Below, one piece after another: positions 1-64,000 of a stretch of DNA of 64,000 nt; the first letter of the stretch is position 1; every line of letters starts with the position of its first letter. The notes under the pieces were generated by a model. That model searched no databases and had not been told where the DNA came from. It saw only the letters and a list, made by a program, of their open reading frames with translations. The position numbers and the translations under genes were made by a program. This DNA comes from an uncultured bacterium (GTDB lineage Bacteria > Zixibacteria > MSB-5A5 > JAABVY01 > JAHJOQ01), in assembly GCA_965369655.1 (NCBI GenBank), contig CBDUQR010000007.1:1-64000 (forward strand), in the 5' to 3' direction.

Positions 1-84
1 GAACGCGAGCCCCTTTGAGTGGCGCAAAGAAAAGGTCTACGCAAAGAAAATCCCAGTGTCGCCAATTAACACAAGTTAGTACTA
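1..84 (+). mobile_element. Right end of a probable IS630-family element (transposase C-terminus and end, TA target at 83-84)
   Basis: Frame 2 reads NASPFEWRKEKVYAKKIPVSPINTS* (stop 77-79), resembling the 'PF.W.K' tail of IS630 transposases. It is followed by GTACTAG, and the convergent ORF loses sense at this point. Confidence 0.55.
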
Positions 85-491
85 GGATCGTTCCTATATG
101 ACTCCAGAATACTTAGCTCAAAATATCTATATGCTAACTGAGGTTCACCAATTCGGAGCAACCTCGTATATGGCCTATCAAGAAACTCATTGTCATTCAG
201 CGTATCCTTGAGTGATTTTCTTGTCGGATAAAGACAAGTGTCATTCAGCCCTCGATTCTTGATCTTTTCCAACTGTACATCAATCGGCTCGGGTTCAAGA
301 GCGAGAATGTGAATATTCTGATGTCTATCTCCGAAGTTTACAACAACATCCCCTGATTTCACTAAGCTACTGATGGAACAAACGAGTTTCTCTTTGTTAC
401 CTTCAAGATGAGATAAAGGTAATCCATTGAAATCTCGGGAGTTTATGTAGAAATCAACTACGGTCTTTATGATATCTTGATCACTGGTCAT
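66..491 (-). pseudogene. Low-GC hypothetical protein, 3'-truncated by the IS end
   Basis: AT-rich ORF (likely start MTSDQ at 491). The last residues (STNLC) are read from the IS end after ...YRNDP. Confidence 0.55.
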
Positions 492-572
492 AGCAAAATG
501 TAGCGAAAATCCTTTGTACATGCAATCAAATCCTGGTCACTCTGAGATGGAAAACGGTTCTTACTCCAGTCC

Positions 573-605
573 GTAGCTCACCCAGAGCGCAGCGTCGGGT
601 GAGTT
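573..605 (+). repeat. GTAG-type REP, family A, copy 1
   Basis: GTAG-CTCACCC-AGAGCGCAGCGTC-GGGTGAG-TT; homologous copies at 47996 and 48053. Confidence 0.8.
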
Positions 606-623
606 CATGTTGAGTGCATCGAT

Positions 624-828
624 GTTTGTCGGGAATGGTCTTGCAGGAGATCGCCAGGTCACACCGACGACTCCGTCGTCGCCAAGACCCGGCGAAACTA
701 TCTTATGGGGTAGACCCTTCAAAGCTCAGGACTTGCGAGGATGTCTGCCGCCCACGATACCGGTTTACCGTGCCCGCAGGAGCTGTGCTCCTGCGCAATT
801 CGTCGGGGCACAGCCCTGACGAGCACGG
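624..828. repeat. Cluster of palindromes / REP-like mosaic
   Basis: Branched hairpin at 624-698 (GGTCTTG/CAAGACC, CGACGAC/GTCGTCG), REP-like unit at 706-755 with a 21-nt insert, inverted doublet at 768-828. Confidence 0.7.
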
Positions 829-875
829 AACTCTCACTGCGTGAGGAAATGCTGATGGATGTATACGGTGTTTTT

Positions 876-1079
876 CTACGCCAGCAGGTCGAGTATGGCG
901 TCTTGCATTCGCAGCGCAGTCTTGAGTGAGGCGATGTTAGCAGAGTAGCCGCGTTCTGAAACCATCAAGCCGACCATATCCCGTGACAAGTCGACCTTTT
1001 CTATGTCCTGCAGGTTCCTGGCGTACCTCTGCATCATTTCGGCATGATGCCTGATTCCCTGTACGGCATGAATCCTCAT
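876..1079 (-). CDS. Small protein consisting mainly of a flagellar basal-body rod/hook C-terminal domain
   Basis: VDLSRDMVGLMVSERGYSANIASLKTALRMQDAILDL matches the Flg_bbr_C pattern; RBS AGAGGAGG precedes ATG 1079. Confidence 0.7.
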   Translation of the reverse strand: MRIHAVQGIRHHAEMMQRYARNLQDIEKVDLSRDMVGLMVSERGYSANIASLKTALRMQDAILDLLA

Positions 1080-1211
1080 CGAGCCTCCTCTATTATGTTG
1101 ATTTCGGCAATCGGACCAAGACACATTATATTGGGTAGATGATAGTTCAGATTTTGATCACATAGCCTATCTGCAGCGGCAGAGAGTTGCCTCAAACATC
1201 ATCAAAAGCGG

Positions 1212-1240
1212 TTGACACGCGGGGGGAGAGTAAGTATTAT
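1212..1240 (+). promoter_or_regulatory. Sigma70-type promoter of the EF-G gene
   Basis: TTGACA-17 nt-TATTAT. Confidence 0.7.
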
Positions 1241-1287
1241 AACAACTTCGCTTTGAGGCAGTAACCTGAAGATTTGGGAGTGAATGG

Positions 1288-3372
1288 GTGAAAGAGTATA
1301 AGATTGAACAGATACGGAACCTGGCTCTATGTGGACACAACAGCAGCGGCAAGACAACGCTGGCCGAAGCCATACTCCATGTCACCGGTACAAGCAAGAG
1401 ATTCGGCAAGGTCGACGAGGGAACCTCGGTGTCCGACTTCACGGACGAGGAGATTTCTCGCAGAATATCAATCTCAGCCACCCTGCTTCACGCCGACCAC
1501 AAGGGGACCAAGTTCAATGTGATCGACCTACCCGGCTTTCCCGACCTGTTCGGCGAGACAGTCGCAGCATTGCCGGCTGTCGATCTCGCAGCAATCGTCG
1601 TGAGCGCAACTGCTGGCGTCGAAGTAATCACCGAGCAGGTAGTCAAATACTGCGATGCGCATGATTTGCCAAGAGCGTTCGTGATAAGCAAGATTGACAA
1701 GGAACATGTCGAATATCAGTCTGTCGTCGACAAGATTCAACTTGCGTTCGGCCACGCGGCCGTACCTGTACAGTTGCCGATCGGCGAGGCGCTGACATTC
1801 AAAGGCGTCGTCGATCTCGTGAGCCAGAAAGCGTTCACGTATGATGACAACGGCAAAGCGACGCCGATAGATATTCCTGACGATATGAAGGACGCTGTTC
1901 AGGCAGCAAGGGAGCAACTAATCGAGAATGTAGCTGAATCGGACGATCAACTGCTCGAAAAGTTTTTCGATTCCGGCGAGCTTACGGATGATGAAATTCG
2001 ATCAGGCATGAAGAACGCGATCCAGAACCGAACGATCATGCCGATTTTCGTCACTTCGGCCATTACCGGCGCCGGTGTGAACACATTCCTTAGTTTTGCT
2101 GCTGACTATTTCCCAACCCCCGGCGATGCTAAAGAATTCAAGGGGGTTGCTCCTGGGACTACAGACGAGAAAGTTCGCCCGATTGCCGAGGACGGCGTTC
2201 CGACCGCATACGTGTTCAAGACTGTATCCGAGGCGCATGTGGGGGAACTGTCATTCGTAAGGATATTCTCGGGCAAGCTGAGCCATGGAACCGATGTATA
2301 CAATGTTGATACCTCGACCTCGGAGAAGATTGGCCAGATATATGTCACCAACGGGAAAGAGCGAAATGAGGTCAGTGCAGTTGGAGTTGGCGACATGGCG
2401 GCTCTGGTGAAACTGCGCGACACGCACACCGGCAATGTCCTGACTGCAAAGTCTGATCAAATTGCCATGCCTCCTCTCGATTATCCGTCTCCGGTTGTTG
2501 ATCTTGGTATCAGGCCGATTGCCAAGGGTGACGAGGAGAAGATCAGTTCTGGTCTTACACGGCTTCGCGAGGAGGATCCGACCTTCATGCTGGTCGCCGA
2601 TCCTGAGTTGAAGCAGACGTTGATTCTGGCGCAGGGTGAGTTGCAGGTCGATATCCTGGTCAAGAAGCTCAAGGAGAGATTCGGTGTCGAAGTGGAACTC
2701 GTCAAGCCGAAGATTCCTTTCCGTGAGACGCTCACCGGCAAGGCAGAGGTTGTCCACAGGTACAAGAAGCAGAGCGGAGGCCGAGGGCAGTTTGGCGAGG
2801 TTCATATCCGAGTCGCCCCTCGCGCCCGCAGTGAAGGTTTCGAGTTTGTCAACTCGATCAGCGGCGGTGTAATTCCTGCGAAGTTCATTCCTTCGGTGAA
2901 AAAGGGAGTTCTCGAAGCGATGCAGCAGGGTAAGCTTTCGGGCCACCCGGTGATTGATATTCAGGTTGAGCTGTTCTACGGAAAGACACATCCAGTCGAT
3001 TCGTCGGATCAGGCGTTCAAGATGGCTGGTCTGTTCGCATTCAGAGATGCGTTCGACAGATGCAATCCTATCATGCTTGAGCCGATTTACGACATCGAGG
3101 TCCGAATCCCTGACGAGTTCACGGGAGACGTGGCCGGAGATATTTCATCGAGACGCGGCAGAATCGCCGGGATGACTCCGGACAGAGGACAGACAGTCAT
3201 CAAGGCACAAGTGCCTCTGGCCGAACTGTACAAGTACTCGACTCAACTCAAGTCAATCACGCAGGGACGCGGTCTCTACTCGAGAGAATTCTCGCGCTAC
3301 GAAGAGGTCCCCCGCGACATTCAGGAGAAGCTGGTCGCAGAATATCAGCAGGCGAAAGAAGCAGACAAATAA
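1288..3372 (+). CDS. fusA: Elongation factor G paralogue (EF-G2-like)
   Basis: GHNSSGKTT, DLPG, KKQSGGRGQFG, HPVDSS, LEPI..., STQLKSITQGRG; 694 aa; not in an rpsL-rpsG-tuf operon. Confidence 0.92.
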   Translation: MKEYKIEQIRNLALCGHNSSGKTTLAEAILHVTGTSKRFGKVDEGTSVSDFTDEEISRRISISATLLHADHKGTKFNVIDLPGFPDLFGETVAALPAVDLAAIVVSATAGVEVITEQVVKYCDAHDLPRAFVISKIDKEHVEYQSVVDKIQLAFGHAAVPVQLPIGEALTFKGVVDLVSQKAFTYDDNGKATPIDIPDDMKDAVQAAREQLIENVAESDDQLLEKFFDSGELTDDEIRSGMKNAIQNRTIMPIFVTSAITGAGVNTFLSFAADYFPTPGDAKEFKGVAPGTTDEKVRPIAEDGVPTAYVFKTVSEAHVGELSFVRIFSGKLSHGTDVYNVDTSTSEKIGQIYVTNGKERNEVSAVGVGDMAALVKLRDTHTGNVLTAKSDQIAMPPLDYPSPVVDLGIRPIAKGDEEKISSGLTRLREEDPTFMLVADPELKQTLILAQGELQVDILVKKLKERFGVEVELVKPKIPFRETLTGKAEVVHRYKKQSGGRGQFGEVHIRVAPRARSEGFEFVNSISGGVIPAKFIPSVKKGVLEAMQQGKLSGHPVIDIQVELFYGKTHPVDSSDQAFKMAGLFAFRDAFDRCNPIMLEPIYDIEVRIPDEFTGDVAGDISSRRGRIAGMTPDRGQTVIKAQVPLAELYKYSTQLKSITQGRGLYSREFSRYEEVPRDIQEKLVAEYQQAKEADK

Positions 3373-3411
3373 ATACGCTTTTGAGATATTTCGCTCACAA
3401 TAAGGCAATTC

Positions 3412-3443
3412 GGCGCGCATCCATCGGGTGCGCGTCTTGCTTT
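3412..3443 (+). terminator. Probable intrinsic terminator
   Basis: GGCGCGCATCC-atc-GGGTGCGCGTC followed by TTGCTTT. Confidence 0.5.
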
Positions 3444-3545
3444 GCGTGCGATATGGTGTGATGGTTCAAGTCTGGTAGCATACTACTTTGTGTAACAGGC
3501 AGATACGCGGTCAGATATGTTCCTTGAACAGCGTGAGAGTTTTAT

Positions 3546-3575
3546 TTGACTTGGCTTCGACGCGGGAGCTATATT
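3546..3575 (+). promoter_or_regulatory. Putative sigma70 promoter of the long operon
   Basis: TTGACT-18 nt-TATATT. Confidence 0.45.
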
Positions 3576-3592
3576 GGTGAAGTAAAGGCTGG

Positions 3593-6500
3593 TTGATACA
3601 CGCCTGGCTGTGGATGAAGGCAACTGAAATTCAGTGCGAGAGGATTGTTCTGACTGTGAGTCATAACATCACAATATCTGTGTTGGCGATAATCGCATGC
3701 TGCCTGCTTTCAGGAGCGACAGTTCATGGCTCCTGGGCGTACGATGGCGATCTCGAGAGATTCAGTGCAGATTTCTTCGATCAGAATGCGGCTGCGAGTA
3801 AAGACTTTTCGGACTTAAGAGATTCGCTCTCGATCGGAATCGTCGGCCGCACGGATCAGCACACGATCCTCTTCTCGTATCAGGATTCTACTCTCGAACC
3901 GGGCGGGGCTTTGATTCTCATTTTTCCCGATGGCTTTGAACTGACGTCGCTTCTGGAGGCAAGCTATTCCGACGATGATTCGCTTAACGTCGATCTTTCC
4001 ATAGATACGCTTATTACCGCAGGCAGCAATGTCGAGATCAGATTCGATACGACCGGTTCTGCGCCAGACAGCGGTTCGTCGATTCGAATCGCACTCGACA
4101 GTATCATCAGTTCCACAACATCAGGAGAATACTGGGTGATTGCAACGTCGGTCGACAGCTCAGGTATGCTTCTTGCCGGTCCGACCATCAGCGAGCCTTT
4201 TTCACTGGAGGCGGACAGCATAGAATCCGTAGAGATCGATCCGGATTATGTCCCGTATGTCATCGCAGGGAACACCGTCGCATTTTCCTGCGCCGCAACC
4301 GATCAATTCGACAATGCAGTCGATGATTTCGAGACACTCTGGTCAGTCGTCAACATTTCTGAAGGATATGATCCGAATGGAGTGATCTCAGATGAGGGCG
4401 TCTATCTCGGACTTCACTCAGGACCGTCCAAAGTCTTCTGCAAGGTCAGCACCGGAGTCGACACCCTGCTCGACTCTGCCATCGTAATTGTTTACCACGC
4501 CGATTTTGACCACTACACTGTTTCCGGATTTCCCGAATCTGTGCTGGCCGGTACACCTCTGACGGATTCGATTGTAGTCGCTGCCGAGGATTTATACGGA
4601 AATCTCTTGACCAATTTCTCGACGATTCTCTGGTTCAAGACCAGTGATCCAAGGGCGAGTATCTCACCAGATTCCCTCTCGCCGGATACGTTCACTCCCG
4701 GCATAGACGGAATTGAGATATACCCTGGAGCCGGTTTTGTCCTGAGAACTGCCGGGCTCCAGCAGGTGACTCTGACCGATACGGCAGGGACCTCGCTGAG
4801 TGTACCTGTGTTTGTGGAAGCTGGGGCGCCTGCATCATTCGAATTAGAAGTACCGTCACATGTCATAGCCGGGCAGGAGTTCACTGTCACTGTCACCAAC
4901 CTGAAGGATGCCGCTGACAATCTGCTCGATGCAGTTGTCGAGATAGAACTCGAGACGGACGGGATTTCACCGGGTGGCGACAATCCGCAGTTGTCATCGT
5001 TCATCGTGTCGTCGGGAAGCGGATCAGCCGGTCAGGTACTCGTGATGGCCGAGACCACTGCGGTCAGGGCGACTGTCGGCTCTGTGAGCATAGTCAGCGA
5101 CCCTGTCGTCGTAAACAATGCTGCCGCCGACATTTTCACGGTCGAAATGTCTACTCCTGAAATCGTCGGCATGCCGTTCGGCTACGCCTCGATCCATGCG
5201 TTTGATCCGTATGGAAACGCTGCAGTCGACTTTGATGCTTCGGTCGACGCCGTTACGATAACTCCTGACGCGACTGGATCGGCCGTACCGTCACGGCTCG
5301 ATACTGATTCGAGTTTTATCGACGGACTCTGTGACCTCACGCGGTTCGACTTTAAGTACTATGGTCAGGCGCGATTCCTGACTTTCGCCGTCGAGTCAGA
5401 CTCCGGCGTCTATGGCGTATCGAACATGGTGGAGATCAACTCGGCTAAGATAGAGCAGCTGGCACTCGACAAGGAGCAGTATTTCGAGGGCGAGACAGCA
5501 GTGGCGACTGTGACGATTACCAATTTCGGATCGTTCGAGACGAGAATCATCGACATATCGTTGTCGTCTTCGCAGGGTCCCCTTGCGGTTACTGCACTGA
5601 CTCCGGAGCTTCCGGATACTATCGGTGGCAACGAATCACGCGACTACGAGTTGACGACTGTTATCCCTGTGAATTTTGATCCACAGATGACCAGTTTCAG
5701 CGCAGCATTCAGCGCGTTTGCGAACCAACAGCTTATCACAGACACGAGCGGTTACCTTGATTCAGCGCGGATTCTCAGCCAGAAGAATTTGGTTTATACC
5801 GATTTGTCTCTATCACCGCAGGTAATATCCAGGGGAGAGACATACTCGTTCTTCTGCCAGGTTCAGCATATCGGTGCGGTCAACGTTCAACTCGACACCA
5901 CGAGTACAATGCAATTCATATCTGATGAGAACGATACGTTTGTAACGCGGCTGTCGAATCCGATCCCAATTCCAGCTTCCGCTCAGCCGATCACCCTGTT
6001 CTTCGAAGACAAGCAAATCGACCAGGGGTTCGCATCGGGAACGTATGAAGTGTACCTGTACCTGAGAGGGACTCAGGGGCTGGTCAACTACAGCGAAGAT
6101 ATTACGCTGACCGATTCGATTCTGATTCAGAGTCCGTCGTCGATACGATTTGTCGATGGCAGCTTCAGCCCTGAGACAGCATTCCGCGGCATGGAGATCG
6201 TGCCTGAGATCACTGTCGTGAACGATGGCGAGGCATTGCTTCAACTCGATGTCGCGCGTTCGCTCCTGAGACTCACGGCCGACGACGACGAAATCCGTTT
6301 CACAATTGACGAGACAATATCCACAGTGATCGAAGGTTCCACGGTGTTGCGGTTCATGCCGAAGACGATCAGGACTTCGTTTCCACTCACGTCGAATTCG
6401 CTCACTCTGGACCTGTTCGGCGAGGAGAACGGTCATACGCAGGACATCTCGATCGATCTCGGCGAGAATCTGATTGATTTACTTCAGCAAGCCGCCGTCA

Positions 6501-7987
6501 GGCTCGTGTCGCTGACCGCTCACGCGCCGAATATGCCGAACATCAATGCAGGCATGGAATTCTATCTCACCGCAAACGTTACAAACGAATCCGAGGAAGA
6601 ACTTGCTGATATAAGCATAAGCTTCGAGTCAGACGGGTCATCGGAATTCGAGGAGACGATGATGCTCGAAAGCCTCGGTGTCGGCGAGACGGATTCGGTC
6701 ATTCTGGAAGTGACTGCCTCGACAGAGCCGAATCCATCCGAGCTGTTCACGGCGTCAATCATCTCTGCGACGGGCGTCTCGACCGGTCAGGACGCGACTG
6801 TGGCGAGTCCGCTCGACAATACCGCAGCGGTAAACATACAGTCGGCGGGACTGATCGAACTCGACGCTCGGATCGACGGCCCCCCTGCGGCGGTCGATGG
6901 AATCCTGTCGTTTGGTCAGACGTTCCATGTCGCGGCTGAGTTTGCGAATATCGGACAGGCAAACGTCGGCGCTGGCGAGATCACGCTTTCACTGCCTGAC
7001 CCTGATTTTGATGTGGCAGATCCGTTGATTGTCTCTGCTTCTGTCGACGAAGCTATCGGTTGGACTATCACGGCTCCGCGCAAGAATGGTCAGTTCGATC
7101 TGATCGTGGAATTGACAGGGATTCCGCTCGATTCAAATTCTCGCCTTCCGGCACAGGTATCGCGCAGCGCAGATACGATTCATGTCGCTGTGGAAGAAGA
7201 GGACCTGAAGCTTCGGGTCTGGTACGAGTTCTATTCGGCTGACCTTGTCGGTTCCGGCGAACAACTCGACTTACTCAAACTCAGCTTCACGGCGGTTGCC
7301 GACAATGATGAATCTCAGATCAGGATCGATGAGGTCGCACTGATGCTGTCTGATCGAAACGGCAATGCTCTCGATGCCGCCGATCTGTTCAATTCAGCAT
7401 CGGTCGAGATCGAGGATGCGGGTCAGTATTCCGGATCCCTGACAGCCGACCAGATTGTCTTTAACATTGGCGACGTCACAGTTTCGCGCGTCGACACGCT
7501 CGATGCTGTTATCACAGTCGTGATGCGCGATGATGTTCTTTCCGAGAACTTTTTCGTGTCGATTGGCAGCAGCGGGATCGACGCGATAGATTTCACATTC
7601 AATGTCGAAGGCGTCCGCGTTGTTGTGCTCGGCAGGGGAGACGGAGCGCTGGAATCCACTGCGGGTTACGGCGTTGTTCCGGCTGGACTCGACGCATCGT
7701 TCTACAACTATCCGAACCCGTTTGCGGCGGGTGTCGAGGAGACGAACATCGTCTATTTCCTCTCTCAATCGACAGACATAACGTTCGAGATATTTACGCT
7801 CATCGGGGAGAAAGTCTTTTCTAAATCGGTTGCGGCCGGTGATGCCGGAGCGCGCGAAGGAATGAATGCGCTGATTTGGGATGGCAGGAACAGCCGGGGC
7901 GATGTGGTCAGGAACGGCGTCTACATCGCGGTGCTGTCTCTCGGCTCCGGTGGCGAAGTCCGAACGAAGATCGCTGTGGTGAAATGA
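3593..7987 (+). CDS. Large acidic secreted multi-Ig-like protein with C-terminal FlgD-Ig/T9SS-like sorting domain (start may be GTG 3656)
   Basis: Hydrophobic signal-like segment, beta-rich acidic body, C-terminus YNYPNPF...IFTLIGEKV...WDGRNSRGDVVRNGVY...KIAVVK. Confidence 0.8.
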   Translation: MIHAWLWMKATEIQCERIVLTVSHNITISVLAIIACCLLSGATVHGSWAYDGDLERFSADFFDQNAAASKDFSDLRDSLSIGIVGRTDQHTILFSYQDSTLEPGGALILIFPDGFELTSLLEASYSDDDSLNVDLSIDTLITAGSNVEIRFDTTGSAPDSGSSIRIALDSIISSTTSGEYWVIATSVDSSGMLLAGPTISEPFSLEADSIESVEIDPDYVPYVIAGNTVAFSCAATDQFDNAVDDFETLWSVVNISEGYDPNGVISDEGVYLGLHSGPSKVFCKVSTGVDTLLDSAIVIVYHADFDHYTVSGFPESVLAGTPLTDSIVVAAEDLYGNLLTNFSTILWFKTSDPRASISPDSLSPDTFTPGIDGIEIYPGAGFVLRTAGLQQVTLTDTAGTSLSVPVFVEAGAPASFELEVPSHVIAGQEFTVTVTNLKDAADNLLDAVVEIELETDGISPGGDNPQLSSFIVSSGSGSAGQVLVMAETTAVRATVGSVSIVSDPVVVNNAAADIFTVEMSTPEIVGMPFGYASIHAFDPYGNAAVDFDASVDAVTITPDATGSAVPSRLDTDSSFIDGLCDLTRFDFKYYGQARFLTFAVESDSGVYGVSNMVEINSAKIEQLALDKEQYFEGETAVATVTITNFGSFETRIIDISLSSSQGPLAVTALTPELPDTIGGNESRDYELTTVIPVNFDPQMTSFSAAFSAFANQQLITDTSGYLDSARILSQKNLVYTDLSLSPQVISRGETYSFFCQVQHIGAVNVQLDTTSTMQFISDENDTFVTRLSNPIPIPASAQPITLFFEDKQIDQGFASGTYEVYLYLRGTQGLVNYSEDITLTDSILIQSPSSIRFVDGSFSPETAFRGMEIVPEITVVNDGEALLQLDVARSLLRLTADDDEIRFTIDETISTVIEGSTVLRFMPKTIRTSFPLTSNSLTLDLFGEENGHTQDISIDLGENLIDLLQQAAVRLVSLTAHAPNMPNINAGMEFYLTANVTNESEEELADISISFESDGSSEFEETMMLESLGVGETDSVILEVTASTEPNPSELFTASIISATGVSTGQDATVASPLDNTAAVNIQSAGLIELDARIDGPPAAVDGILSFGQTFHVAAEFANIGQANVGAGEITLSLPDPDFDVADPLIVSASVDEAIGWTITAPRKNGQFDLIVELTGIPLDSNSRLPAQVSRSADTIHVAVEEEDLKLRVWYEFYSADLVGSGEQLDLLKLSFTAVADNDESQIRIDEVALMLSDRNGNALDAADLFNSASVEIEDAGQYSGSLTADQIVFNIGDVTVSRVDTLDAVITVVMRDDVLSENFFVSIGSSGIDAIDFTFNVEGVRVVVLGRGDGALESTAGYGVVPAGLDASFYNYPNPFAAGVEETNIVYFLSQSTDITFEIFTLIGEKVFSKSVAAGDAGAREGMNALIWDGRNSRGDVVRNGVYIAVLSLGSGGEVRTKIAVVK

Positions 7988-9810
7988 TGAGACTGCGTAT
8001 CATATTGATCTGCTGGATTGCCTTTGTCGTCTGCCTTGGGTCTGCTTACGCACGTGATCCACAGGGAGGACGCGAGTCGCTCTTCATTCTGGGTGCGGGC
8101 GCTCGAGCGCTCGGAATGGGCGGTGCGTTCACAGGAATCGCGGACGATGTCTCCGCGTCATACTGGAATCCAGCCGGCCTCTCACTGCTCGAACATCGAG
8201 AACTGGGCGTGATGCATGTCACGTTGTATGAGGAGACTGTCTACGATTACGTTGCGGCAGCCTGGCCAATCCTCGATCTGGGGACCATAGCCGTCAGCGG
8301 GATCAGACTCGGATCGAGCGGGATCGAGTTCCGCGATCAGTTCGGGCCGCGCGGGACATACGACTACTCGACGGGTCAATACTGGCTTTCTTTTGCGAGA
8401 AGGTTATTCGGGTTCGTTCACGGCGGCTCAAATCTGAAAATCATCAGCGAGAATCTGGGCGATTTCTCGGCTACGACCGCGAGTGTCGATTTCGGCTTAC
8501 TGCTTACGCCATTTCGTGCGGTTTCGCTCGGCGTAACAGTTCAGGACGCTCTCGGGGGGGGGCTGAAGCTTTCCTCGAAAGAAGAGGAGATTCCACGTAA
8601 TATCAAAGCAGGGATCGGAGCAAAATGGCGGAGCAGGGATGAATCCTATGCGTTCACCGCGGATATTGACATAGACATGACTGAAGGACAACCGGCTTCA
8701 AGCCACGTCGGCGGAGAGTTGATGCTGTTCCAGAATCTCTTCACCAGAGTCGGATACGACAGAGAATACGTGACGTTCGGCGGCGGCGTCAAGTACGGCC
8801 TTGCTGCTGTTGATTACGCCTATAAAACACACGATGTTCTCGGGTCGAGCCACCGCATCGGCCTGACGCTGTTCTTCGGTCCGACAATAGATGAGCAGAG
8901 GCAGGCTCGCGATAGCAGGCGGCGCGAGAATGAGCAGGTGAGACTCGCTTCCGAACGCAGGTCTCGCGCTGATGCTCTCTGGGGTGCTGCGACTAACGCG
9001 TACGAAAGAAGTCAGCTCGATTCGGCGGAGGTTCTCTGCAGCCAGGTGATTGGATACGATCCGAGTCACGATGAAGCGAAGGTTCTGTTGACGAGAATCC
9101 GGTCGCTTCTGGAGCAGCAGACAAGAGAAGAGATCGAGGTTCAGAGCGAGCAGAAGGCGATGGAGAATCTCATAGCTGAACGACTCGACAACGCTCGCGG
9201 TCTCTTCGAGTCCGGCAAGCTGGCGGAGTCTCGCGCAGAATTCGACGAGGTGCTCAGACTCAATCCTGACAACACTCTCGCTCGCGATGGTCTCCAGCAG
9301 ATCGATGCGGAAGTGGATCGACAAGTCAGGTCCTATATTGCTCGCGGTGATGAGAAATTTTCGGCGCGCGAATATGCGGAAGCGATTGTGCAGTGGTCCA
9401 GGGCGCTCGCTCTGAAATCGGATTTGGTTGAAGCGACCAGGAAGACCGCAAGAGCCAGGGCGCTCATAGATGCCGACAGGAAAGTCGGCGATGCCGTTCA
9501 GGCGTACTCCGAGGGTGATACAGTGACTGCGAGACGACTCTTCGAGGAAGTTCTCGATATCGATTCAACCAACCAGACGGCGATTAGGTATATTGTGATA
9601 ATGGATCGCGAGCAGGCGCCGGTGGTGACAATGGAAGAACTGAAGGGCGATGATGAGTACTGGATTATATATCGCGAAGGGGTGCAACTGTTCCGCGATA
9701 AGAAGTTCGATGAGGCAATCGACAAGTGGGAGCTTGTGCTGCAGAAATACCCGGGCAGTCGCGAAGCCTTGCAGAATATTGAGCAGGCTAAGTTGAGAAA
9801 AGAGCGCTAA
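7984..9810 (+). CDS. PorV/PorQ-like beta-barrel fused to coiled-coil and TPR repeats
   Basis: Signal peptide; GAGARALGMGGAF..ADD.SA.YWNPAGL motif; barrel ends SHRIGLTLFFG; TPR helices follow; ATGA overlap with the upstream stop. Confidence 0.85.
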   Translation: MMRLRIILICWIAFVVCLGSAYARDPQGGRESLFILGAGARALGMGGAFTGIADDVSASYWNPAGLSLLEHRELGVMHVTLYEETVYDYVAAAWPILDLGTIAVSGIRLGSSGIEFRDQFGPRGTYDYSTGQYWLSFARRLFGFVHGGSNLKIISENLGDFSATTASVDFGLLLTPFRAVSLGVTVQDALGGGLKLSSKEEEIPRNIKAGIGAKWRSRDESYAFTADIDIDMTEGQPASSHVGGELMLFQNLFTRVGYDREYVTFGGGVKYGLAAVDYAYKTHDVLGSSHRIGLTLFFGPTIDEQRQARDSRRRENEQVRLASERRSRADALWGAATNAYERSQLDSAEVLCSQVIGYDPSHDEAKVLLTRIRSLLEQQTREEIEVQSEQKAMENLIAERLDNARGLFESGKLAESRAEFDEVLRLNPDNTLARDGLQQIDAEVDRQVRSYIARGDEKFSAREYAEAIVQWSRALALKSDLVEATRKTARARALIDADRKVGDAVQAYSEGDTVTARRLFEEVLDIDSTNQTAIRYIVIMDREQAPVVTMEELKGDDEYWIIYREGVQLFRDKKFDEAIDKWELVLQKYPGSREALQNIEQAKLRKER

Positions 9811-9945
9811 TATCATGTCCCGGGAATCCATTCACAATAAAAAGCGGCTAATTAAATCGTGGCATGGGCATCTTGCCCATGATTCACGGGCAGGATGCCC
9901 GTGCTACTACAAAAAAATATATAAACATATACCCGGGACACGACA
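9811..9945 (+). mobile_element. 135-bp MITE, copy 1, CTAA target-site duplication, internal REP doublet
   Basis: TIRs TATCATGTCCCGGG / rc TGTCGTGTCCCGGG; CTAA at 9807-9810 and 9946-9949; near-identical inverted copy at 33840-33974. Confidence 0.9.
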
Positions 9946-9962
9946 CTAAGAGAATTTATACC

Positions 9963-12791
9963 ATGTTTCGCAGGCCAATCAAAGAGTCACTCGTTACGTT
10001 TCCGGCAAAGGAGTCGGAACTCAGAGAGATAAAGTCGTACGTCGCGACCGTCTGCAATGAGGCAAACCTCGCGTCGAAGGACGTCGACAGCATACTGCTC
10101 GCTGTGGAAGAAGCCTGCACGAACGTAATAAGACACGCCTATCTTTATGCCTCCGGGACTATCAAGCTGCAGATCACGCTGACGAGGAAGCAGTTGATAT
10201 TCACCGTAATCGACAACGGCAGAGCATTCGATTTCGACGCAGCCGGAATGCCTGATCTCGACAGGTATGTGGAGACCGGGAGGAAGGGAGGCCTCGGCAT
10301 TTACCTGATCCGGAAGGTGATGGATAATGTCTCCTACAAGACTGTAGACGGCGAGAATCGTCTGAGGATGGTCAAGAAGCTGCCGAAGCAGGTGAAGGTC
10401 GCTCTGCCCGGTGCTGCCGGCATGTCGATACGACTGAAGTTCTCTCTCTGGACTTCCGCCATGTTGCTATTGGTCGTGACCGGGGCGTACTTCTACTTCG
10501 ACTCTCGTACGACATCTGCGATCACGAGTGACTTTCTGATGGATGTCGATGACCTCTCGTCGACAATCGCGAGTCAGACTGTGCCGCTTGTGGTCAACCG
10601 CAGGACTGATGTCGAATTCGATGAACTCGCCATGAGTTTCAAGAATGAGAACCGCGAGGTTGTCTATCTTGTCATCACGGATGGCGATGGGAACGTGACA
10701 GCGAACACCGAAGACCCGATGTCGATCTACTCTTTCTATGTGCTGCCCGAAGGCGTCGACTCGAAACTTCTCGGTCTGGCGCAGAGCGTCCTCTACAACG
10801 GAATGGACATGTACCACATTGTCAAGCCACTCTCGCCGGATGATGCTTCTCTAGGATTCATCAATGTTGGCGTATCCGACGAGCTGTGGAAAGACGAGAT
10901 ATACAGATCGAGACGAGGCATTCTTGTCGTGGCGGCGCTCAGCCTTGTATTCGGCGTAATCGCTGTCTGGTTCCTCTCGAACTACTTCGTCAAGCCGATC
11001 CAGAAGATCACCGAGGGCGTTCGCAGGTTTGGCACATCCGACACCGACGAACCCCTGCCTGTGGAGGGCGCGGATGAATTCAGCGCGATCGCGGCGGCTT
11101 TCAACGAGATGAAGGTCAAGATCAAAGATGCGCAGAAGGACGAAGTCGAAAAAGAGCGCATGCAGAAGGAGATGCAGGTAGCGCAGGAGATACAGCAGAC
11201 GCTTCTCCCGAAACAGTTCCCTGACATAGAAGGCTACGACATCGCGACAATATATCGCGCAGCCAAGGATGTCGGAGGTGACTACTACGACTTCGTCTGG
11301 ATCGACGAGGAGACACTCGGCATAATAGTCGCTGATGTCTCAGGCAAGGGAGTTCCCGGATCGCTCGTGATGACCATGATCCGGACGGCGGTGCGACTCG
11401 AAGCCCGGGGCAATCGGTCTGCGGTCGATATTCTGAGCAGGGTCAACGAATTTATCACAGATGATGTCAAGAAGGGGATGTTCATTACGATATTTTTAGT
11501 CGTCCTCGATTCCAGAAACAGACGGATATCGTTCGCATCGGCAGGCCACAACCCGATGATTCTGTATCGCCAGGAGGAAGACAAGACATACTTCCTCAAT
11601 CCGAGAGGCATCCCGGTAGGCATCACGCTTCCGGACGGACTTATCTTCGATGAGACGATGTCCTCTGAGTCTGTCAAACTGAAGAAGGACGATATACTCG
11701 TCATATACACCGATGGTATCACGGAGGCGATGAATCCGGAGCGAGATCAGTACGGCATCGAACGCTTCCTCCAGTTCATCAAGGGAAACTCCGCTCTGGC
11801 GTCTGATGAGTTCGCCGATAAGCTTGACGAGGATATCAAGGAGTTCACGAGAGGCGCTGAGCAGAATGACGACATAACGCTGGTCGCGATAAAAGAGAAG
11901 ATCATGGCTGATGCCTATCTTCTTCAGCGCAGGAAAAAGCTGCTGGACCTCGTAGAGTCGGGCGGGCGGACAGTCAAAGAAGCCTGCGAGGAGATGGGCG
12001 TTTCGACGTCGACATACTACAAGTACAAGAAACGATTCGAGATGTTTGGCGACGAGGGGCTGTTCAACAAGCAGTTGCGCATTGACAGCTCGCCGAGGAT
12101 GCTGTCATACGAGGAAAGACGACTGTTGCTGCAGGCGATACAGGAGCATCCGGAGCATGGGACAGCGCGCCTGAAGGCCGAGCTTGCAACAGATAAATAC
12201 GGCAGTATCGACACAGACGAGAGAATCCTGTATGATGAACTCGTCAGGCTGCGGCTGAACACCAGGAAGCTGCGGCTGGAGTTTGTTGAGCGCAAGAGAC
12301 GATCGCTCACGGATGCAGAGAAAGAGCTGCTCGCAAAGGAGCAAGTCCGTTTCCAGAAGAAAGTCGAGACGGATCGAAAGGCGTACATAGAGCGGATCAG
12401 GGAATCTGCCGCTCTCGGTGGCAATGGCAAGAAGAAAATCATGCCGGAAGTCTTCGAACGGCTTTGCGCCATCGGTCTGCCCGAAGAAGATGTCGACCTG
12501 TTCGTGAATGCTCTTGTCAATGAGGATACGGGAATAGAGAAGCAGCGCCTGATAGAACTGTTCGAGAAGCTCTCCGCTCGCGCATACCAGATTGAGGAAA
12601 CGCGTCCCGGCAGGAGAATCCTCGATCAATCGCGCTTCAAGGATGCCGATCTCAGCGGCTGGAAGAAGGCTGAGGCGGATGGCATAGACCTGAATTCGCT
12701 TGACAATGAGGACGAATCATCTACTTTCGATTTTGATACATACGCGGAAAAATTATCTCCTCGTTCAGACGGATCGGAGGATGATGCATAA
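9963..12791 (+). CDS. Membrane signalling protein: RsbW-like HATPase - TM - extracytoplasmic domain - TM - HAMP - SpoIIE/PP2C phosphatase - IS481-like HTH tail
   Basis: LAVEEACTNVIRHAY/DNG/GGLGIYLI (RsbW); VGGDYYD, ADVSGKGVPG, SAGHNP, YTDGITEA, DDITLV (PP2C); TVKEACEEMGVSTSTYYKYKKRF (HTH). True start MFRRP; the listed ATG 9864 lies inside the MITE. Confidence 0.9.
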   Translation: MFRRPIKESLVTFPAKESELREIKSYVATVCNEANLASKDVDSILLAVEEACTNVIRHAYLYASGTIKLQITLTRKQLIFTVIDNGRAFDFDAAGMPDLDRYVETGRKGGLGIYLIRKVMDNVSYKTVDGENRLRMVKKLPKQVKVALPGAAGMSIRLKFSLWTSAMLLLVVTGAYFYFDSRTTSAITSDFLMDVDDLSSTIASQTVPLVVNRRTDVEFDELAMSFKNENREVVYLVITDGDGNVTANTEDPMSIYSFYVLPEGVDSKLLGLAQSVLYNGMDMYHIVKPLSPDDASLGFINVGVSDELWKDEIYRSRRGILVVAALSLVFGVIAVWFLSNYFVKPIQKITEGVRRFGTSDTDEPLPVEGADEFSAIAAAFNEMKVKIKDAQKDEVEKERMQKEMQVAQEIQQTLLPKQFPDIEGYDIATIYRAAKDVGGDYYDFVWIDEETLGIIVADVSGKGVPGSLVMTMIRTAVRLEARGNRSAVDILSRVNEFITDDVKKGMFITIFLVVLDSRNRRISFASAGHNPMILYRQEEDKTYFLNPRGIPVGITLPDGLIFDETMSSESVKLKKDDILVIYTDGITEAMNPERDQYGIERFLQFIKGNSALASDEFADKLDEDIKEFTRGAEQNDDITLVAIKEKIMADAYLLQRRKKLLDLVESGGRTVKEACEEMGVSTSTYYKYKKRFEMFGDEGLFNKQLRIDSSPRMLSYEERRLLLQAIQEHPEHGTARLKAELATDKYGSIDTDERILYDELVRLRLNTRKLRLEFVERKRRSLTDAEKELLAKEQVRFQKKVETDRKAYIERIRESAALGGNGKKKIMPEVFERLCAIGLPEEDVDLFVNALVNEDTGIEKQRLIELFEKLSARAYQIEETRPGRRILDQSRFKDADLSGWKKAEADGIDLNSLDNEDESSTFDFDTYAEKLSPRSDGSEDDA

Positions 12792-13548
12792 AATTGCGAT
12801 AATGACCTCCAAGGGCGGTACCGGCAAGACGACGACCGCTATTAACATCGGGCACTGTCTCGCGCTGTCGGGTAAGCGAGTTCTGCTTATCGACTGCGAC
12901 AGTCAGGCCAACATCGCAATGGCGTTTGATGTTGATCCCAAACAAGGGCTTGCGGAATTGATCACCACTGGGCAGGTCGATATCGCGAAGGTGCGTCCGA
13001 ATCTGTTTATCATCGATTCAGGCGGCAAGCGGCTGGTGGAATCCGAGCTCGTGCTGGCAAGACAGGAGGATCGCGAGACGAGACTCAGACGGGTGCTCAG
13101 CCGTGTCGTCGGATCTGACTATATCATATGCGACTGTCCACCCACCATCAATCTGATCAATATCAATGCTCTGAATTTCTGCGATCATGTTGTTGTCCCG
13201 GTCTCGATGGACTTCTTCGCTTGCGAAGGCGCAAGAAAGACGATGGAACTTATCGACGAGATAAAAGACAGGATCGGACACAGCATAAATATACTGGGAC
13301 TACTCGCGACATTTTTCGACAGGCGTACGAAGATTTCGCAGAGGACGTATGACCAGCTTCTGGATCAATATGGCGATCTCGTCTTCGCTACAAAGATCAG
13401 GATCAACACGCAACTCAAAGAAGCACAGGCCAGGTTTCGTACTATCTTTGAGTTTGCTCCTTATTCGCACGGTGCGCTTGACTATTTCCTGCTGACCAAG
13501 GAGATAGCAAACGGATCGCACCGCATTCCTGCTGAGGTGACTGAATGA
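12784..13548 (+). CDS. ParA/Soj family ATPase (orphan, no parB)
   Basis: KGGTGKTT deviant Walker A, LLIDCDSQAN, DCPP, LKEAQ; GGAGG RBS; overlaps both neighbours. Confidence 0.9.
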   Translation: MHKIAIMTSKGGTGKTTTAINIGHCLALSGKRVLLIDCDSQANIAMAFDVDPKQGLAELITTGQVDIAKVRPNLFIIDSGGKRLVESELVLARQEDRETRLRRVLSRVVGSDYIICDCPPTINLININALNFCDHVVVPVSMDFFACEGARKTMELIDEIKDRIGHSINILGLLATFFDRRTKISQRTYDQLLDQYGDLVFATKIRINTQLKEAQARFRTIFEFAPYSHGALDYFLLTKEIANGSHRIPAEVTE

Positions 13549-14255
13549 TGGAGAATATCAAGATATCACTCGATGCGAGCGGCCCCAACGGTGAACTGTC
13601 GATTGTCCGCGTCGACGGCGTAATCGACACGATGACCGCTACTGAACTCGAAAGAGTCATGAACTCACTCCTGCATCAGAAAAAGTACAATATCATTATC
13701 GATCTCGGAGGCGTTGACTACATATCGTCCGCCGGATGGGGTATTTTCATATCGAACATTCGTGAAATCAGACAGAACAACGGCGACATCAAGCTTGTGC
13801 AAATGGTCCCGAACGTGCATGAGATATTCGAACTCCTCGAATTCGATTCCATCCTCCAAAGTTTCGACAAGATCGAGAAGGCGAAAAGAGATTTCAATCT
13901 GGAATATCAACCGGCAGAGAGTCTGACAGGCGGAAGGTCGGAACAGTCTGTAGTCAGCAAGATGGCCGAGGCCGGAACGGCCGTTGCGACCTCTGCGCCG
14001 CCAACAGTCGCAACAGATATCCAGGTCCAGCCGGAAGCTGATGAGAAGACGAATGACTCGTTTGAAACAGATGTCGAAAGCCGCGTTCTTGATCTGGTCA
14101 GGGATGATCCGTTCCTGTCGGTATCTGAGATTAAGAAGGTCATCAACTCCGATCAGGGGTTCGAGAAGAGGGTCGGGTGGTGGAAGATTCGCCGAGTCCT
14201 CAAGAAGAATGACCTGCTCTCGAAGAAGAAGCGTTTTCGATATTCCCGCAGTTGA
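13545..14255 (+). CDS. STAS anti-sigma-factor antagonist with linker and basic C-terminal HTH-like domain
   Basis: VDGVIDTMTA...IDLGGVDYISSAGWG...GDIKL...IFELL; tail RVLDLVRDDPFLSVSEI...IRRVLKKNDLLSKKKRF. Confidence 0.88.
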   Translation: MMENIKISLDASGPNGELSIVRVDGVIDTMTATELERVMNSLLHQKKYNIIIDLGGVDYISSAGWGIFISNIREIRQNNGDIKLVQMVPNVHEIFELLEFDSILQSFDKIEKAKRDFNLEYQPAESLTGGRSEQSVVSKMAEAGTAVATSAPPTVATDIQVQPEADEKTNDSFETDVESRVLDLVRDDPFLSVSEIKKVINSDQGFEKRVGWWKIRRVLKKNDLLSKKKRFRYSRS

Positions 14256-14283
14256 TAACGTCATAGTCCCGGCGGGGTGTTGA

Positions 14284-16011
14284 ATGCTTTTCGCTCTCAT
14301 CACTCTCCTGCTACTCGCAGGCATGCTTATCCTGAGCCTTGAAAGAGATCAGGTAATAGGAGCGTTTGCTCTCTGGGTCAGCGCATGGGTTGGGTTGCGT
14401 CTCATCGGGAGCCGCCTCGACTATCTGAGGAAGGATTCTCCTGCGCGGTGGGAAAAGCTGATGATAGAGGCGGAGAAACGACTCGGGGAGATCAGCCTGA
14501 GCGAAGACAGCGTTGGAAAAAAGTGGCAGGATTTCTGTGCGCAGATTGTTACGCAGTTCGGCTACAATGCCGCGTTTGTCGCTGTCGAGCGGGAGGGGAT
14601 GTTTAGCGCTGAGGCGTCCTCGGGATTCGACATCAGAAAGCTCCGGCAGGTTCGCATAGACTCGCAGTCTGAGTTGGTTCGCGTTGTTGCGATGTCCGGC
14701 GATCAGATCGACCTGCTCGGAATGTCCTGCGATATGGGGACTCTCGATTCGGTGATCGGAGAACAGAGCTTTCGAAGCGCCGTGCCATTGACTTGTGGCG
14801 ACCGGCTGGGCGCAGTCCTGTTCGTCTCATTCAATTCACAGTCCGACAACCGCAGACAGTATCTGACAAGCTTCTGCAAACTTGCCGCAAAGATGCTCAT
14901 GCCGAGAGACCCACAGGAGGAACGATCGCCGGGATCTCTGCCCTCCGTATCTGCGCAGAGCGATTTGCGTGGATCAAGACTGCTGCGCGATTACTTCGAC
15001 GTCACTTCGAAGCTGTTCACGATCTACAATCAGGAACTGCTCTTTGAGACGTTCGTCTCAAACATGCGCAAGCTGATGAAAGCTGAATACTGTGTCATCT
15101 ATCTGCCCGGCGAGAATGATTCAGGATTAAGTGTCGGAATCTCTTCGGGGACTTTGCCTGCTGAATTGAATGACCACACTGTGGACGTGTCTCCAGCGGT
15201 GCGCGATCTGCTCCTGAGACGTCCCGGCACATATACGGTCGACGATCTGCTCGACATGACCGGTGACGATCGCGATCTGGTTTATCTGGCGGAGTTGGGA
15301 GTCAGGATTATCACTCCAATGTCGATACCAGAGAGACGAATGGGGCTGATGTGCATTTCCGGCAGATCGCGTAACCTCCCTGATTTCAGCATCGAGGACA
15401 AGGAAACGGCGTATACCGTAAGCCAGACTGTCGAGATTATTTTGGAGAATATCCACCAGTTCAGGAAAATCGAGGAGTTGTCATACACTGACAGCATGAC
15501 GAGGCTGTTTAACTATCGGTATTTCTATAAGCGTCTGAGCGAGGAGATTTTGCGCGCGAAAAGATTCAATCGATTCCTTGCTCTCTCCATCTTTGACATT
15601 GACGAGTTCAAAGTGTTCAATGACAATCTTGGACATCAGACCGGCGATGACCTTCTCAGGCAGCTCGGAGAATTGCTGCTTGATTCGGTCAGGAGTATCG
15701 ATATTGTCTGCAGGTATGGTGGCGAGGAGTTCTGCGTGATCATGCCGGAGTCGGACAGGAAATCGTGCCGACAGTTTATGGAAAGGCTGCGCAAGAGAGT
15801 AGTAGACCATGAGTTCAGCAGCCGATTCTCGGAGGGCAGGCATACGATCACGCTCTCAGCCGGGGGCGCTATATATCCATCGGACGCAAGAAGGGTCGAC
15901 AGGCTGATATACTGCGCAGATATGGCGCTGCTCGAAGCCAAGCGCAGCGGACGAAACAGATGCGAGATGTATACGGAGGGTATAACAGAGAATGGAGAGG
16001 CGGATGTGTAG
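14284..16011 (+). CDS. Membrane-anchored GAF-GAF-GGDEF diguanylate cyclase
   Basis: TDSMTRLFNYRY, DIDEFKVFNDNLGHQTGD, RSID I-site, RYGGEEF, ADMALLEAKRSGRN. Confidence 0.92.
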   Translation: MLFALITLLLLAGMLILSLERDQVIGAFALWVSAWVGLRLIGSRLDYLRKDSPARWEKLMIEAEKRLGEISLSEDSVGKKWQDFCAQIVTQFGYNAAFVAVEREGMFSAEASSGFDIRKLRQVRIDSQSELVRVVAMSGDQIDLLGMSCDMGTLDSVIGEQSFRSAVPLTCGDRLGAVLFVSFNSQSDNRRQYLTSFCKLAAKMLMPRDPQEERSPGSLPSVSAQSDLRGSRLLRDYFDVTSKLFTIYNQELLFETFVSNMRKLMKAEYCVIYLPGENDSGLSVGISSGTLPAELNDHTVDVSPAVRDLLLRRPGTYTVDDLLDMTGDDRDLVYLAELGVRIITPMSIPERRMGLMCISGRSRNLPDFSIEDKETAYTVSQTVEIILENIHQFRKIEELSYTDSMTRLFNYRYFYKRLSEEILRAKRFNRFLALSIFDIDEFKVFNDNLGHQTGDDLLRQLGELLLDSVRSIDIVCRYGGEEFCVIMPESDRKSCRQFMERLRKRVVDHEFSSRFSEGRHTITLSAGGAIYPSDARRVDRLIYCADMALLEAKRSGRNRCEMYTEGITENGEADV

Positions 16012-16144
16012 GATGTCATATGTCGCATTTAGTCATTCCTTTGCGTTACATTGCGTTCGTCGTCTCTCAGCGAAAACAGAAATCTCTTTACACAGCATAA
16101 AACCCGGATATATTATGCCGACGTTGTTAAAAAAGGACTCTATA

Positions 16145-17122
16145 ATGCGCCTGATACAGAACACATTATGTTTGTGTGCTTTCCTCCTTTGTTTTGCGTT
16201 TGCGGCGCCCGGCGAAGTCCAGGCAGAGTATAAGATTGGTCCGGAGGATGTACTCCAGATTTCGTTCTGGCAGCAACCGACGCTTGACCAGACGGTTACC
16301 GTTCGACGCGACGGCAAGATTACGATTTCGATCATCGGTGAAATTACTGCGGCAGGCCTGAAGCCGGCGGAGCTTGCGAAGAAAATCGGCGAGAGAGCGA
16401 ATTATTACAATCCGGCCATATCCCAGGCGGCGGTGACGGTGCTCGGATTCAACAGTCAGAAAGTCTATATCAATGGTCAGGTGACGCATCCCGGCGCGTA
16501 CGCCTTCGAGGAGCTTCCAGATGTCTGGACGCTCATCAAGGAGGCTGGCGGTGTCGCAGAGATGGCGGATCTCTCCAGGGTGACGCTGATTCGAGGATCG
16601 AAAGACGCTGGCAGAATCATGACGATTAATATCGAGAAGCTCGTGGCGAGCGGCGAATTTGATGACATCCCCGGACTCTATCCGGGCGATATTGTGGAGG
16701 TGCCGCGCATGCCGGGTGGAATCGCCGGCAGCGGGCTCCCCAGGGCTGACCGGGAGCGCCGCAACATTGTCTTTATCACCGGTGCGGTAACTCGTTCGGG
16801 GCCGATCAATCTGGAAGAGGGCATGGATGTTCTGGACGCTCTTGTTATGGCTGGAGGCACGACTGTCGACGCCGACTTGAGAAAGGTGCGGGTTATCTCG
16901 AAACATCAGGGTTACTCCAGCGTTATGACTATCGATCTCGATAAGTACTCCTCCGAGGGCACGCCGCGACGCTATGTTCTGCGGGCTGAAGATACTGTCG
17001 TCTTGCCTCGAAAGACGGGCGGACTGTTCCGAGTCGGCTGGGGAACCTTTAGAGACATTGTAGCCATCACCGCGACAGTAGTGTCGACGGTGGTTCTCGT
17101 CGATCAGATCGGAAGACGTTAG
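16145..17122 (+). CDS. Polysaccharide export protein (Wza-like, Poly_export plus SLBB domains)
   Basis: Signal peptide; YKIGPEDVLQISFW...VRRDGKI...AAGL; two SLBB repeats (GQVTHPG, GAVTRSG). Confidence 0.9.
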   Translation: MRLIQNTLCLCAFLLCFAFAAPGEVQAEYKIGPEDVLQISFWQQPTLDQTVTVRRDGKITISIIGEITAAGLKPAELAKKIGERANYYNPAISQAAVTVLGFNSQKVYINGQVTHPGAYAFEELPDVWTLIKEAGGVAEMADLSRVTLIRGSKDAGRIMTINIEKLVASGEFDDIPGLYPGDIVEVPRMPGGIAGSGLPRADRERRNIVFITGAVTRSGPINLEEGMDVLDALVMAGGTTVDADLRKVRVISKHQGYSSVMTIDLDKYSSEGTPRRYVLRAEDTVVLPRKTGGLFRVGWGTFRDIVAITATVVSTVVLVDQIGRR

Positions 17123-17134
17123 CGGACAGAATCA

Positions 17135-18682
17135 ATGAAGAATCATTCACTCGAAAAGCAGATAAACCTGAGAGATGTCTGGCAGATAGCGTACAAACGC
17201 AGATGGCTGCTGATACTGCCTTTCGTTCTTGCGGTTGCTGCGGCTTACGGCGGCTGTTTCCTGCTCACTGAGAAATACCAGTCGCGGGTACAGATCCTCG
17301 TGAAAGAGGGCGAGGTGCTCGGACCTGAATTCAGGGGAATCGCGAGCGCGACCGGCATGGATGCGGTCAGAACAGAGAGGGATTTGAGGCTCTGGCAGCA
17401 GTCAGTGAAAAGTGAAATACTGTCTCCCGCGACATTGCTCAAGGTGATCAACCAGATGGGGCTGGCTGATGATCCGGAAGTCCGCGCCGAAATCAGGGAG
17501 CTTGCCGCGAAGTATCCCCAATACAGCGAAAGAGACCTGATCAACATTCAACTCATCCGAAAGCTGCAGGACGATTACATAAAGATCGGCTTTCAGGGTC
17601 AGAATGTAGTTGCGATATTGTGCGATTCCGAGAAGCCGCTCGAAGCGAGGGCGATGGCCGAGATACTGGCCGATATTTTCCGCGAGGAACAGATCAGGGC
17701 CGATTTGCTCAGTATCAGGGCGGTGCAGGAGTTCTCTACGGAACAGCTTACCATTTACAAGAAGGAATGGGAGGACGCCGAAGCCGAGTTGGCTGATTTC
17801 AAGAAGAGCTACACGAGGGTGAATGTCGGCCAGAAGGTAAGCGAAGAGATTCTCGATGGCATGACATCGGAGATCGATCAGACCAAACTGTATATGGAGG
17901 ACTTCGCAGACCAGCGCAATTTCGTGGCCGCCACTCTTGTAGACGCAGGGATTGATACGTCTATACTTGTGCTTTCCGAAGAGTTGGTCGGGTATACATC
18001 AACCCTCAGCGGGATCACAATGCAGAAAGCATCGCTGATGGAGAGATACCCGAGGACTGATCCGAAGGTTCTCGAGATGATCGGCAGGTTCAATCGAAGC
18101 ATCGATTCTCTACCGAGCTACTGTCTGCGCACGGCATCTAATTTGTATCCGAATCCCGATCCGGCGCTGCTCGAACAGACTGCGGAGTACCTTGCGCTCA
18201 GCGTAAAGATCGACCTGGCCGTGCAGGGGCAGGTGATCCTTGCGAAGGCTCTGGAGAAACTGAAAAACAGGTTAACGAAGTGGCCGGACTATGAGATCGA
18301 GTTGGGGAGGATGGAACAGAAGGCCACGACTAAAAAAGACATTTATCTCAAGTTCAATACCCAGCTCCTTGGATCGCGGATTAACGAGGACGCTTTCCGC
18401 AAGGAGGCAGAAAATCGTTACAGAATTATAGAACCGGCTACTTTGCCCTTGGCTCCAATTTATCCCGATCGTTTCAAAATAGTCGTACTCGGCTGCGCCC
18501 TTGGGCTGATACTCGGGGTTGGAGCCGTACTACTCGCAGAAGTCCTGGACAACAGTCTGCGAGACATCTCCGAGACAGAGTCATATCTGGGACTCAAAGT
18601 GCTTGGAACCATCCCGAGGATAGCCGCTAAGCGGAAGTCTTCGCGAGCGCCGAATCCTGAGCCGATGGAGATTGCAAAATGA
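17135..18682 (+). CDS. Polysaccharide co-polymerase / chain-length determinant (Wzz/GumC, membrane half of Wzc)
   Basis: N-terminal TM after KRRWL, coiled coils, IIEPATLP..P..P, C-terminal TM, LGLKVLGTIP. Confidence 0.88.
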   Translation: MKNHSLEKQINLRDVWQIAYKRRWLLILPFVLAVAAAYGGCFLLTEKYQSRVQILVKEGEVLGPEFRGIASATGMDAVRTERDLRLWQQSVKSEILSPATLLKVINQMGLADDPEVRAEIRELAAKYPQYSERDLINIQLIRKLQDDYIKIGFQGQNVVAILCDSEKPLEARAMAEILADIFREEQIRADLLSIRAVQEFSTEQLTIYKKEWEDAEAELADFKKSYTRVNVGQKVSEEILDGMTSEIDQTKLYMEDFADQRNFVAATLVDAGIDTSILVLSEELVGYTSTLSGITMQKASLMERYPRTDPKVLEMIGRFNRSIDSLPSYCLRTASNLYPNPDPALLEQTAEYLALSVKIDLAVQGQVILAKALEKLKNRLTKWPDYEIELGRMEQKATTKKDIYLKFNTQLLGSRINEDAFRKEAENRYRIIEPATLPLAPIYPDRFKIVVLGCALGLILGVGAVLLAEVLDNSLRDISETESYLGLKVLGTIPRIAAKRKSSRAPNPEPMEIAK

Positions 18683-19803
18683 GGGATCAAACCTACCGGC
18701 TGAACAGCCGACTGGCGACTCCTGAAAGGGAATACCTGATACAGACAATCAATGACACTAATCGAGGCAGAGTGCTCTCATCGGTATTCTCTGAGGGTGA
18801 ACTGATCGACACGCAGGAAGACCCACTGAACGGGATCACTCGGTCGGAGGACGTCCTTCAACGTGTGAAAGAAGCGCATGAGGACAAGAAACGGGAACTC
18901 GAGTTCCTGATCGAGTCGTACAAAGCCGCCATCTGCGGTGAGTCGGTGGATCAGATGGTCAACCTGGGGCAGGCTCTTATTTACAAGAACCTGCTTATCG
19001 AAGCGAGGAACCTGTTTGCCCGATCCACAGAACTCGATCCCGATCATCACCAGGCCTGGACACAGCTTGGCGCGACTCATTTCGCCATGTCCAACTGGCA
19101 GGATTCGTGTTCGGCGTTTGGCAGGGCAGTGGAACTGAAACCGGGATTCGCCGATTATCGCAACAATCTCGGCGAAGCGTATATTGCTATCGATTCGTGC
19201 AAACGCGCTGTGATCGAGTTCGAGGAAGCTGTCAGGATCAACGTCTATTACGGCGAAGCGTATCTGAATCTCGCGCTTGTCTACATCCTGAATGCTATCC
19301 GCAGGGAAGATTTCACGATGTTTTCTAAGCAGACGGAGATGACGGAGGAAATGCTCAGGAAAGCCGAGGTGATTATGCCTGAAGCGGTCGGGCAGGATTT
19401 CCTCGAGGGGCGCAAGTACCTTGAAAAAGGTGACCTCGAAAAGGCGTTCCAGAGATTCCTGGCGGTCCGTGAGCGGAACAAAGTCGCCAAACGTCAGAAA
19501 CTGGCAAACTCATATCTGAAATTCATGCTCGGCTCGGGCAGCGTCAATGAGAGACTCCTGACAAGGCGGATCAAGAATCTCAAGGAGGCGATGATCACGA
19601 ATCCTCACTACGCAGATATGCATCATGACCTCGCCGCCGCATACACGCTTCTCGGCAGCTTCATTCACAAGAAGGCGGTCGAGGAATACCGCAAAGCGCT
19701 TGCGATCAACCCGGAGTTCAAGCGGGCCAGGAGGAATCTGAAACTCGCGGAGAACGAGATAAAAGGATTCGATGTCCTCATGAAGGCGATACTGAGGAAA
19801 TAG
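18679..19803 (+). CDS. Cytoplasmic TPR protein
   Basis: Multiple TPRs (ADYRNNLGEAY, ADMHHDLAAAY, ALAINPEF); ~80-aa non-TPR N-terminal domain. Confidence 0.85.
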   Translation: MRDQTYRLNSRLATPEREYLIQTINDTNRGRVLSSVFSEGELIDTQEDPLNGITRSEDVLQRVKEAHEDKKRELEFLIESYKAAICGESVDQMVNLGQALIYKNLLIEARNLFARSTELDPDHHQAWTQLGATHFAMSNWQDSCSAFGRAVELKPGFADYRNNLGEAYIAIDSCKRAVIEFEEAVRINVYYGEAYLNLALVYILNAIRREDFTMFSKQTEMTEEMLRKAEVIMPEAVGQDFLEGRKYLEKGDLEKAFQRFLAVRERNKVAKRQKLANSYLKFMLGSGSVNERLLTRRIKNLKEAMITNPHYADMHHDLAAAYTLLGSFIHKKAVEEYRKALAINPEFKRARRNLKLAENEIKGFDVLMKAILRK

Positions 19804-19804
19804 A

Positions 19805-20506
19805 ATGGGGAAATTGACGGCATTGGTTATAGATTATTACGATGGCGAGTCCGCGGCAGGTACTGAGTTTCGCAGACTTCTGAACAACCTGCTCAATAAT
19901 TCCGAGGCGTCGGAGACGGGAAGAGCTATTCTTGTGACCTCTTCGACTACGGGGGAGGGCAAGAGCACTATAGCGTCCAATCTCGTGATTACCGCTGCGA
20001 TCTACAAACAGAAGCGAACCCTGCTCATCGATGCAGACCTCCGCAGGCCGTCGATATATAAACAGTTCGGACTGAATCGCAATGGCGGTCTCACCGATGT
20101 GGTTGAGGGTAGAGCGAAGCTGGAGGATTGCATCAGGCTTACTTCGATACCAAATCTCTCTGTGCTGACTTCAGGCGCTCCGAGTTCCGATCCGACGCGC
20201 CTGTTCCATTCCGACGGCATTCATAGAGTGATTGAAGCCGCCAGGTTTTATTTCGATCTGATCATAATCGACTGCGCGCCTGTGATACCGGTATCAGATT
20301 CTCTCCTGCTCGGGCGGGATACCGACGGGACCCTGATGGTGATTAAGGCGGGAGAGACGCCACGGGAAGTCTGCAAGAGAGCCTGCGATCTTGTCGTAGA
20401 GGCAGGCGCAACTCTTCTCGGCGTGGCATTGAACGATATGAAGGAAGCCCTGCCGTACTATTACAACTACCGCTACTACGGCTACCAGTACCTTCCAAAG
20501 AAATAG
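19805..20506 (+). CDS. CpsD/CapB family bacterial tyrosine kinase
   Basis: TSSTTGEGKST, LLIDADLRRP, IIDCAP, C-terminal Tyr cluster YYYNYRYYGYQY. Confidence 0.93.
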   Translation: MGKLTALVIDYYDGESAAGTEFRRLLNNLLNNSEASETGRAILVTSSTTGEGKSTIASNLVITAAIYKQKRTLLIDADLRRPSIYKQFGLNRNGGLTDVVEGRAKLEDCIRLTSIPNLSVLTSGAPSSDPTRLFHSDGIHRVIEAARFYFDLIIIDCAPVIPVSDSLLLGRDTDGTLMVIKAGETPREVCKRACDLVVEAGATLLGVALNDMKEALPYYYNYRYYGYQYLPKK

Positions 20507-20508
20507 AG

Positions 20509-21363
20509 ATGCTGAATGTCCTGACAGTCGATGTCGAAGACTGGTTTCATGTCCAGGCTTTTGCAGAGTTGTATCCTGTAGAGACCTGGGATTCGCAGCG
20601 CATGCGCATACTGGGAAACGTCATCAAGACGCTCGAAATACTTGACGAGTTCGGAGTGAAAGCGACTTTTTTCGTCCTCGGCTGGGTTGCCCGGAAGCTT
20701 CCGGAAATCGTCACACTGATTGCCGACCGCGGTCACGAGATTGCGTCACACAGTCAGCATCACAGGCTGGTATATGATATGTCGCCGGAAGTATTCAGAG
20801 ACGATCTCAGGCAATCGATCCTGCACATCGAGCAAGCCGCGGATGTCACGGTAAAAGGGTATCGTGCGCCGAGCTTCTCGATTCGCCCTGCCGACGAGTG
20901 GGTGTGGGACATTCTCACCGAATGCGGGATTGAATACGATTCGTCCGTGTTTCCGGTCAGGCACGGCACCTATGGCAATCCATCGGCTCCGCGTTTTGCC
21001 CATGATGTAATATTGAATGACGGCAGGTCGCTGCTCGAAATCCCTCCGGCGACGGTCAGACTTATGGGCGCGAATATTCCGGCGGCTGGCGGCGGTTATC
21101 TCAGGATGTTTCCTTACTGGTTTATCCGCAGATGCATCAGGCGGATCAACAAGGAAGGGCATCCCGCGGTGATGTACTTCCATCCGTGGGAACTGGATCA
21201 CAATCAGGAGCGAGTGCGCGCGTCGATGAAGAGCCGCTTCAGACATTATACGAATCTGAGAACGTTTGAGCATAAACTTCGGAAACTCCTGGGTGAGTTC
21301 GAGTTTACGACTGTAAGCGAGGTATTCATGAAGCGGAATAGTAACGTCGTCTCGGATGCATGA
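20509..21363 (+). CDS. Polysaccharide deacetylase (DUF3473 / PEP-CTERM-locus type)
   Basis: TVDVEDWFH, ATFFVLGW, HEIASH, GYRAPSFS, GGGYLR, YFHPWELD. Confidence 0.9.
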   Translation: MLNVLTVDVEDWFHVQAFAELYPVETWDSQRMRILGNVIKTLEILDEFGVKATFFVLGWVARKLPEIVTLIADRGHEIASHSQHHRLVYDMSPEVFRDDLRQSILHIEQAADVTVKGYRAPSFSIRPADEWVWDILTECGIEYDSSVFPVRHGTYGNPSAPRFAHDVILNDGRSLLEIPPATVRLMGANIPAAGGGYLRMFPYWFIRRCIRRINKEGHPAVMYFHPWELDHNQERVRASMKSRFRHYTNLRTFEHKLRKLLGEFEFTTVSEVFMKRNSNVVSDA

Positions 21364-21410
21364 CCGGCGATGCCGACTGCCGCTAAACTGAGCGATATGA
21401 AGGAATCAGT

Positions 21411-22499
21411 ATGAGTGATAAGAAATCTGTCGTAGCAGTACTGAAGACGTCTCCACAGACGGCTGTCGATGATTATGTGAAACTGGCGGAGATGGCCGGA
21501 CTTGGAAACGCTCTGGATTCCAGCGCGACCACAATCCTGAAGGACAATATATCGTGGCATCTTCCGTTTCCGGGCGCGAATACGGTTCCGTGGCAACTCG
21601 AAGGAGCTATCAGGGCGCTGAAATCGCAGGTCTCAGACGACCTGGTGGCGGTGCATAACGATACCGTTGTCACCAACCCGTACGTCGGCGGGAAACTGCT
21701 GAAGCTCGGAAAGGTTTACGAGAAGTACGGTATCCCGGAAAGATACAACAACGATCCGAAAGACCTCAAGTGGGTGAGATACAAACCGAAAGCCGAGATG
21801 CTGGTCCTGGACAAGATATTTCCTGAAGGCATACGTATTCCTGAGTTTTTCCTCGGCAAGAATATCGTCCACCTTCCGACCGTCAAAACGCATATCTACA
21901 CCACGACAACCGGCTCTATGAAAAATGCTTTCGGCGGCTTGTTGAATACGAAGCGCCATTATACTCACTCGGTCATCCATGAGACTCTGGTCGATCTGCT
22001 GAATATCCAGAAAGAGATTCATCCCGGTATCTTTGCCTTCATGGATGGCACGACCTGCGGCTCGGGGCCGGGACCGCGCACCATGACGCCTCACGTCAAG
22101 AACTACATCCTCGCATCCTCCGACCAGGTCGCGATCGATGCTGTCGCCGCAAAGATGATGGGGTTCGATCCGATGAGCCTGCAGTACATCAGCCTTGCGC
22201 ATGAGCATGGACTTGGCTGCGGCAGAGTAGAGGATATCGAGATTGCCGGGGAGGACGTCTCCGGTGTGAACTTCAGGTTTGAAGTGGGCGACAATACTGC
22301 GTCACGTGTAGGCGACATGTTCTGGTTCTCGCCGCTGAGAGTCTTCCAGAGACTCCTGTTCCACACTCCGATAGTTTACATTTTCGTATTTGCCTCGGCT
22401 ATATACCACGACCGAATCTGGTACCCATCGAAAGGCCGAAAAATCTTCAACGACTGGCTCGAAAACACCGAGTGGGGAGAGCTGTTCAAGACATATTAA
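21411..22499 (+). CDS. DUF362 domain protein
   Basis: LPTVKTH..T.TTGSMKNAFG, DG...GPGP, SSDQVAIDAV. Confidence 0.75.
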   Translation: MSDKKSVVAVLKTSPQTAVDDYVKLAEMAGLGNALDSSATTILKDNISWHLPFPGANTVPWQLEGAIRALKSQVSDDLVAVHNDTVVTNPYVGGKLLKLGKVYEKYGIPERYNNDPKDLKWVRYKPKAEMLVLDKIFPEGIRIPEFFLGKNIVHLPTVKTHIYTTTTGSMKNAFGGLLNTKRHYTHSVIHETLVDLLNIQKEIHPGIFAFMDGTTCGSGPGPRTMTPHVKNYILASSDQVAIDAVAAKMMGFDPMSLQYISLAHEHGLGCGRVEDIEIAGEDVSGVNFRFEVGDNTASRVGDMFWFSPLRVFQRLLFHTPIVYIFVFASAIYHDRIWYPSKGRKIFNDWLENTEWGELFKTY

Positions 22500-22680
22500 G
22501 TACACTCAGCGCGATATGTGAGCCTTAATGTGACTGTTTTAGCCTGTATCGTAATGCCTTGCAGTATATGCTGTTATGGTGCGGCATATACTCGGCAACG
22601 TGTCACCTTTGTCTTATTAATGAAATAATCGATCTCGAAATTCCTTTCCATATGCCAGTATTTGTGTATATTGCACAATC

Positions 22681-23292
22681 ATGAAAACCATTGCCACGCT
22701 TCTTATCATGGTTGTCCTTTTCGGGTCAGCCGGTGCCGAGGAATTCATTCTCAGGCCGACTGCCGAATGCTGTAGCGGAGACACTATCTTCCAGCCGGGC
22801 AGTTGGATGGTTCTTCTCAACGAGCAAGGCGCTGCTGGAAGGGTAAACCTGACTGAGCCGGGACCATTTGCTCTGAATGGAATAGAGAAAGGCAAATACG
22901 ATCTGGTCGGCGGCGTCGAGGGGTACTATCCGATGAAGTTTCTTGATATGGAAATCGGTTCGGACGGCAATTTCGATTATGAACTTGTCAGCGATCTGTT
23001 GCCGTTATCTTCCTCAATCCTCGAAGGACACTTGATCGTCAGATTCAGAAAGTCGATTCAGAACGAGGATATCAGGAAGACGCTAAATGAAATCGGGGTC
23101 GGGGTCCTGCACAGTGATCGTCGGAAGGGCGATTCGGACAAACCTAAGCATAAGATCGACTGGTTCTTCAGCTATGCTCAGGTGCATGTCACATACGACC
23201 GATCCGACAACATCCGTGATTTGATTGAGCGGATTCTCCTCGATCCGGGCGTTATCGAATGTAAGCCGATCGGTTTTGCTTTGAGGAAGTAA
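22681..23292 (+). CDS. Secreted hypothetical protein
   Basis: Signal peptide MKTIATLLIMVVLFGSAGA; 203 aa. Confidence 0.7.
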   Translation: MKTIATLLIMVVLFGSAGAEEFILRPTAECCSGDTIFQPGSWMVLLNEQGAAGRVNLTEPGPFALNGIEKGKYDLVGGVEGYYPMKFLDMEIGSDGNFDYELVSDLLPLSSSILEGHLIVRFRKSIQNEDIRKTLNEIGVGVLHSDRRKGDSDKPKHKIDWFFSYAQVHVTYDRSDNIRDLIERILLDPGVIECKPIGFALRK

Positions 23293-23342
23293 GGAAGCGT
23301 TCGGGGCACGCGTCGAAGAATCCTGGAATACATATTTTACTT

Positions 23343-24896
23343 ATGCGAATCTTTACCGATTGCATCTGTTTCACTCTCTGTATTACGTGCCTTCTTGTTA
23401 CTACAGCTTTTATCTCGCCACTTCGAGCCGTTGAAAAACCGATCGGGGTTACAATCAGGCCTGTGTCGACGTACAGGGCCGACCTGTTCTGGTTCTACCC
23501 GGGCTGCAATGATTCGACGATGTTTTATGATGATGGCAGTTCGGAAGATCCGATGGCAGTTATAGATGATGATCGGGACAACAGGATAGCTGTCAGGTTT
23601 GACTTCTCAAGCGATCCTGCTCTGATCGTCGGTGGATGGCTCTATGTGCTCGAGTACGATCCAGAACCGGACCTTCCCGGAGATCCGACCTCACCTGTTG
23701 AGGTCTCATTGCTCGCGGACATCGACAGCTTGCCGGGCGCCGAGCTGGCAGGACCGGACACAGTCAATGCATCGGGCGCGTTCCACGAAGGTGGCGAGTG
23801 GGTACATACCGACCTGTCTCATCTTTGCGAAGGGGATAACCCGATCTGGCTTCAGGTTCGATGGCCGTCGACGAATCCGTTTGTACCCAAACTTGGCGGG
23901 GACGCAGGCAGTCCCGACTACATGTCCTTTGTAGGATATTCGAGCGACGGTTCCGATGTCTGGTTAGTCATACCCGACTACGACGTTATGCTCAGACTCG
24001 AATTACTGATGAATACCAAAGATGTCCCGATGGCGCCGGAGTCCGCTGTTGTCGACAGCTTCCGCGTATATTCCCGCGACCGTCTCTCGCCGTATCCTGC
24101 GGACGATTGGTATGATACATCGACATCAGGACATATTCTGCATCAGCGAGTAAAGACAGAGAGAATCGACAACTACTACTGTGTCACTGCATGGCTGGAT
24201 GGAGTCGAGAGTGATTGCAGTGAACCCGTACATATAACAGGTGCGAGCGGCCCCTCGGCCCATGTGAGTGTCAAACCGCGAAACGCTGAGATCGCAATTC
24301 GACCAGACGCAGATACTGTAATCTACATTGAATTGAAGAATATGGATGAGACAGCGCTTAACTACGAGTTCGGATTGACGGGACCGGGAAACGGCATTCC
24401 TATTACTCTGATCAATCGTTCAGGTTCACTCGATCCACTCGAAACTGATTCTGTGGGACTTGCGATGTACTCATCGCAGCTCCCGGTTGGTCAGTACTGG
24501 GAGTCTGGATCGATAGACTTTTGGGATGGATCTGAAATCTATCTCCCGGTCGATGTATCGATTCATCTTGTCATCGATGAGAACACTCCGGCAGATGAAA
24601 TCGAGGAGTTGCGTCCGGAGCGATTCACAATGCACCAGAATTTCCCGAATCCATTCAATTCTGAAACTACGATCATCATAGAAGGCGTGACGTCTCTGAA
24701 GACCCCGCAACTTGACATTTTCGACCTGCTGGGCCGTAAGATCAATGAAATATCCCACTTAAACTCCACCCAAAGCACACTTATATTTCAATGGGACGGG
24801 CGTGACCGTTCGGGAGAGCCTTGCCCATCCGGACTGTATTTCTACCGCGTTTCGGAATGCAACGATCAGATGAGGAAAATGCTGCTCCTCAAATAG
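23343..24896 (+). CDS. Secreted protein with FlgD-Ig/T9SS-like C-terminal domain
   Basis: Signal peptide; HQNFPNPFNSET...IFDLLGRKI...WDGRD..G..CPSGLYFYR...KMLLLK. Confidence 0.85.
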   Translation: MRIFTDCICFTLCITCLLVTTAFISPLRAVEKPIGVTIRPVSTYRADLFWFYPGCNDSTMFYDDGSSEDPMAVIDDDRDNRIAVRFDFSSDPALIVGGWLYVLEYDPEPDLPGDPTSPVEVSLLADIDSLPGAELAGPDTVNASGAFHEGGEWVHTDLSHLCEGDNPIWLQVRWPSTNPFVPKLGGDAGSPDYMSFVGYSSDGSDVWLVIPDYDVMLRLELLMNTKDVPMAPESAVVDSFRVYSRDRLSPYPADDWYDTSTSGHILHQRVKTERIDNYYCVTAWLDGVESDCSEPVHITGASGPSAHVSVKPRNAEIAIRPDADTVIYIELKNMDETALNYEFGLTGPGNGIPITLINRSGSLDPLETDSVGLAMYSSQLPVGQYWESGSIDFWDGSEIYLPVDVSIHLVIDENTPADEIEELRPERFTMHQNFPNPFNSETTIIIEGVTSLKTPQLDIFDLLGRKINEISHLNSTQSTLIFQWDGRDRSGEPCPSGLYFYRVSECNDQMRKMLLLK

Positions 24897-25326
24897 AGAC
24901 TCCACGCCTCAAGCTGCTATTTAACGACCTGACAAATCCCGTTTCTACATAGGGGGTTACAAAAAAGTCACTTGACAAACAGATGTGGATCGACTTTATT
25001 ATAGTGACTTCACCGCATTTATTGCCGGTAAGTGACAAACGTATTGACATATGGTAAACGAACGTGGTCTAAGGCATCTTAGATATTGGCCGATCTCACC
25101 CTTATGAGGATTCGGATGAGTGATAGATTCAATTTGGATCAAACAGCATGTGCCTGTGTCGTTTATGCTTCACTTTCTGACAAGGAATATGGATAGATTG
25201 ATAGAAGTTAATCCTTCATTCACCGAAGAGAGGAGGCTCTCGATGAGATTGGTTGGCAATCACGTGGGGGGGTGAGTGTCGTGTTGAACAGGTTTTCGCA
25301 AATCGTATGTGTTGGGAGGAAAAATC

Positions 25327-28300
25327 ATGAAGAAAATGTTTTTTATCGTTCTGCTGCTGATTGTAGGCGCCCTTGTGGTGTTGGCGACAGCAGCTGGAGT
25401 TGACAAACAAGTCGCAACATCGGTTACGGAAGGGTCATCAGCCCAGCCGATGGATTCCCGTGCGGCATGCACGATGAATCATACAAGCCTCACGATTGCA
25501 GGATACTTTGGCAGTTTTACTCCGGGTGAGCTGAACATCAGCTATTTCAACCCTGCGGATTTCTGTGCTGCTCCGATCTACCCATTTGAGATTACAGATT
25601 TTTCGTTTACGCTTTATGATCCGGGTGGATTCGTCTGGCCAGCATCGCTGGATGTTGTCGTTTTTGACGCACCTGATTCCTGCGCAGGGCCCGGAACCGA
25701 ACTGTGTCGGATCATCGGTGTGATGGCTGATGAGATGACTTTCAAGTTCCCGAATGTTGGTACTGTCACATTTCCGACGCCATGTTGTGTGAATGGCCCG
25801 TTCTACATCGGGATTGAATACACTGGCGGCGCTGAAGGATCGATCCCATCGATCTGCTATGATGATACGTCACCGCCGGACACTTGTATCAACTGGTTTT
25901 TCCGTCCCGATGGTGTGTGGTACGAATGGTACGATATCTGGACTCCTCCTACTCCCGGATATCCGATGTTCTGGGTTGACGGAGAGACGGAGTCTGCCAA
26001 TTGCGTTCAGGAGTGCGGTTGGAATCCGGGCGATCCGTACAAAATGCATTTCCCGCAGTTGCCTGATGAAGCAGGCTGGGATGTTAATGCAACTCAGCCA
26101 CTGGTTCTTGCTGATGACTGGATGTGTTCCGAGACAGGATGGGTTAAAGATCTCCATTTCTGGGGTTCGTGGAAAAACGGAATAGAAGGTCAGATTCTTA
26201 CCTTCGTGCTGAGTATCCACTCAGATATTCCCGCTGACCCACCTCAGGTTCCATATAGCAGGCCTGGCGAGACGCTCTGGGAATTATATGTGGAAGATTT
26301 CGACTTCGTTCCGATCGACCCGCCTTCAATGGAAGGATGGTATGATCCGTCGACAGGCGAGGTCATTCCGAACGATCACCAGGCGTATTTCCAGTACAAC
26401 ATCTGTCTTGATGAGGCAGACTGGTTCATGCAGGAACAGGGGACCATCTACTGGGTGAACATCTCGGCGATAGTCGCCGATCCGACAAGCACCCAGTGGG
26501 GTTGGAAATCTACTCTGGATCACTGGAACGACGACGCTGTATGGGCATACTGGGGTGAGCTCAACTGGATTGACCTCTGGGAACCCTACGTGTCCAATCC
26601 GATCACCAACGATTTCTTCGTCGCGATTGACCCGACTGGCACGTTCGTAGGTGGCGGCGGCGGCGGCGCCTATGGTGCCGGATGGTACTTCTATGAGATG
26701 GAAGAATGGTGGAACATCTGGTTCTACGATCATCCATTGGATCCGGAGCGATACAAAGTAGGAACTATCGAATTTGACATACACAAGATGGATCCTGGTT
26801 TGCCGGGTTACTTCGAAATCGCTGTAAACTGGTCAACTGATCTATGGGACCCTGGCGACAGCATACCACCATTACCGCCAGTCGACGAGCTACTCTACAT
26901 TGGGCGTCAGACCCTGTTCGCGAGTGAAATGTACGAAGGTCACTATGTCTTTGACTATGTGATCCCGGATTACAACCCAGAGTGGGTATCTGTCGATGTC
27001 AGGGGATATAACTTCGACATCCCGTTTGGCATTATAACGCACGAATGTGTCGGTCAACAGTCGCTTGATCTGTCGTTCGTGATAACTGGCGGACCTGAAG
27101 TCGAGGTGGAAGCCTGCTGCTTCCCGGATGGTTCCTGTCAGAATCTCACCACGACAGATTGCCAGAATCAGGGCGGATCGCCAATGGGACCGGGCACGCA
27201 GTGCAGCCCAACTGAAGCCTGCTGTCTGCCTGATAACAGTTGTATCGATGCCGACCCACTATGCTGCGCTCTGCTCGGTGGTACGCCGCAGGGTCCGGGC
27301 ACGGCTTGCGTCGGCGCTCTCGAAGCCTGCTGTCTACCTGATGGTAGCTGCACAAATGCCGATCCGATCTGTTGCATCAACGAACTCGGTGGTGTACCTC
27401 AGGGACAGGGCACTGCATGCTCGACTCCGCAACGTTGCTGCTTCCCGGATGGATCGTGTCAGAATGTCGATCCTTTCTGCTGTGATGATCTTGGTGGAAC
27501 ATCATATCCGGGTCTGTGCTCCGCACCGGAGGCCTGCTGTTTGCCTGATGGCACCTGTCAGGATCTCGATCCCTCCTGCTGTGCTGATCTCGGCGGCGAG
27601 CCATCACCGATAGGTGAGCCAGTCTGTCTTGGTGATATCAATGGCAATGGCGTTGACGACGCATGCGAGCTGCAGGGACTCAAGTGGTTCCAGCCACCGG
27701 ATCTTGATCCTACTGGCATGGATGTAAACGCGACTATATCGTTAGTCGTCCTGGCCGACGATTACCTCTGCACGCAGACCGGACCGATCACCGAGATCCA
27801 CATCTGGGGTTCATGGCTGAATGACATGTATCCAATAGGTGATCCCGGAGCCGTGATCTTTACGCTGAGCATCCACAGCGACATTCCGCAGGGACCTGAT
27901 GAATGGAGTATCCCGGGCGATATCCTCTGGATGGGTCAGTTTGAACCCGGCCAGTTCGAGTTCATGTTGCATCAGGGTGGCCTGCTTGAAGGATGGTTCG
28001 ATCCGATTCAGGAATTGTATCTGCCTGAAGGTGATACGGAGTGCTGGGAGTATATCTTCCATCTCGATGCTGAACCCTTCATTCAGCAGGGCACCGAGCA
28101 GGATCCTGTTATCTACTGGCTCGACGTCCAGGCACAACCGCTCGAAGAAGCTTACTTCGGGTGGAAAACATCACTGACTCACTGGAATGACGATGCAGTG
28201 TGGGCTGCTGGATTTGATCCGCCGATGGGTCCGTGGATTGAGTTGCTCTATCCGCCTATGCATCCGTTTGAAGGAATGTCGATAGATCTCGCATTCGCGA

Positions 28301-28563
28301 TCTATGGCTCGGATTGTCCGGCGATGATAGGCGATGCCAACAACTCCGGTTTTATTGATATCGATGATGTGGTCTATTTGATCAACTACATCTTCGGTGG
28401 AGGTCTTCCTCCAGCTCCATACGCGGTTGCATCGGGTGACGCAGATTGCTCATGCTACGTGGATATCGATGATGTGGTTTACTTGATTAACTACATCTTC
28501 GGTGGCGGCCCACCGCCATGTACGTGCGCGCAATGGGTTGCTCTCTGCGGTCCGCTGCATTAG
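25327..28563 (+). CDS. Large secreted protein: duplicated Trp-rich domain, five Cys-rich repeats, C-terminal dockerin-like domain
   Basis: GGAGG RBS; signal peptide; two 'VLADD..C...G....H.WGSW...GWK....HWNDDAVW' domains; five CC.PD..C repeats; two GDA...IDDVVYLINYIFGGG. Confidence 0.85.
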   Translation: MKKMFFIVLLLIVGALVVLATAAGVDKQVATSVTEGSSAQPMDSRAACTMNHTSLTIAGYFGSFTPGELNISYFNPADFCAAPIYPFEITDFSFTLYDPGGFVWPASLDVVVFDAPDSCAGPGTELCRIIGVMADEMTFKFPNVGTVTFPTPCCVNGPFYIGIEYTGGAEGSIPSICYDDTSPPDTCINWFFRPDGVWYEWYDIWTPPTPGYPMFWVDGETESANCVQECGWNPGDPYKMHFPQLPDEAGWDVNATQPLVLADDWMCSETGWVKDLHFWGSWKNGIEGQILTFVLSIHSDIPADPPQVPYSRPGETLWELYVEDFDFVPIDPPSMEGWYDPSTGEVIPNDHQAYFQYNICLDEADWFMQEQGTIYWVNISAIVADPTSTQWGWKSTLDHWNDDAVWAYWGELNWIDLWEPYVSNPITNDFFVAIDPTGTFVGGGGGGAYGAGWYFYEMEEWWNIWFYDHPLDPERYKVGTIEFDIHKMDPGLPGYFEIAVNWSTDLWDPGDSIPPLPPVDELLYIGRQTLFASEMYEGHYVFDYVIPDYNPEWVSVDVRGYNFDIPFGIITHECVGQQSLDLSFVITGGPEVEVEACCFPDGSCQNLTTTDCQNQGGSPMGPGTQCSPTEACCLPDNSCIDADPLCCALLGGTPQGPGTACVGALEACCLPDGSCTNADPICCINELGGVPQGQGTACSTPQRCCFPDGSCQNVDPFCCDDLGGTSYPGLCSAPEACCLPDGTCQDLDPSCCADLGGEPSPIGEPVCLGDINGNGVDDACELQGLKWFQPPDLDPTGMDVNATISLVVLADDYLCTQTGPITEIHIWGSWLNDMYPIGDPGAVIFTLSIHSDIPQGPDEWSIPGDILWMGQFEPGQFEFMLHQGGLLEGWFDPIQELYLPEGDTECWEYIFHLDAEPFIQQGTEQDPVIYWLDVQAQPLEEAYFGWKTSLTHWNDDAVWAAGFDPPMGPWIELLYPPMHPFEGMSIDLAFAIYGSDCPAMIGDANNSGFIDIDDVVYLINYIFGGGLPPAPYAVASGDADCSCYVDIDDVVYLINYIFGGGPPPCTCAQWVALCGPLH

Positions 28564-28584
28564 CAGTTAGTGCCCGCATTCATT

Positions 28585-28616
28585 AGAAAAGCGTCGTCTT
28601 CGGACGGCGCTTTTCT
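28585..28616 (+). terminator. Intrinsic (possibly bidirectional) terminator
   Basis: AGAAAAGCGTCGTC-TTCG-GACGGCGCTTTTCT. Confidence 0.85.
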
Positions 28617-28706
28617 TATATCCGTATGTGCTATTAGAATTCTGTTGCGTTTTATCTGCGGTTGAGTAGATTATCAGAAAAACGGGAGAATCAGGAGGTT
28701 TGCTTA

Positions 28707-29456
28707 ATGTCCGGACATTCAAAATGGGCGACAATTAAGCGCAAGAAGGGCAAGCTTGATGCCCAGCGCGGCAGGATATTCACCAAGCTGATAAAAGAGA
28801 TTACGGTCGCTGCGCGCCAGGGTGGAGGCGATCCGGAAAGCAATGCGAGATTGCGCACGGCTATTGCATCCGCGAAGGCTGCGAATATGCCGCAGGACAA
28901 TATCAAGAAAGCGACTCAGAAAGGCACGGGTGAACTTCCGGGCGTTGCATATGACGAGGTTTCCTACGAAGGCTACGGTCCGGGCGGTGTGGCGATTTTG
29001 ATGGAGGTTATGACCGACAACAAGAATCGCACCGTTGCCGAGGTGAGGCATATTCTGAGCAAGCGTGGCGGGAATCTCGGCGAAACAGGATGCGTGAACT
29101 GGATGTTTGAGAAGAAGGGATTCATACAGGTCGAGACGAGTTCCGCAGACGAGGAGAAGGTCTTCGACATCGCAATCGAGTCCGGCGCGTCGGACATGTC
29201 AACCGAGGGAGATGTCTTCGCTATAACGACCCCGCCGGATGCGTTCGAGCCTGTCCGTTCCGCGATTGAAAAGGCCGACATTCCGGTTGTCCATGCTGAA
29301 GTGACGATGGTTCCGCAGACGACTGTGCAACTCGATGAGAGTAAGGCGTCATCGATGCTGAAGCTGATGGAAGAGCTCGAAGATTATGACGACATCCAGA
29401 ATGTCTATGCCAATTTCGATATTGACGACGAGCTATTGGAGAAGCTGAGTGCCTGA
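28707..29456 (+). CDS. yebC: YebC/PmpR family protein
   Basis: [42 protein letters not shown]. Confidence 0.97.
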
Positions 29457-29958
29457 TGAGGTGCGAATCCTCGGCATAGATCCTGCGCTTTCGACCACTG
29501 GGTATGGCGTCATTACGGCGAAGGACGACACGTTCAGCGTAGTGGACTTGGGCGAGATCAGGACCAGTCGAAAAAATGATCTTGCGTACCGGTTGCACAA
29601 GATATACTCCGGTCTGAAAGAGTGCATTCTCAGGAACCGACCTGATATTGCGGTCCTCGAGGAGGGGTTCTATTCCAAGAATATCAAAATCGCTCTCGGT
29701 CTCGGACAGGCTCGCGGAGCCGCGATGGTCGCGTGCGCAGAATGCGGGATCGAGGTGCGAATGTACGCCGCGCGCGAGATCAAGCAGTCAGTGGTCGGCA
29801 GGGGATCGGCATCAAAAGAACAGGTCGCGTTCATGGTGAAGTCACTCCTCGGTGACAGTGAAGGCATGGACAGCTTTGATATAACCGATGCTTTGGGGGC
29901 TGCGATATGTGCGGCTCTCAGGCTCGATACGGAGCGGGAAGATGTACGACTACGTTAG
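29449..29958 (+). CDS. ruvC: Holliday junction resolvase RuvC
   Basis: ILGIDP...[32 protein letters not shown]. Confidence 0.95.
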
Positions 29959-30523
29959 CGGCAGACTTGCAGCCCGACGAGGGGCGAGCATTGTGATCGA
30001 CGTCGGCGGCGTTGGCTACCTGATTACGGCGCCGGCATCGACCGCATCTATCCTGCCGGATATCGGCTCGCAGGTGAAGCTCCTCACTTACTTTCATGTC
30101 ACAGAGAAGAACCAGCAGCTTTTCGGATTCGCCACGGATGCTGAGCGTGATATTTTTGTGAGTCTCATCGGTATCTCCGGAGTTGGTCCCAAGCTCGCGA
30201 TAGCGGTCCTTTCCAAAATCAGCGCCGATGAGTTCTCCGATATACTTTCATCCGATGACGCGACGCTTCTGAAGGCTGTGCCGGGAGTAGGACAGAAGAC
30301 TGCGCTCAGGATCATTATAGATCTCAGGAGTAAGCTGCCACAGCTTTCCAGATCGGCTGCAGAACCTGCAGTTGATGAAGATGTGCTCCTTGCGCTGCAA
30401 TCGCTCGGCTATTCTCAGTATGATATGAAAAAAGTTATCGAGAAGCTGTCATCGAGAATCGGCGCAGACAAGCTCAGGGAACTCTCCACGGAGGAAGTAA
30501 TCGCCGAAGTTCTGCGGGTCTGA
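29942..30523 (+). CDS. ruvA: Holliday junction branch migration protein RuvA
   Basis: MYDYVSG, DVGGVGY, LFGF, ISGVGPKLA, VPGVGQKTALRII, ALQSLGY. Confidence 0.95.
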   Translation: MYDYVSGRLAARRGASIVIDVGGVGYLITAPASTASILPDIGSQVKLLTYFHVTEKNQQLFGFATDAERDIFVSLIGISGVGPKLAIAVLSKISADEFSDILSSDDATLLKAVPGVGQKTALRIIIDLRSKLPQLSRSAAEPAVDEDVLLALQSLGYSQYDMKKVIEKLSSRIGADKLRELSTEEVIAEVLRV

Positions 30524-30849
30524 GCACAGGCTCAGGGCTGCAACACCTTTGTACTTGCCTGACCCAGTGGTTGCAAACCCAACGGGGCAGACAAAGAGAG
30601 TTTATCCTAAAAGTAGGTCGTGTTCCGAACCCGAGGTACGAGGGTGAGAAACACGACAATTCTATCTTGTTGTAAGAGTGTCGGGTTTCTTGCAGGCTCC
30701 ACCTGCTGCGGAACGCCGACCTACTTTGGGGCAGATGAGGACATCTGCCGCCCACAATTGCATGCTGAGATCATCACGTCGCTGTCGCTCCTCTCCCTCG
30801 GGGATCGGGATCAGCGACCGAGTGATGACGATGACACAGGCCCGTGCTT
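30522..30849. repeat. 330-bp nested palindrome mosaic (REP cluster or structured ncRNA)
   Basis: At least eight helices, including 30610-30620/30717-30727 (11 bp perfect); contains a GTAG doublet and a unit shared with 706-755. Confidence 0.7.
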
Positions 30850-31099
30850 CAAAGGGGTTTTTCAATAGAAACCTTAGCAACCTGATGAATATAGTACTGC
30901 AAAGATGAAACATCCTGATGATTATCCCGTCGAATTGATATGTGAACATGGAGTCGTATTCTGTTGTGTCATTGCTCTCAACTTCTTATCTTCGACACGT
31001 TTCGTGTGGCGTGCTGTTGCCAATTGAGTATATTCGGCTAAATGGATTTGATAAGCAGAGATTAAAGAAATATAAACCGATTGGGGAGGAGGAACCCTG

Positions 31100-33049
31100 A
31101 TGATTCCGAACAGGCTAATGATGGTCGTCTTGTGTCTCGTGCTGGCCGTTGCGATCATAGCCGGATGCACGGAGCCTGCGCAGAAGGCGCAGTTGACGTC
31201 AACCGAGTTGATCCCGCGCGATGTGATCTTCGGCAATCCGTCGAAGGTCAGCCCGAGGCTGTCGCCGGATGGTACGATGATGTCATATCGCGCACCGGTG
31301 GATGACGTCATGAACGTGTGGGTTGGCAATATCGGCGAAGATTCCGTCTGGGTTGTCACGAGCGACACCCTTCGCGGGGTCAGTATGTACTTCTGGGCGC
31401 AGGACAACAAGCATATCATGTATCTGCAGGATGTCGGAGGCAACGAGAATTTTCGCCTGTATGCGGTCAACATCAATACAGGAGAGACTCGCGATCTGAC
31501 GCCGTTCGACGATGTTCAGGTGCGCATTACCGACGTCGACAAGAATTTCCCGAACGAGATACTGATCTCAATGAACAAGGACAATCCGCAGCTTCACGAT
31601 GTCCACCATCTTGACCTTACTTCGGGCGAGCTGAGGTTGGTGGCAAAGAATCCGGGCAATGTGCTTGGCTGGGTGACCGACGCCAACTTCAAGGTGCTCG
31701 GCTGTGTGATGACAAATGCCGAGGCCGGATATGATTTTATGATTCGTGAGACCGAGCAGTCGGATTGGAACATGCTGGTAAGCTGGGGGTCCGACGACGC
31801 TCTGGCAAGCGGACCGATGGGATTCACGAAGGATGGCAAATCAGTATACCTGATCGATTCGCGTGACGCCAATGCCGCCAGGCTCATGAAGATGAATATC
31901 GCATCCGGCGAACTCGAAATGATCGCCGAAGATCCTCAGTACGACGTCAGCAACGTAATTATACACCCGGATACCCGTGAAATCCAGGCGGTGGTGTTCA
32001 CCAAGGATCGCAACGAGATTACGATACTTGATGAGTCGGTCAGACCCGACTTCGACGCAATAGGCAATGTCCATCACGGCGACATGTTCATCAGCAGCAG
32101 AGACAACGCGGATGATACGTGGCTGATTGGCTTTGATGCCGACGATGGTCCGATTCCGTATTACTCCTACGACAGGGAGTCAAAGAAGGCGACCTTCCTG
32201 TTCAGTCACAGGCCTGAACTGGACGATTACACACTCTCAAAGATGAAGCCGTTTTCGCTTAAGGCTCGGGACGGCTTGACTGTGCATGGTTACCTGACAT
32301 TCCCGCCCGGCTCTGACAGCATGAACCTTCCGATTGTGCTCAACGTTCATGGCGGACCGTGGTACCGCGATGCATGGGGATACAATCCCGAAGCCCAGTG
32401 GATAGCAAATCGGGGCTATGTCTGCATGCAGGTCAACTTCCGTGGCTCGACAGGTTACGGCAAGGAATTCCTGAATGCAGGCGACCGCGAGTGGGGCGGC
32501 AAGATGCACGACGATCTGATCGACGCTGTCAACTGGGCGATCGATCAGGGAATCGCCGACCCTCAGAAGATTGCAATCTATGGCGGTTCGTACGGTGGAT
32601 ATGCCGCGTTGGTTGGTGTGACATTCACACCGGATGTCTTCTGTTGCGCGGTAGATATTGTCGGTCCGGCTAATCTGGTGTCATGGATTACATCGATCCC
32701 ACCGTACTGGCAGACAATGAAGGATATTCTCTACAAGAGAATCGGTAATCCTGATACCGAAGAGGAATTCCTGAAATCCCGGTCGCCCTTGTATAAGGCT
32801 GACCAGATCAGGGTCCCGATGCTGATCGCTCAGGGCGCCAACGACCCACGTGTACCGGTGGCCGAATCTGAGCAGATCGTCGAGGCGCTGAAAGCCAACA
32901 ATGTCGAGCATGAATACATGTTGTTCCCGGACGAGGGTCACGGTTTCGCGCGGCCTGAGAATCGTCTGAAGTTCTATGCCGCAGCCGAGGAGTTTCTCGC
33001 GAAACATTTGGGTGGACGTTTCGAACCGGCAGCAGCCGAGACGAAATAG
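31100..33049 (+). CDS. S9 family serine peptidase, lipoprotein
   Basis: Lipobox IAGC; HGGPW, NFRGSTGYG, GGSYGG, GANDPRV, DEGHGF. Confidence 0.95.
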   Translation: MIPNRLMMVVLCLVLAVAIIAGCTEPAQKAQLTSTELIPRDVIFGNPSKVSPRLSPDGTMMSYRAPVDDVMNVWVGNIGEDSVWVVTSDTLRGVSMYFWAQDNKHIMYLQDVGGNENFRLYAVNINTGETRDLTPFDDVQVRITDVDKNFPNEILISMNKDNPQLHDVHHLDLTSGELRLVAKNPGNVLGWVTDANFKVLGCVMTNAEAGYDFMIRETEQSDWNMLVSWGSDDALASGPMGFTKDGKSVYLIDSRDANAARLMKMNIASGELEMIAEDPQYDVSNVIIHPDTREIQAVVFTKDRNEITILDESVRPDFDAIGNVHHGDMFISSRDNADDTWLIGFDADDGPIPYYSYDRESKKATFLFSHRPELDDYTLSKMKPFSLKARDGLTVHGYLTFPPGSDSMNLPIVLNVHGGPWYRDAWGYNPEAQWIANRGYVCMQVNFRGSTGYGKEFLNAGDREWGGKMHDDLIDAVNWAIDQGIADPQKIAIYGGSYGGYAALVGVTFTPDVFCCAVDIVGPANLVSWITSIPPYWQTMKDILYKRIGNPDTEEEFLKSRSPLYKADQIRVPMLIAQGANDPRVPVAESEQIVEALKANNVEHEYMLFPDEGHGFARPENRLKFYAAAEEFLAKHLGGRFEPAAAETK

Positions 33050-33078
33050 ACAATCTCGATGATATATGAGTTAGAAGA

Positions 33079-33102
33079 GAGGGCGCCCGATGGCGCCCTT
33101 TC
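33079..33102 (+). terminator. Terminator-like hairpin between convergent genes
   Basis: AGGGCGCC-CGAT-GGCGCCCT followed by TT. Confidence 0.55.
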
Positions 33103-33203
33103 GCATGATGGACGCGCATTGCCATGCTCCGCGTCTAATACTATCATCGGAAGACGTCCTGAGCTTCGAAGGATCTGCCGTGCACATAATGTGATATTCG
33201 AGT

Positions 33204-33746
33204 TCATGCTTCGCTATCACCGGAGATTATATTCTCTACTGCCTCTTTCCGCTTGACTTCTTCCAGACAGAGCGAAAGACACAGTTTACATTCCCTTGTC
33301 GAATAACACGTGTTACTGCAATAATTTTCGAATCCCTTCAACCAGTCAGCGCCACTGCGAGGACACTTTTCCACAAACTCCATGAAATGAACAAAACGTT
33401 TAATAACCTCACCGGTTATCGCATGCTCCATCTTGCAGGCTGTCTCATCCGCAAGTTCATCATCGACTAACAGGACCTTTGTCAGGAAATCCCGTAACGC
33501 TTCATGCCGCTTAATAACGTCTCTGGCAATGGATTTTCCCCTCGGGGTCAGCGTTATGGATTCATACGGTGTGTAGTTGACCAGTTTCCTCTTGGCGAGA
33601 GAGTGAAGCGCGCCGGTGACGGAGGAGTAATTCACTTTCAACCGTTTGGAAATATCCTTGACCCTGGCAACTTTTTTCTCCGAGATTAGATGAAAGATCG
33701 CTTCGAGATAATCTTCTAAACTCGCGCTTAATGCATTCATCGCCAT
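33204..33746 (-). CDS. DtxR/MntR family metal-dependent repressor with Cys-rich tail
   Basis: LEDYLEAIF, ARVKDIS..L.V...SVT, YESITLT..G, RHE, ACKMEHAI. Confidence 0.93.
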   Translation of the reverse strand: MAMNALSASLEDYLEAIFHLISEKKVARVKDISKRLKVNYSSVTGALHSLAKRKLVNYTPYESITLTPRGKSIARDVIKRHEALRDFLTKVLLVDDELADETACKMEHAITGEVIKRFVHFMEFVEKCPRSGADWLKGFENYCSNTCYSTRECKLCLSLCLEEVKRKEAVENIISGDSEA

Positions 33747-33839
33747 CAATCCTGACTCTTGCTCAGCCCAATTCTGCATTATTATATTATAATGTATGCC
33801 AATACCCGATTCCCGGTCAAGTTCTATTGTGAGCTTTAG

Positions 33840-33974
33840 TGTCGTGTCCCGGATATATGTTCATATATTCTTTTGTAGTAGCACGGGCATCCTGCCCGTG
33901 AATCATGGGCAAGATGCCCATGCCACGATTTAATATGCCGCTTTTTATTGTGAATGGATTCCTGGGACATGATA
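33840..33974 (-). mobile_element. 135-bp MITE, copy 2
   Basis: Reverse complement of 9811-9945; flanked by TTAG at 33836-33839 and 33975-33978. Confidence 0.9.
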
Positions 33975-34155
33975 TTAGTTCCAAATAGCATAATGGGAGA
34001 CGCAACACAGCGCTGCGCCTCCCTTGTAAGGAGAATGACTCATAACCGAATAGCAGTCATTCGAGTAACTATCTGTAGAATGCCTACAGATATTTTTGCA
34101 TATTTGTCAACCCACACAAAACCGTATCCATTAGAAGCTCCTCACAGCCTTCAGT

Positions 34156-35763
34156 TTATGGACAGAGTGTGCACGCATCCTCTGGGGGAGGACCGCCTGC
34201 AAAGATGTATTCAATCAGGTATACAACGTCGTCAATATCGATACCGCAACCGGTAACGCCGTTACCGTTGGCGTCTCCGCAGCAAATTTCCGGTATCGGT
34301 GCCGGTCCGCCAGCAAAGATGTAGTTAATCAGATAAACGACATCGTCAATATCGACACCGCCACTGCCGTCTGCGTCACCAGGTATGCATGTCGGCGGCT
34401 CGGAAATGTATATCTCGAGGTAAGGGCGAAAACCGGCAGGCCCTTCTTTTGAATAGAACTTACTGAACTTCTCGTTGTATTTTGCCTGAATGACCAGCCC
34501 GTAGTTAGTAACCCCACCAGTCAGCCAACCCTCAACACCCGATTGAATATCTATTCGATGCCAGTCATTTTCCGGACCGAATTCATAACTTAAAAATGAA
34601 GGGACTTCATGACCAATATGGAGATGCTCGTTCCAGGTGGCCTCACTCCAGTTCTGGGTTATGTAATAGAAATTGCAGTCTGTGTAGTAGTGATTTGGAC
34701 AGCGGAACCATCGGTAGATGTTCAAGAAAGCGCTGTCGATCTCCATTTCTATGAAATCGCCAAGATCAAACCTCATCATTATACGCTCATGGTGAACTTG
34801 GCAGCCGGAATAATCTGCCGTCCATAATTCAGAGATAGGGTGGGGGGAAGAATGCCCGACTCCATCGTCAGGGTCGGAGTACATATCATCTGATGGCTCT
34901 ATATGGCGACCGAAAGGTGGGCACGGGTCGTCCGTGCAATTCAACCCTTCAACCCAGTATCCGCCAAGGCAGTCACATGAGTCCCCTGTTATGCTGTCTT
35001 CACATGTCGGATCGAACGGATCGCCGTAGCAGCAACGACCGATCGGCGGGGAATCATCTGTAACAACGATATCATCGATGCCAAACAAGTTGGCGTCCGT
35101 ACCGAGGTACTGGAAAGCGAGAGTGACGCTATCACTGCCTGCGTAAGCACTGAGGTCAACAGAGGTCTCGTACCAGGTCATATTCGGGTGTGTAATATCA
35201 TACGAATCCCATATCGAGTCATAGTCGGCATGGTCAGTGCCACCGACTGTAGAGGCATAAATCTTGAACTCATGTTCATAATGGGAATTATCCTTAAAAA
35301 ACCAGAATTCGAGTCTCAATAGGGAAGTGGCGCTCGAGACATACATCGGCGGCGTGAACAGCCACTCATCCTGTAAGGTTGCAGGAGGAGCTTGATCCCA
35401 CGTTACCAGGGCACACTGTGTGCCTCCAGGACCAGAAGGCGGAGCCGCGGGTGTGCCAAGGAACCAACCCCAGCCGGGATTGTAATTAGTTGTGTCCCAG
35501 CTTGCTGGTGGAAAGGTTGCCCCTTGAAAATCTTCATCTAGAAAAATTGTGCGATACGACCGTTTGGCAGAAAGATGGTCGGGGCTGGAAATGATCTCAT
35601 CCAGCCCTTTGTATTGATTCTCGGCTTTAGCCTCGTACTGAGCCCTGGTCGATATCAGGTCTTTCTCATTGTCGGCGCTACCAGCCGTATCAATCGCGTA
35701 CGCCGTGGCGAATCCGCAGATTGCCACAGACATAAGAATGAGAAACAGGTTTCTTATTAACAT
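34156..35763 (-). CDS. Secreted protein: cleaved-adhesin-like domain, Cys-rich repeat, DNRLRE/CBM96-like domain, dockerin-like domain
   Basis: Signal peptide; EDF....FPP..W, QDEWLFTP, IDDIVV; GRCC...C; MRFDL...WSEATW...NYGLVI...FYSKE...RPYLEI; two IDDVVYLI.YIFAGG. Confidence 0.8.
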   Translation of the reverse strand: MLIRNLFLILMSVAICGFATAYAIDTAGSADNEKDLISTRAQYEAKAENQYKGLDEIISSPDHLSAKRSYRTIFLDEDFQGATFPPASWDTTNYNPGWGWFLGTPAAPPSGPGGTQCALVTWDQAPPATLQDEWLFTPPMYVSSATSLLRLEFWFFKDNSHYEHEFKIYASTVGGTDHADYDSIWDSYDITHPNMTWYETSVDLSAYAGSDSVTLAFQYLGTDANLFGIDDIVVTDDSPPIGRCCYGDPFDPTCEDSITGDSCDCLGGYWVEGLNCTDDPCPPFGRHIEPSDDMYSDPDDGVGHSSPHPISELWTADYSGCQVHHERIMMRFDLGDFIEMEIDSAFLNIYRWFRCPNHYYTDCNFYYITQNWSEATWNEHLHIGHEVPSFLSYEFGPENDWHRIDIQSGVEGWLTGGVTNYGLVIQAKYNEKFSKFYSKEGPAGFRPYLEIYISEPPTCIPGDADGSGGVDIDDVVYLINYIFAGGPAPIPEICCGDANGNGVTGCGIDIDDVVYLIEYIFAGGPPPEDACTLCP

Positions 35764-35935
35764 TTCGAGTTCATTTCATAAGTCTGAAGTTATAAAATGT
35801 AACCCACAAAAGAACTTCTTCTTGCCATATAATTCCTCCTGTGAAGCTTAGAGTTGATGATGATATTAAGTTAAACGTAGTCATTACTCTCTTTCATTGG
35901 TCAGGCCATATACTATACCACTGATCGTTCACTCG

Positions 35936-37117
35936 CTAAATACCGGCCTGAATCCGTACGATCAGGCGATTCGCTGCTTGTTCCTTACTATAGGGAATTA
36001 AGCCACTCTTATTCTCATCAGGGAATGAAAGCGGGGTTTGGTATTCAATTCTCAGTTTTGAATCGTTAGGACCGATTCCGAGTGTGACACCGAGAGTCAA
36101 AAAGGAAAAAACATAGTCATCATCCAGATTCGCAGACTGATCCCACCATTGATACTGGATGTATGGCTGAATATATGAGAGTTGCGGCTGCCCGATATCA
36201 ATGCGATAACCGCCTTCGACGAAACAGGCTCTCATCTCCGTATCTTCAAAAGGAACCTCGTGAACTACATACTCATAATCTTCTCCAGCGCTGCCCCCTC
36301 TTCCGGAATATGTTTTAACTTTCTCAGTGTAGCTGAAGCGATCCTTAAAGCCTTTCCCTATATAGTACTCTCCCCGCAGATGGACATTGAACTGATCGTA
36401 GTTACAGCCCAACCCCATTCTGTAGCCGTTATAGACATTCTTTATTGCTCCTGAGTCGTTATACTTCGTTTCACTCCACTGCCAGTCGGTATAGAATCCG
36501 CCTACTGTGAGTCCCCGTAGAGGGGTGCGGAACTGGAATCCAAGATTAATATCGTGTTCATCCTCAAATGATCCTCCTGTGCCATTCATGTAAGCGAACT
36601 GGGTATGTATACCCATAGTTTCATCAATGTCATAGTCGGTTTCGATTACCGCTCCGGTCGGGTGACAAGGAGAGTACTTCTTGGCATAGACAGGCTTCTC
36701 AGAGGTTGTCAGATTTACACATCCCTCGTACATTTCAAAACCGCGCAGGACATGGCCTTTCATAAAACCCATTTTCAGGTATGGAAGCGGCTTGTAATAC
36801 ACTCCAGCTTCCATAAGCATAATTCCCCCTCCTAAACACGACGCTGCGCCTATCTCTATATTGTACTCAATGTAATTGCCGAGTTCTCCTTCAGCTTCAA
36901 TGACAGCGTGCCGTATAACATAAGCATTTTCAGCAGCCCTGGGCATAGCTATAACGTATGTCGAATCTCCTCCACTATATGCTTCCAGTTGTAGTACAAC
37001 ATCCGCGTGAATCTCCGGCGGAGTCAGTGTTGTTTTCTCCTCAGCGGAAACGATGCTGGTTATCAGCATCAGCATAATTGTTGAAATAGAAAAATGAAGT
37101 GCTTTTGCGTTGATCAT
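35936..37117 (-). CDS. Putative outer-membrane porin-like beta-barrel
   Basis: GGAGGAG RBS; signal peptide; alternating aromatic beta strands; ends RLIVRIQAGI. Confidence 0.65.
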   Translation of the reverse strand: MINAKALHFSISTIMLMLITSIVSAEEKTTLTPPEIHADVVLQLEAYSGGDSTYVIAMPRAAENAYVIRHAVIEAEGELGNYIEYNIEIGAASCLGGGIMLMEAGVYYKPLPYLKMGFMKGHVLRGFEMYEGCVNLTTSEKPVYAKKYSPCHPTGAVIETDYDIDETMGIHTQFAYMNGTGGSFEDEHDINLGFQFRTPLRGLTVGGFYTDWQWSETKYNDSGAIKNVYNGYRMGLGCNYDQFNVHLRGEYYIGKGFKDRFSYTEKVKTYSGRGGSAGEDYEYVVHEVPFEDTEMRACFVEGGYRIDIGQPQLSYIQPYIQYQWWDQSANLDDDYVFSFLTLGVTLGIGPNDSKLRIEYQTPLSFPDENKSGLIPYSKEQAANRLIVRIQAGI

Positions 37118-37197
37118 AATCTCCTCCCCTCTAAGTATTGCCTCAAACTTGCGTTTTGATATTTGGTTGGCTTCAAACGGACACCTCTCTTTCATAT

Positions 37198-37233
37198 TGT
37201 TCGGTATGCCAAACATATTTGGCATGCCGAACA
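37198..37233. promoter_or_regulatory. Two tandem 18-bp palindromic operators, putative DtxR-family boxes
   Basis: TGTTCGGTATGCCAAACA and TATTTGGCATGCCGAACA, ~80 bp upstream of the porin start. Confidence 0.65.
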
Positions 37234-37480
37234 TCTTATGCGAATGCGAACATCCTGTCAAGACTTTTTGTGATCTATTTCGCAAAAATGCATTTGACAG
37301 TGTTTTCTTTTGGGAGAGAACAACTTACAGCAGACACTCAGCCCGGATGTTTTACCAGAACTGTGTGCGGTACACGGCGACAATAAGAACGGGAGCCGTT
37401 TCCACGACTCCCGAGTTTCTATTCCACAATCCTGCGTATCTGGGCTAACAATCAGGGATTTGATCTCCGTCTGCGGGATT

Positions 37481-37529
37481 GTCATTCCGGTGCAAACCCT
37501 TCGCTCTGCTCAGGACCCGCCGGAATCCA
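37481..37529 (+). repeat. GTCATTCCGG...CCGGAATCCA palindromic repeat with 23-nt insert
   Basis: Removing 37498-37520 restores ATTCCGGT-GCAA-ACCGGAAT. Confidence 0.75.
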
Positions 37530-37612
37530 TCTTTCTTATTGTGTGCCGTGCACGAGCGCGGGTACATTGAACAATGCGCATCGACGTTGGTTATACAACA
37601 AAAGGAGTGTAC

Positions 37613-37978
37613 ATGGGATTATTCAAGAATCTATTCAACAGGCAACCCAAACCGGGTGAGCCTCGACCCGTAACTGACGAATCTTTCGAACAGGATATCC
37701 TTGCATCGGATATTCCGGCTGTGGTTGATTTCTGGTCGGCCAAGTGTCCGCCATGTCAGGTAATGGGAGGGCTGCTTGACGAAATCGGCCCGGACTATGC
37801 CGGGCGCGTGAACATCTTCAAATTGAATGTCGATCAGAATCCGCAGACTGCAATGCAGTATCAGATTCGGAGCATTCCTACGGTTATTCTCTTTCGCAAA
37901 GGAAGAGCCATAGATCGGATCGTAGGGCTTCTGCCTCTCAATCCTCTGAGGCAGAAATTTGACAAGCTTGCGGGATAA
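37613..37978 (+). CDS. Thioredoxin
   Basis: VVDFWSAKCPPC, KLNVDQNP, IRSIPT; AAGGAG RBS. Confidence 0.92.
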   Translation: MGLFKNLFNRQPKPGEPRPVTDESFEQDILASDIPAVVDFWSAKCPPCQVMGGLLDEIGPDYAGRVNIFKLNVDQNPQTAMQYQIRSIPTVILFRKGRAIDRIVGLLPLNPLRQKFDKLAG

Positions 37979-37996
37979 CTTGTCAAATTACCCCTC

Positions 37997-38485
37997 TTAA
38001 TCAGTTGGGTAGGGACCGACGGATGTTTCACTATCCAATAGATCTGAGATTGGTCCATTATCATTATGTGGTATTCTATAAGGCTGTTCTAAGTATGCTA
38101 ATGAAGTACCCAGAGCGGTGGCTTTGATATAATGATCGTCAACTCCCTTTTCCAATGTGAGTCTGATTGGAGAGTCTTTTGTATTATGAGTATATACTTG
38201 TACCGTTTTGTTGAAATGTGGTTCACCGCCCGGATGTTTGTGATCTTGGTATGTGAACACGAAATAGGTTTTTCCTTGAGGTGTAATATCCCCAATTTGA
38301 CCTTCCTGCCAGGCCGTGGCCACAAGCATTTTGCACGTGTTGGAACTCGGTTGACGTTGGGGATCATCCTCTTGTAGAAATACAGGATATTCATTTACGA
38401 ATTTTCGGAAATATCCTGGTCTCACAACCGATCCTGCTGATGAAAAGAAATCCTCATTCTTCAAAATTGTTGGTCTATATTCCAT
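37997..38485 (-). CDS. Hypothetical protein, low GC
   Basis: 162-aa ORF with GAGGGAG RBS; no recognised motif. Confidence 0.55.
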   Translation of the reverse strand: MEYRPTILKNEDFFSSAGSVVRPGYFRKFVNEYPVFLQEDDPQRQPSSNTCKMLVATAWQEGQIGDITPQGKTYFVFTYQDHKHPGGEPHFNKTVQVYTHNTKDSPIRLTLEKGVDDHYIKATALGTSLAYLEQPYRIPHNDNGPISDLLDSETSVGPYPTD

Positions 38486-38622
38486 AACTGCTCCCTCTCA
38501 ATAGAATAAGGAATTCAACAGTCCTGATTTCCTCTTGTGCCAAGTCGATTAACCTTCTTGTTCAGGCATGAGTGGGACTCACCTGTCCTACTAGACTTCA
38601 TCTTAATGCAAATCCATACGAA

Positions 38623-39753
38623 TCACGGTGTAACTGGTGCATCAGACTCAATGAACTCTGGATCGTAAATATCCTCAACCGGTGAAATGCCGAGGTAGCC
38701 ACCCAACATCCCAGTTGACTGATCAAACAAGTTTTGATCAGGGTATTGGCTAAACTTGAAGTAAGCTGCCAAACCGGATTCATCCCCAGTTAGGCAATTG
38801 TACATATTAGTTTGAATTTCTTCTTGAGATCGAACGTAGTTCCAGATGCGTACCTCATCAATAGTGCCGCGGAGGGATTCTCCCAGAACGTTATTGTTGC
38901 CGAGGACTATTACTCCATCTGTATCTGCAATAGGGGTAGTGTACGGACTCGTTGCTACAGGTTCACCCGAAACATAGAGAACACCTCCAACATCGCTATA
39001 TGTCCAAGAAATATGAACCCATTGCAATGAAGGGAGTGATCCATAATACACCGCTTGGCTAATCTGCGGATACTTGTATGCTCGAAGCATCCCAGTGCTA
39101 TAGTGAATCTTGAACGCCCAGTCATTGCTGGTATTTTTCTGACTGATCAGAGTCCGGGTAATTCCGCTTACCCAATCAGAGTTTACCCACATCTCAACCG
39201 TTATGCCGGCACTAAAATCAAAAGCAGCTTGATCAGGAATAGTGATCATGCGTTCTGATCCATCGAAGAATATCGCAAAGTCGGGCACATATACGTCCGC
39301 TGTGAAATCAACGTATAGAGAATCTGCAGTAAATACTGTTGCTCTAACTACATTCGTCTCTGGCGTGTAGCCCAACATATATAGTGCATCGCTGAATCCC
39401 TGATCATCAGTAACTATCATTTGGTCTGAAATAATACCCAATCCGGAGATAACTTCCCAAGCAATGGGCACGTTGTCGAGCGGTTGCATAGTTGAATCGA
39501 GAACTTGGATTACGAACGGTTCGCTAAGAAGCGTATTCAAACTATCAATTTGTCCATCACCTGAGATCAAAGTGATTCTGGCAGGAGGTGGAGCGGAACA
39601 AGGTGGTGGTCCTGATGCGAAAATGTACTGGATTGTGTATACGACATCGTCAATATCCACAATATCATCACAATTAACATCACCGTTTGGGATTTCTGCG
39701 AAAACACATGTCGCGGTCAACAACGACGCTAAAATCAGTGTCAGGCATCTCAT
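38623..39753 (-). CDS. Secreted protein: N-terminal dockerin-like repeat, Ig-like domain, LamG/concanavalin-like domain
   Basis: GDVNCDDIVDIDDVVYTIQYIF; SGDGQ; TVEMWV, WVHIS, GTIDEVRIWNYVRSQEEI. Confidence 0.85.
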   Translation of the reverse strand: MRCLTLILASLLTATCVFAEIPNGDVNCDDIVDIDDVVYTIQYIFASGPPPCSAPPPARITLISGDGQIDSLNTLLSEPFVIQVLDSTMQPLDNVPIAWEVISGLGIISDQMIVTDDQGFSDALYMLGYTPETNVVRATVFTADSLYVDFTADVYVPDFAIFFDGSERMITIPDQAAFDFSAGITVEMWVNSDWVSGITRTLISQKNTSNDWAFKIHYSTGMLRAYKYPQISQAVYYGSLPSLQWVHISWTYSDVGGVLYVSGEPVATSPYTTPIADTDGVIVLGNNNVLGESLRGTIDEVRIWNYVRSQEEIQTNMYNCLTGDESGLAAYFKFSQYPDQNLFDQSTGMLGGYLGISPVEDIYDPEFIESDAPVTP

Positions 39754-39855
39754 GATTCTCTCCCGCTTATATTCTGGACAAATTGGTACAGGTCTAATAT
39801 AGCAGAATCAGTTCGTAAGTCAATGGAATCCACGATGGTTCCGCCAAAGTTTTGC

Positions 39856-39883
39856 TTGACAGCATTGTTGATTGGGGTATATT
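39856..39883 (+). promoter_or_regulatory. Putative promoter of the rpsU operon
   Basis: TTGACA-16 nt-TATATT. Confidence 0.55.
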
Positions 39884-39943
39884 CGGGAGGAAATTGTAAC
39901 GTAAAGTTATGTCCTCTTTGGCGTTGGAAGGAGGTGAATTCAT

Positions 39944-40141
39944 TTGCCAGGTGTTAGAGTTCGTGATGATGAATCGTTTGAGAAAGCTCTGAGACGTTTT
40001 AACAAGTTCTGCGAGAAAAGCGGAGTCCTGTCGGACATCAAGAAGAATCAGCATTTTGAAAAACCCTCCGACCGTAGGAAACGCAAGATAAATGCGGCGA
40101 AACGCAAAGCTCGCCGCTCGAAAATTAAACCGAGAAGATAG
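39944..40141 (+). CDS. rpsU: 30S ribosomal protein S21
   Basis: ESFEKALRRF.K..EKSG, HFEKPS; AAGGAGGTG RBS, TTG start. Confidence 0.97.
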   Translation: MPGVRVRDDESFEKALRRFNKFCEKSGVLSDIKKNQHFEKPSDRRKRKINAAKRKARRSKIKPRR

Positions 40142-40165
40142 TCGATCCACGGAGCAGGTGATCCG

Positions 40166-40609
40166 ATGAGCATCGTGGACAAAATCAATTCCGACCTGGT
40201 CGCTGCCATGAAGGGCAAAGAGCGCGACCGGGTGACCGAGTTGCGGAGCCTGAAGTCGGCGATCAAATATCGTCAGATCGACAAAGGCTCGGATCTCACG
40301 GATGATGATGTTATCCAGGTGCTTTCATCTGTTGCGAGGAAGCATAGAGACTCTATCGAGCAGTACGAGAAGGGAGGCAGGGCTGATCTCGTTGAAAGCG
40401 AGAAAGCCGAGCTTGAGATCGTAGTGCAGTATCTGCCCGAGCAGCTCGGACCCGACGAGGTCGGGAAGCTGGTCGATGAGGTGATCGAGGAGCTTGGAGT
40501 CTCGAATGCATCGGATTTCGGTGCTGTGATGAAGACTGTCATGCCGAAGGTGAAAGGGCGCGCCGACGGCAAGCTGGTCAGGGAGATAGTCACAAAAAGG
40601 CTGTCGTGA
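40166..40609 (+). CDS. yqeY: GatB/YqeY domain protein
   Basis: AAMK.K, RDSIEQY..GGR.DL, YLPEQL, GRADGK. Confidence 0.93.
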   Translation: MSIVDKINSDLVAAMKGKERDRVTELRSLKSAIKYRQIDKGSDLTDDDVIQVLSSVARKHRDSIEQYEKGGRADLVESEKAELEIVVQYLPEQLGPDEVGKLVDEVIEELGVSNASDFGAVMKTVMPKVKGRADGKLVREIVTKRLS

Positions 40610-40665
40610 GTATCAGTCGTTGATTCGACGACTGGGTTGATGATAAGAGAGCAGGGAGGCTGTGT

Positions 40666-41319
40666 ATGAACTGGTTCGATATCGCACTGGTAGCACTATT
40701 GCTCGTCACAATGAGCATCGGTTCGAAAAAGGGGCTGATCCGTGAGTTGATGGCGTTCTTCGCGCTCGTGCTGGGTGTCGTCGTCACGATCAACAACGTG
40801 GATTTCATCGCGCTGGAGGTTGCGCGGCATATCAACGCATCTCCGATCATTATCGGTACAATATCCTTCGTCGTGTTGCTCGCGGTGCTGTACGGCGTGT
40901 TCAGGCTTGCAGGATTCGTCTTCTATAAAGTGGGCGATCTGCAGAAGCTCGGAAAGCGGGATAAGATCGGCGGTGCGGTTATGGGCGCTGTCAGAGGCTG
41001 GGTTGTCCTTGGCCTTGTCCTGTTTCTGGTGACACTCCTGCCGATGCCGAGCGCGTACTACAGGGCTGTCGACGATTCAATCCTGACCGGGCCGATGATG
41101 CGGACGATGCCGCTTCTGTTCGATGGAACTGCGGCTCTGCATCCGAGGAGCGGGTCTTTTGTCGAGACGATCGAGGAGTCGGTCAGCCAGACCAATCTGG
41201 TGTTGCAGATGCATCACAAGGCGACATATTCCGATCCATCTTCCAGATTGCAGCGCCGCGACGGCCTGGACATGGTGCTGAACAATCTCGATAAGTACTT
41301 CAGGGACCAACTGCCGTAG
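40666..41319 (+). CDS. CvpA family membrane protein
   Basis: MNWFDI...G.KKGLIRE, DKIGGAVMGAVRG; four TM segments. Confidence 0.85.
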   Translation: MNWFDIALVALLLVTMSIGSKKGLIRELMAFFALVLGVVVTINNVDFIALEVARHINASPIIIGTISFVVLLAVLYGVFRLAGFVFYKVGDLQKLGKRDKIGGAVMGAVRGWVVLGLVLFLVTLLPMPSAYYRAVDDSILTGPMMRTMPLLFDGTAALHPRSGSFVETIEESVSQTNLVLQMHHKATYSDPSSRLQRRDGLDMVLNNLDKYFRDQLP

Positions 41320-41320
41320 C

Positions 41321-41410
41321 TGGCAGAATTGTAGGCCAAGCGGCCTGTCCGCTTGACACGAGCAAGAAATGTCAATCGGGCGGGCCGATTGACCTACTTC
41401 AATGGCAGAA
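41321..41410. repeat. Inverted GTAG-REP doublet (REPIN-like) flanked by an 8-bp direct repeat
   Basis: Units at 41331-41357 and rc 41371-41397; TGGCAGAA at 41321-41328 and 41403-41410. Confidence 0.8.
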
Positions 41411-41457
41411 CCGCTCCGTTTCACATCGGATTCTGCTCTACTCGACTGGAGACTCCA

Positions 41458-43215
41458 TCAGGTTTCCTGGCGCAGACGGTTGATTCTTGACAGCAGTTCT
41501 TCTATTTCGTCGTCGTCACCGGCGGCCTGCGCGTCTCGCAGTCTCGCCATATACTCGCTGAGTTGCACGTCCCTGTATACTTCGCGCAGTCTTATCATAT
41601 ACTCGGCCAGGGTAATTTCCGGGTCTCCGAACTCCTGCCCCGAGTTCATCAGTCGTGTGAGCGTCTGCCTGCTTTCGTCTGATTCAATCCTGTCGACAAG
41701 CTTCGAGAAGTAGCTATCCGGTGGACTATTGCCGATCAGGCGTATCGCGGTACGGAGAATATCTCCGAGATGATTATCGGTAAAGTCATCGGGATTGATC
41801 TCGTCAGTCACTTGTTCGATAAGATGCGGATTAGACAGCAGCAGTCTGACGATCTCCTCTTCGAGGTCATTCTTCGATGATGCGATCCTTCCTGCATATG
41901 CAGCGACCGGTCTTCCTGGCTTTTCAGGTTTGATACTGCGACTGAGAATTTCTTCGGATATTCCATACACATTGGAAATCTCTTTAAGCATGAGTGCGCG
42001 CAGGACTTCATCGGCAATCAGGCCAACCAATCGAAGTTGAGATTTCAGGAGCGCCTGCTGTCCGGCCCGGTTCATGTTTTCATACGGCGGATCGGCTGCT
42101 TCTTTGATGAAGCGGAAATAGCTGCCGGCATTCCTGATCAGTTCGGTCAGACTCTCGCTGCCCTCCCGCCTGATGAACGAATCGGGATCATCGCCGGCCG
42201 GCAGGCATGCCACTCGGACATCGATCTCGACCGCGAACAAGTGTTCGGCGCAGCGTTCGGCGGCGCTAATTCCGGCGGCGTCGGCATCGAAGAGCAATGC
42301 GACCGAATCGGCGTATCGCCTGAGAAGCAGCGCATGGTCTTTCGTAAACGATGTGCCCGAAGCCGCTACTGCGTTCCTGACGCCTGACTGGTACAGGGAG
42401 AGGAAGTCCATGTATCCCTCAACGATCAGCGCCTCCCGTCGGCTTCTGATCTCTGCGCGGGAATGGCTGAGGCCGTACAGCACTCTGCTTTTGTTGTAGA
42501 GCGGGCTGTCGGGAGAATTCATATACTTGATGCTGTCCTGTGACGACAATGCTCTCGCGCCGAAACCGATCACGCGGCGGGAGAAGTCGAATATCGGGAA
42601 CATCAGGCGTTGTCGGAAGCGATCGTAGACGCCGTCGCCCGATTCCCTGCGAATCACCAGACCGGCGTCGAGAAGTTCCTTTTCCTTGAAATCCTTCGCT
42701 CTCAGCGCAGTCAGAAGATTATCCCAGCCGTCCGGGGCATATCCGATCTGGAACTCGGCTATTGTCTCGTCATCTATGCCGCGCTTCTCAATGACGTATT
42801 CGAGCACACGTTTGCCGTCTTCCGACTGGTGCAGCATGTCGGCGAAGAAGGCCGTCGCCTGTTCGTTGGCGAAGTAGAGCCGTGCGTATCTGTCGGCGAC
42901 ACCCGGATCACGCTTCGCTTCGGGGAGCGGGATGTTCGCCCGTTTGGCGAGATACTTCACCGCATCAGGGAAAGACATCTGTTCGTGTTCCATGAGAAAC
43001 GTGAGGACATTGCCGCCTTTTCCGCAACCGAAACAGTGATATATCTGTTTGTCCTGCGACACAGAGAACGACGGCGTTTTCTCGTGATGGAAAGGGCAGA
43101 GGCAGATATGATTCCGCCCACGCTTCTTGAGAGGCAGAAACTCCATGAGCACATCGATGATGTCCGAAGCATCGCGGACCTGGTCGATGACGCTTTCTGA
43201 ATACAGCGGCGACAT
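41458..43215 (-). CDS. dnaG: DNA primase
   Basis: CPFHHEKTPSF...CFGCGKGG, DRFRQRLMFPI, KYMNSP, VEGYMD, FDADAAG, DPD; start MSPLYSES. Confidence 0.97.
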   Translation of the reverse strand: MSPLYSESVIDQVRDASDIIDVLMEFLPLKKRGRNHICLCPFHHEKTPSFSVSQDKQIYHCFGCGKGGNVLTFLMEHEQMSFPDAVKYLAKRANIPLPEAKRDPGVADRYARLYFANEQATAFFADMLHQSEDGKRVLEYVIEKRGIDDETIAEFQIGYAPDGWDNLLTALRAKDFKEKELLDAGLVIRRESGDGVYDRFRQRLMFPIFDFSRRVIGFGARALSSQDSIKYMNSPDSPLYNKSRVLYGLSHSRAEIRSRREALIVEGYMDFLSLYQSGVRNAVAASGTSFTKDHALLLRRYADSVALLFDADAAGISAAERCAEHLFAVEIDVRVACLPAGDDPDSFIRREGSESLTELIRNAGSYFRFIKEAADPPYENMNRAGQQALLKSQLRLVGLIADEVLRALMLKEISNVYGISEEILSRSIKPEKPGRPVAAYAGRIASSKNDLEEEIVRLLLSNPHLIEQVTDEINPDDFTDNHLGDILRTAIRLIGNSPPDSYFSKLVDRIESDESRQTLTRLMNSGQEFGDPEITLAEYMIRLREVYRDVQLSEYMARLRDAQAAGDDDEIEELLSRINRLRQET

Positions 43216-43308
43216 GGTATGAATATATGAGTTGGCGATTAGAGTGTCAATCACATGGGGAGAATGATTTTGGTTGCACTTGGCCGGTTGGCGCATAGAT
43301 TTAGGCCG

Positions 43309-44145
43309 ATGGAGCCGGTAGAATACATTGATGTCGACGGCATCAGGATTGCATACACATTGAGTGGCGACGGCAAACCGCTCGTGTTCCTGCACGGGTT
43401 CACATATTCGAGTTACAGCTTCAGGCACAACATACCGATTCTCTCGAAGTTCTCCCGGATGATCTGTCCCGATCTCGTTGGGCACGGTAAGTCGGACAAG
43501 CCGGGCTGGTTTGATTACAGTCTGCCGAATCAGGCGTTGCTGCTCCGCAGATTCTGCGAAGAGCTCGACCTCGAGAAAATCGATCTTGGTGGTTGCTCGA
43601 TGGGTGGTGCACTCGCTATGCAGTTCGCACTTACTTATCCGGATATCGTAGATCGCCTTATACTCATCGACTCTGCCGGGATCGATGACGACGTGAGATC
43701 GTCAGCCAGGTATCTCGACATCCCGATTCTCGGATATGTCTTCACGCTGATTGCGACTGTCCGTTTCAGGCGAAGCACGCGGTACCGTATGACTTTGGAC
43801 GAGGAACATGATAGTGAATATGACGATTATCTGGGTGAACTCGGAAGCCTGTCATCTCTTTTTGCGGGCATGCGGAACCTGCGAGCGAACAGGACATTCA
43901 GGATCGATGGGATCGAGAGAATCACGCAGAAGACACTGATCGTGTGGGGAGAAAATGACGAGCTGTTTTCTTTAGATACGGCTCGCATGATGGCAAAGAG
44001 TATTCCGAACTCCAGATTGATACTCCTGCCGGATGCGGGGCATCTTCCGAACGAGGAGAAGCCGGCTGATTTCAACCAGGTCGTGGTCGACTTCCTGCTC
44101 GATAGGATACCATGGCCGATGGATCGCGAGCGGTATCATGAATGA
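43309..44145 (+). CDS. Alpha/beta fold hydrolase
   Basis: FLHGF, DLVGHGKS, GCSMGG, WGEND, AGHLP. Confidence 0.92.
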   Translation: MEPVEYIDVDGIRIAYTLSGDGKPLVFLHGFTYSSYSFRHNIPILSKFSRMICPDLVGHGKSDKPGWFDYSLPNQALLLRRFCEELDLEKIDLGGCSMGGALAMQFALTYPDIVDRLILIDSAGIDDDVRSSARYLDIPILGYVFTLIATVRFRRSTRYRMTLDEEHDSEYDDYLGELGSLSSLFAGMRNLRANRTFRIDGIERITQKTLIVWGENDELFSLDTARMMAKSIPNSRLILLPDAGHLPNEEKPADFNQVVVDFLLDRIPWPMDRERYHE

Positions 44146-44788
44146 ACATCGAATCGAACCTGAGATCACCATGCTCTCAGTCGGAATGCTCGAGGTCAAC
44201 TGCATACTGGTCTGCGACCCGACGAGTCGTAAGGCGATTGTGGTCGATCCGGGCGACGAGGCCGAAAGAATAGCAGGCGAAACCGAACGACTTGACATTA
44301 CGGCTGAATTGATCGTCGTTACGCATGGCCATGGCGATCACATCGGCGCTGTGGATGAACTGAGAAAACTTCTCTCCGTGCCGGTTGCGACAGGCAGGAA
44401 AGACGCCGACATGTTTACCGACGCGAATCTCAATCTATCCGCCGGGCTGGGACTGAAGCTGGAACTTGCGCCCGCAGACATCCTGCTCTATGACGGCGAC
44501 AAGGTTCGGTGCGGCGATATCGAGTTCGACGTGATCGACACGCCGGGACACACTGTCGGCAGCATTTCGCTGGTGTATGGCGGGCATGCAATCGTGGGTG
44601 ATGTGATATTCCAGGGATCGATCGGTCGGACCGATCTGCCCGGCGGATCGTTCGAGACGCTGCTTTGTTCAATCAAAGAGAAAATACTGACTCTGCCGGA
44701 CGAGACAATCATCTATCCCGGTCATGGTCCGGCGACGACTGTTGGATCGGAGAGAAGGACCAATCCATTTATTGTCGGAGAATATTAA
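44138..44788 (+). CDS. MBL-fold metallo-hydrolase (glyoxalase II-like)
   Basis: THGHGDHIG, TPGHT.GS, GDVIF.GSIGRTDLPGG, YPGHG. Confidence 0.93.
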   Translation: MNEHRIEPEITMLSVGMLEVNCILVCDPTSRKAIVVDPGDEAERIAGETERLDITAELIVVTHGHGDHIGAVDELRKLLSVPVATGRKDADMFTDANLNLSAGLGLKLELAPADILLYDGDKVRCGDIEFDVIDTPGHTVGSISLVYGGHAIVGDVIFQGSIGRTDLPGGSFETLLCSIKEKILTLPDETIIYPGHGPATTVGSERRTNPFIVGEY

Positions 44789-45618
44789 TGTCATTTATGT
44801 ACCCGATGACCGACGCGCATGTTCATCCCGATTTCTCGATAGACTCGAAGGGATCGATTGAGGAATACTGCAACAGAGCGCTCGAGCTTGGGCTGGTTGA
44901 GATCATCTTCACGACTCACGTAAACACCAATCCGAACTTCCCCGACCGAAGCATGATGCTGGTGGATGGCAGGCGCGTACCAACGTCTGTCGACTCGATC
45001 AAGCGATATGCCGATGATGTCTGGAGCGCGCGCGAGAAATACTACGAAATCGGACTGATGGTAAAATGCGGCGTCGAGGTCGATTTCTTCCCTGAGATCT
45101 CCGACGAGATTCTAAGGGCGCTCGAAGATAGGTTGATCGAATACAGACTTGTGGGAGTCCACCGAATCGACGGACTTACATTTGGGAACAAGGGTGAAAC
45201 ACTCAAGCTGTATGACAGGTATGGTGTCCCGGAGCTTCTTGAAAAGTACTACGCGCTCGTGAAGCAGGCATCCACATACAGACTATTCGATTCTGTTGCG
45301 CATCTCGATTACTACAGAAGATACGCCCCGGAAGATAAGCTCGATGAAGTCATGCGAATTGATTTCGACTTCATCGATGATACTCTGGAATCGCTTGTTG
45401 AGAATGAAATCAGTATCGAAGTCAACACGTCGGCATTGAGGCATGGCCACAAGGAATACTATCCCAGTATGGCGCTTCTGAACAAAGTTCGGAAAGCGGG
45501 AGTCCTGATCCGCTACCTCGGATCGGATGCACACTCTCCCGAACATCTGGCTCACGACTTCGACAACGGCGAATTGATTGTCTATGAAACAAACGTCTAT
45601 GATTTCGAGGAAGGTTGA
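44788..45618 (+). CDS. PHP-family phosphatase (HisJ/HisK-like)
   Basis: DAHVH..FS.D, GVEVD, AHLD, EVNTS, GSDAH. Confidence 0.88.
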   Translation: MSFMYPMTDAHVHPDFSIDSKGSIEEYCNRALELGLVEIIFTTHVNTNPNFPDRSMMLVDGRRVPTSVDSIKRYADDVWSAREKYYEIGLMVKCGVEVDFFPEISDEILRALEDRLIEYRLVGVHRIDGLTFGNKGETLKLYDRYGVPELLEKYYALVKQASTYRLFDSVAHLDYYRRYAPEDKLDEVMRIDFDFIDDTLESLVENEISIEVNTSALRHGHKEYYPSMALLNKVRKAGVLIRYLGSDAHSPEHLAHDFDNGELIVYETNVYDFEEG

Positions 45619-46192
45619 GCGGTCCGCGCTGCCGCGTGACTTCTATGAACGTCCCACAAGAGAAGTCGCTCGTGATCTGATCGGGAAGATATTCGTTCGG
45701 CGCCTGAATGACATCTGGCTGAGCGGGCGAATAGTCGAAGTCGAGGCGTACATCGGCGAGGATGATCCGGCATGCCATGCTCGATTCGGTCCCACGGATC
45801 GCAATCGCATTATGTATGGCAGGGGAGGGGTTACATACGTATATTTCATTTATGGAATGTACAGCATGCTCAATTTCGTCACCGAGCCGGAAGGCCGGGC
45901 GGCTGCCGTTTTGATCAGGGGGATTGAACCAATCGAAGGGCTGGAGACAATGATGCGATTGCGAGGTTGCGACAAGAGCGCGAACCTGACGAACGGTCCG
46001 GGGAAAATCTGCCAGGCGTTTTCGCTCGACACATCGCAGTCGGGGATAGATCTTACCGGCAGCGAGATGTTTGTGACCGAAGGCGACCGTGGACGGTTCT
46101 CGATTGCGACTTCTCCTCGCATCGGAATAAAGGATGGAACCGATCGCAAGTGGCGGTTTTACATTAAGGAAAACCCGTTCGTTTCGAAATGA
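45584..46192 (+). CDS. DNA-3-methyladenine glycosylase (MPG/AAG family)
   Basis: GRIVEVEAY, D.ACH, YVYFIYGMY, AVLIRGIEP, NGPGK, RIGI; start uncertain. Confidence 0.93.
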   Translation: MKQTSMISRKVERSALPRDFYERPTREVARDLIGKIFVRRLNDIWLSGRIVEVEAYIGEDDPACHARFGPTDRNRIMYGRGGVTYVYFIYGMYSMLNFVTEPEGRAAAVLIRGIEPIEGLETMMRLRGCDKSANLTNGPGKICQAFSLDTSQSGIDLTGSEMFVTEGDRGRFSIATSPRIGIKDGTDRKWRFYIKENPFVSK

Positions 46193-46228
46193 GAATCGAA
46201 TTGGATCGGAATATAGAGGAAAAACTGA

Positions 46229-46873
46229 ATGAGTCCTGAAATTGTCCATGCACTGATGGCAATTCCCATTTTCCTGTTTTCGCTCACGGTGCATGAATTC
46301 TCTCACGGGTACATCGCCTACAAGTTCGGTGATCCGACAGCGTTCAACGCCGGACGGTTGACGTTCAACCCGCTTCCGCATATCGATCCGATGGGGGCGC
46401 TTGTGTTCATCCTTTCCGGGTTCAGGTTCGGATGGGCGAAACCTGTGCCGATAATGCCACACTACTTCAGGGATTACAAAAAAGGCATTCTCTGGACTGC
46501 CGCTGCCGGACCGATATCGAATATGATTATCGCGCTCGGATTCGGGATACTGTTCAGGTCGGTTCACGTCATGATCCCGGTCGGTCAGTTCTATGAGATC
46601 GCGTTGCGCTTTTGCGCTTACGGAGTTTTGATAAACTGCGCACTCGCGTTTTTCAATATGATCCCCCTTCCGCCGCTGGATGGCTCCAAAGTCCTGTTCG
46701 GTTTGCTGCCGCACAAGTATGATCACATTGCTATCCAGCTCGAACGAATCGGACCGTTCGGATTGATGATCCTGATCGGAATCGGTTTCCTGACCGGTCA
46801 CTCAGCTATCTGGATGATTATCGGACCATTCGTAGGATTCTTCTTCAGCTTCTTCACCGGTGTCCCGTATTAG
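46229..46873 (+). CDS. Site-2 protease (M50)
   Basis: HEFSH, GDPTA..GRLT.NP, FGWAKPVP, NMIPLPPLDG. Confidence 0.95.
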   Translation: MSPEIVHALMAIPIFLFSLTVHEFSHGYIAYKFGDPTAFNAGRLTFNPLPHIDPMGALVFILSGFRFGWAKPVPIMPHYFRDYKKGILWTAAAGPISNMIIALGFGILFRSVHVMIPVGQFYEIALRFCAYGVLINCALAFFNMIPLPPLDGSKVLFGLLPHKYDHIAIQLERIGPFGLMILIGIGFLTGHSAIWMIIGPFVGFFFSFFTGVPY

Positions 46874-46874
46874 C

Positions 46875-47624
46875 ATGACACGCTGGCTAACACTTGCAGC
46901 GAGCTTTGCGGCAGGTTTGTTGCTGCTCACAGGATGTTCTCAGACGCGAGTGTTTCACGACATTTCGGACATCGAAACGCATTCGGTCGATCTGTTAAAT
47001 CGTCACACGGAAATTGCGAGACATGAGACCACAGCACAGTTGGCACAGATGACGATCAGGTCGCCGAAACTCACAAAACGATTCAATGTTGAGATCTATC
47101 ACAGGAATGATTCGACGGCGTTCTTCTCGGGCGGGTTTGTCGGCAAGGGGAGCTTCAAGGGAATCATGTCCGGTTCAATGCTGCAATTCCTGATGATGGG
47201 CGAGAAGCAGTTCTACGATGGGCCGATGTCCGGCCTGATCCGTCCCGATCTTGGGCGCTACGGCTATGTCGCAGCGAGACTGAGATCGATCCTTGCTGGC
47301 AGGCTTCTATGTCGTCCCGATGGTGTGCCCGCTGAAGATATGTGCGCGATGTGGGAAGAAGAACTTCATGTGAGAAAAAACAAGGTGAGGAAGCTTGTTT
47401 TTCGCAGCATGCCCGACCCGATCCGGATAGAGGTCAACCTGTACAGGTTCAAAGACAAGTTCCCGTTCTATCAGATCAAGCAAATCAAGCTTGTGAACGA
47501 TGACAACGGCGCGACTATTAAGCTGAGATTTATCGAACAGCGATGCGGCCCGGTCCCGGATATCAAGTTCAGCATGCCCGATGTCTCCGGCTGGGAACGG
47601 ATAGAGTATTTCGAGTTGGATTAG
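46875..47624 (+). CDS. Hypothetical lipoprotein
   Basis: Lipobox LLTGC; ~249 aa. Confidence 0.75.
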   Translation: MTRWLTLAASFAAGLLLLTGCSQTRVFHDISDIETHSVDLLNRHTEIARHETTAQLAQMTIRSPKLTKRFNVEIYHRNDSTAFFSGGFVGKGSFKGIMSGSMLQFLMMGEKQFYDGPMSGLIRPDLGRYGYVAARLRSILAGRLLCRPDGVPAEDMCAMWEEELHVRKNKVRKLVFRSMPDPIRIEVNLYRFKDKFPFYQIKQIKLVNDDNGATIKLRFIEQRCGPVPDIKFSMPDVSGWERIEYFELD

Positions 47625-47630
47625 CAAAGC

Positions 47631-47680
47631 GTCAGGATCGCCCTTCGCAAGGCTCAGGACAGGCAGGGATCCTGACCGAC
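47631..47680 (-). repeat. REP-like hairpin (GTCAGGATC/GATCCTGAC) with 23-nt insert
   Basis: Insert CCTTCGCAAGGCTCAGGACAGGC at 47642-47664. Confidence 0.75.
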
Positions 47681-47697
47681 AAGACCGGAGGTTTAGC

Positions 47698-47995
47698 TTG
47701 GATGTGATCGATCTGACAGATGAGTACAAACCGTTGTATTATGTTTGTCTTGAAGACTGGTGCGACGAGATCAATCAGGTAACTGTCAGGACGGTGGATG
47801 AAGTTGACGGGGAAGAATTCTACAACAATGACCTTGTCTGTATCGGATCACCAACCCTGCATTCGCTTCCACCGCCGCCTGTATTCGATTTCCTGAGAAA
47901 ACTTGAGAAGAAATTCAGGGATGACGGCCTTGTGCAGTTGCCTACAACGAAGCTTATCAACAAGAACGCCCTCATTTTCTGTACCTACTCAGCCA
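47698..47995 (+). pseudogene. Chimeric fragment: GNAT-like N-terminus plus flavodoxin-like fragment, cut by REPs
   Basis: MDVIDLT..YKPLYYVCLEDW then DLVCIGSPT...ALIFCTYS; reads into the REP at 47996. Confidence 0.5.
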
Positions 47996-48085
47996 GTAGC
48001 CCACCCAAAGCAAAAGCGTCGGGTGGGTTTCTGTCTGTTCCTTGAAAGTCCTGTAGCCCATCCAGAGTGCAGCGGCGGATGGGTT
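47996..48085 (+). repeat. GTAG-type REP family A, copies 2 and 3 (tandem)
   Basis: Copies at 47996-48029 and 48053-48085, with compensatory stem changes relative to 573-605. Confidence 0.8.
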
Positions 48086-48151
48086 CACTTTCTGACATGA
48101 AATACGCAGGTACTACCAATTCCAATCACCGAGAGCCGTGAATGCCCCCCA

Positions 48152-48453
48152 TTGCACCGGATGATCCGTATCTCGATGGACGGCAAGGGTCGCTGGATGG
48201 ACAACGTGTTTATCGAACGGCTGTGGCGTTCATTGAAATACGAGTGTGTCTATTTGCGGGAGTTTGAAACCGGACTCTCGGCACAGCAAGAGATAGAAAA
48301 CTGGTTGCATTACTACAACACGGATCGACCACATTCATCTCTTGGTGACAAAACACCGATGGAGGCATATATTGAAAACATGGCGGCATAATGAATCAAA
48401 CCAAATTCACCTTAACACAGTCGTAAACTATCCAACAAACTGGGACCACTGCT
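48152..48453 (+). mobile_element. IS3-family remnant (integrase-core C-terminus and probable right IR)
   Basis: ISMDGKGRWMDNVFIERLWRSLKYECVYL...YNTDRPHSSL..KTP; IR-like CTATCCAACAAACTGGGACCACTGCT at 48428-48453. Confidence 0.88.
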
Positions 48454-48590
48454 CCTTCCCTTTACACGTTGACCAATAATCAACCCAGGCGATCACCGCT
48501 GTACGGTTCAATTGTTCAGTTTATAAGAGAAAGCACGGAGACGAAAAAATCTTGTCTATCTAACGTCCTGTGGCTATCTTGTCCGCTGAA

Positions 48591-48932
48591 ATGCATGAAC
48601 TAGCCATGGCACAAGCGATTCTAGATGTGGCCCAGCAGCAAGCAGAGGCACACAGGGCACACAAGGTGCTCGCCATACGCCTCCAGGTCGGTGAGTTGTC
48701 GACTGCCATGCCTGAGGCATTAACTTTCTCCTTTGAGGTTATCTCTAAGAACACCTGTGCGCAGGATGCAAGGCTGGACATCATCCGGGTTCCCTGGCGT
48801 ATTCGATGCAGTTCCTGCCAAAAGGAGTATCGAGTCCATGATCGCCTCCCACTATGTCCGGAATGCAACAGCGCAGGTGGGGAGATCATTTCTGGCAAGG
48901 AACTAATAATAACGGAGATGGACGTCGAATGA
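48591..48932 (+). CDS. hypA: Hydrogenase nickel chaperone HypA
   Basis: MHELAMA, CSSC...CPEC, GKEL. Confidence 0.95.
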   Translation: MHELAMAQAILDVAQQQAEAHRAHKVLAIRLQVGELSTAMPEALTFSFEVISKNTCAQDARLDIIRVPWRIRCSSCQKEYRVHDRLPLCPECNSAGGEIISGKELIITEMDVE

Positions 48933-49594
48933 CTAAAATACGGGTGATAGCCGATATCCTGGAGTCCAATGCGCGGATAGCCAGACAAAATGCGGAAATT
49001 TTCGACGAGGTCGGCCTGTATGTGATAAATCTCATGGGCTCTCCAGGTGCGGGCAAGACCTCACTTCTCGAATGGACAATTAAAGCGCTCAGTGAGGATT
49101 TACGAATCGGGGTTATCGAGGGGGACATCCAGAGCAGCATTGATGCGGAGCGTATCTCGCGTCTGGGCATCAGGGTGGTCCAGATAAATACCGGCGGAGC
49201 GTGCCATCTCGACGGAAATATGATCCGTCCGGCCCTCGACGATTTTAACCTCAAGGAACTCGACCTGCTCATCGTGGAAAATGTCGGCAACTTGGTCTGC
49301 CCAGCGGAGTTTGAGCTCGGCGAGGATGCCAAGGTAATGCTTCTGAGCGTTACCGAGGGCGACGACAAGCCTCAAAAATATCCGCTCATGTTTCAACAGT
49401 CTGCCGTGTTGCTTATCAATAAGGTGGATCTCCTCCCGTACGTGGACTGCTCAGTAGATGTAATCGAAGAGCGATCTCGGGCCCTAAACACTGCAATCGA
49501 GGTCTTCCCTATCTCCTGTAAAACCCGTGAGGGTCTCGAGGCCTGGTCTGCCTGGCTCAAAAAGCATGTTGGGGAGAAACGTGGAAGTGGCTGA
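48929..49594 (+). CDS. hypB: Hydrogenase maturation GTPase HypB
   Basis: GSPGAGKT, GACHLD, ENVGNLVCPA, EGDDKP.KYP. Confidence 0.97.
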   Translation: MTKIRVIADILESNARIARQNAEIFDEVGLYVINLMGSPGAGKTSLLEWTIKALSEDLRIGVIEGDIQSSIDAERISRLGIRVVQINTGGACHLDGNMIRPALDDFNLKELDLLIVENVGNLVCPAEFELGEDAKVMLLSVTEGDDKPQKYPLMFQQSAVLLINKVDLLPYVDCSVDVIEERSRALNTAIEVFPISCKTREGLEAWSAWLKKHVGEKRGSG

Positions 49595-51908
49595 GAAACA
49601 TAGAAGTATAAGGGTTGACATCCAGGGGGTGGTCCAGGGAGTTGGCTTTCGCCCTTACGTTTACAATCTCGCTGTCGAGCACGGGCTTTTCGGGTATGTT
49701 GCCAACAACTCAGATGGCGTCGAGATCGAGGTCGAGGGCTTATCGAAATCAGTGGATGCATTCCTTACCGAACTTCCAACACGCAAGCCACCTTTATCGT
49801 TCTTATCTGACTTGAAGGTTTCAAACGTGCCCGCGCGAAGTGCGATTGACATGAATATCCGTCCCAGCCGATCCCTTGCAATGCGAGCCGCGCTCATCCC
49901 GCCTGATATCACAGTCTGCGAGGATTGCTTGCGTGAGCTTGAGGATCACGATGATCGTCGCTACGGTTATCCATTCATCAACTGTACTAATTGCGGGCCT
50001 CGCTACACCATCATCGACGATATTCCCTACGACCGGCCCAAAACCTCCATGGCCACTTTCAGCATGTGCTCTAAGTGCCAGGCAGAATACAACGACCCGC
50101 ATAACCGTCGCTTTCATGCCCAGCCCAATGCCTGCCCAGTGTGCGGCCCCAAGGTGTGGCTCTCTGCGGCCGACGGGACCGAAATCTACTGCGACGATCC
50201 ATTGCGCGAGGCGGGCCGCCGGCTCGAATCGGGGCAGATACTGGCCGTAAAGGGCCTTGGGGGCTTCCACCTTGCCGTGGACGCCACCCGGGATGATGTG
50301 GTATCAAGGTTGCGCAAGCTTAAGCACCACGAGGAAAAACCACTGGCCGTCATGTGCCGCAGTCTCGCCGAGGCCAAGCAGCTGGCCCATATCGACGAGC
50401 AGGCCCGCTCGTTGCTCTGCTCGGTGCATCGACCCATCGTTATCGTACCTAAGCGTCACCCGAGCCCGCTCGCTTCCTGTATCGCTCCGGACAACCACAC
50501 TATAGGCCTCATGTTGCCATACACGCCGCTACACGTGCTCCTTCTCGCCAGTGCGCCGCCAGCGCTGGTTATGACGAGCGGGAACCTGACAGACGAGCCG
50601 ATTGCCATTGACAATGAGGAAGCGCTAACCAGGCTTTCGGGGATTGCCGATGCCTTTTTGCTTCACGACCGGGACATCCTGGTTCCTAACGACGACTCGG
50701 TCCTGCGCATCATCTCGGGTCGTCCGAGCTTCATACGCAGATCGCGTGGGTACGTGCCGTTACCGGTAGTCCTAGAGCATGAAACACCTCCGATTCTTGC
50801 GGTCGGGGGAGAGCTCAAGAACACCATCTGCATCACACGGGGTCGAATGGCGTTCCTCAGCCAGCATATCGGCGATATGGAAAGCCCCAGCACTATCGAG
50901 TATTTCACCGAGACAGTAAGTCGCCTAAGTCGCATCCTTGATGTGAAGCCCCAATTGATCGCCGCCGACCTCCACCCAGACTATGCGGCCACATGTTGGG
51001 CAGAGCAGCAAGGGCTTCAAGTGTTGAAGGTCCAGCATCACCACGCACATATTGCCAGTTGTATGGCGGAGCACCGAATCGAAGGGCCAGTCATTGGGGT
51101 AGCCCTGGACGGCACGGGATTCGGCACCGACGGTAGGATATGGGGAGGCGAAATCCTGGTTTGTGACCTGGCCAATTTCGAGCGGGCGGGTCACCTGGAC
51201 TATGTCCAATTACCCGGCGGAGACCGCGCTGTGGCCGAGCCCTGGCGCATGGCGCTCAGCTACCTTTTTCACACCTTTGGCAATACCTGGGAGGAGCATT
51301 TACCGGAGAACATGCGCCGAATTCCCGCAAAAAAAAGGCAGGCTGTGATCCAAATGATGAAGAGCGGCGTTAACTCCCCCTGGACCTCGAGTTGCGGCCG
51401 GCTTTTCGACGGCATTGCCGCGCTCCTGGGCCTCCACCACAAAGTAGCCTTTGAGGGTCAGGCAGCCATGCATCTCGAAATGGTCGCCGGGGAGCACGAC
51501 GGGAACGCCGCAGGTGGTGGCTACGAGGTACAACCCCGCGCTGGTAATGATGGGTTATTGATCGACCCGGCGGATTTCGTCCGCGGCGTTGTGGGGGACA
51601 TCGAGCGTGATTTGTCAGCTCGTACCATCTCACGCCGCTTCCACGCAGCACTGGCACGCGCATTTTCTTTGGCCTGTGTGCTCCTTCGCAGGCAGACTGG
51701 CCTCAATCAAGTGGTACTGTCGGGCGGTGTATTCCAGAACCGACTTCTTACGGAAAGTATCGTAGATGAGCTCGATGCAGCAAGCTTCGACGTCCTTCTA
51801 CACAAACAAGTGCCGGCCAACGACGGCGGGCTGTCATTGGGACAGGCCGTCGTGGCTGCGTGTCGCAATTTGACCGCATCTGGAAAGAATGCGGCGAAAG
51901 GATTATGA
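49581..51908 (+). CDS. hypF: Carbamoyltransferase HypF
   Basis: GVVQGVGFRP, CTNCGPR, FHAQPNACP.CGP, QHHHAH, NDGGLSLGQ. Confidence 0.97.
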   Translation: MEVAEKHRSIRVDIQGVVQGVGFRPYVYNLAVEHGLFGYVANNSDGVEIEVEGLSKSVDAFLTELPTRKPPLSFLSDLKVSNVPARSAIDMNIRPSRSLAMRAALIPPDITVCEDCLRELEDHDDRRYGYPFINCTNCGPRYTIIDDIPYDRPKTSMATFSMCSKCQAEYNDPHNRRFHAQPNACPVCGPKVWLSAADGTEIYCDDPLREAGRRLESGQILAVKGLGGFHLAVDATRDDVVSRLRKLKHHEEKPLAVMCRSLAEAKQLAHIDEQARSLLCSVHRPIVIVPKRHPSPLASCIAPDNHTIGLMLPYTPLHVLLLASAPPALVMTSGNLTDEPIAIDNEEALTRLSGIADAFLLHDRDILVPNDDSVLRIISGRPSFIRRSRGYVPLPVVLEHETPPILAVGGELKNTICITRGRMAFLSQHIGDMESPSTIEYFTETVSRLSRILDVKPQLIAADLHPDYAATCWAEQQGLQVLKVQHHHAHIASCMAEHRIEGPVIGVALDGTGFGTDGRIWGGEILVCDLANFERAGHLDYVQLPGGDRAVAEPWRMALSYLFHTFGNTWEEHLPENMRRIPAKKRQAVIQMMKSGVNSPWTSSCGRLFDGIAALLGLHHKVAFEGQAAMHLEMVAGEHDGNAAGGGYEVQPRAGNDGLLIDPADFVRGVVGDIERDLSARTISRRFHAALARAFSLACVLLRRQTGLNQVVLSGGVFQNRLLTESIVDELDAASFDVLLHKQVPANDGGLSLGQAVVAACRNLTASGKNAAKGL

Positions 51909-51915
51909 TTCGGCC

Positions 51916-52146
51916 ATGTGTTTAGCTGTACCGATGAAGGTGACCTCCATAGATGATGACCGCGCCACCTGCGTCATAGGCGACATGGAGCGCGAGGTAC
52001 GACTCTCTCTACTGCCCGAGGTGCACATAGGCGAGTACGTCATCGTCCACGCGGGCTATGCTATACAAATACTCGACGAGAAGGAGGCCCAGGAAACGCT
52101 TCAGCTCTTTGCCGATTTCCAGGGAGATATCGGAGAGATGGGATGA
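51916..52146 (+). CDS. hypC: Hydrogenase chaperone HypC
   Basis: MCLAVP, VIVHAGYAI. Confidence 0.96.
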   Translation: MCLAVPMKVTSIDDDRATCVIGDMEREVRLSLLPEVHIGEYVIVHAGYAIQILDEKEAQETLQLFADFQGDIGEMG

Positions 52147-53240
52147 GGTTCCTGCGCGAGTTCAGAGACCCGCAGGCGGCCAAGGTGCTCGTGCGCCGGA
52201 TCCGAAAGGTTGCCGATTCCCTGGGTGAGATAAGCTTCATGGAGGTATGCGGCACACATACTATGTCGATCTATCGCTACGGCATTCGCCACTTGCTTCC
52301 GCCCAATATACGCATCCTCTCCGGCCCAGGATGTCCGGTTTGCGTAACGCCAAATGTCTTTCTTGACCGCGCGATCGCGTTGGCCCGTCTACCAAGTGTG
52401 ACCATCGCTACCTTCGGCGACATGATGCGCGTGCCTGGCTCCACCTCATCGTTGGAGCGGGAGCAGGCCCGTGGCTGCGACATCCGTGTTGTTTACTCCC
52501 CGATCGATGCCCTTCGTATCGCCGCTCAAGAGCAACGTCGGCGCCTCGTTTTTCTCGGAGTGGGCTTTGAGACTACGGCCCCGGCCCTGGCCGCTACACT
52601 CCTCGAGGCGAAGCGGACTGAAGTGAAAAATTTTTCAATTCTCAGCGCAGCCAAGGTCATTCCCCCAGCCATGCAGGCGTTACTTAACGACGGTCCGCTG
52701 CGGCTGAGCGGCTTCCTTTGCCCGGGCCACGTTAGTACAGTCATCGGAAGTCGACCCTATGAGCCGCTGGTAAACGAGCACGGGATCCCGTGCGTCATCG
52801 CAGGGTTCGAGCCGCTTGATATTCTCTATGGCATTCTCATGCTGCTCGAGCAGGTCTCTGAGCACCGTGCCGAGGTGGAGATTGCCTACCGACGCGCAGT
52901 CCGGCCGGAGGGCAACCCTAAAGCCAAACGCGTTCTCAAGGAAGTATTCATTGAGTGTGACGCACAGTGGCGGGGAATCGGAAGAATTGAAGGATCGGGC
53001 CTGGCCTTGCCAAGCACACTCGAGGCACACGATGCATTCCTTATCGAGGTGGAGGTCGAGCCCACATACGAGGTCCCTGGTTGCATCTGCGGCCTGGTTC
53101 TAAGCGGTCAGCGCACACCCCGTGAGTGCGATCTCTTTGCAAAAGAATGCACGCCAGAGACGCCGCAGGGCGCGTGTATGGTCTCAACTGAGGGCACCTG
53201 TGCAGCGGCCTATCAATACGGGTGGATTGAGGAGGAGTGA
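52143..53240 (+). CDS. hypD: Hydrogenase maturation protein HypD
   Basis: MEVCGTHT, GPGCPVC, GFETT, PGHVS, CMVSTEGTC. Confidence 0.97.
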   Translation: MRFLREFRDPQAAKVLVRRIRKVADSLGEISFMEVCGTHTMSIYRYGIRHLLPPNIRILSGPGCPVCVTPNVFLDRAIALARLPSVTIATFGDMMRVPGSTSSLEREQARGCDIRVVYSPIDALRIAAQEQRRRLVFLGVGFETTAPALAATLLEAKRTEVKNFSILSAAKVIPPAMQALLNDGPLRLSGFLCPGHVSTVIGSRPYEPLVNEHGIPCVIAGFEPLDILYGILMLLEQVSEHRAEVEIAYRRAVRPEGNPKAKRVLKEVFIECDAQWRGIGRIEGSGLALPSTLEAHDAFLIEVEVEPTYEVPGCICGLVLSGQRTPRECDLFAKECTPETPQGACMVSTEGTCAAAYQYGWIEEE

Positions 53241-54250
53241 TGAAGACCGACATCATACTGCTGGAACATGGCAGCGGTGGTCGCGCCAGCCGCTGGCTGG
53301 TGGAAGAGATCCTGGTTCCCTATCTGAAAAACCAAGTGCTGGAGCGACTCGATGACCACGCCGAGATCGAGGTTGAAGGAACCCGACTGGCTTTCACCAC
53401 CGACTCATTCGTGGTCGATCCCATCTTCTTTCCCGGTGGCGACATCGGAAAGCTCGCCGTGAACGGCACGGTCAATGATCTAGCCATGGGTGGCGCAAAA
53501 CCGCTCTTCCTCAGCGCTGGCCTTATCCTCGAAGAGGGGCTACCCATCGCCGATCTTAAATGTATTATGCACTCTATGGCTGAAGCGACCGAGAAGGCAC
53601 AGGTGCACATCGTAACCGGCGATACCAAGGTGGTCGCGCACGGAGCTGCCGACAAGATATTTATCAACACTGCCGGCATCGGGCTCATTCCCAAGGGAGT
53701 GGCGCTCTCGGGCCACCGTGGAGAAGTAGGCGACCGCGTACTGATCAGTGGTCCGATAGGCGAGCATGGTATCGCGGTGATGGCCCAGCGCCCGGACCTC
53801 GACTTCGTCTCATCCTGCAAGAGCGACACAGCACCGCTAGCCGACCTGGTGGCCCAGATGCTACACGCCTATCAAGGCATCCACAGCCTCCGCGATCCCA
53901 CCAGGGGCGGGCTTGCCGCCACTCTCAACGAGCTGGCTGTGCAGTCAGGGGTTAGAATCGAGGTGGAGGAGTCGGCCATACCTGTCACCGAATCGGTGGA
54001 GAGCGCCTGCGAGCTATTGGGGCTTGATCCCCTGCATCTGGCCAACGAAGGGGTACTCGTTGCCCTCGTTCCAGCCGAGGGCGCAAGCCTTGTGCTCGAT
54101 GCCATGCAGAACCATCCCTTGGGCCACAAGGCACAGATCATCGGTGAGGTGTATTCAAAAAAGTTGCCCGCGGTTATCCTGCGGACCCAAATTGGCGGCA
54201 AGCGCGTCCTGGCTGTTCCCACCGGCGTGCAGCTCCCGCGTATTTGCTGA
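53237..54250 (+). CDS. hypE: Hydrogenase maturation protein HypE
   Basis: HGSGG, TTDSFVV, GDTKVV, RDPTRGG, C-terminal PRIC. Confidence 0.97.
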   Translation: MMKTDIILLEHGSGGRASRWLVEEILVPYLKNQVLERLDDHAEIEVEGTRLAFTTDSFVVDPIFFPGGDIGKLAVNGTVNDLAMGGAKPLFLSAGLILEEGLPIADLKCIMHSMAEATEKAQVHIVTGDTKVVAHGAADKIFINTAGIGLIPKGVALSGHRGEVGDRVLISGPIGEHGIAVMAQRPDLDFVSSCKSDTAPLADLVAQMLHAYQGIHSLRDPTRGGLAATLNELAVQSGVRIEVEESAIPVTESVESACELLGLDPLHLANEGVLVALVPAEGASLVLDAMQNHPLGHKAQIIGEVYSKKLPAVILRTQIGGKRVLAVPTGVQLPRIC

Positions 54251-54363
54251 AGGCAAGGAGATTCTCCAAGAGGAAAAGAGGCCAATAAAAACTACGTCCC
54301 CTCCTCAACTAACATTTTCCAATGAAGGTCTCGACAAGATCATCATGGTGGGAGTAAATTTTT

Positions 54364-55308
54364 ATGGAATTATACCAGCTTCGTTGTTTTCAAGCCGCAG
54401 TAAAGGAAGGTGGTTTTAAGCGGGCTGCCATGCGGCTTTACATCACACAACCCGCACTCTCCTACCATGTCAAACAACTCGAGGAAGAGTTGGGAGTTTC
54501 GCTTTTCCACCGTCGTCCTCGTGGAGTTAGCCCTACTGAGGCAGGCAGAGTTTTGTTCCGGTATGCTCAGGAAATCATGCGTGGTGTACATAGGGCTGAG
54601 CGTGCCATACAAGAGCTCGGAGAAGGGGTAGCGGGAGAAATACGCATTGGCACGGTTGATAGCGTGGGCATCTATTTCATGCCGCCCGTTCTCTGGACCA
54701 TACGCTCTATGTATCCGGGCGCGTGCCCCAAGCTCTTGTATGGTAGTTCTGATGATATTATGGAAGCACTCTTGTCAAATGAATTAGACTTGGCAATACT
54801 TGCCAACCCCAGGCCGGATCGACGCCTACGGCAGGAAATCTTAATCGAGGAGTATGTATCATTGGTTTGCGGCCGTTCACATCCATTTTTCGGCGTACCA
54901 ACCGTTAAAACGAGCGAACTCAAAGGGATGGAGTTCGCTGCGTTGTCTCCAGACACTCCAAGTGGTTCCCTAATCCGTAACCACCTCGCGCGCTTGGGAG
55001 TAAACATCGAAATAGTGGCTACCACCGGCAACGTGGAAACCGTCAAAAAAACGGTCGAAGCAGGCCTGGGGATAGCTTTTCTGCCCGACATGGTTACTAA
55101 GCAAGATATTCCATGCAAGGACAAGCCCGCGGGTCGCTTGTGGCGTATTGAGGTCGATCTGCCGTTGAGCCGGCAAGTCGTGCTAGTTGACTGGAAAGAC
55201 TCCTGTATAAGTCGAGCTACAAAGGCCTTTGTAGAGCAACTGCGACAACACAGTAATGAATGGCGGGCCTGTACGGATGAGAAATCGCTGGATCCCGCCA
55301 GCGCATAA
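54364..55308 (+). CDS. LysR family transcriptional regulator
   Basis: AAMRLYITQPALSYHVKQLEEELGVSLF, TEAG, GLGIAFLP. Confidence 0.95.
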   Translation: MELYQLRCFQAAVKEGGFKRAAMRLYITQPALSYHVKQLEEELGVSLFHRRPRGVSPTEAGRVLFRYAQEIMRGVHRAERAIQELGEGVAGEIRIGTVDSVGIYFMPPVLWTIRSMYPGACPKLLYGSSDDIMEALLSNELDLAILANPRPDRRLRQEILIEEYVSLVCGRSHPFFGVPTVKTSELKGMEFAALSPDTPSGSLIRNHLARLGVNIEIVATTGNVETVKKTVEAGLGIAFLPDMVTKQDIPCKDKPAGRLWRIEVDLPLSRQVVLVDWKDSCISRATKAFVEQLRQHSNEWRACTDEKSLDPASA

Positions 55309-55312
55309 TCTG

Positions 55313-55381
55313 CTATCAAAAATTTTTATAGGTCACGTCCCAAATTTCCGCTTTGACTTATTACAAAAAATGTAATATCCT
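55313..55381 (+). promoter_or_regulatory. hdrC promoter with LysR-type box and a second palindrome
   Basis: CTATCAAAAATTTTTATAG (55313-55331); TTGACT-17 nt-TATCCT (55353-55381); TATTACA-N5-TGTAATA (55359-55377). Confidence 0.65.
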
Positions 55382-55557
55382 TACCTTAATATGAACTCTG
55401 TGAGAATTCTGACTGTTGAGGAATCTTTGACTCGTAACCCCCAAAACCCCAGGCGTAGCTTAGCCTTTTCGGGAATCTCAGGGGGATGTTTGCCTGTTTC
55501 ATTGCGGATGCCTCACACGAGGCACCTATATGTTCACGCAAGTAGGAGCTTATCCAG

Positions 55558-56136
55558 ATGAGAGAACAAGCGCTGGCACCGCAAGTCCCTGGGCTGGCGA
55601 AAGAAGTCTTGGGAGAGTGCGGTGAGAATGTGAACCTTTGTTTTCAATGCCAAAAATGTGCGTCAGGATGCCCGATGGCCTTTGCGATGGACTTTACCCC
55701 GTCACAGTTGATGCACGCTATCCGTCTGGGACTAGACGAAATGGTGATGAGCAGTAAGACGACCTGGCTGTGTTCCTCCTGTCAGACTTGTACCACTCGC
55801 TGCCCGCAGGGTTTAGACATCGCAAAGGCTCTCGATGCTGTCAAGATCATCACCCAGCGCAAGGGTATCAAAGCTTCTGAACCGGATATATCAGCCTTCT
55901 ATAAGACCATGATGGGTTCCATCTTCGGCTGCGGCCGGGTGTACGAGCTGGGATTGATCGCGATGCTCAAGCTGCGTACAGGTCATCTATTTAAAGATAT
56001 CGGTCTGGGGATAAAAATGTTCGGTAAGGGCAAATTGAAGCTCTTTCCTTCAATACATTTTCTCATCTTTTCCGGCGTCTCTGAGATCAGAAAAATGCGA
56101 AAGAGAGTAGAGAAGCTGGAAGGTCAGAGAAAATGA
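55558..56136 (+). CDS. hdrC: Heterodisulfide reductase subunit C-like
   Basis: CFQCQKCASGCP and CSSCQTCTTRCP; GRVYE. Confidence 0.92.
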   Translation: MREQALAPQVPGLAKEVLGECGENVNLCFQCQKCASGCPMAFAMDFTPSQLMHAIRLGLDEMVMSSKTTWLCSSCQTCTTRCPQGLDIAKALDAVKIITQRKGIKASEPDISAFYKTMMGSIFGCGRVYELGLIAMLKLRTGHLFKDIGLGIKMFGKGKLKLFPSIHFLIFSGVSEIRKMRKRVEKLEGQRK

Positions 56137-57005
56137 AATACGCATACTACCCGGGCTGCTCCCTGCACTCAACAGCCTCTGAGTATAATATCTCGTTTTG
56201 CAGCGTGTGCCGGACGCTCCATGTGGCGATTGAGGAAATCCCCAAGTGGGCATGCTGCGGTTCTACGCCGGCGCATTCGACCTCGCATATCATGTCCCTG
56301 GCACTCCCTGGCCGGGTAATCTCACAGGCCGAAGAAGCAAAGCTCCAAAAGATTCTCGTTCCGTGTGCATCATGCTTTCAACGCCTGAAGACCACCCAGT
56401 ACGAGATTAGAAGCAATTTCGGGTTACACGAAACACTCGAGCAGGTGCTGGATCGCAAGCTGGAAAATAAGGTCGAGGTTATCCACCCCCTCGAGCTTTT
56501 CATCGGTGAGGAGCTGTCGAATCGGATCGCGGATGCTGTGAGGAAAAGGCTCGAAGGACTCAAAGTCTGTTGTTACTACGGGTGCCTGCTCACTCGCCCG
56601 CCAAAGGTGATGAACTTTGATGAGTGCGAATATCCGATGAGTATGGATACCATAGTCTCCGGTTTGGGTGCTGAGACGCTGGACTGGAATGCCAAAACTT
56701 TTTGCTGCGGCGCCTCTTTATCACTCACCAAAAGCGAACATGTCTGTAAGCTGATCCGCGATATTTTCCAAGAGGCAAAAGCGGTGGGCGCAAACGCGAT
56801 CGCAGTTGCCTGCCCGCTCTGCCATTCAAATCTCGATACCCGGCAACAGGAAACCGAAACGATCTACAATGAAAAGTATGGGCTCCCAATCTTCTATTTT
56901 ACCCAGCTCATGGGGCTGGCATTTGGTGAATCTTTTGAAGCACTTGGGCTAAAAAAGCATTTAGTCGACCCTAGGCCCCTGCTCAATAAGGTGGGCATAG
57001 TATGA
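56133..57005 (+). CDS. hdrB: Heterodisulfide reductase subunit B-like
   Basis: YYPGCS, CCG, PCASC, YYGC, CCGA, ACPLC (two CCG domains). Confidence 0.95.
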   Translation: MKYAYYPGCSLHSTASEYNISFCSVCRTLHVAIEEIPKWACCGSTPAHSTSHIMSLALPGRVISQAEEAKLQKILVPCASCFQRLKTTQYEIRSNFGLHETLEQVLDRKLENKVEVIHPLELFIGEELSNRIADAVRKRLEGLKVCCYYGCLLTRPPKVMNFDECEYPMSMDTIVSGLGAETLDWNAKTFCCGASLSLTKSEHVCKLIRDIFQEAKAVGANAIAVACPLCHSNLDTRQQETETIYNEKYGLPIFYFTQLMGLAFGESFEALGLKKHLVDPRPLLNKVGIV

Positions 57006-60000
57006 TGCATAAGGATGGACTTCAGGAATTCGCAGTTAGTGATCAAAAGACGAACAAAGTAGGCAGTGCGGTAGTCCTCGGGGGCGGTGTTGGCGGAATG
57101 CAGGCGGCGCTCGACTTGGCCGAGGCGGGCATCAAAGTCTATCTCGTCGACAAGGAGTCGGCCATCGGCGGTGTAATGAGCCAGCTGGACAAGACCTTCC
57201 CGACCAACGACTGCTCCATGTGCATCGTTTCACCGCGTTTGGTCGACGTGGGGCGGCACCTCAACATCGAGATCATATGCAACGCCGACCTCCAAAAGGT
57301 CGAGGGCCTGGCCGGCGATTTCAAGGTTACCTTAAAACAGAAGACCCGTTATATCGACCTTGAAAAGTGCACTGGCTGCGGCCTCTGCACTGAGAAATGC
57401 CCGATCACTAAGAAGAGCGAATTCGACTTGGGGATAGTACAGCGTAAGGTCATCTTCCGCCGCTACCCGCAAGCCGTTCCCAGTGGATTTACCATCGATA
57501 AGGAAGGCATCTCGCCGTGCAGGTTCGGCTGCCCCCTGGGAGTCAACGCTCATGGGTACGTGGCGCTCATCGCTGACGGGCGTTTCGAAGAAGCGCTCGA
57601 AGTCGAAAAGCGTCGCAACCCCTTTCCGAGCATCTGCGGGCGCATCTGCCCCGCCCCTTGCGAGGCCGAATGCCGCCGCGGCGATTTGGACCAGCCAGTC
57701 GCTATCCGCCAGCTCAAACGTTTTTTAAGCGACTGGGAACGCAAGAACGGCCGCAAGCCCCTCGAGCCTACCGAAGATGAAAAATCCGAAAAGGTGGGCG
57801 TGATCGGGACTGGGCCGGCAGGACTCACCCTTGCCAGGGAGCTTAAGCTCAAGGGCTATAATGTGACCATCTTTGAAGCCAATCCAAAGGCGGGCGGCTT
57901 GCTTATATCGGGGATCCCGCCCTACCGGTTACCGCGGGACGTGATAGAGTGGGAGATCCAAGAGATATTCGACCTGGGCGTCGAGCTAAAGGCCAACACC
58001 CATGTCGGCAAGGACGTCAGTTTCGGTCAGATAAAAAACGATTACGACGCTGTATTCGTCGCCACCGGCGCTCCCTGCGGGCGCTCGTTGAAACTCGAAG
58101 GCGAGGATACGATCAGCGGGTTGCATGACTGCATACAGTTTCTCAGGGAAGTAAACCTTGAGGGTCGCAAGAGCATCGGCAAGAAGGTCATCGTGGTCGG
58201 GGGGGGCAACGCCGCCATCGATGCGGCCCGTACCGCACAGCGCCTCGATACCGAGAACGTCACCATCGTTTACCGCCGCTCGCGGCGCGAGATGCCGGCC
58301 AACTCGACCGAAGTCCGCGCCACGATCGAAGAAGGTATCGAGATTGAATTTCTGGCCAACCCGGTGCGGCTAATAGCCGATGAGAACAACAAGCTCACCG
58401 GTGTCGAGTGCATCAGGATGGAGTTGGGTGAGCCGGACGATAGTGGCCGCCGGCGCCCAGTTCCGGTCGAAGGTTCCGAGTTCATCATCGAAGCCGATGT
58501 GCTGATACCCGCCATCAGCCAGGAGCCGGACCTGACGTTCTTCGAAGATAAGTTTCAGCCCAAGACTACGCGCTTGAAAACGCTGGTGGTCGACCCAGTC
58601 ACGCTCGAGACCACCATACCGGGAATCTTCGCAGGCGGCGACGTAGTCACCGGCCCAGCCACGGTTATTGAGAGTATCGACGCCGGTCTGCGCGCCGCAG
58701 AGTCGATCGACCGTTACCTGAAGAAGGAAGACATGCGGACCGGCCGCGAAGAGGCCGAGCGGATCCGAGCGGAGCGCGATATCGACGGCGAGCCAATCAT
58801 TCCGCGCCACCAGATCCCTGAGATTTCAGTTGAAGAGCGCGTCGGCAACTTCAACGAAGTCGAGCTTGGCTGGGACGAAGAGACCGCTATCGCCGAGGCA
58901 AAACGCTGCCTCCACTGTGCTGCCTGCTGCGAGTGCCTAATGTGTCTCGCGGCCTGTGAGGCAATGGCGATCGATCACGACATGGAGCGCGAAGAGATCA
59001 TCACCCTCGAAACCGGCGCAGTAATAGCAGCCCCCGGTTACGAGCTGTTCAATGCCAACAACACCAAAGAACTCGGCTACGACCGCTTCCCCAACGTGGT
59101 TACCAGCCTGGAGTTAGAACGGTTGCTCTCTGCCAGCGGACCAACAATGGGCGAGATCAAACGGCCATCCGACGGCGAGCACCCCAAAAGCATCGCCTTC
59201 ATCCAGTGCGTAGGGTCCCGCACGGTGGAAAACAACTACTGCTCGTCGGTTTGCTGTATGTATGCGACCAAGGAGGCGGTGATCGCCAAGGAGCACCAAC
59301 CCGATCTGGAGTGCTCGATTTTCTATATCGACCTGCGGGCATACGGTAAGGGCTTCGACGAGTACTACGAGCGGGCAAAAGAACATGGCGTGCGTTATGT
59401 GCGCTGTCGCCCATCGGCGATCCTGCAGGACCAGCAGACCAAAGATGTGATCATCCGCTACGTGGACAACCAGGGAAAGCAGCAGGTGGAGCGCTTCAGC
59501 ATAGCGGTGCTCTCCTGCGGCCTCAATCCCCTTGAGGGTGTGCATGAGTTCGCCCAAAGGTTGGGCATCGAACTCAATGATTTTGGCTTTTGTAAGACCA
59601 GCCGCATCGTTCCAGTTGACACGACTCGCGAGGGCATTTACACTTGCGGGCCTTTTAACGAGCCTAAGGATATCCCCGAGACCGTCATGCAGGCCAGCGC
59701 AGCAGCAGCCCGGGCCATGTCGTTACTCAGCGAGGTGAAGTGGACCCGCACGGCCCAAAAGGAATACCCACCCGAGCGCGATGTCACCGGTGAGGACCCG
59801 CGCATCGGCGTGTTCGTTTGTCACTGCGGCAAGAACATCGGCGGGGTGATCGACTGCAAGGCGGTGGCCGAGTATGCCAAGGGTCTCAACGGCGTGGTCT
59901 ACGCAACCGACAAGCTTTACACCTGTTCCCAGGACTCGATCGTCTCGATCACCGAAACAGTCAATGAGCAAAACCTAAACCGCGTCATCGTGGCGGCCTG

Positions 60001-61483
60001 TACACCGAGGACGCACGAACCTCTTTTCCGCGACTCCATCCGCGAGGCCGGGCTCAACCCCTACCTGTTCGAATTCGCCAATATCCGCGACCAGAACACA
60101 TGGGTCCATCAAAGCGAGCCACAAAAGGCCTTCGAGAAGGCTAAGGACCTGGTGCGCATGGCTGTCGGGAAAGCGCGCCTGCTCGAGCCGCTCTATGATG
60201 GCGAGCTCAAGATCAACAAAAATGCATTGGTGATCGGTGGCGGCATGAGCGGCATGACCACAGCCCTGGAGCTGGCCTCCCAGAGATTTCCGGTGCACCT
60301 GATCGAGCGCGAGAAGGAACTGGGTGGCAATATGCACCGGCTCCACTACCTGATCGACGGTGACGATCCGCAAAAGAAGCTTAAAGAGACAGTCGAAAAG
60401 GTGCAGGGCCACGATAAGATCAAAGTCTACCTCGACTGCCAGATCGAATCACTCTCCGGATCGCTGGGCAACTTCGAGACCACGCTCAAGCCCCACAACG
60501 GCTCCAAAGGAGAGACCATCAAGCACGGCGTCGTGGTGGTAGCCACCGGGGCTCAAGAGCTCAAGCCCGACGAATACCTCTACGGCCGGGACGAACGTGT
60601 CCTCACCCAGCTGGAGCTCGAAGAGAAGCTGGCGTCCGGCGACTTTTCTGCCAAGAATGTGGTCATGATCCAGTGCGTGGGTTCGCGCAATGAAGAGCGC
60701 CCCTACTGTAGTCGGGTTTGCTGCACTCACGCTATCAAGAACGCGCTCCAGATAAAAGAGAAATCGCCCGACACTAACGTGTATATCCTCTATCGCGACG
60801 TGCGCACCTATGGGTTTCGCGAGTCGTGGTACCGGCACGCCAGAGACAAGGGCGTGATCTTCCTGCGCTACGATCAGGATAAAAAGCCCGAGGTGGTCAA
60901 GGGCAGAGACGGATTCGAAATAATGGTCCACGACCCCATACTCAACACTGACCTCAAACTTACTGCCGATAGCCTGGTGCTCTCGGCAGCGATAATCGCC
61001 AACGACGATGCCGAGGGCATCGCTCAATTGCTCAAGGTCCCGGTAAATAGCGACAAGTTTTTCCTCGAGGCGCACATGAAGCTGCGCCCGGTGGATTTCG
61101 CTACCGATGGCGTCTTCTTAGCCGGCCTGGCCCACTCGCCCAAGGCAGTGGACGAAAGTATCATCCAGGCTTTGGGGGCCGCAGGCCGGGCCAGCACCTA
61201 CCTGTCCAAGGATCGCGTAACCCTGCCGGCTGCTATCTCCGAGGTCATCGACGAAAATTGTGACGGCTGCGCATACTGCATTGATCCCTGCCCCTATAAT
61301 GCCATTACACTGATAGAATTCATGCATAAAGGCGATCTCAAAAAGACTGTTGAGAGTGACCCGTCGGCCTGCAAAGGCTGTGGCGTTTGTCAGGCGACCT
61401 GTCCCAAGCAAGGTATCAAGATTAATCACTTTAGACTCGACCAACTTGGTGCTATGGTCGAGGCTCTGCTGCTAGAGGGATGA
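57002..61483 (+). CDS. hdrA: Large HdrA with inserted GltD-like NAD(P)H:FAD module (HdrL-type)
   Basis: LDKTFPTNDCSMC, two IQCVGSR...YCS.VCC, CGRICPAPCE, GTGPAG, GGGNAAID, YRR, C-terminal 2x[4Fe-4S]. Confidence 0.93.
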   Translation: MMHKDGLQEFAVSDQKTNKVGSAVVLGGGVGGMQAALDLAEAGIKVYLVDKESAIGGVMSQLDKTFPTNDCSMCIVSPRLVDVGRHLNIEIICNADLQKVEGLAGDFKVTLKQKTRYIDLEKCTGCGLCTEKCPITKKSEFDLGIVQRKVIFRRYPQAVPSGFTIDKEGISPCRFGCPLGVNAHGYVALIADGRFEEALEVEKRRNPFPSICGRICPAPCEAECRRGDLDQPVAIRQLKRFLSDWERKNGRKPLEPTEDEKSEKVGVIGTGPAGLTLARELKLKGYNVTIFEANPKAGGLLISGIPPYRLPRDVIEWEIQEIFDLGVELKANTHVGKDVSFGQIKNDYDAVFVATGAPCGRSLKLEGEDTISGLHDCIQFLREVNLEGRKSIGKKVIVVGGGNAAIDAARTAQRLDTENVTIVYRRSRREMPANSTEVRATIEEGIEIEFLANPVRLIADENNKLTGVECIRMELGEPDDSGRRRPVPVEGSEFIIEADVLIPAISQEPDLTFFEDKFQPKTTRLKTLVVDPVTLETTIPGIFAGGDVVTGPATVIESIDAGLRAAESIDRYLKKEDMRTGREEAERIRAERDIDGEPIIPRHQIPEISVEERVGNFNEVELGWDEETAIAEAKRCLHCAACCECLMCLAACEAMAIDHDMEREEIITLETGAVIAAPGYELFNANNTKELGYDRFPNVVTSLELERLLSASGPTMGEIKRPSDGEHPKSIAFIQCVGSRTVENNYCSSVCCMYATKEAVIAKEHQPDLECSIFYIDLRAYGKGFDEYYERAKEHGVRYVRCRPSAILQDQQTKDVIIRYVDNQGKQQVERFSIAVLSCGLNPLEGVHEFAQRLGIELNDFGFCKTSRIVPVDTTREGIYTCGPFNEPKDIPETVMQASAAAARAMSLLSEVKWTRTAQKEYPPERDVTGEDPRIGVFVCHCGKNIGGVIDCKAVAEYAKGLNGVVYATDKLYTCSQDSIVSITETVNEQNLNRVIVAACTPRTHEPLFRDSIREAGLNPYLFEFANIRDQNTWVHQSEPQKAFEKAKDLVRMAVGKARLLEPLYDGELKINKNALVIGGGMSGMTTALELASQRFPVHLIEREKELGGNMHRLHYLIDGDDPQKKLKETVEKVQGHDKIKVYLDCQIESLSGSLGNFETTLKPHNGSKGETIKHGVVVVATGAQELKPDEYLYGRDERVLTQLELEEKLASGDFSAKNVVMIQCVGSRNEERPYCSRVCCTHAIKNALQIKEKSPDTNVYILYRDVRTYGFRESWYRHARDKGVIFLRYDQDKKPEVVKGRDGFEIMVHDPILNTDLKLTADSLVLSAAIIANDDAEGIAQLLKVPVNSDKFFLEAHMKLRPVDFATDGVFLAGLAHSPKAVDESIIQALGAAGRASTYLSKDRVTLPAAISEVIDENCDGCAYCIDPCPYNAITLIEFMHKGDLKKTVESDPSACKGCGVCQATCPKQGIKINHFRLDQLGAMVEALLLEG

Positions 61484-61484
61484 G

Positions 61485-61901
61485 ATGAGTGACAACGGAG
61501 ATTTCGAACCCAGGATAGTCCAATTCTGCTGCAACTGGTGCTCGTATACCGGCGCGGACCTGGCCGGCTCTTGCCGACTGCAGTATCCCACGAACACCCG
61601 CGTCGTGCGGGTTATGTGCACCGGGATGATCCACCCTAACATGGTGATCGACGCCCTCACCAAGGGCGCCGACGGCGTGCTTATCTGCGGATGCCACATC
61701 GGCGACTGCCATTACATCGACGGTAACGAGCGTATGGAATCGCGCGCGGCCACCATAGAGATGCTTTTAGAGGACTTCGGCATTGAGCCGGAACGGTTCC
61801 GCCTTGAGTGGGTCTCGGCATCCGAGGCGCAGCGCTTCGTCGAGGTGGTCAATAACTTCGTTAAGGATATTAAGGAGCTCGGTCCCAACCCATTCGTATA
61901 A
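61485..61901 (+). CDS. mvhD: Hydrogenase [2Fe-2S] subunit MvhD
   Basis: CNWCSYTGAD, RVMCTG, GCHIGDCHY..GN, WVSASE. Confidence 0.95.
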   Translation: MSDNGDFEPRIVQFCCNWCSYTGADLAGSCRLQYPTNTRVVRVMCTGMIHPNMVIDALTKGADGVLICGCHIGDCHYIDGNERMESRAATIEMLLEDFGIEPERFRLEWVSASEAQRFVEVVNNFVKDIKELGPNPFV

Positions 61902-61914
61902 AGGAGACACGGTT

Positions 61915-62121
61915 ATGGATAAACGGATGGTACAGTACTTCGACAGAAAGAAATTCATGTGGGACGGTGAGGAGTATGCCAGCGAGGATGACGCCAGGCA
62001 AAAGGAAAAGGAGTACTGCGAGAAAGACTTCGAGGTTCAGGTAGTGCCTGACAACGGCAAGTATTTGGTCTATACCCGTCGGTTGGTGACGGAGGTGGTG
62101 GTGGAAGGCGCCCCGATGTAG
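61915..62121 (+). CDS. Small hypothetical protein (68 aa) inside the mvh operon
   Basis: AAGGAG RBS; MDKRMVQYFDRKKFMWDGEEY...YLVYTRR. Confidence 0.75.
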   Translation: MDKRMVQYFDRKKFMWDGEEYASEDDARQKEKEYCEKDFEVQVVPDNGKYLVYTRRLVTEVVVEGAPM

Positions 62122-62178
62122 GCAGGGTAACGAGTGGCTAACTACTGAAATGGAAAGCTAACGAAAAGGAGATATAAC

Positions 62179-63114
62179 ATGCCAGTTAAAATTGCAGAGG
62201 AGTGGTTGACTACCTGTGGTGGTTGCGAGGTCACGCTCCTTGATGTGGGAGAACCTCTCTTGGATATTTTGCCGGAATTAGAAATTGTCCATATGCCGAT
62301 TCTCATGGACCATAAATACTCCGGGCAGGCGGGAGAAAATCCGGGGACGCTTGTGATCCCGGAAGCCGATATCGGCTTTATCTCGGGCGGCATTCGAAAC
62401 GAAGAGAATCGTGCCGTGACCGAGGAGATGCGTAAAAAGGTCAACACGCTCGTGGCCGTCGGCGCTTGCGCCAATTTCGGCGGCATCCCCGCGTTGGCCA
62501 ACATGTACACTATCGAAAATGTGCTACAGATGATTTACGATGAAACAGAGACGACTGATTCGGGTCCGTTCCCCGACGAAGAACTCCCTCCGATGGAAGA
62601 AAAAGTCTCTGCTGTCAGCGAAGTGGTCAAGGTCGACATGGCCTTGCCGGGCTGCCCAACCACGCCCGAGCTTTACGTGCAGGCAATCACCGCCCTACTC
62701 AAAGGTGAAACCTTGGTACTGCCGGAGCGCAGCGTGTGCGACGACTGTCCCATGAAGCGCGAAAAGAAGGCCGTTACCGACATCAAGCGCCCCCTGGAAA
62801 AGCCCGAATGGCCGGCAGACAAGCCTATTGAAGAGGTGCGCTGCCTGATGGAGCAGGGCTACCTCTGCCTGGGGCCGGTCACCCACTCGGCATGTGGCGG
62901 CGAAGAGAAGGTCCCACGGTGCATCAAGGCCCATATGCCTTGTCGCGGCTGCTTCGGCCTGATTCGCGAAAGCGCCAATCCCCAAATCGATATGATGACC
63001 GCCCTTTCATCGATCGGTCTCGATCCGCGACAAATCGAAGACCGTAGAGCAATGTTTAACCGCTTCGTCGGCTCGCAAGGACGGCTTCGTCCGTTGCCGC
63101 AGAGGAGGAAATAA
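62179..63114 (+). CDS. mvhG: [NiFe] hydrogenase small subunit, MvhG-like
   Basis: CGGCE, GACANFGGIP, PGCP, CDDC, CL..QG..CLGP, PCRGCFG. Confidence 0.92.
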   Translation: MPVKIAEEWLTTCGGCEVTLLDVGEPLLDILPELEIVHMPILMDHKYSGQAGENPGTLVIPEADIGFISGGIRNEENRAVTEEMRKKVNTLVAVGACANFGGIPALANMYTIENVLQMIYDETETTDSGPFPDEELPPMEEKVSAVSEVVKVDMALPGCPTTPELYVQAITALLKGETLVLPERSVCDDCPMKREKKAVTDIKRPLEKPEWPADKPIEEVRCLMEQGYLCLGPVTHSACGGEEKVPRCIKAHMPCRGCFGLIRESANPQIDMMTALSSIGLDPRQIEDRRAMFNRFVGSQGRLRPLPQRRK

Positions 63115-63116
63115 CG

Positions 63117-64000
63117 ATGGGAAAGACAATTTTAATCGAACCGGTTACCAGGATAGAGGGACATGCTAAGATCCAGATCATGCTGGACGACAGCGGCAAT
63201 GTCGAAGATACCCGCGTAAAGGTTGTTGAAACACGAGGTTTTGAGCGCTTTGCCATCGGCCGACCCATTGAAGAGATCATACGCATCGTACCGCGTATAT
63301 GCGGTGTATGCCCATGGGCCCACCACTTGGCGGCCGCCAAGGCTGCTGACGAGGTTTTCGGTGTGAATATCCCCCCCGCTGCCAAAAAGATAAGAGAGCT
63401 GGCCTATATGGGACATACGATGCACAGCCACCTGTTGCATTTCTATATCCTGGCGGGCCCCGATTTCCTCATGGGCCCCACTTCGGACTACACCACGCGT
63501 AATGTCATCGGCGTTATCGGCAAACACCCGGATTTGGCCAAAAAGATCGTGCGCAATCGCTGGCTCGCACAGATGGCGACCCAGAAGCTGGGCGGTAAAG
63601 CCATTCATCCGGACGTAGCCGTACCGGGCGGCTGGGCAAAGCCAATCACCGAAGACGAGCGCAAGGAAGTCAAGGAGATGTTCCAGGAGGTCTATGACTT
63701 CGCCTTGTTCGGGATCGATTTCGTCAAGAAGAACGTCTTCCCTGCGTACCTTGACTTTATAGCAAACACCGCTGTGTTCAATACAGGATTCCTTGGGCTA
63801 GTCAAGGACGGCGATTTAGAGCTTTACGACGGTAAATTACGCATGATGCAGGCCGACGGGTCTTACGAGGATTTCGAAGCCTCAAACTATACCGACCACA
63901 TCTCAGAGCACATTGAACCCTGGACTTATATGAAATTCCCCTACATGAAGAAGGCCGGTGGATTCAATATGGACATCGACAACCCGCAGGGCATCTATCG
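63117..64000 (+). CDS. mvhA: [NiFe] hydrogenase large subunit, MvhA-like (group 3c by context), cut by the window end
   Basis: Absent from the ORF track because there is no stop. MGKTILIEPVTRIEGHAKI...RGFERF...PRICGVCPWAHH...SHLLHFY.LAGPD...GGKAIHP. Confidence 0.93.
   Translation, partial: MGKTILIEPVTRIEGHAKIQIMLDDSGNVEDTRVKVVETRGFERFAIGRPIEEIIRIVPRICGVCPWAHHLAAAKAADEVFGVNIPPAAKKIRELAYMGHTMHSHLLHFYILAGPDFLMGPTSDYTTRNVIGVIGKHPDLAKKIVRNRWLAQMATQKLGGKAIHPDVAVPGGWAKPITEDERKEVKEMFQEVYDFALFGIDFVKKNVFPAYLDFIANTAVFNTGFLGLVKDGDLELYDGKLRMMQADGSYEDFEASNYTDHISEHIEPWTYMKFPYMKKAGGFNMDIDNPQGIY

Follow-up and report, generated by a model that had tools for sequence, protein, structure and literature searches.

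Several families of short dispersed repeats provide the closest described precedents for the element analysed here. In REP/RAYT systems the repeats are reportedly handled as single-stranded DNA (ssDNA) hairpins, and the SDRs of Nostoc/Anabaena are also said to insert into other repeats. E. coli BIMEs carry protein-binding motifs between palindromic units, and IS608, of the IS200/IS605 family, undergoes oriented insertion 3' of a fixed target with no long duplication. SDR5 inserts precisely within a palindrome, between bases 3 and 4 of HIP1 (PMC4390886, PMC5861425), and the second of these papers reports no SDR-like repeat outside Nostocaceae among HIP1-rich cyanobacteria. The nuclease SsnA of Neisseria meningitidis binds its hairpin as ssDNA only and cuts a few nucleotides upstream; it tolerates loop changes and extensions in vitro, and the 3' AT-C and GTC tag are critical (Chenal et al. 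2025, Nat Commun 16:2388, PMC11893778). Nuclease activity is the only activity that the paper describes for Ssn, and an IS-like origin is put forward there as no more than a hypothesis.

The window (the whole 64-kb stretch of DNA that was analysed) contains the following copies of a micro-unit and the following host hairpins:

706..755, plus strand: family-A host hairpin filled by copy 1, TGGGGTAGAC ... GAGGATGTCTGCCGCCCAC; read directly
716..736, plus strand: micro-unit copy 1, 21 nt, CCTTCAAAGCTCAGGACTTGC; read directly, exact motif match
30727..30755, plus strand: empty family-A hairpin, the empty allele of copy 1, TGGGGCAGATGAGGACATCTGCCGCCCAC; the family scan also recovered it, at 30730-30749
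33156..33172, minus strand: fourth micro-unit copy, core CCTTCGAAGCTCAGGAC, 3' to a family-A left arm
37481..37529, plus strand: family-B host hairpin filled by copy 2, GTCATTCCGGTGCAAAC ... CGGAATCCA; a GTCAT-tagged tetraloop hairpin
37498..37520, plus strand: micro-unit copy 2, 23 nt, CCTTCGCTCTGCTCAGGACCCGC; one empty partner elsewhere in the genome
41371..41393, no strand assigned: empty family-E hairpin, GTCAATCGGGCGGGCCGATTGAC; from the family scan
47631..47676, plus strand: family-C host hairpin filled by copy 3, GTCAGGATCGC ... AGGGATCCTGAC; read directly
47642..47664, plus strand: micro-unit copy 3, 23 nt, CCTTCGCAAGGCTCAGGACAGGC; two empty partners

An earlier note on this DNA had reported three copies and one empty allele. 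All four of its strings were exact, and the hairpins it described on deletion of copies 1-3 were recovered once each insert was removed. The three copies are real, but the fourth, on the minus strand, had been overlooked. The family-A left arm GTGCACGGCAGAT (33173-33185) precedes this fourth copy, and neither a right host arm nor the usual tail was found at the locus. Copy 3 starts 18 nt past the stop of the ORF at 46860-47624. A motif scan of the window gave 2 exact matches and 1 with two mismatches, with 0.5 expected.

On the hairpin strand, the unit reads G-N4-5-T, then CCTGAG, a loop and CGAAGG, and its 5' tail is variable (GCAAAGT, GTGATAT, CGCAAGT and others). The inner pair N7-N11 was Watson-Crick in 103 of the 126 18-nt cores, compared with 74.3 expected if the positions were independent. 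The minus-strand hairpin with tandem G.A pairs proposed earlier is present as a sequence pattern, but a standard DNA energy model gave no stable fold for the isolated unit (minimum free energy 0 to -1.4 kcal/mol, z-scores at or above 0), so the hairpin structure of the unit is putative. The whole copy-3 element together with its family-C host folded at -9.5 kcal/mol (z = -2.4).

Across the 2.99-Mb genome, CCTTC-N4-8-CTCAGGA had 221 exact matches versus 3 for the reversed motif, a large excess over chance. The units form 208 arrays of one to four copies (187 single, 18 double, 1 triple and 2 quadruple), repeated head to tail. They are extragenic and enriched between convergent genes. With respect to neighbouring genes, the units do not favour either strand (37 in the same orientation, 42 in the opposite one); this speaks against an RNA element, and no Rfam family matched the unit. 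In the phylum, the motif was found in 183 of 285 genomes, with the reversed-motif control near 0. The distribution is patchy: this genome has 200 units in the phylum survey, the second-richest among its relatives (G047) has 72, and a genome of the same genus has 0. That same-genus genome is 79% identical, too diverged for orthologous unit sites, and the contigs of three closely related populations end at every repeat, so that presence or absence of the unit could not be read in those populations.

We found that the arrays are strongly concentrated in hairpins, as had been claimed: 146 of 205 lie between perfect stems of at least 6 bp, compared with 195 of 2,000 random places, and the remaining 59 mostly belong to the same host families with a mismatch in the stem. 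The search for further filled/empty pairs was also productive. Requiring an exact match to the left 10 nt and at most one mismatch in the right 10 nt, we found an empty partner elsewhere in the genome for 114 of the 205 arrays. At 14 filled sites, the empty partner is 90-99% identical over 50 + 50 nt of flank and differs by the unit alone; in the best pairs, 99 of 100 flank bases are common and the sole difference is a 24-nt unit. All eight host families tested have both empty and filled members, including family A (approximately 63 empty, 43 filled), family B (10 and 9), family C (approximately 6 empty, 9 filled) and family E (approximately 11 empty, 10 filled). The earlier note had called the hosts unrelated. 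Their stems do fall into distinct families, but most of these are part of one larger group of REP/SRM hairpins that carry a GTAG or GTCAT tag. Hosts C, D, E and G end in GACCTAC, which reads GTAG on the opposite strand, and empty family-B members of the GTCATTCCGG type match the published Ssn-related-motif (SRM) string.

The boundaries of the inserts are consistent across copies. Single-unit inserts measured 21 nt (21 sites), 22 nt (12), 23 nt (15), 24 nt (53) or 25 nt (3), and the final base of the insert repeated the final base of the left flank at 103 of the 114 sites with an empty partner. The proposed rule that each insert follows a C and ends in C extends genome-wide, to 97 C/C sites among the 114, with 6 T/T sites beside them; where the flank was T, the insert also ended in T at 6 of 7 sites (Fisher p = 5e-7, the copies not being independent). 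The distance of the unit from the 5' arm varies by host (0, 2 or 6 nt). Both orientations occur: in family A, units are placed after the 5' arm of one strand in 29 arrays and after that of the other in at least 9, and one family-A hairpin bears inverted units on both sides. The unit is very probably a discrete, precisely bounded insertion-type element. Of the earlier picture of a minimal mobile unit inside other REPs, the discreteness, filled/empty pairs, consistent boundaries and tandem arrays stood, but the HUH enzyme proposed to move it did not, as discussed below. Because the unit's middle and tail vary together with the host family, there may have been no more than about 15 independent insertions instead of hundreds.

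In sequence, the unit is akin to a hairpin common to many phyla, (T)GTCATCCTGAGCGAAGCGAAGGATC, of which it is a shorter version. Over 125 occurrences of this hairpin were found, spread across at least 10 phyla. No full-length copies of this repeat were found in this genome, which has the short form only. Of 31 loci with small GIY-YIG (Ssn-like) genes, 10 have the full-length relative no more than 400 nt away and 4 have it on both sides of the gene; in one genome (G067), a 103-aa GIY-YIG gene is flanked by an exact direct pair. The many-phyla repeat appears to behave as an Ssn-related motif flanking small GIY-YIG ssDNA nucleases. The genome studied here has two ssn-type genes, C1 and C3. Host family F, which is letter-for-letter the published Neisseria NTS consensus CGTCATTCCCGCGMAVGCGGGAATC, sits on both sides of C3, a 100-aa single-domain GIY-YIG gene, and a doubly filled hairpin lies approximately 200 nt downstream of C1. 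The micro-unit itself flanks neither gene.

Using the published SRM string (HGTCWY-N0-2-YYVSBRH-N0-5-WNVSBRG-N0-2-RNCYNB), we found 80 matches in this genome, in hosts F and B, compared with 21 in a backwards control; 48 of them are GTCA(T/C)TCCCG. On the hairpin strand, none of the 208 micro-unit arrays matched the string, and the full-length relative deviates from it by inspection at one position. Both features described as critical (PMC11893778), the 3' AT-C and the GTC tag, are missing from the unit, so Ssn may not recognise it. GIY-YIG enzymes had been listed among the candidate mobilisers, and the proximity of the full-length relative to 10 of the 31 small GIY-YIG loci speaks for them, but co-occurrence of the unit with C1 ssn is weak: among 61 relatives, at least five units were present in 11 of 31 genomes with a C1 homologue versus 5 of 30 without. 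The unit-rich G047 lacks the C1 clade and has another GIY-YIG clade that is flanked by units. The link of the unit to Ssn nucleases is only suggestive.

Together, we read the unit as a miniature, non-autonomous derivative of the many-phyla Ssn-motif-like hairpin, inserted at hairpin apices and spread as a passenger, and assign this reading a probability of roughly 0.55. The unit would have been inserted with precision at the apices of at least 12 REP/SRM hairpin families, in either orientation and sometimes repeatedly head to tail, and most of the approximately 200-300 copies would then have multiplied as passengers of their host repeats. The filled/empty differences are read here as insertions, not excisions, and the unit would be handled as single-stranded DNA. 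An Ssn-type hairpin-specific ssDNA nuclease may cut beside the hairpin of the unit, and while DNA is being replicated, the unit-length strand could enter the loop of another hairpin, exposed in single-stranded form, by joining or copying, with one junction base repeated on insertion. That an Ssn-type nuclease is the enzyme in question is a tentative suggestion; we know of no joining activity of Ssn. As the earlier note supposed, literature searches gave no described mobiliser or targeting for the micro-unit itself.

Replication template switching with no dedicated enzyme, in which the polymerase stalls in a hairpin loop and the nascent 3' end re-anneals through 1-2 nt of microhomology next to a unit elsewhere, copies that unit and goes back through the same microhomology, would fit the junction signature: the insert end equals the preceding base at the 103 sites above, and the units themselves come after a C (after a T at the T-type sites). 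It would also account for the location in hairpin loops, the head-to-tail arrays, the lack of a linked gene, and the hairpins that are chimeric, with a left arm of one family and a right arm of another (C25:8719, C33:12314, C62:6193 and C57:481). However, a dozen unrelated hosts share one and the same pair of boundaries, and donor loop bases are never co-copied, which is more precise than polymerase stalling predicts, and the core is conserved over many phyla, non-Watson-Crick positions included, which points to protein recognition. We consider template switching unlikely. Still less probable is an immobile unit: an ancient module of the hairpin apex, retained for a role such as protein binding and taken along as host hairpins multiplied, with the empty sites reflecting precise loss or separate lineages. 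Such a module has a precedent in the E. coli BIMEs, and it would suit the way in which unit subtype follows host family and the conservation of the core across the whole phylum. It is difficult to reconcile with both orientations in one host family, a hairpin with inverted units on both sides, arrays of one to four tandem copies, offsets from the 5' arm that differ among hosts, empty and filled flanks up to 99% identical, and a patchy distribution with 0 copies in the same genus; repeated precise loss would also require a site-specific process.

The earlier note had favoured an HUH enzyme, and a Y1 enzyme acting in trans (a RAYT or IS200/IS605 TnpA) could in principle 'peel and paste' the unit by cutting 3' of the flank C and of the unit end. 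This genome has four RAYT-like genes and one Y1 domain within a long ORF; a REP flanking two of the RAYTs has the apex CCC-AGA-GC-GAAA-GC-GGC-GGG, a design as in the proposed hairpin of the unit, and oriented insertion 3' of a fixed base without a long duplication resembles IS200/IS605. Yet the unit flanks none of these genes, and at 55 Y1 loci in ten other genomes it lay within 550 nt, a wider window than for the GIY-YIG loci, at one and on both sides at none. Y1 genes are present in 260 of the 285 phylum genomes, so their presence does not discriminate. Close orthologues of one RAYT (C31) do not track unit counts: the genomes in which they were detected have 0-9 units, and unit-rich G047 was not among them. 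The unit also has one hairpin, not two distinct ends. An HUH mobiliser is accordingly unsupported, and we regard it as about as improbable as the immobile module.

Compared with known systems, the Ssn-NTS/SRM arrangement of N. meningitidis is matched by host F, which has the NTS consensus and flanks a GIY-YIG gene, and the full-length relative of the unit gives the same repeat-gene-repeat layout around ssn-like genes. The loop tolerance of SsnA in vitro fits insertion at a hairpin apex (PMC11893778). The micro-unit differs from the SRM described there in having neither the GTC tag nor the base that comes next to the palindrome at its end and in measuring 21-24 nt, not 28; it also shows nesting, insertion and tandem arrays, none of which that paper describes. 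The SDRs of Nostoc/Anabaena are of a similar size class (21-27 nt versus inserts of 21-25 nt here) and likewise have no encoded or linked enzyme; as with SDRs, the inserts lie in other repeats, with uninterrupted counterparts for 114 of 205 arrays. SDRs belong to another phylum and apparently differ in sequence. The present element targets long REP/SRM hairpins at their loops, and there is a nuclease family that can be put forward as a candidate.

REP/REPIN-RAYT elements are also short extragenic hairpin repeats between convergent genes (Bertels and Rainey 2011, PMC3116915), and several hosts here carry their GTAG tag. The unit lacks this tag, is half as long as a REP, lies inside other REPs and flanks no RAYT gene. 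The target of IS1397/ISKpn1 is likewise the loop of a dispersed palindrome (cited in PMC3116915), but such REP-loop IS elements and MITEs span 100 nt to more than 1 kb and have inverted ends, a duplication of at least 2 nt and a DDE transposase, all of which the unit lacks. Miniatures derived from IS200/IS605 (PATE-like) have two different subterminal hairpins and insert 3' of a conserved 4-5-nt target with no duplication, whereas the 21-24 nt of the unit contain a single candidate hairpin, and its insertion sites share just one base (C or T), repeated by the insert end. E. coli BIMEs and neisserial dRS3 mosaics mix hairpins with short modules, as here, but the extra modules are described as lying between hairpins, and the unit sits inside loops. 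We know of no 21-24-nt unit with filled and empty alleles described in BIME/dRS3 clusters. The micro-unit is among the smallest insertion-like elements seen in bacteria, and it is related to hairpin repeats found beside ssDNA nucleases of a family that was described only recently.

Inside the window, the unit (a 21–25-nt element, CCTTC...CTCAGGA) interrupts three hairpin repeats and occurs once more on the minus strand. Hairpin repeats carrying the unit are called filled and those without it empty.

Unit copies and the empty allele in the window
716–736: unit copy 1, CCTTCAAAGCTCAGGACTTGC, within TGGGGTAGAC...GAGGATGTCTGCCGCCCAC; read in the sequence
30727–30755: uninterrupted hairpin TGGGGCAGATGAGGACATCTGCCGCCCAC, the empty allele; read in the sequence
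33156–33172, minus strand: fourth unit copy, preceded by the left arm of host family A; right arm absent
37498–37520: unit copy 2, CCTTCGCTCTGCTCAGGACCCGC, within GTCATTCCGGTGCAAAC...CGGAATCC; read in the sequence
47642–47664: unit copy 3, CCTTCGCAAGGCTCAGGACAGGC, within GTCAGGATCGC...AGGGATCCTGAC; read in the sequence

All four strings quoted in the earlier note, three inserts and one uninterrupted hairpin, were found at these coordinates. Its three copies stand, but the set was incomplete: the minus-strand copy had been overlooked. Further REP types adjoin copy 1 at 566–600 and 770–830. Near this copy, GTAGCTCACCCAGAGCGCAGCGTCGGGTGAG is similar to repeats beside the RAYT genes of contigs C31 and C76, and CGCAGGAGCTGTGCTCCTGCG and GTCGGGGCACAGCCC are similar to repeats beside the RAYT gene of contig C9.

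Across the source assembly (2,986,768 bp, 100 contigs, 51.8% G+C), the motif CCTTC-N4-8-CTCAGGA matched 221 sites exactly and 157 with one mismatch, compared with 3 and 60 for the same motif reversed. The 208 arrays with at least one exact unit comprised 187 single, 18 double, 1 triple and 2 quadruple arrays, all head to tail. In a crude gene call, 43 of the 208 arrays overlapped open reading frames of at least 100 amino acids, which are probably for the most part spurious frames running across repeat clusters, although some may be in-frame insertions in real genes. The pattern CCTTCG-N1-5-RCTCAGGAY was present in 183 of the 285 genomes of the phylum (0–1 matches per genome for the reversed control). 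The source genome had the highest count, 200; a genome of the same genus (94% complete) had no copies, and the unit was almost absent from whole families within the phylum. A complete genome, G037, contained 12 copies, again mostly within hairpins, and its host GTCATTCTGAGC^GAAGCGAAGAATC occurred once empty and once filled by an inverted unit. In the same-genus genome G001, coding DNA was just 79% identical and the intergenic region did not align, which precluded an orthologous-site comparison. Three public runs cover the region, but each repeat interrupts their contigs (37509 and 47584 are two such break points), so that no run record spans a unit site.

Perfectly complementary arms of at least 6 bp surrounded 146 of the 205 arrays with enough flanking sequence, compared with 195 of 2,000 random places, so that unit copies are enriched within hairpins, as the earlier note had proposed. 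The other 59 arrays are mostly recognisable as chimeras or mismatched members of those hairpin families, and only a handful resemble chance matches in genes. The left flanks of the arrays fell into 42 groups, the large ones being distinct stem families. All eight of the host families that we scanned had both empty and filled members.

Host stem families, with empty and filled members (palindromic patterns match on both strands, so their counts were halved, except for family H)
Family A, GGCAGAY: about 63 empty, 43 filled
Family B, GTCATTCCGG: 10 empty, 9 filled
Family C, GTCAGGAGC: about 6 empty, 9 filled
Family D, GTCGAAACC: about 10 empty, 10 filled
Family E, GTCAAGCGG: about 11 empty, 10 filled
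Family F, GTCATTCCCG: 71 empty, 32 filled
Family G, GTCAYGCC: about 25 empty, 15 filled
Family H, GGCAGAATC: 19 empty (raw, unhalved), 6 filled
Further GTCAT-tagged host types: GTCATTGCGAGC and GTCATCACGAGG

Filled and empty sites were then compared within the genome, an empty partner being defined as the left 10 nt, exact, directly abutting the right 10 nt with at most one mismatch. At least one such partner existed for 114 of the 205 arrays. This comparison fixed the limits of the insert, which begins CCTTC. Single-unit inserts measured 21 nt (21 sites), 22 nt (12), 23 nt (15), 24 nt (53) or 25 nt (3), with one each of 20 and 29 nt. The final base of the insert was the same as the base preceding it at 103 of the 114 sites (97 C/C and 6 T/T), and the insert ended in T at six of seven T-flanked sites (Fisher p = 5e-7, although these copies are not independent because one host subfamily accounts for five of the six). 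The junction therefore repeats a single base and no more, whether this is called a duplication or an ambiguity, in agreement with the proposal that each insert follows a C, ends in C and carries no longer target duplication.

Placement within the hairpin was specific to the host. The unit sits immediately 3′ of the 5′ arm in family A, two bases into the loop in families C, D, E and G, and two bases beyond the tetraloop in families B and F. In family A the unit, read as CCTTCG..., comes after GGCAGAY arms of either strand: the GGGGCAGAY side holds 29 arrays and the GTGsCGGCAGAY side at least 9, and one hairpin on contig C2 has inverted units flanking its loop on both sides. An inherited apical module does not readily explain the two orientations in family A. 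Together, these data show that the unit is a discrete micro-insertion directed at the single-stranded apices of other hairpin repeats.

Between co-directional genes, the unit shared the strand of its neighbours in 37 cases and lay opposite to them in 42, and its density was highest between convergent genes (both from crude gene calls, in which 43 arrays overlapped ORFs). Rfam returned no family above threshold in the window, and its sub-threshold matches, seen in ten related loci, were to generic hairpins (miRNA models) only. The strand balance and the empty Rfam result argue for an element that acts at the DNA level. An RNA gene or ribozyme was rejected for want of an Rfam family at threshold in the window, and a hammerhead-like core, considered by eye, was rejected because it lacks the second GA of CUGANGA.

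An 18-nt variant of the unit occurred at more than 125 places among the matches listed, in many phyla (Acidobacteriota, Gemmatimonadota, Verrucomicrobiota, Chloroflexota, Bacteroidota, Bacillota, Omnitrophota, Patescibacteria, Proteobacteria and others). In these matches it was part of a longer unit, complement (T)GTCATCCTGAGCGAAGCGAAGGATC, frequently in inverted pairs and at times with a stuttered GCTCAGGATGAC tail. On sequence grounds, the micro-unit is a shortened form of this many-phyla hairpin (G-N4-5-T, then CCTGAG, a loop and CGAAGG); the source genome has 221 short copies and no full-length one. The earlier note had read the minus strand as a CCT-GA-GC-loop-GC-GA-AGG hairpin with sheared G.A pairs. 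Both arms are conserved across phyla, mismatched positions included, and the inner pair is Watson–Crick in 103 of 126 cores (74.3 expected), among them changes of the C-G to T-A class. These features support the proposed fold, but DNA nearest-neighbour energies, which model sheared G.A pairs poorly, gave no stable unit hairpin (energies between 0 and −1.4 kcal/mol, none with a favourable z-score). Part of the many-phyla form is GCGAAGC, reportedly an unusually stable DNA mini-hairpin from the work of Hirao and colleagues. At eight loci from other phyla (L052, L057, L063, L064, L066, L090, L097 and L105), the 3′ part of the many-phyla hairpin is reiterated in tandem after it (GCTCAGGATGAC plus a 5–10-nt spacer, period about 19–21). 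The source genome also has 54 hairpins of the GTCATTGCGAGC type and 40 of the GTCATCACGAGG type. Built like the many-phyla hairpin and with an outer stem that covaries, they surround the small GIY-YIG gene of contig C1.

Considering flanks of 50 nt on each side, compared without gaps, 14 filled sites had an empty partner identical at 90–99 of 100 positions, and ten more at 80–89. In the best pair, on contigs C18 and C32, 99 of 100 flanking bases were shared, and the 24-nt unit was exactly what one site had over the other. The high-identity pairs are copies of a longer composite repeat based on family-F hairpins, which has two sub-lineages, each with filled and empty members and with differing unit variants. 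A tree built from 98 hairpins of family F, of which 71 were empty and 27 filled, called for 23 changes of filled state; because its flanks are largely unrelated DNA and its labels were unshuffled, no weight is placed on that count, and the direct flank comparison takes its place. In its middle and tail the unit varies with the host family, and family-A doublets (an AAG unit, then an AGA or AGG unit) recur at no fewer than eight loci, so that most copies probably multiplied alongside their hosts. Independent insertions are better estimated by the distinct combinations of host, position and orientation, roughly fifteen.

As to the enzyme, the HUH family (IS200/IS605 or RAYT-like) proposed in the earlier note was not supported. 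Each of the four RAYT-like genes in the source genome is flanked by its own REPs, different from the unit. The C31 RAYT has close orthologues in genomes holding 0–9 units, and none was found in a unit-rich genome; adjacency and co-occurrence tests were both negative. Y1 genes are almost universal in the phylum (260 of 285 genomes). A Y1_Tnp-like stretch (C23:20496–20732, E = 2.3e-10) lies within a 1,072-residue open frame that also resembles a DNA methyltransferase or restriction fusion.

A different association emerged with small GIY-YIG nucleases of the Ssn type. According to passages of PMC11893778, SsnA is a 94-residue single-domain GIY-YIG protein that binds the 28-nt Neisseria hairpin repeat NTS (CGTCATTCCCGCGMAVGCGGGAATCYRG) as ssDNA only, cuts a few nucleotides upstream, tolerates loop changes and loop extensions, and typically has NTS at the flanks of its gene. 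Host family F is the NTS consensus, letter for letter. On contig C3 (73062–73334, minus strand), a 100-residue Ssn-like GIY-YIG gene has an NTS-identical family-F hairpin on each side. Upstream of this gene lie three truncated 21-nt direct repeats of the hairpin 5′ half (GTCATTYCC...GCTCTTG), a stutter whose period equals that of the micro-unit arrays. On contig C1 (281335–281619, minus strand), a 95-residue GIY-YIG gene sits amid GTCATTGCGAGC-type hairpins, and a family-C hairpin holding two units is about 200 nt away. The published SRM (Ssn-related motif) string matched 80 sites in the source genome, mostly of families F and B, compared with 21 in the control; the unit arrays gave no match (0 of 208). 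Among 31 small GIY-YIG loci in ten other genomes, 10 had a unit-type hairpin within 400 nt, four of them on both sides, and the GIY-YIG gene of genome G067 is enclosed by two identical direct copies of TTGTCATCCTGAGCGAAGCGAAGGATCTGTTG. Y1 loci searched for the same pattern over a wider span had one in 1 of 55 cases and never on both sides (Fisher p = 1e-4, although the loci are not fully independent). A tree built from 29 small GIY-YIG proteins put both source-genome genes and three of the four doubly flanked genes into one clade (support 99/97). Co-occurrence of unit counts with the C1-type gene was weak: at least five units in 11 of 31 relatives with a homologue versus 5 of 30 without (a tally of 61 genomes, uncorrected for kinship). 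All 1,704 database relatives of the ssn-like proteins, themselves about 95 residues long, carry PF01541, and the likeness to SsnA was drawn from its published description. NCBIfam had no model for the source-genome proteins, and the closest solved structure was a weak match, UPF0213 protein BH0048 (E = 1.6e-4).

The most likely account is that a hairpin-specific Ssn-type nuclease handles the unit as a single strand that the host then joins or copies; both the enzyme and the direction of change are what we infer. A tentative extension (probability about 0.2) is that an Ssn-type GIY-YIG enzyme with host ligase or polymerase mobilizes its own hairpin repeats, with the 21–24-nt unit as the minimal substrate. 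On this reading, cutting beside hairpins would free unit-length single strands, tandem arrays being the readiest source, for pasting into loops that other hairpins expose. A serious rival is template switching guided by microhomology, whose exact signature is seen at the junction, and it would also account for the chimeric hairpins at C25:8719, C33:12314, C62:6193 and C57:481. In these and at C71:158, arms from two host families meet at the unit; they may be neighbouring-unit deletions, template switches or, for one at a contig end, an assembly artefact.

To our knowledge, how short hairpin repeats such as REPs and SRMs spread through genomes is unsolved. The unit offers more than 100 natural before-and-after pairs in one genome, with exact boundaries, a one-base junction repeat, both orientations, tandem iteration and two candidate nuclease genes alongside, and the question thereby becomes testable with oligonucleotides at the bench. 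In metagenome assemblies, the unit and its hosts account for many contig breaks and spurious small ORFs. If Ssn-type enzymes do mobilize it, the unit would be the smallest known bacterial transposable unit and the first evidence on how SRMs, perhaps REP-like repeats generally, multiply. For SRMs, described in 2025, passages of PMC11893778 give just nuclease activity and a speculative IS-like origin. We found no description of a 21–24-nt unit nested in REP or SRM loops in the literature searched, including those passages, and a search by core sequence returned one unrelated paper only. The nearest precedent is the Nostoc SDRs as portrayed in two citing passages, a likeness that the original description may alter. 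On that footing, mobile-looking repeats shorter than 30 nt, earlier reported only for Nostoc SDRs, extend to a second, unrelated phylum.

Follow-up and report, generated by a model that had tools for sequence, protein, structure and literature searches.

A partner-switch locus among exopolysaccharide genes

The window, a stretch of 64,000 nucleotides from an uncultured Zixibacteria genome, contains a biofilm-type partner-switch module within a block of exopolysaccharide and c-di-GMP genes. The features are listed below.

7876..9810, + strand: PorV/PorQ-like and TPR protein, upstream member of the conserved block (PorV_fam in NCBIfam, E 1.7e-33, above cut-off)
9963..12791, + strand: sensor gene, 942 aa from the corrected start, with serine kinase, membrane sensor, HAMP, PP2C, bipartite helix-turn-helix (HTH) and C-terminal extension (ORF, Pfam, NCBIfam)
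9999..10376, + strand: RsbW/SpoIIAB-type kinase, HATPase_c_2 (PF13581 in Pfam, E 1.8e-27, at residues 46-171 in 975-aa ORF numbering; NCBIfam RsbW E 1.7e-19)
10440..10991, + strand: two hydrophobic segments either side of a presumed periplasmic domain of about 140 residues (Kyte-Doolittle scan)
10971..11123, + strand: HAMP domain (Pfam PF00672 E 1.2e-10)
11307..11894, + strand: PP2C (SpoIIE-type) phosphatase (Pfam PF07228 E 3.5e-48)
11925..12089, + strand: first half of the bipartite module, a PAI-like HTH (HTH_23, HTH_28 and HTH_Tnp_1 above Pfam cut-offs)
12090..12308, + strand: second half of the module, a RED-like HTH and homologue of the STAS tail (IS481 profile match; hhalign against STAS tails; HTH_32 below cut-off)
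12312..12416, + strand: long single helix 3' of the HTH module (residues 137-171 of the modelled tail, pLDDT about 92-95)
12417..12788, + strand: acidic, low-confidence C-terminal extension (pLDDT 46-71); its end motif, from about 12618, is conserved
12784..13548, + strand: ParA/MinD-type ATPase, overlapping the sensor stop and the STAS start (Pfam AAA_31 E 3.5e-39, CbiA)
13545..13901, + strand: classical STAS domain (SpoIIAA/RsbV type), in which Ser61/Ser62, at 13725-13730, are conserved (STAS protein 13545-14255)
13902..14054, + strand: acidic, variable, disordered linker of the STAS protein (pLDDT below 50, residues 120-170; variable columns; net charge -5)
14055..14252, + strand: tail of the STAS protein, a basic helical domain and RED-like HTH (structure model, invariant residues, profile matches)
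14284..16011, + strand: GAF-GGDEF diguanylate cyclase, next gene after STAS (GGDEF E 1.8e-42, GAF E 4.1e-7)
15992..18682, + strand: downstream genes for polysaccharide export (Wza-like) and chain length (Wzz/GNVR), from synteny and matches to Poly_export, SLBB, Wzz and GNVR

A single membrane protein joins a serine kinase of RsbW type to a presumed periplasmic sensor, a HAMP domain and a PP2C phosphatase, whose metal-site motifs showed no variation among 23 homologues. The membrane protein has as its substrate a STAS protein of classical type, in which the phosphorylatable serine is retained. Pfam residue numbers for the sensor refer to the 975-aa ORF with the uncorrected start, those of the hydrophobic segments to the 942-residue protein. 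Residues 317-343 were flagged by the Kyte-Doolittle scan and the first segment (about 160-179) was picked by eye from the same output; the presumed periplasmic domain gave a weak match to sCache_3_2 (Pfam, E 0.13). We placed the sensor start at 9963 because most homologues (24 of 36) have lengths of 923-943 aa, and rejected the ATG at 9864, which falls within an inserted dispersed repeat. This MITE-like repeat (9808-9948) is unrelated to the HTH segment and forms the only transposon-like inverted-repeat pair detected; the palindromes near the genes are all part of the dispersed repeat, which has 20 copies. Transposase fragments are also present in this genome.

The stops and starts of the sensor, ParA and STAS genes overlap. 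Synteny with the PorV/PorQ-like gene is kept in most related loci, and the GAF-GGDEF gene lies 3' of STAS in 50 of the 65 loci that hold the sensor.

Transposase-type HTH domains on both partners

The peptides that an earlier note had quoted from the two tails lie where it placed them, each in a single open frame. In the sensor, residues 688-742 scored above the Pfam cut-offs for HTH_23 (33.9 bits, cut-off 24.6), HTH_28 (31.2, 25) and HTH_Tnp_1 (26.5, 24.1), while HTH_32 on residues 717-778 remained below its own (22.5 against 33.7). The NCBIfam IS481 transposase profile matched residues 690-817 at E 5.3e-15 over positions 2-122 of 284, and IS630 matched at E 4.5e-8, in agreement with the note's reading of an IS481-type bipartite layout. 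As it had also stated, neither a catalytic core nor terminal repeats accompany the segment: no DDE/rve domain was listed by Pfam in the sensor at E <= 1, and a search for inverted repeats found none flanking it. In tail numbering, the structure model has helices at 2-18, 24-31 and 35-53 in the first HTH (pLDDT 90-96) and at 69-81, 87-94, 106-115 and 121-132 in the second (pLDDT 93-97); PAI and RED are the names for the halves of such a paired-like bipartite domain. The recognition helix of the first HTH, S-x-S-T-Y-Y-K, is invariant in 23 sequences covering two architectures and distant lineages. In a fold search with the sensor tail, the top rows included TnsB, Tc3 and the paired domains of Pax proteins, each as a weak match. 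The two parts of the C-terminal extension have net charges of -4 and -8, and its end motif is kept in ParA-linked loci.

The STAS tail was modelled with helices at 170-187, 193-202, 212-221 and 227-235 (pLDDT about 88-91), and D188, P189, F190, W212, W213, L219, R230, R232 and R235 are invariant. Its median charge is +9 over 58 residues, with a pI of 11.3 (n=81 tails). Searched alone, it gave a weak match to HTH_Tnp_Tc3_2 (E 0.002), a family matched by 23 of 38 homologous tails (best E 2.7e-5), and its best PDB profile match was Sleeping Beauty transposase (5unk_A, a 62-residue chain, E 0.046). Since the invariant GWW and RFRxxR differ from the residues of the Tc3-type profile, the ligand of the tail could differ too. 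In sister lineages a run of A9-A11 occurs at the STAS-tail junction and the tail of split loci lies in the -1 frame in 44 of 44; the sequences suggest programmed slippage there.

The proposed parallel between the STAS tail and the second half of the sensor segment was confirmed by hhalign of 81 STAS tails against 45 sensor HTH regions (probability 95.5%, E 1.6e-8, 66 columns). Single STAS tails from Calditrichia-labelled loci also matched sensor HTH2 regions by phmmer (E 6.4e-15, 46.8 bits). BLASTP between the two tails detected no parallel, and profiles of 23 sequences gave a weak one (P about 0.001). In a quick tree, sensor HTH2 regions and STAS tails formed two separate old groups (43/44 and 77/78; branch support 99). 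Judged by sequence, then, both proteins bear mutually homologous HTH domains of transposase type, and the core of a transposase is absent from either. In the sensor the bipartite module is complete, PAI plus RED-like, and the STAS protein has the RED-like half only, strongly basic and carried on an acidic, flexible linker of about 50 residues.

The earlier note had called these domains apparently domesticated from IS481. A transposase-type HTH without the core stands, but the family label says too much. Outside its own family, the STAS tail is closest to tandem-HTH proteins that lack a transposase domain, none of the 26 scanned having a DDE/rve domain at E <= 1e-4, and no close transposase relative of the tails was found, this genome included.

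Conservation, ParA and the possible role of the tails

For the STAS-tail protein, conservation extends to 2675 homologues and 508 species genomes. Across the phylum the STAS tail is nearly universal (228 of 285 genomes), and it is present in all 80 loci kept; the sensor HTH occurs in 20 of 31 relatives. Neither is unique to this genome. Against a genome of the same genus, dN and dS were 0.085 and 1.65 for HTH1 and 0.063 and 1.84 for the STAS tail, so that both are under purifying selection, dS being saturated and dN/dS rough. The two fusions, described earlier as in frame and intact, are also old.

The ParA-type ATPase, with its invariant KGGTGKT motif, scored below the cut-offs of the NCBIfam ParA_partition and BcsQ models. 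Among 65 loci, ParA and the sensor HTH occur together in 34, the HTH without ParA in 10, neither in 21 and ParA without the HTH in 0; these loci are related and not independent, so the counts overstate the support. The sensor HTH and extension are found in a subset of loci, and ParA within that subset only. The STAS tail occurs irrespective of ParA. The suggestion that the tails serve as ParB-like partners of ParA consequently fits the sensor extension, but not the STAS tail. The Pfam search found no ParBc domain.

We infer that the tails bind DNA, and the conserved layout probably lets the switch act on it directly and not via a sigma factor. An outside signal would set the balance of kinase and phosphatase and with it the phosphorylation state of STAS Ser61/62. 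Depending on this state, the STAS-HTH protein would be either kept by the kinase domain or free to reach DNA through its tail, perhaps self-associated. The free protein may then control polysaccharide genes directly, replacing a classical sigma factor, as CapS does; the adjoining cyclase is a possible second output, comparable to HsbA-HsbD and SiaC-SiaD. The bipartite HTH, long helix and acidic tail of the sensor probably cooperate with the coupled ATPase, which could give a membrane complex tied to, or positioned relative to, the nucleoid. For this explanation as a whole, with the STAS tail acting on polysaccharide genes through DNA and the sensor extension working with ParA, we see an even chance.

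A possible, though rather unlikely, alternative is that the HTH-like domains are scaffolds for protein docking, the STAS tail contacting the GGDEF cyclase or export machinery and the sensor module ParA or other proteins. The invariance of the HTH1 recognition helix across distant lineages is as compatible with a conserved protein partner as with a conserved DNA site, and is unusual for operator-specific regulators. The invariant DPF and GWW of the STAS tail are hydrophobic. In the available parts of the sources, the HTH of CapK has no detectable role in DNA-dependent regulation (PMC13373217), and the STAS outputs of biofilm switches are protein partners, HsbA-HsbD (PMC5085249) and SiaC-SiaD (PMC8457831). 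However, the STAS tail is strongly basic and its profile matches place it among transposase HTH families that bind DNA, and nine of the ten loci with HTH but no ParA keep it despite having no GGDEF gene nearby.

We consider it improbable that the ligand of the basic tail is instead a small anionic molecule, such as c-di-GMP from the adjoining cyclase, or the acidic membrane surface, as feedback on the switch. Aromatic-plus-arginine motifs do bind c-di-GMP in some receptors, the tail has invariant tryptophans and an arginine-rich end (W212, W213, R230, R232, R235), and the cyclase adjoins in most loci. Yet profile searches matched no known c-di-GMP-binding family, the profile matches are to HTH families, and the tail persists where no cyclase is near. 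Finally, the tails resemble transposase N-termini in a genome with transposase fragments and a MITE-like repeat, but that they are functionless leftovers of a recent insertion is refuted by their conservation across hundreds of species, with dN far below dS and invariant motifs; the lack of flanking inverted repeats or a close transposase relative in our searches and the two old groups in the tree also speak against it.

Comparison with known systems

The domains share their Pfam and NCBIfam families with the bipartite paired-like domain of IS481, IS630 and Tc1/mariner transposases (Tc3, Sleeping Beauty), as the best PDB match of the STAS tail and the fold lists of the sensor tail also indicate. 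Here, in contrast, DDE domain and terminal repeats are missing, the module has a fixed place within an operon that is conserved, and STAS has the second half only. ParA-type ATPases work with adaptors in ParA-ParB, PpfA-TlpT, McdA-McdB and BcsQ systems. The locus is similar in that a deviant Walker A ATPase adjoins and co-occurs with a protein bearing a module of DNA-binding type and, at its end, a short motif that is conserved; it differs in that the putative partner is, by sequence, a membrane sensor enzyme without ParBc.

In the HptB-HsbR-HsbA-HsbD system of Pseudomonas aeruginosa, HsbR is reportedly a soluble response regulator and HsbA a plain STAS protein without HTH, with no ParA, whereas a membrane sensor, HTH tails and ParA are found here. 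SypE of Vibrio fischeri is said to have a receiver domain where our sensor has a membrane sensor and HAMP, with no HTH on SypE or SypA and no ParA. The likenesses, as far as the available parts of the sources go, are these: kinase and PP2C in one protein acting on STAS, with HsbA linked to a diguanylate cyclase and the biofilm-motility decision, like the STAS/cyclase pairing here (PMC5085249), and in SypE/SypA a bifunctional kinase/phosphatase with a STAS substrate inside a polysaccharide locus (PMC10120452). In SiaABCD of P. aeruginosa, a HAMP-PP2C phosphatase, kinase, switch protein and diguanylate cyclase control biofilm, without HTH domains in the part of the source available (PMC8457831); the NCBIfam SiaA and SiaD models scored far below cut-off in our locus (64.9 against 700 and 145 against 290).

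CapK/CapS offers a further parallel. The PDB profile search returned no chain named CapS among its matches. According to the available portion of Chambers et al. (EMBO J 2026, PMC13373217), CapS is a STAS-wHTH repressor, tested experimentally, that is released by phosphorylation of the STAS serine. There, a GHKL kinase of the anti-sigma type has as its target a STAS protein with a C-terminal HTH, which it phosphorylates; the kinase protein carries an HTH too (for which that text gives no detectable role), and the STAS-HTH protein is the DNA-binding output with no sigma factor, an output that we propose by analogy here. As far as the same source describes them, CapS has an ArsR/MarR-like winged helix joined straight to STAS, and CapK is a soluble, ssDNA-activated HTH-STAS-GHKL protein; here a Tc3/RED-type domain sits on a disordered linker, and the kinase shares one membrane sensor protein with PP2C. 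The context described there is that of immune operons, whereas here it is polysaccharide export and c-di-GMP, joined in this window by ParA.

The sensor protein and its HTH module

The genes under study form a tight block on the forward strand of the window, as defined by open reading frames annotated with Pfam and NCBIfam:

7876-9810, + strand, PorV/PorQ-like plus TPR protein
9963-12791 (listed as 9864-12791), + strand, sensor gene, 942 residues
12784-13548, + strand, ParA/MinD-type ATPase
13545-14255, + strand, STAS protein
14284-16011, + strand, GAF-GGDEF cyclase
further genes of the block, + strand, Wza-like and Wzz-like polysaccharide export, a TPR protein, a second ParA-fold protein and a DUF3473 polysaccharide deacetylase

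The three genes from sensor to STAS overlap end to start: the stop of the sensor gene with the start of ParA, and the stop of ParA with the start of STAS. We placed the sensor start at 9963 because the resulting length agrees with that of 24 of 36 homologues (923-943 aa) and because the ATG at 9864 lies inside a repeat. This is a MITE-like dispersed element of about 135 bp that ends in inverted repeats and contains two palindromes GGGCA-N3-TGCCC side by side. The copy at 9808-9948 is inserted after the PorV/TPR gene and ahead of the sensor gene, where it supplies the false upstream start. A second copy lies inverted at about 33845-33965, and the repeat core has 20 occurrences in the genome, against none for the reversed control. 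The intergenic palindromes (9866-9900) had been considered as operators upstream of the sensor; since they belong to this dispersed repeat, they were dropped as candidate binding sites. Directly upstream of the PorV/TPR gene, a 1464-aa open reading frame (3593-7987) matched no Pfam family at E <= 0.001.

In the numbering of the 975-aa open reading frame, the sensor begins with an anti-sigma-type serine kinase domain (HATPase_c_2, residues 46-171, E 1.8e-27). This domain also matches the NCBIfam RsbW model (E 1.7e-19), though under the equivalog cut-off. Two hydrophobic segments with about 140 residues between them, a HAMP domain (370-420) and a SpoIIE-type PP2C domain (482-677, PF07228, E 3.5e-48) complete the signalling part. 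The segment that follows the phosphatase had been read by eye, in the earlier note, as an HTH of transposase families with the N-terminal bipartite layout of IS481, and profile searches bore this out. HTH_23 (33.9 bits, cut-off 24.6), HTH_28 (31.2, cut-off 25) and HTH_Tnp_1 (26.5, cut-off 24.1) all scored above their Pfam cut-offs, with HTH_29 slightly below its own and HTH_32 (residues 717-778) at 22.5 against 33.7. The IS481 transposase model NF033577 aligned residues 690-817 to its positions 2-122 of 284 (E 5.3e-15), scoring 55.7 bits against a cut-off of 224 and leaving positions 123-284 unmatched; the IS630 model was matched over positions 2-128 of 299. In agreement with the earlier reading, a Pfam scan of the sensor found no DDE or rve family at E <= 1, and a scan of 9700-14400 for terminal inverted repeats around the sensor and STAS genes returned nothing beyond short imperfect pairs and the MITE-like repeat's own ends. 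Judged from these alignments, what the sensor has of a transposase is just its N-terminal DNA-binding region.

For the last 295 residues, AlphaFold2 run with 26 homologous tails predicts two units of three to four helices (2-18, 24-31 and 35-53; 69-81, 87-94, 106-115 and 121-132) at pLDDT 90-97. Beyond these units, which we call HTH1 and HTH2, the model has one long helix (137-171) and then an acidic end of low confidence. Among PDB sequences, phmmer found no real match to the sensor tail.

Elsewhere in the window, a 96-aa open frame at 48203-48370 aligns with the C-terminal part of the IS481 model (profile positions 229-284, E 5.8e-13) and is probably a transposase remnant. The genome itself has no IS481 copy above the family cut-off.

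The STAS tail and its kinship with the sensor module

In the STAS protein, Ser61 and Ser62 are invariant across 23 sequences, so that the phosphorylatable serine of a STAS antagonist is kept. Residues 120-170 are acidic, variable and modelled at pLDDT < 50, and are followed by four helices (171-236, pLDDT about 88-91) in which D188, P189, F190, W212, W213, L219, R230, R232 and R235 are invariant. This tail is strongly basic, with a median net charge of +9 over the last 58 residues and a median pI of 11.3 in 81 tails.

Its assignment as an HTH held for the family more clearly than for the single protein. The only family matched by the window's tail alone was HTH_Tnp_Tc3_2, at E 0.002, but 23 of 38 homologous tails matched the same family (best E 2.7e-5), with three matching HTH_21 and two HTH_32. 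A profile of the 38 tails had as its best PDB match a 62-residue Sleeping Beauty transposase chain, 5unk_A, at a borderline E of 0.046. A fold search with the model of the whole STAS protein returned a list filled by STAS matches.

The tail had also been said to parallel the second half of the sensor segment. BLASTP between the two found nothing significant, and hhalign with 23-sequence alignments gave P of about 0.001 and a probability of 12-22%. With wider alignments drawn from related loci (81 STAS tails against 45 sensor HTH regions), the tail aligned to HTH2 over 66 columns at a probability of 95.5% and E 1.6e-8. Single STAS tails from Calditrichia-labelled loci matched the HTH2 of other genomes at 46.8 bits (E 6.4e-15 in a set of 45 sequences). 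Taken together, these matches establish the parallel as homology. In a quick tree, a long branch (SH-aLRT 99) separated 43 of 44 sensor HTH2 rows from 77 of 78 STAS tails, both exceptions being long-branch sequences, and in none of 35 cases was the partner from the same locus the best match. On this quick tree, the sensor HTH2 and the STAS tails are two separate old lineages.

Outside the family, the nearest relatives of the STAS tail are tandem bipartite transposase-type HTH modules fused to family-2 glycosyltransferases. This architecture was present in 11 of 26 relatives scanned (proteins P0255, P0256, P0276, P0277, P0284, P0285, P0288, P0292, P0296, P0302 and P0307), and two clusters of these proteins (clusters 2 and 5) are named Patescibacteria and Microgenomates. 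Since these fusions are the nearest outside relatives, the same type of HTH has been recruited to polysaccharide enzymes in another phylum. None of the 26 carried a transposase catalytic domain at E <= 1e-4. The five shorter relatives of the sensor HTH were all fragments of the sensor's own family, four with PP2C and one with a TPR extension, and included neither a stand-alone HTH form nor a transposase. The proposal that transposase HTHs were domesticated here therefore stands in part: the modules are of transposase type by family, but were not recently taken from an insertion sequence.

Distribution, locus types and the A-run of sister families

A search with the STAS-tail protein gave 2675 homologues at E <= 0.001; among the 120 matches listed, lengths were 223-268 aa, query coverage was 92-100% and those named were Zixibacteria. 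In one-genome-per-species collections, at least 508 stretches encode a relative, and the tail was present in all 80 loci kept. Neither tail is unique to its own genome, where each occurs as a single copy: a tail-only profile matched 228 of 285 genomes of the phylum (172 of 198 high-quality ones), and the sensor tail was found in 20 of 31 relatives, counting its own genome, with some families having it and others giving no match. Both are also under constraint. Against a same-genus genome, dN and dS were 0.085 and 1.65 for HTH1, 0.063 and 1.84 for the STAS tail, and 0.025 and 0.92 for the STAS domain; dS is saturated even at this distance, which makes the ratios rough, and the usable statement is that dN lies far below dS.

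Two further kinds of tail match were seen. A set of genomes from one family, mostly one genus (G034-G044, G048, G049 and others), has two tail-profile matches each; since one of the two sits in a 73-aa open frame, these may be paralogues or stand-alone copies of the tail. A 3274-aa protein, P0164, has 41 stretches matching profile positions 12-44 (E 5.4e-82) and, by this pattern, is a repetitive protein built of a fragment-like unit of the tail motif.

A sensor gene lies upstream of STAS in 65 of the 80 loci; the other 15 are truncated contigs or have another context.

Table. Locus types among the 65 loci with a sensor gene upstream of STAS. Because related loci are not independent, the counts describe a pattern and not a statistic.
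Sensor HTH and ParA (the window's type): 34/65
Sensor HTH, no ParA: 10/65
Neither sensor HTH nor ParA: 21/65
ParA without sensor HTH: 0/65

The STAS tail is present in every locus type. Loci with ParA have in common the sensor's long helix, its acidic region and a short conserved C-terminal motif; the ten with the HTH and no ParA are mostly Calditrichia-labelled, with sensors that have a longer and different C-terminal extension, and in the 21 with neither, STAS directly follows the PP2C domain. As a pattern, then, ParA is tied to the sensor's extension and not to the STAS tail. This divides the earlier suggestion that both HTHs serve as ParB-like partners of ParA: the sensor HTH and extension remain candidates, ParA occurring only with them (34 loci against none), but the STAS tail, present with or without ParA, does not fit the role.

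The Calditrichia-labelled variant (loci L061, L064, L072-L075, L077, L078 and L080) keeps the bipartite HTH, with sensor tails of 225-668 aa, and has neither ParA nor a GGDEF gene nearby. Its STAS tails are the most similar of all to sensor HTH2.

Many genomes of other families encode the tail in a short open frame, just about 100-140 aa long. Forty-four such loci (L093-L136) were fetched, and in every one the tail frame was offset by -1 from the STAS frame and overlapped it on a run of A9-A11 at the junction of STAS and linker. A script counted at least 8 A inside the overlap in 41 of the 44; the other three, read from the printed context, have A9 runs whose first two A fall within the stop codon of the tail frame. 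In 20 of the 44, the part of the tail frame that precedes the domain has no ATG, GTG or TTG. Read by eye, the -1 frame right after the lysines gives the short linker motif of in-frame genes (strict pattern, 21/44). A run of 9, 10 or 11 with a constant offset argues against simple assembly error, and contigs from three runs of one sample, which may itself be the source of the genome compared, had A10 as in that genome and no indel at the run. In a 50%-identity library, 84 of the best 150 tail matches were shorter than 160 aa with the match at their end (hand count). The frame offset, the A-run, the missing starts, the linker motif and the short tail-ending proteins, taken together, suggest that sister families use programmed -1 frameshifting or transcriptional slippage to make both STAS-only and STAS-HTH products; we found no description of A-run slippage in such STAS genes in the literature searched. 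In-frame genes of the type with neither ParA nor sensor HTH have A10 in 19 of 21 cases. Runs of at least 8 A are absent from all 34 ParA-type loci, and the window's gene is in one frame without a run at the equivalent place (about 13900-13960).

A possible signalling route and its nearest known systems

The earlier observation is confirmed and extended by these results, and its interpretation partly supported. Building on the observed domain set, homology, conservation and co-occurrence, we propose that the sensor would toggle the STAS serine between its phosphorylated and unphosphorylated forms, and that this phospho-state would govern whether the basic tail is free for DNA binding. The cyclase may provide a second output, and the sensor's own HTH and extension would act with ParA on the nucleoid. 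The main rival explanation is that the HTH folds are protein-docking modules. The recognition helix of HTH1 is invariant across distant lineages, a feature that suits docking as well as it suits contact with a conserved DNA site.

Under the DNA-binding interpretation, a single, broader reading can be drawn up, although we think it unlikely to hold in full. Zixibacteria and neighbouring FCB lineages would use a sigma-free, one-step route, in which a membrane kinase/phosphatase sets the STAS phospho-state and the transposase-derived HTH tail itself acts on polysaccharide genes as their transcription factor. How much STAS is tailed and how much untailed would be fixed in the DNA, by a single frame in the window, or by programmed -1 slippage on the conserved A9-A11 run in sister families. 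In the window's subtype, the sensor's paired-like HTH and ParA would tether the complex for membrane signalling and export to the nucleoid or position it there.

What gives the family its interest is that a DNA-binding-type domain has been kept on the STAS substrate across a whole phylum and, in a large subset, is also found on the sensor enzyme. Both domains suggest that, in these as yet unculturable bacteria, a membrane signal could reach DNA directly, and they illustrate cleanly how DNA-binding modules of transposases are reused in signalling. From the ParA link and the slippery A-run of the sister lineages come concrete hypotheses testable in heterologous hosts.

Partner switches are textbook regulators whose usual end point is a sigma factor, or a cyclase in the case of biofilm switches. 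The window has the partner-switch set of a GHKL anti-sigma-type kinase, a SpoIIE-family PP2C and a STAS antagonist, and no significant sigma-factor match was found among its open reading frames of at least 150 aa that were scanned. As in ParABS systems, there is a ParA with a deviant Walker A motif (AAA_31, E 3.5e-39; K10 and G11-T18 invariant). However, it scored 88 bits on the ParA_partition model, below the cut-off of 180, and neither the sensor nor the STAS protein matched a ParB family (ParBc/CTPase plus HTH) at E <= 1. In enzyme layout and biology, the nearest systems are HsbR-HsbA-HsbD, SypE-SypA and SiaABCD, none of which is known to have an HTH; the combination of equivalog-level SiaA and SiaD matches with a SiaC-type switch protein that defines SiaABCD is absent here. 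No description of the sensor/STAS family itself was found in the literature searched.

The nearest tested system in logic is CapK/CapS (PMC13373217). As portrayed there, CapS is a STAS plus winged-HTH repressor; when a GHKL kinase phosphorylates its STAS serine, the dimer breaks and the DNA is released. The kinase, CapK, also carries an HTH, for which no role was detected. CapS and the STAS protein described here share the arrangement of a STAS domain and then a C-terminal HTH in one protein. However, the CapS HTH is ArsR/MarR-like (PMC13373217) and ours is of another type, and the linker differs too. CapK, in the same account, is an HTH-STAS-GHKL protein encoded upstream of an immune operon, whereas the sensor is a GHKL-membrane-HAMP-PP2C-HTH protein encoded among polysaccharide and c-di-GMP genes. 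The family would be a second, independent case beside CapK/CapS, with a different HTH.
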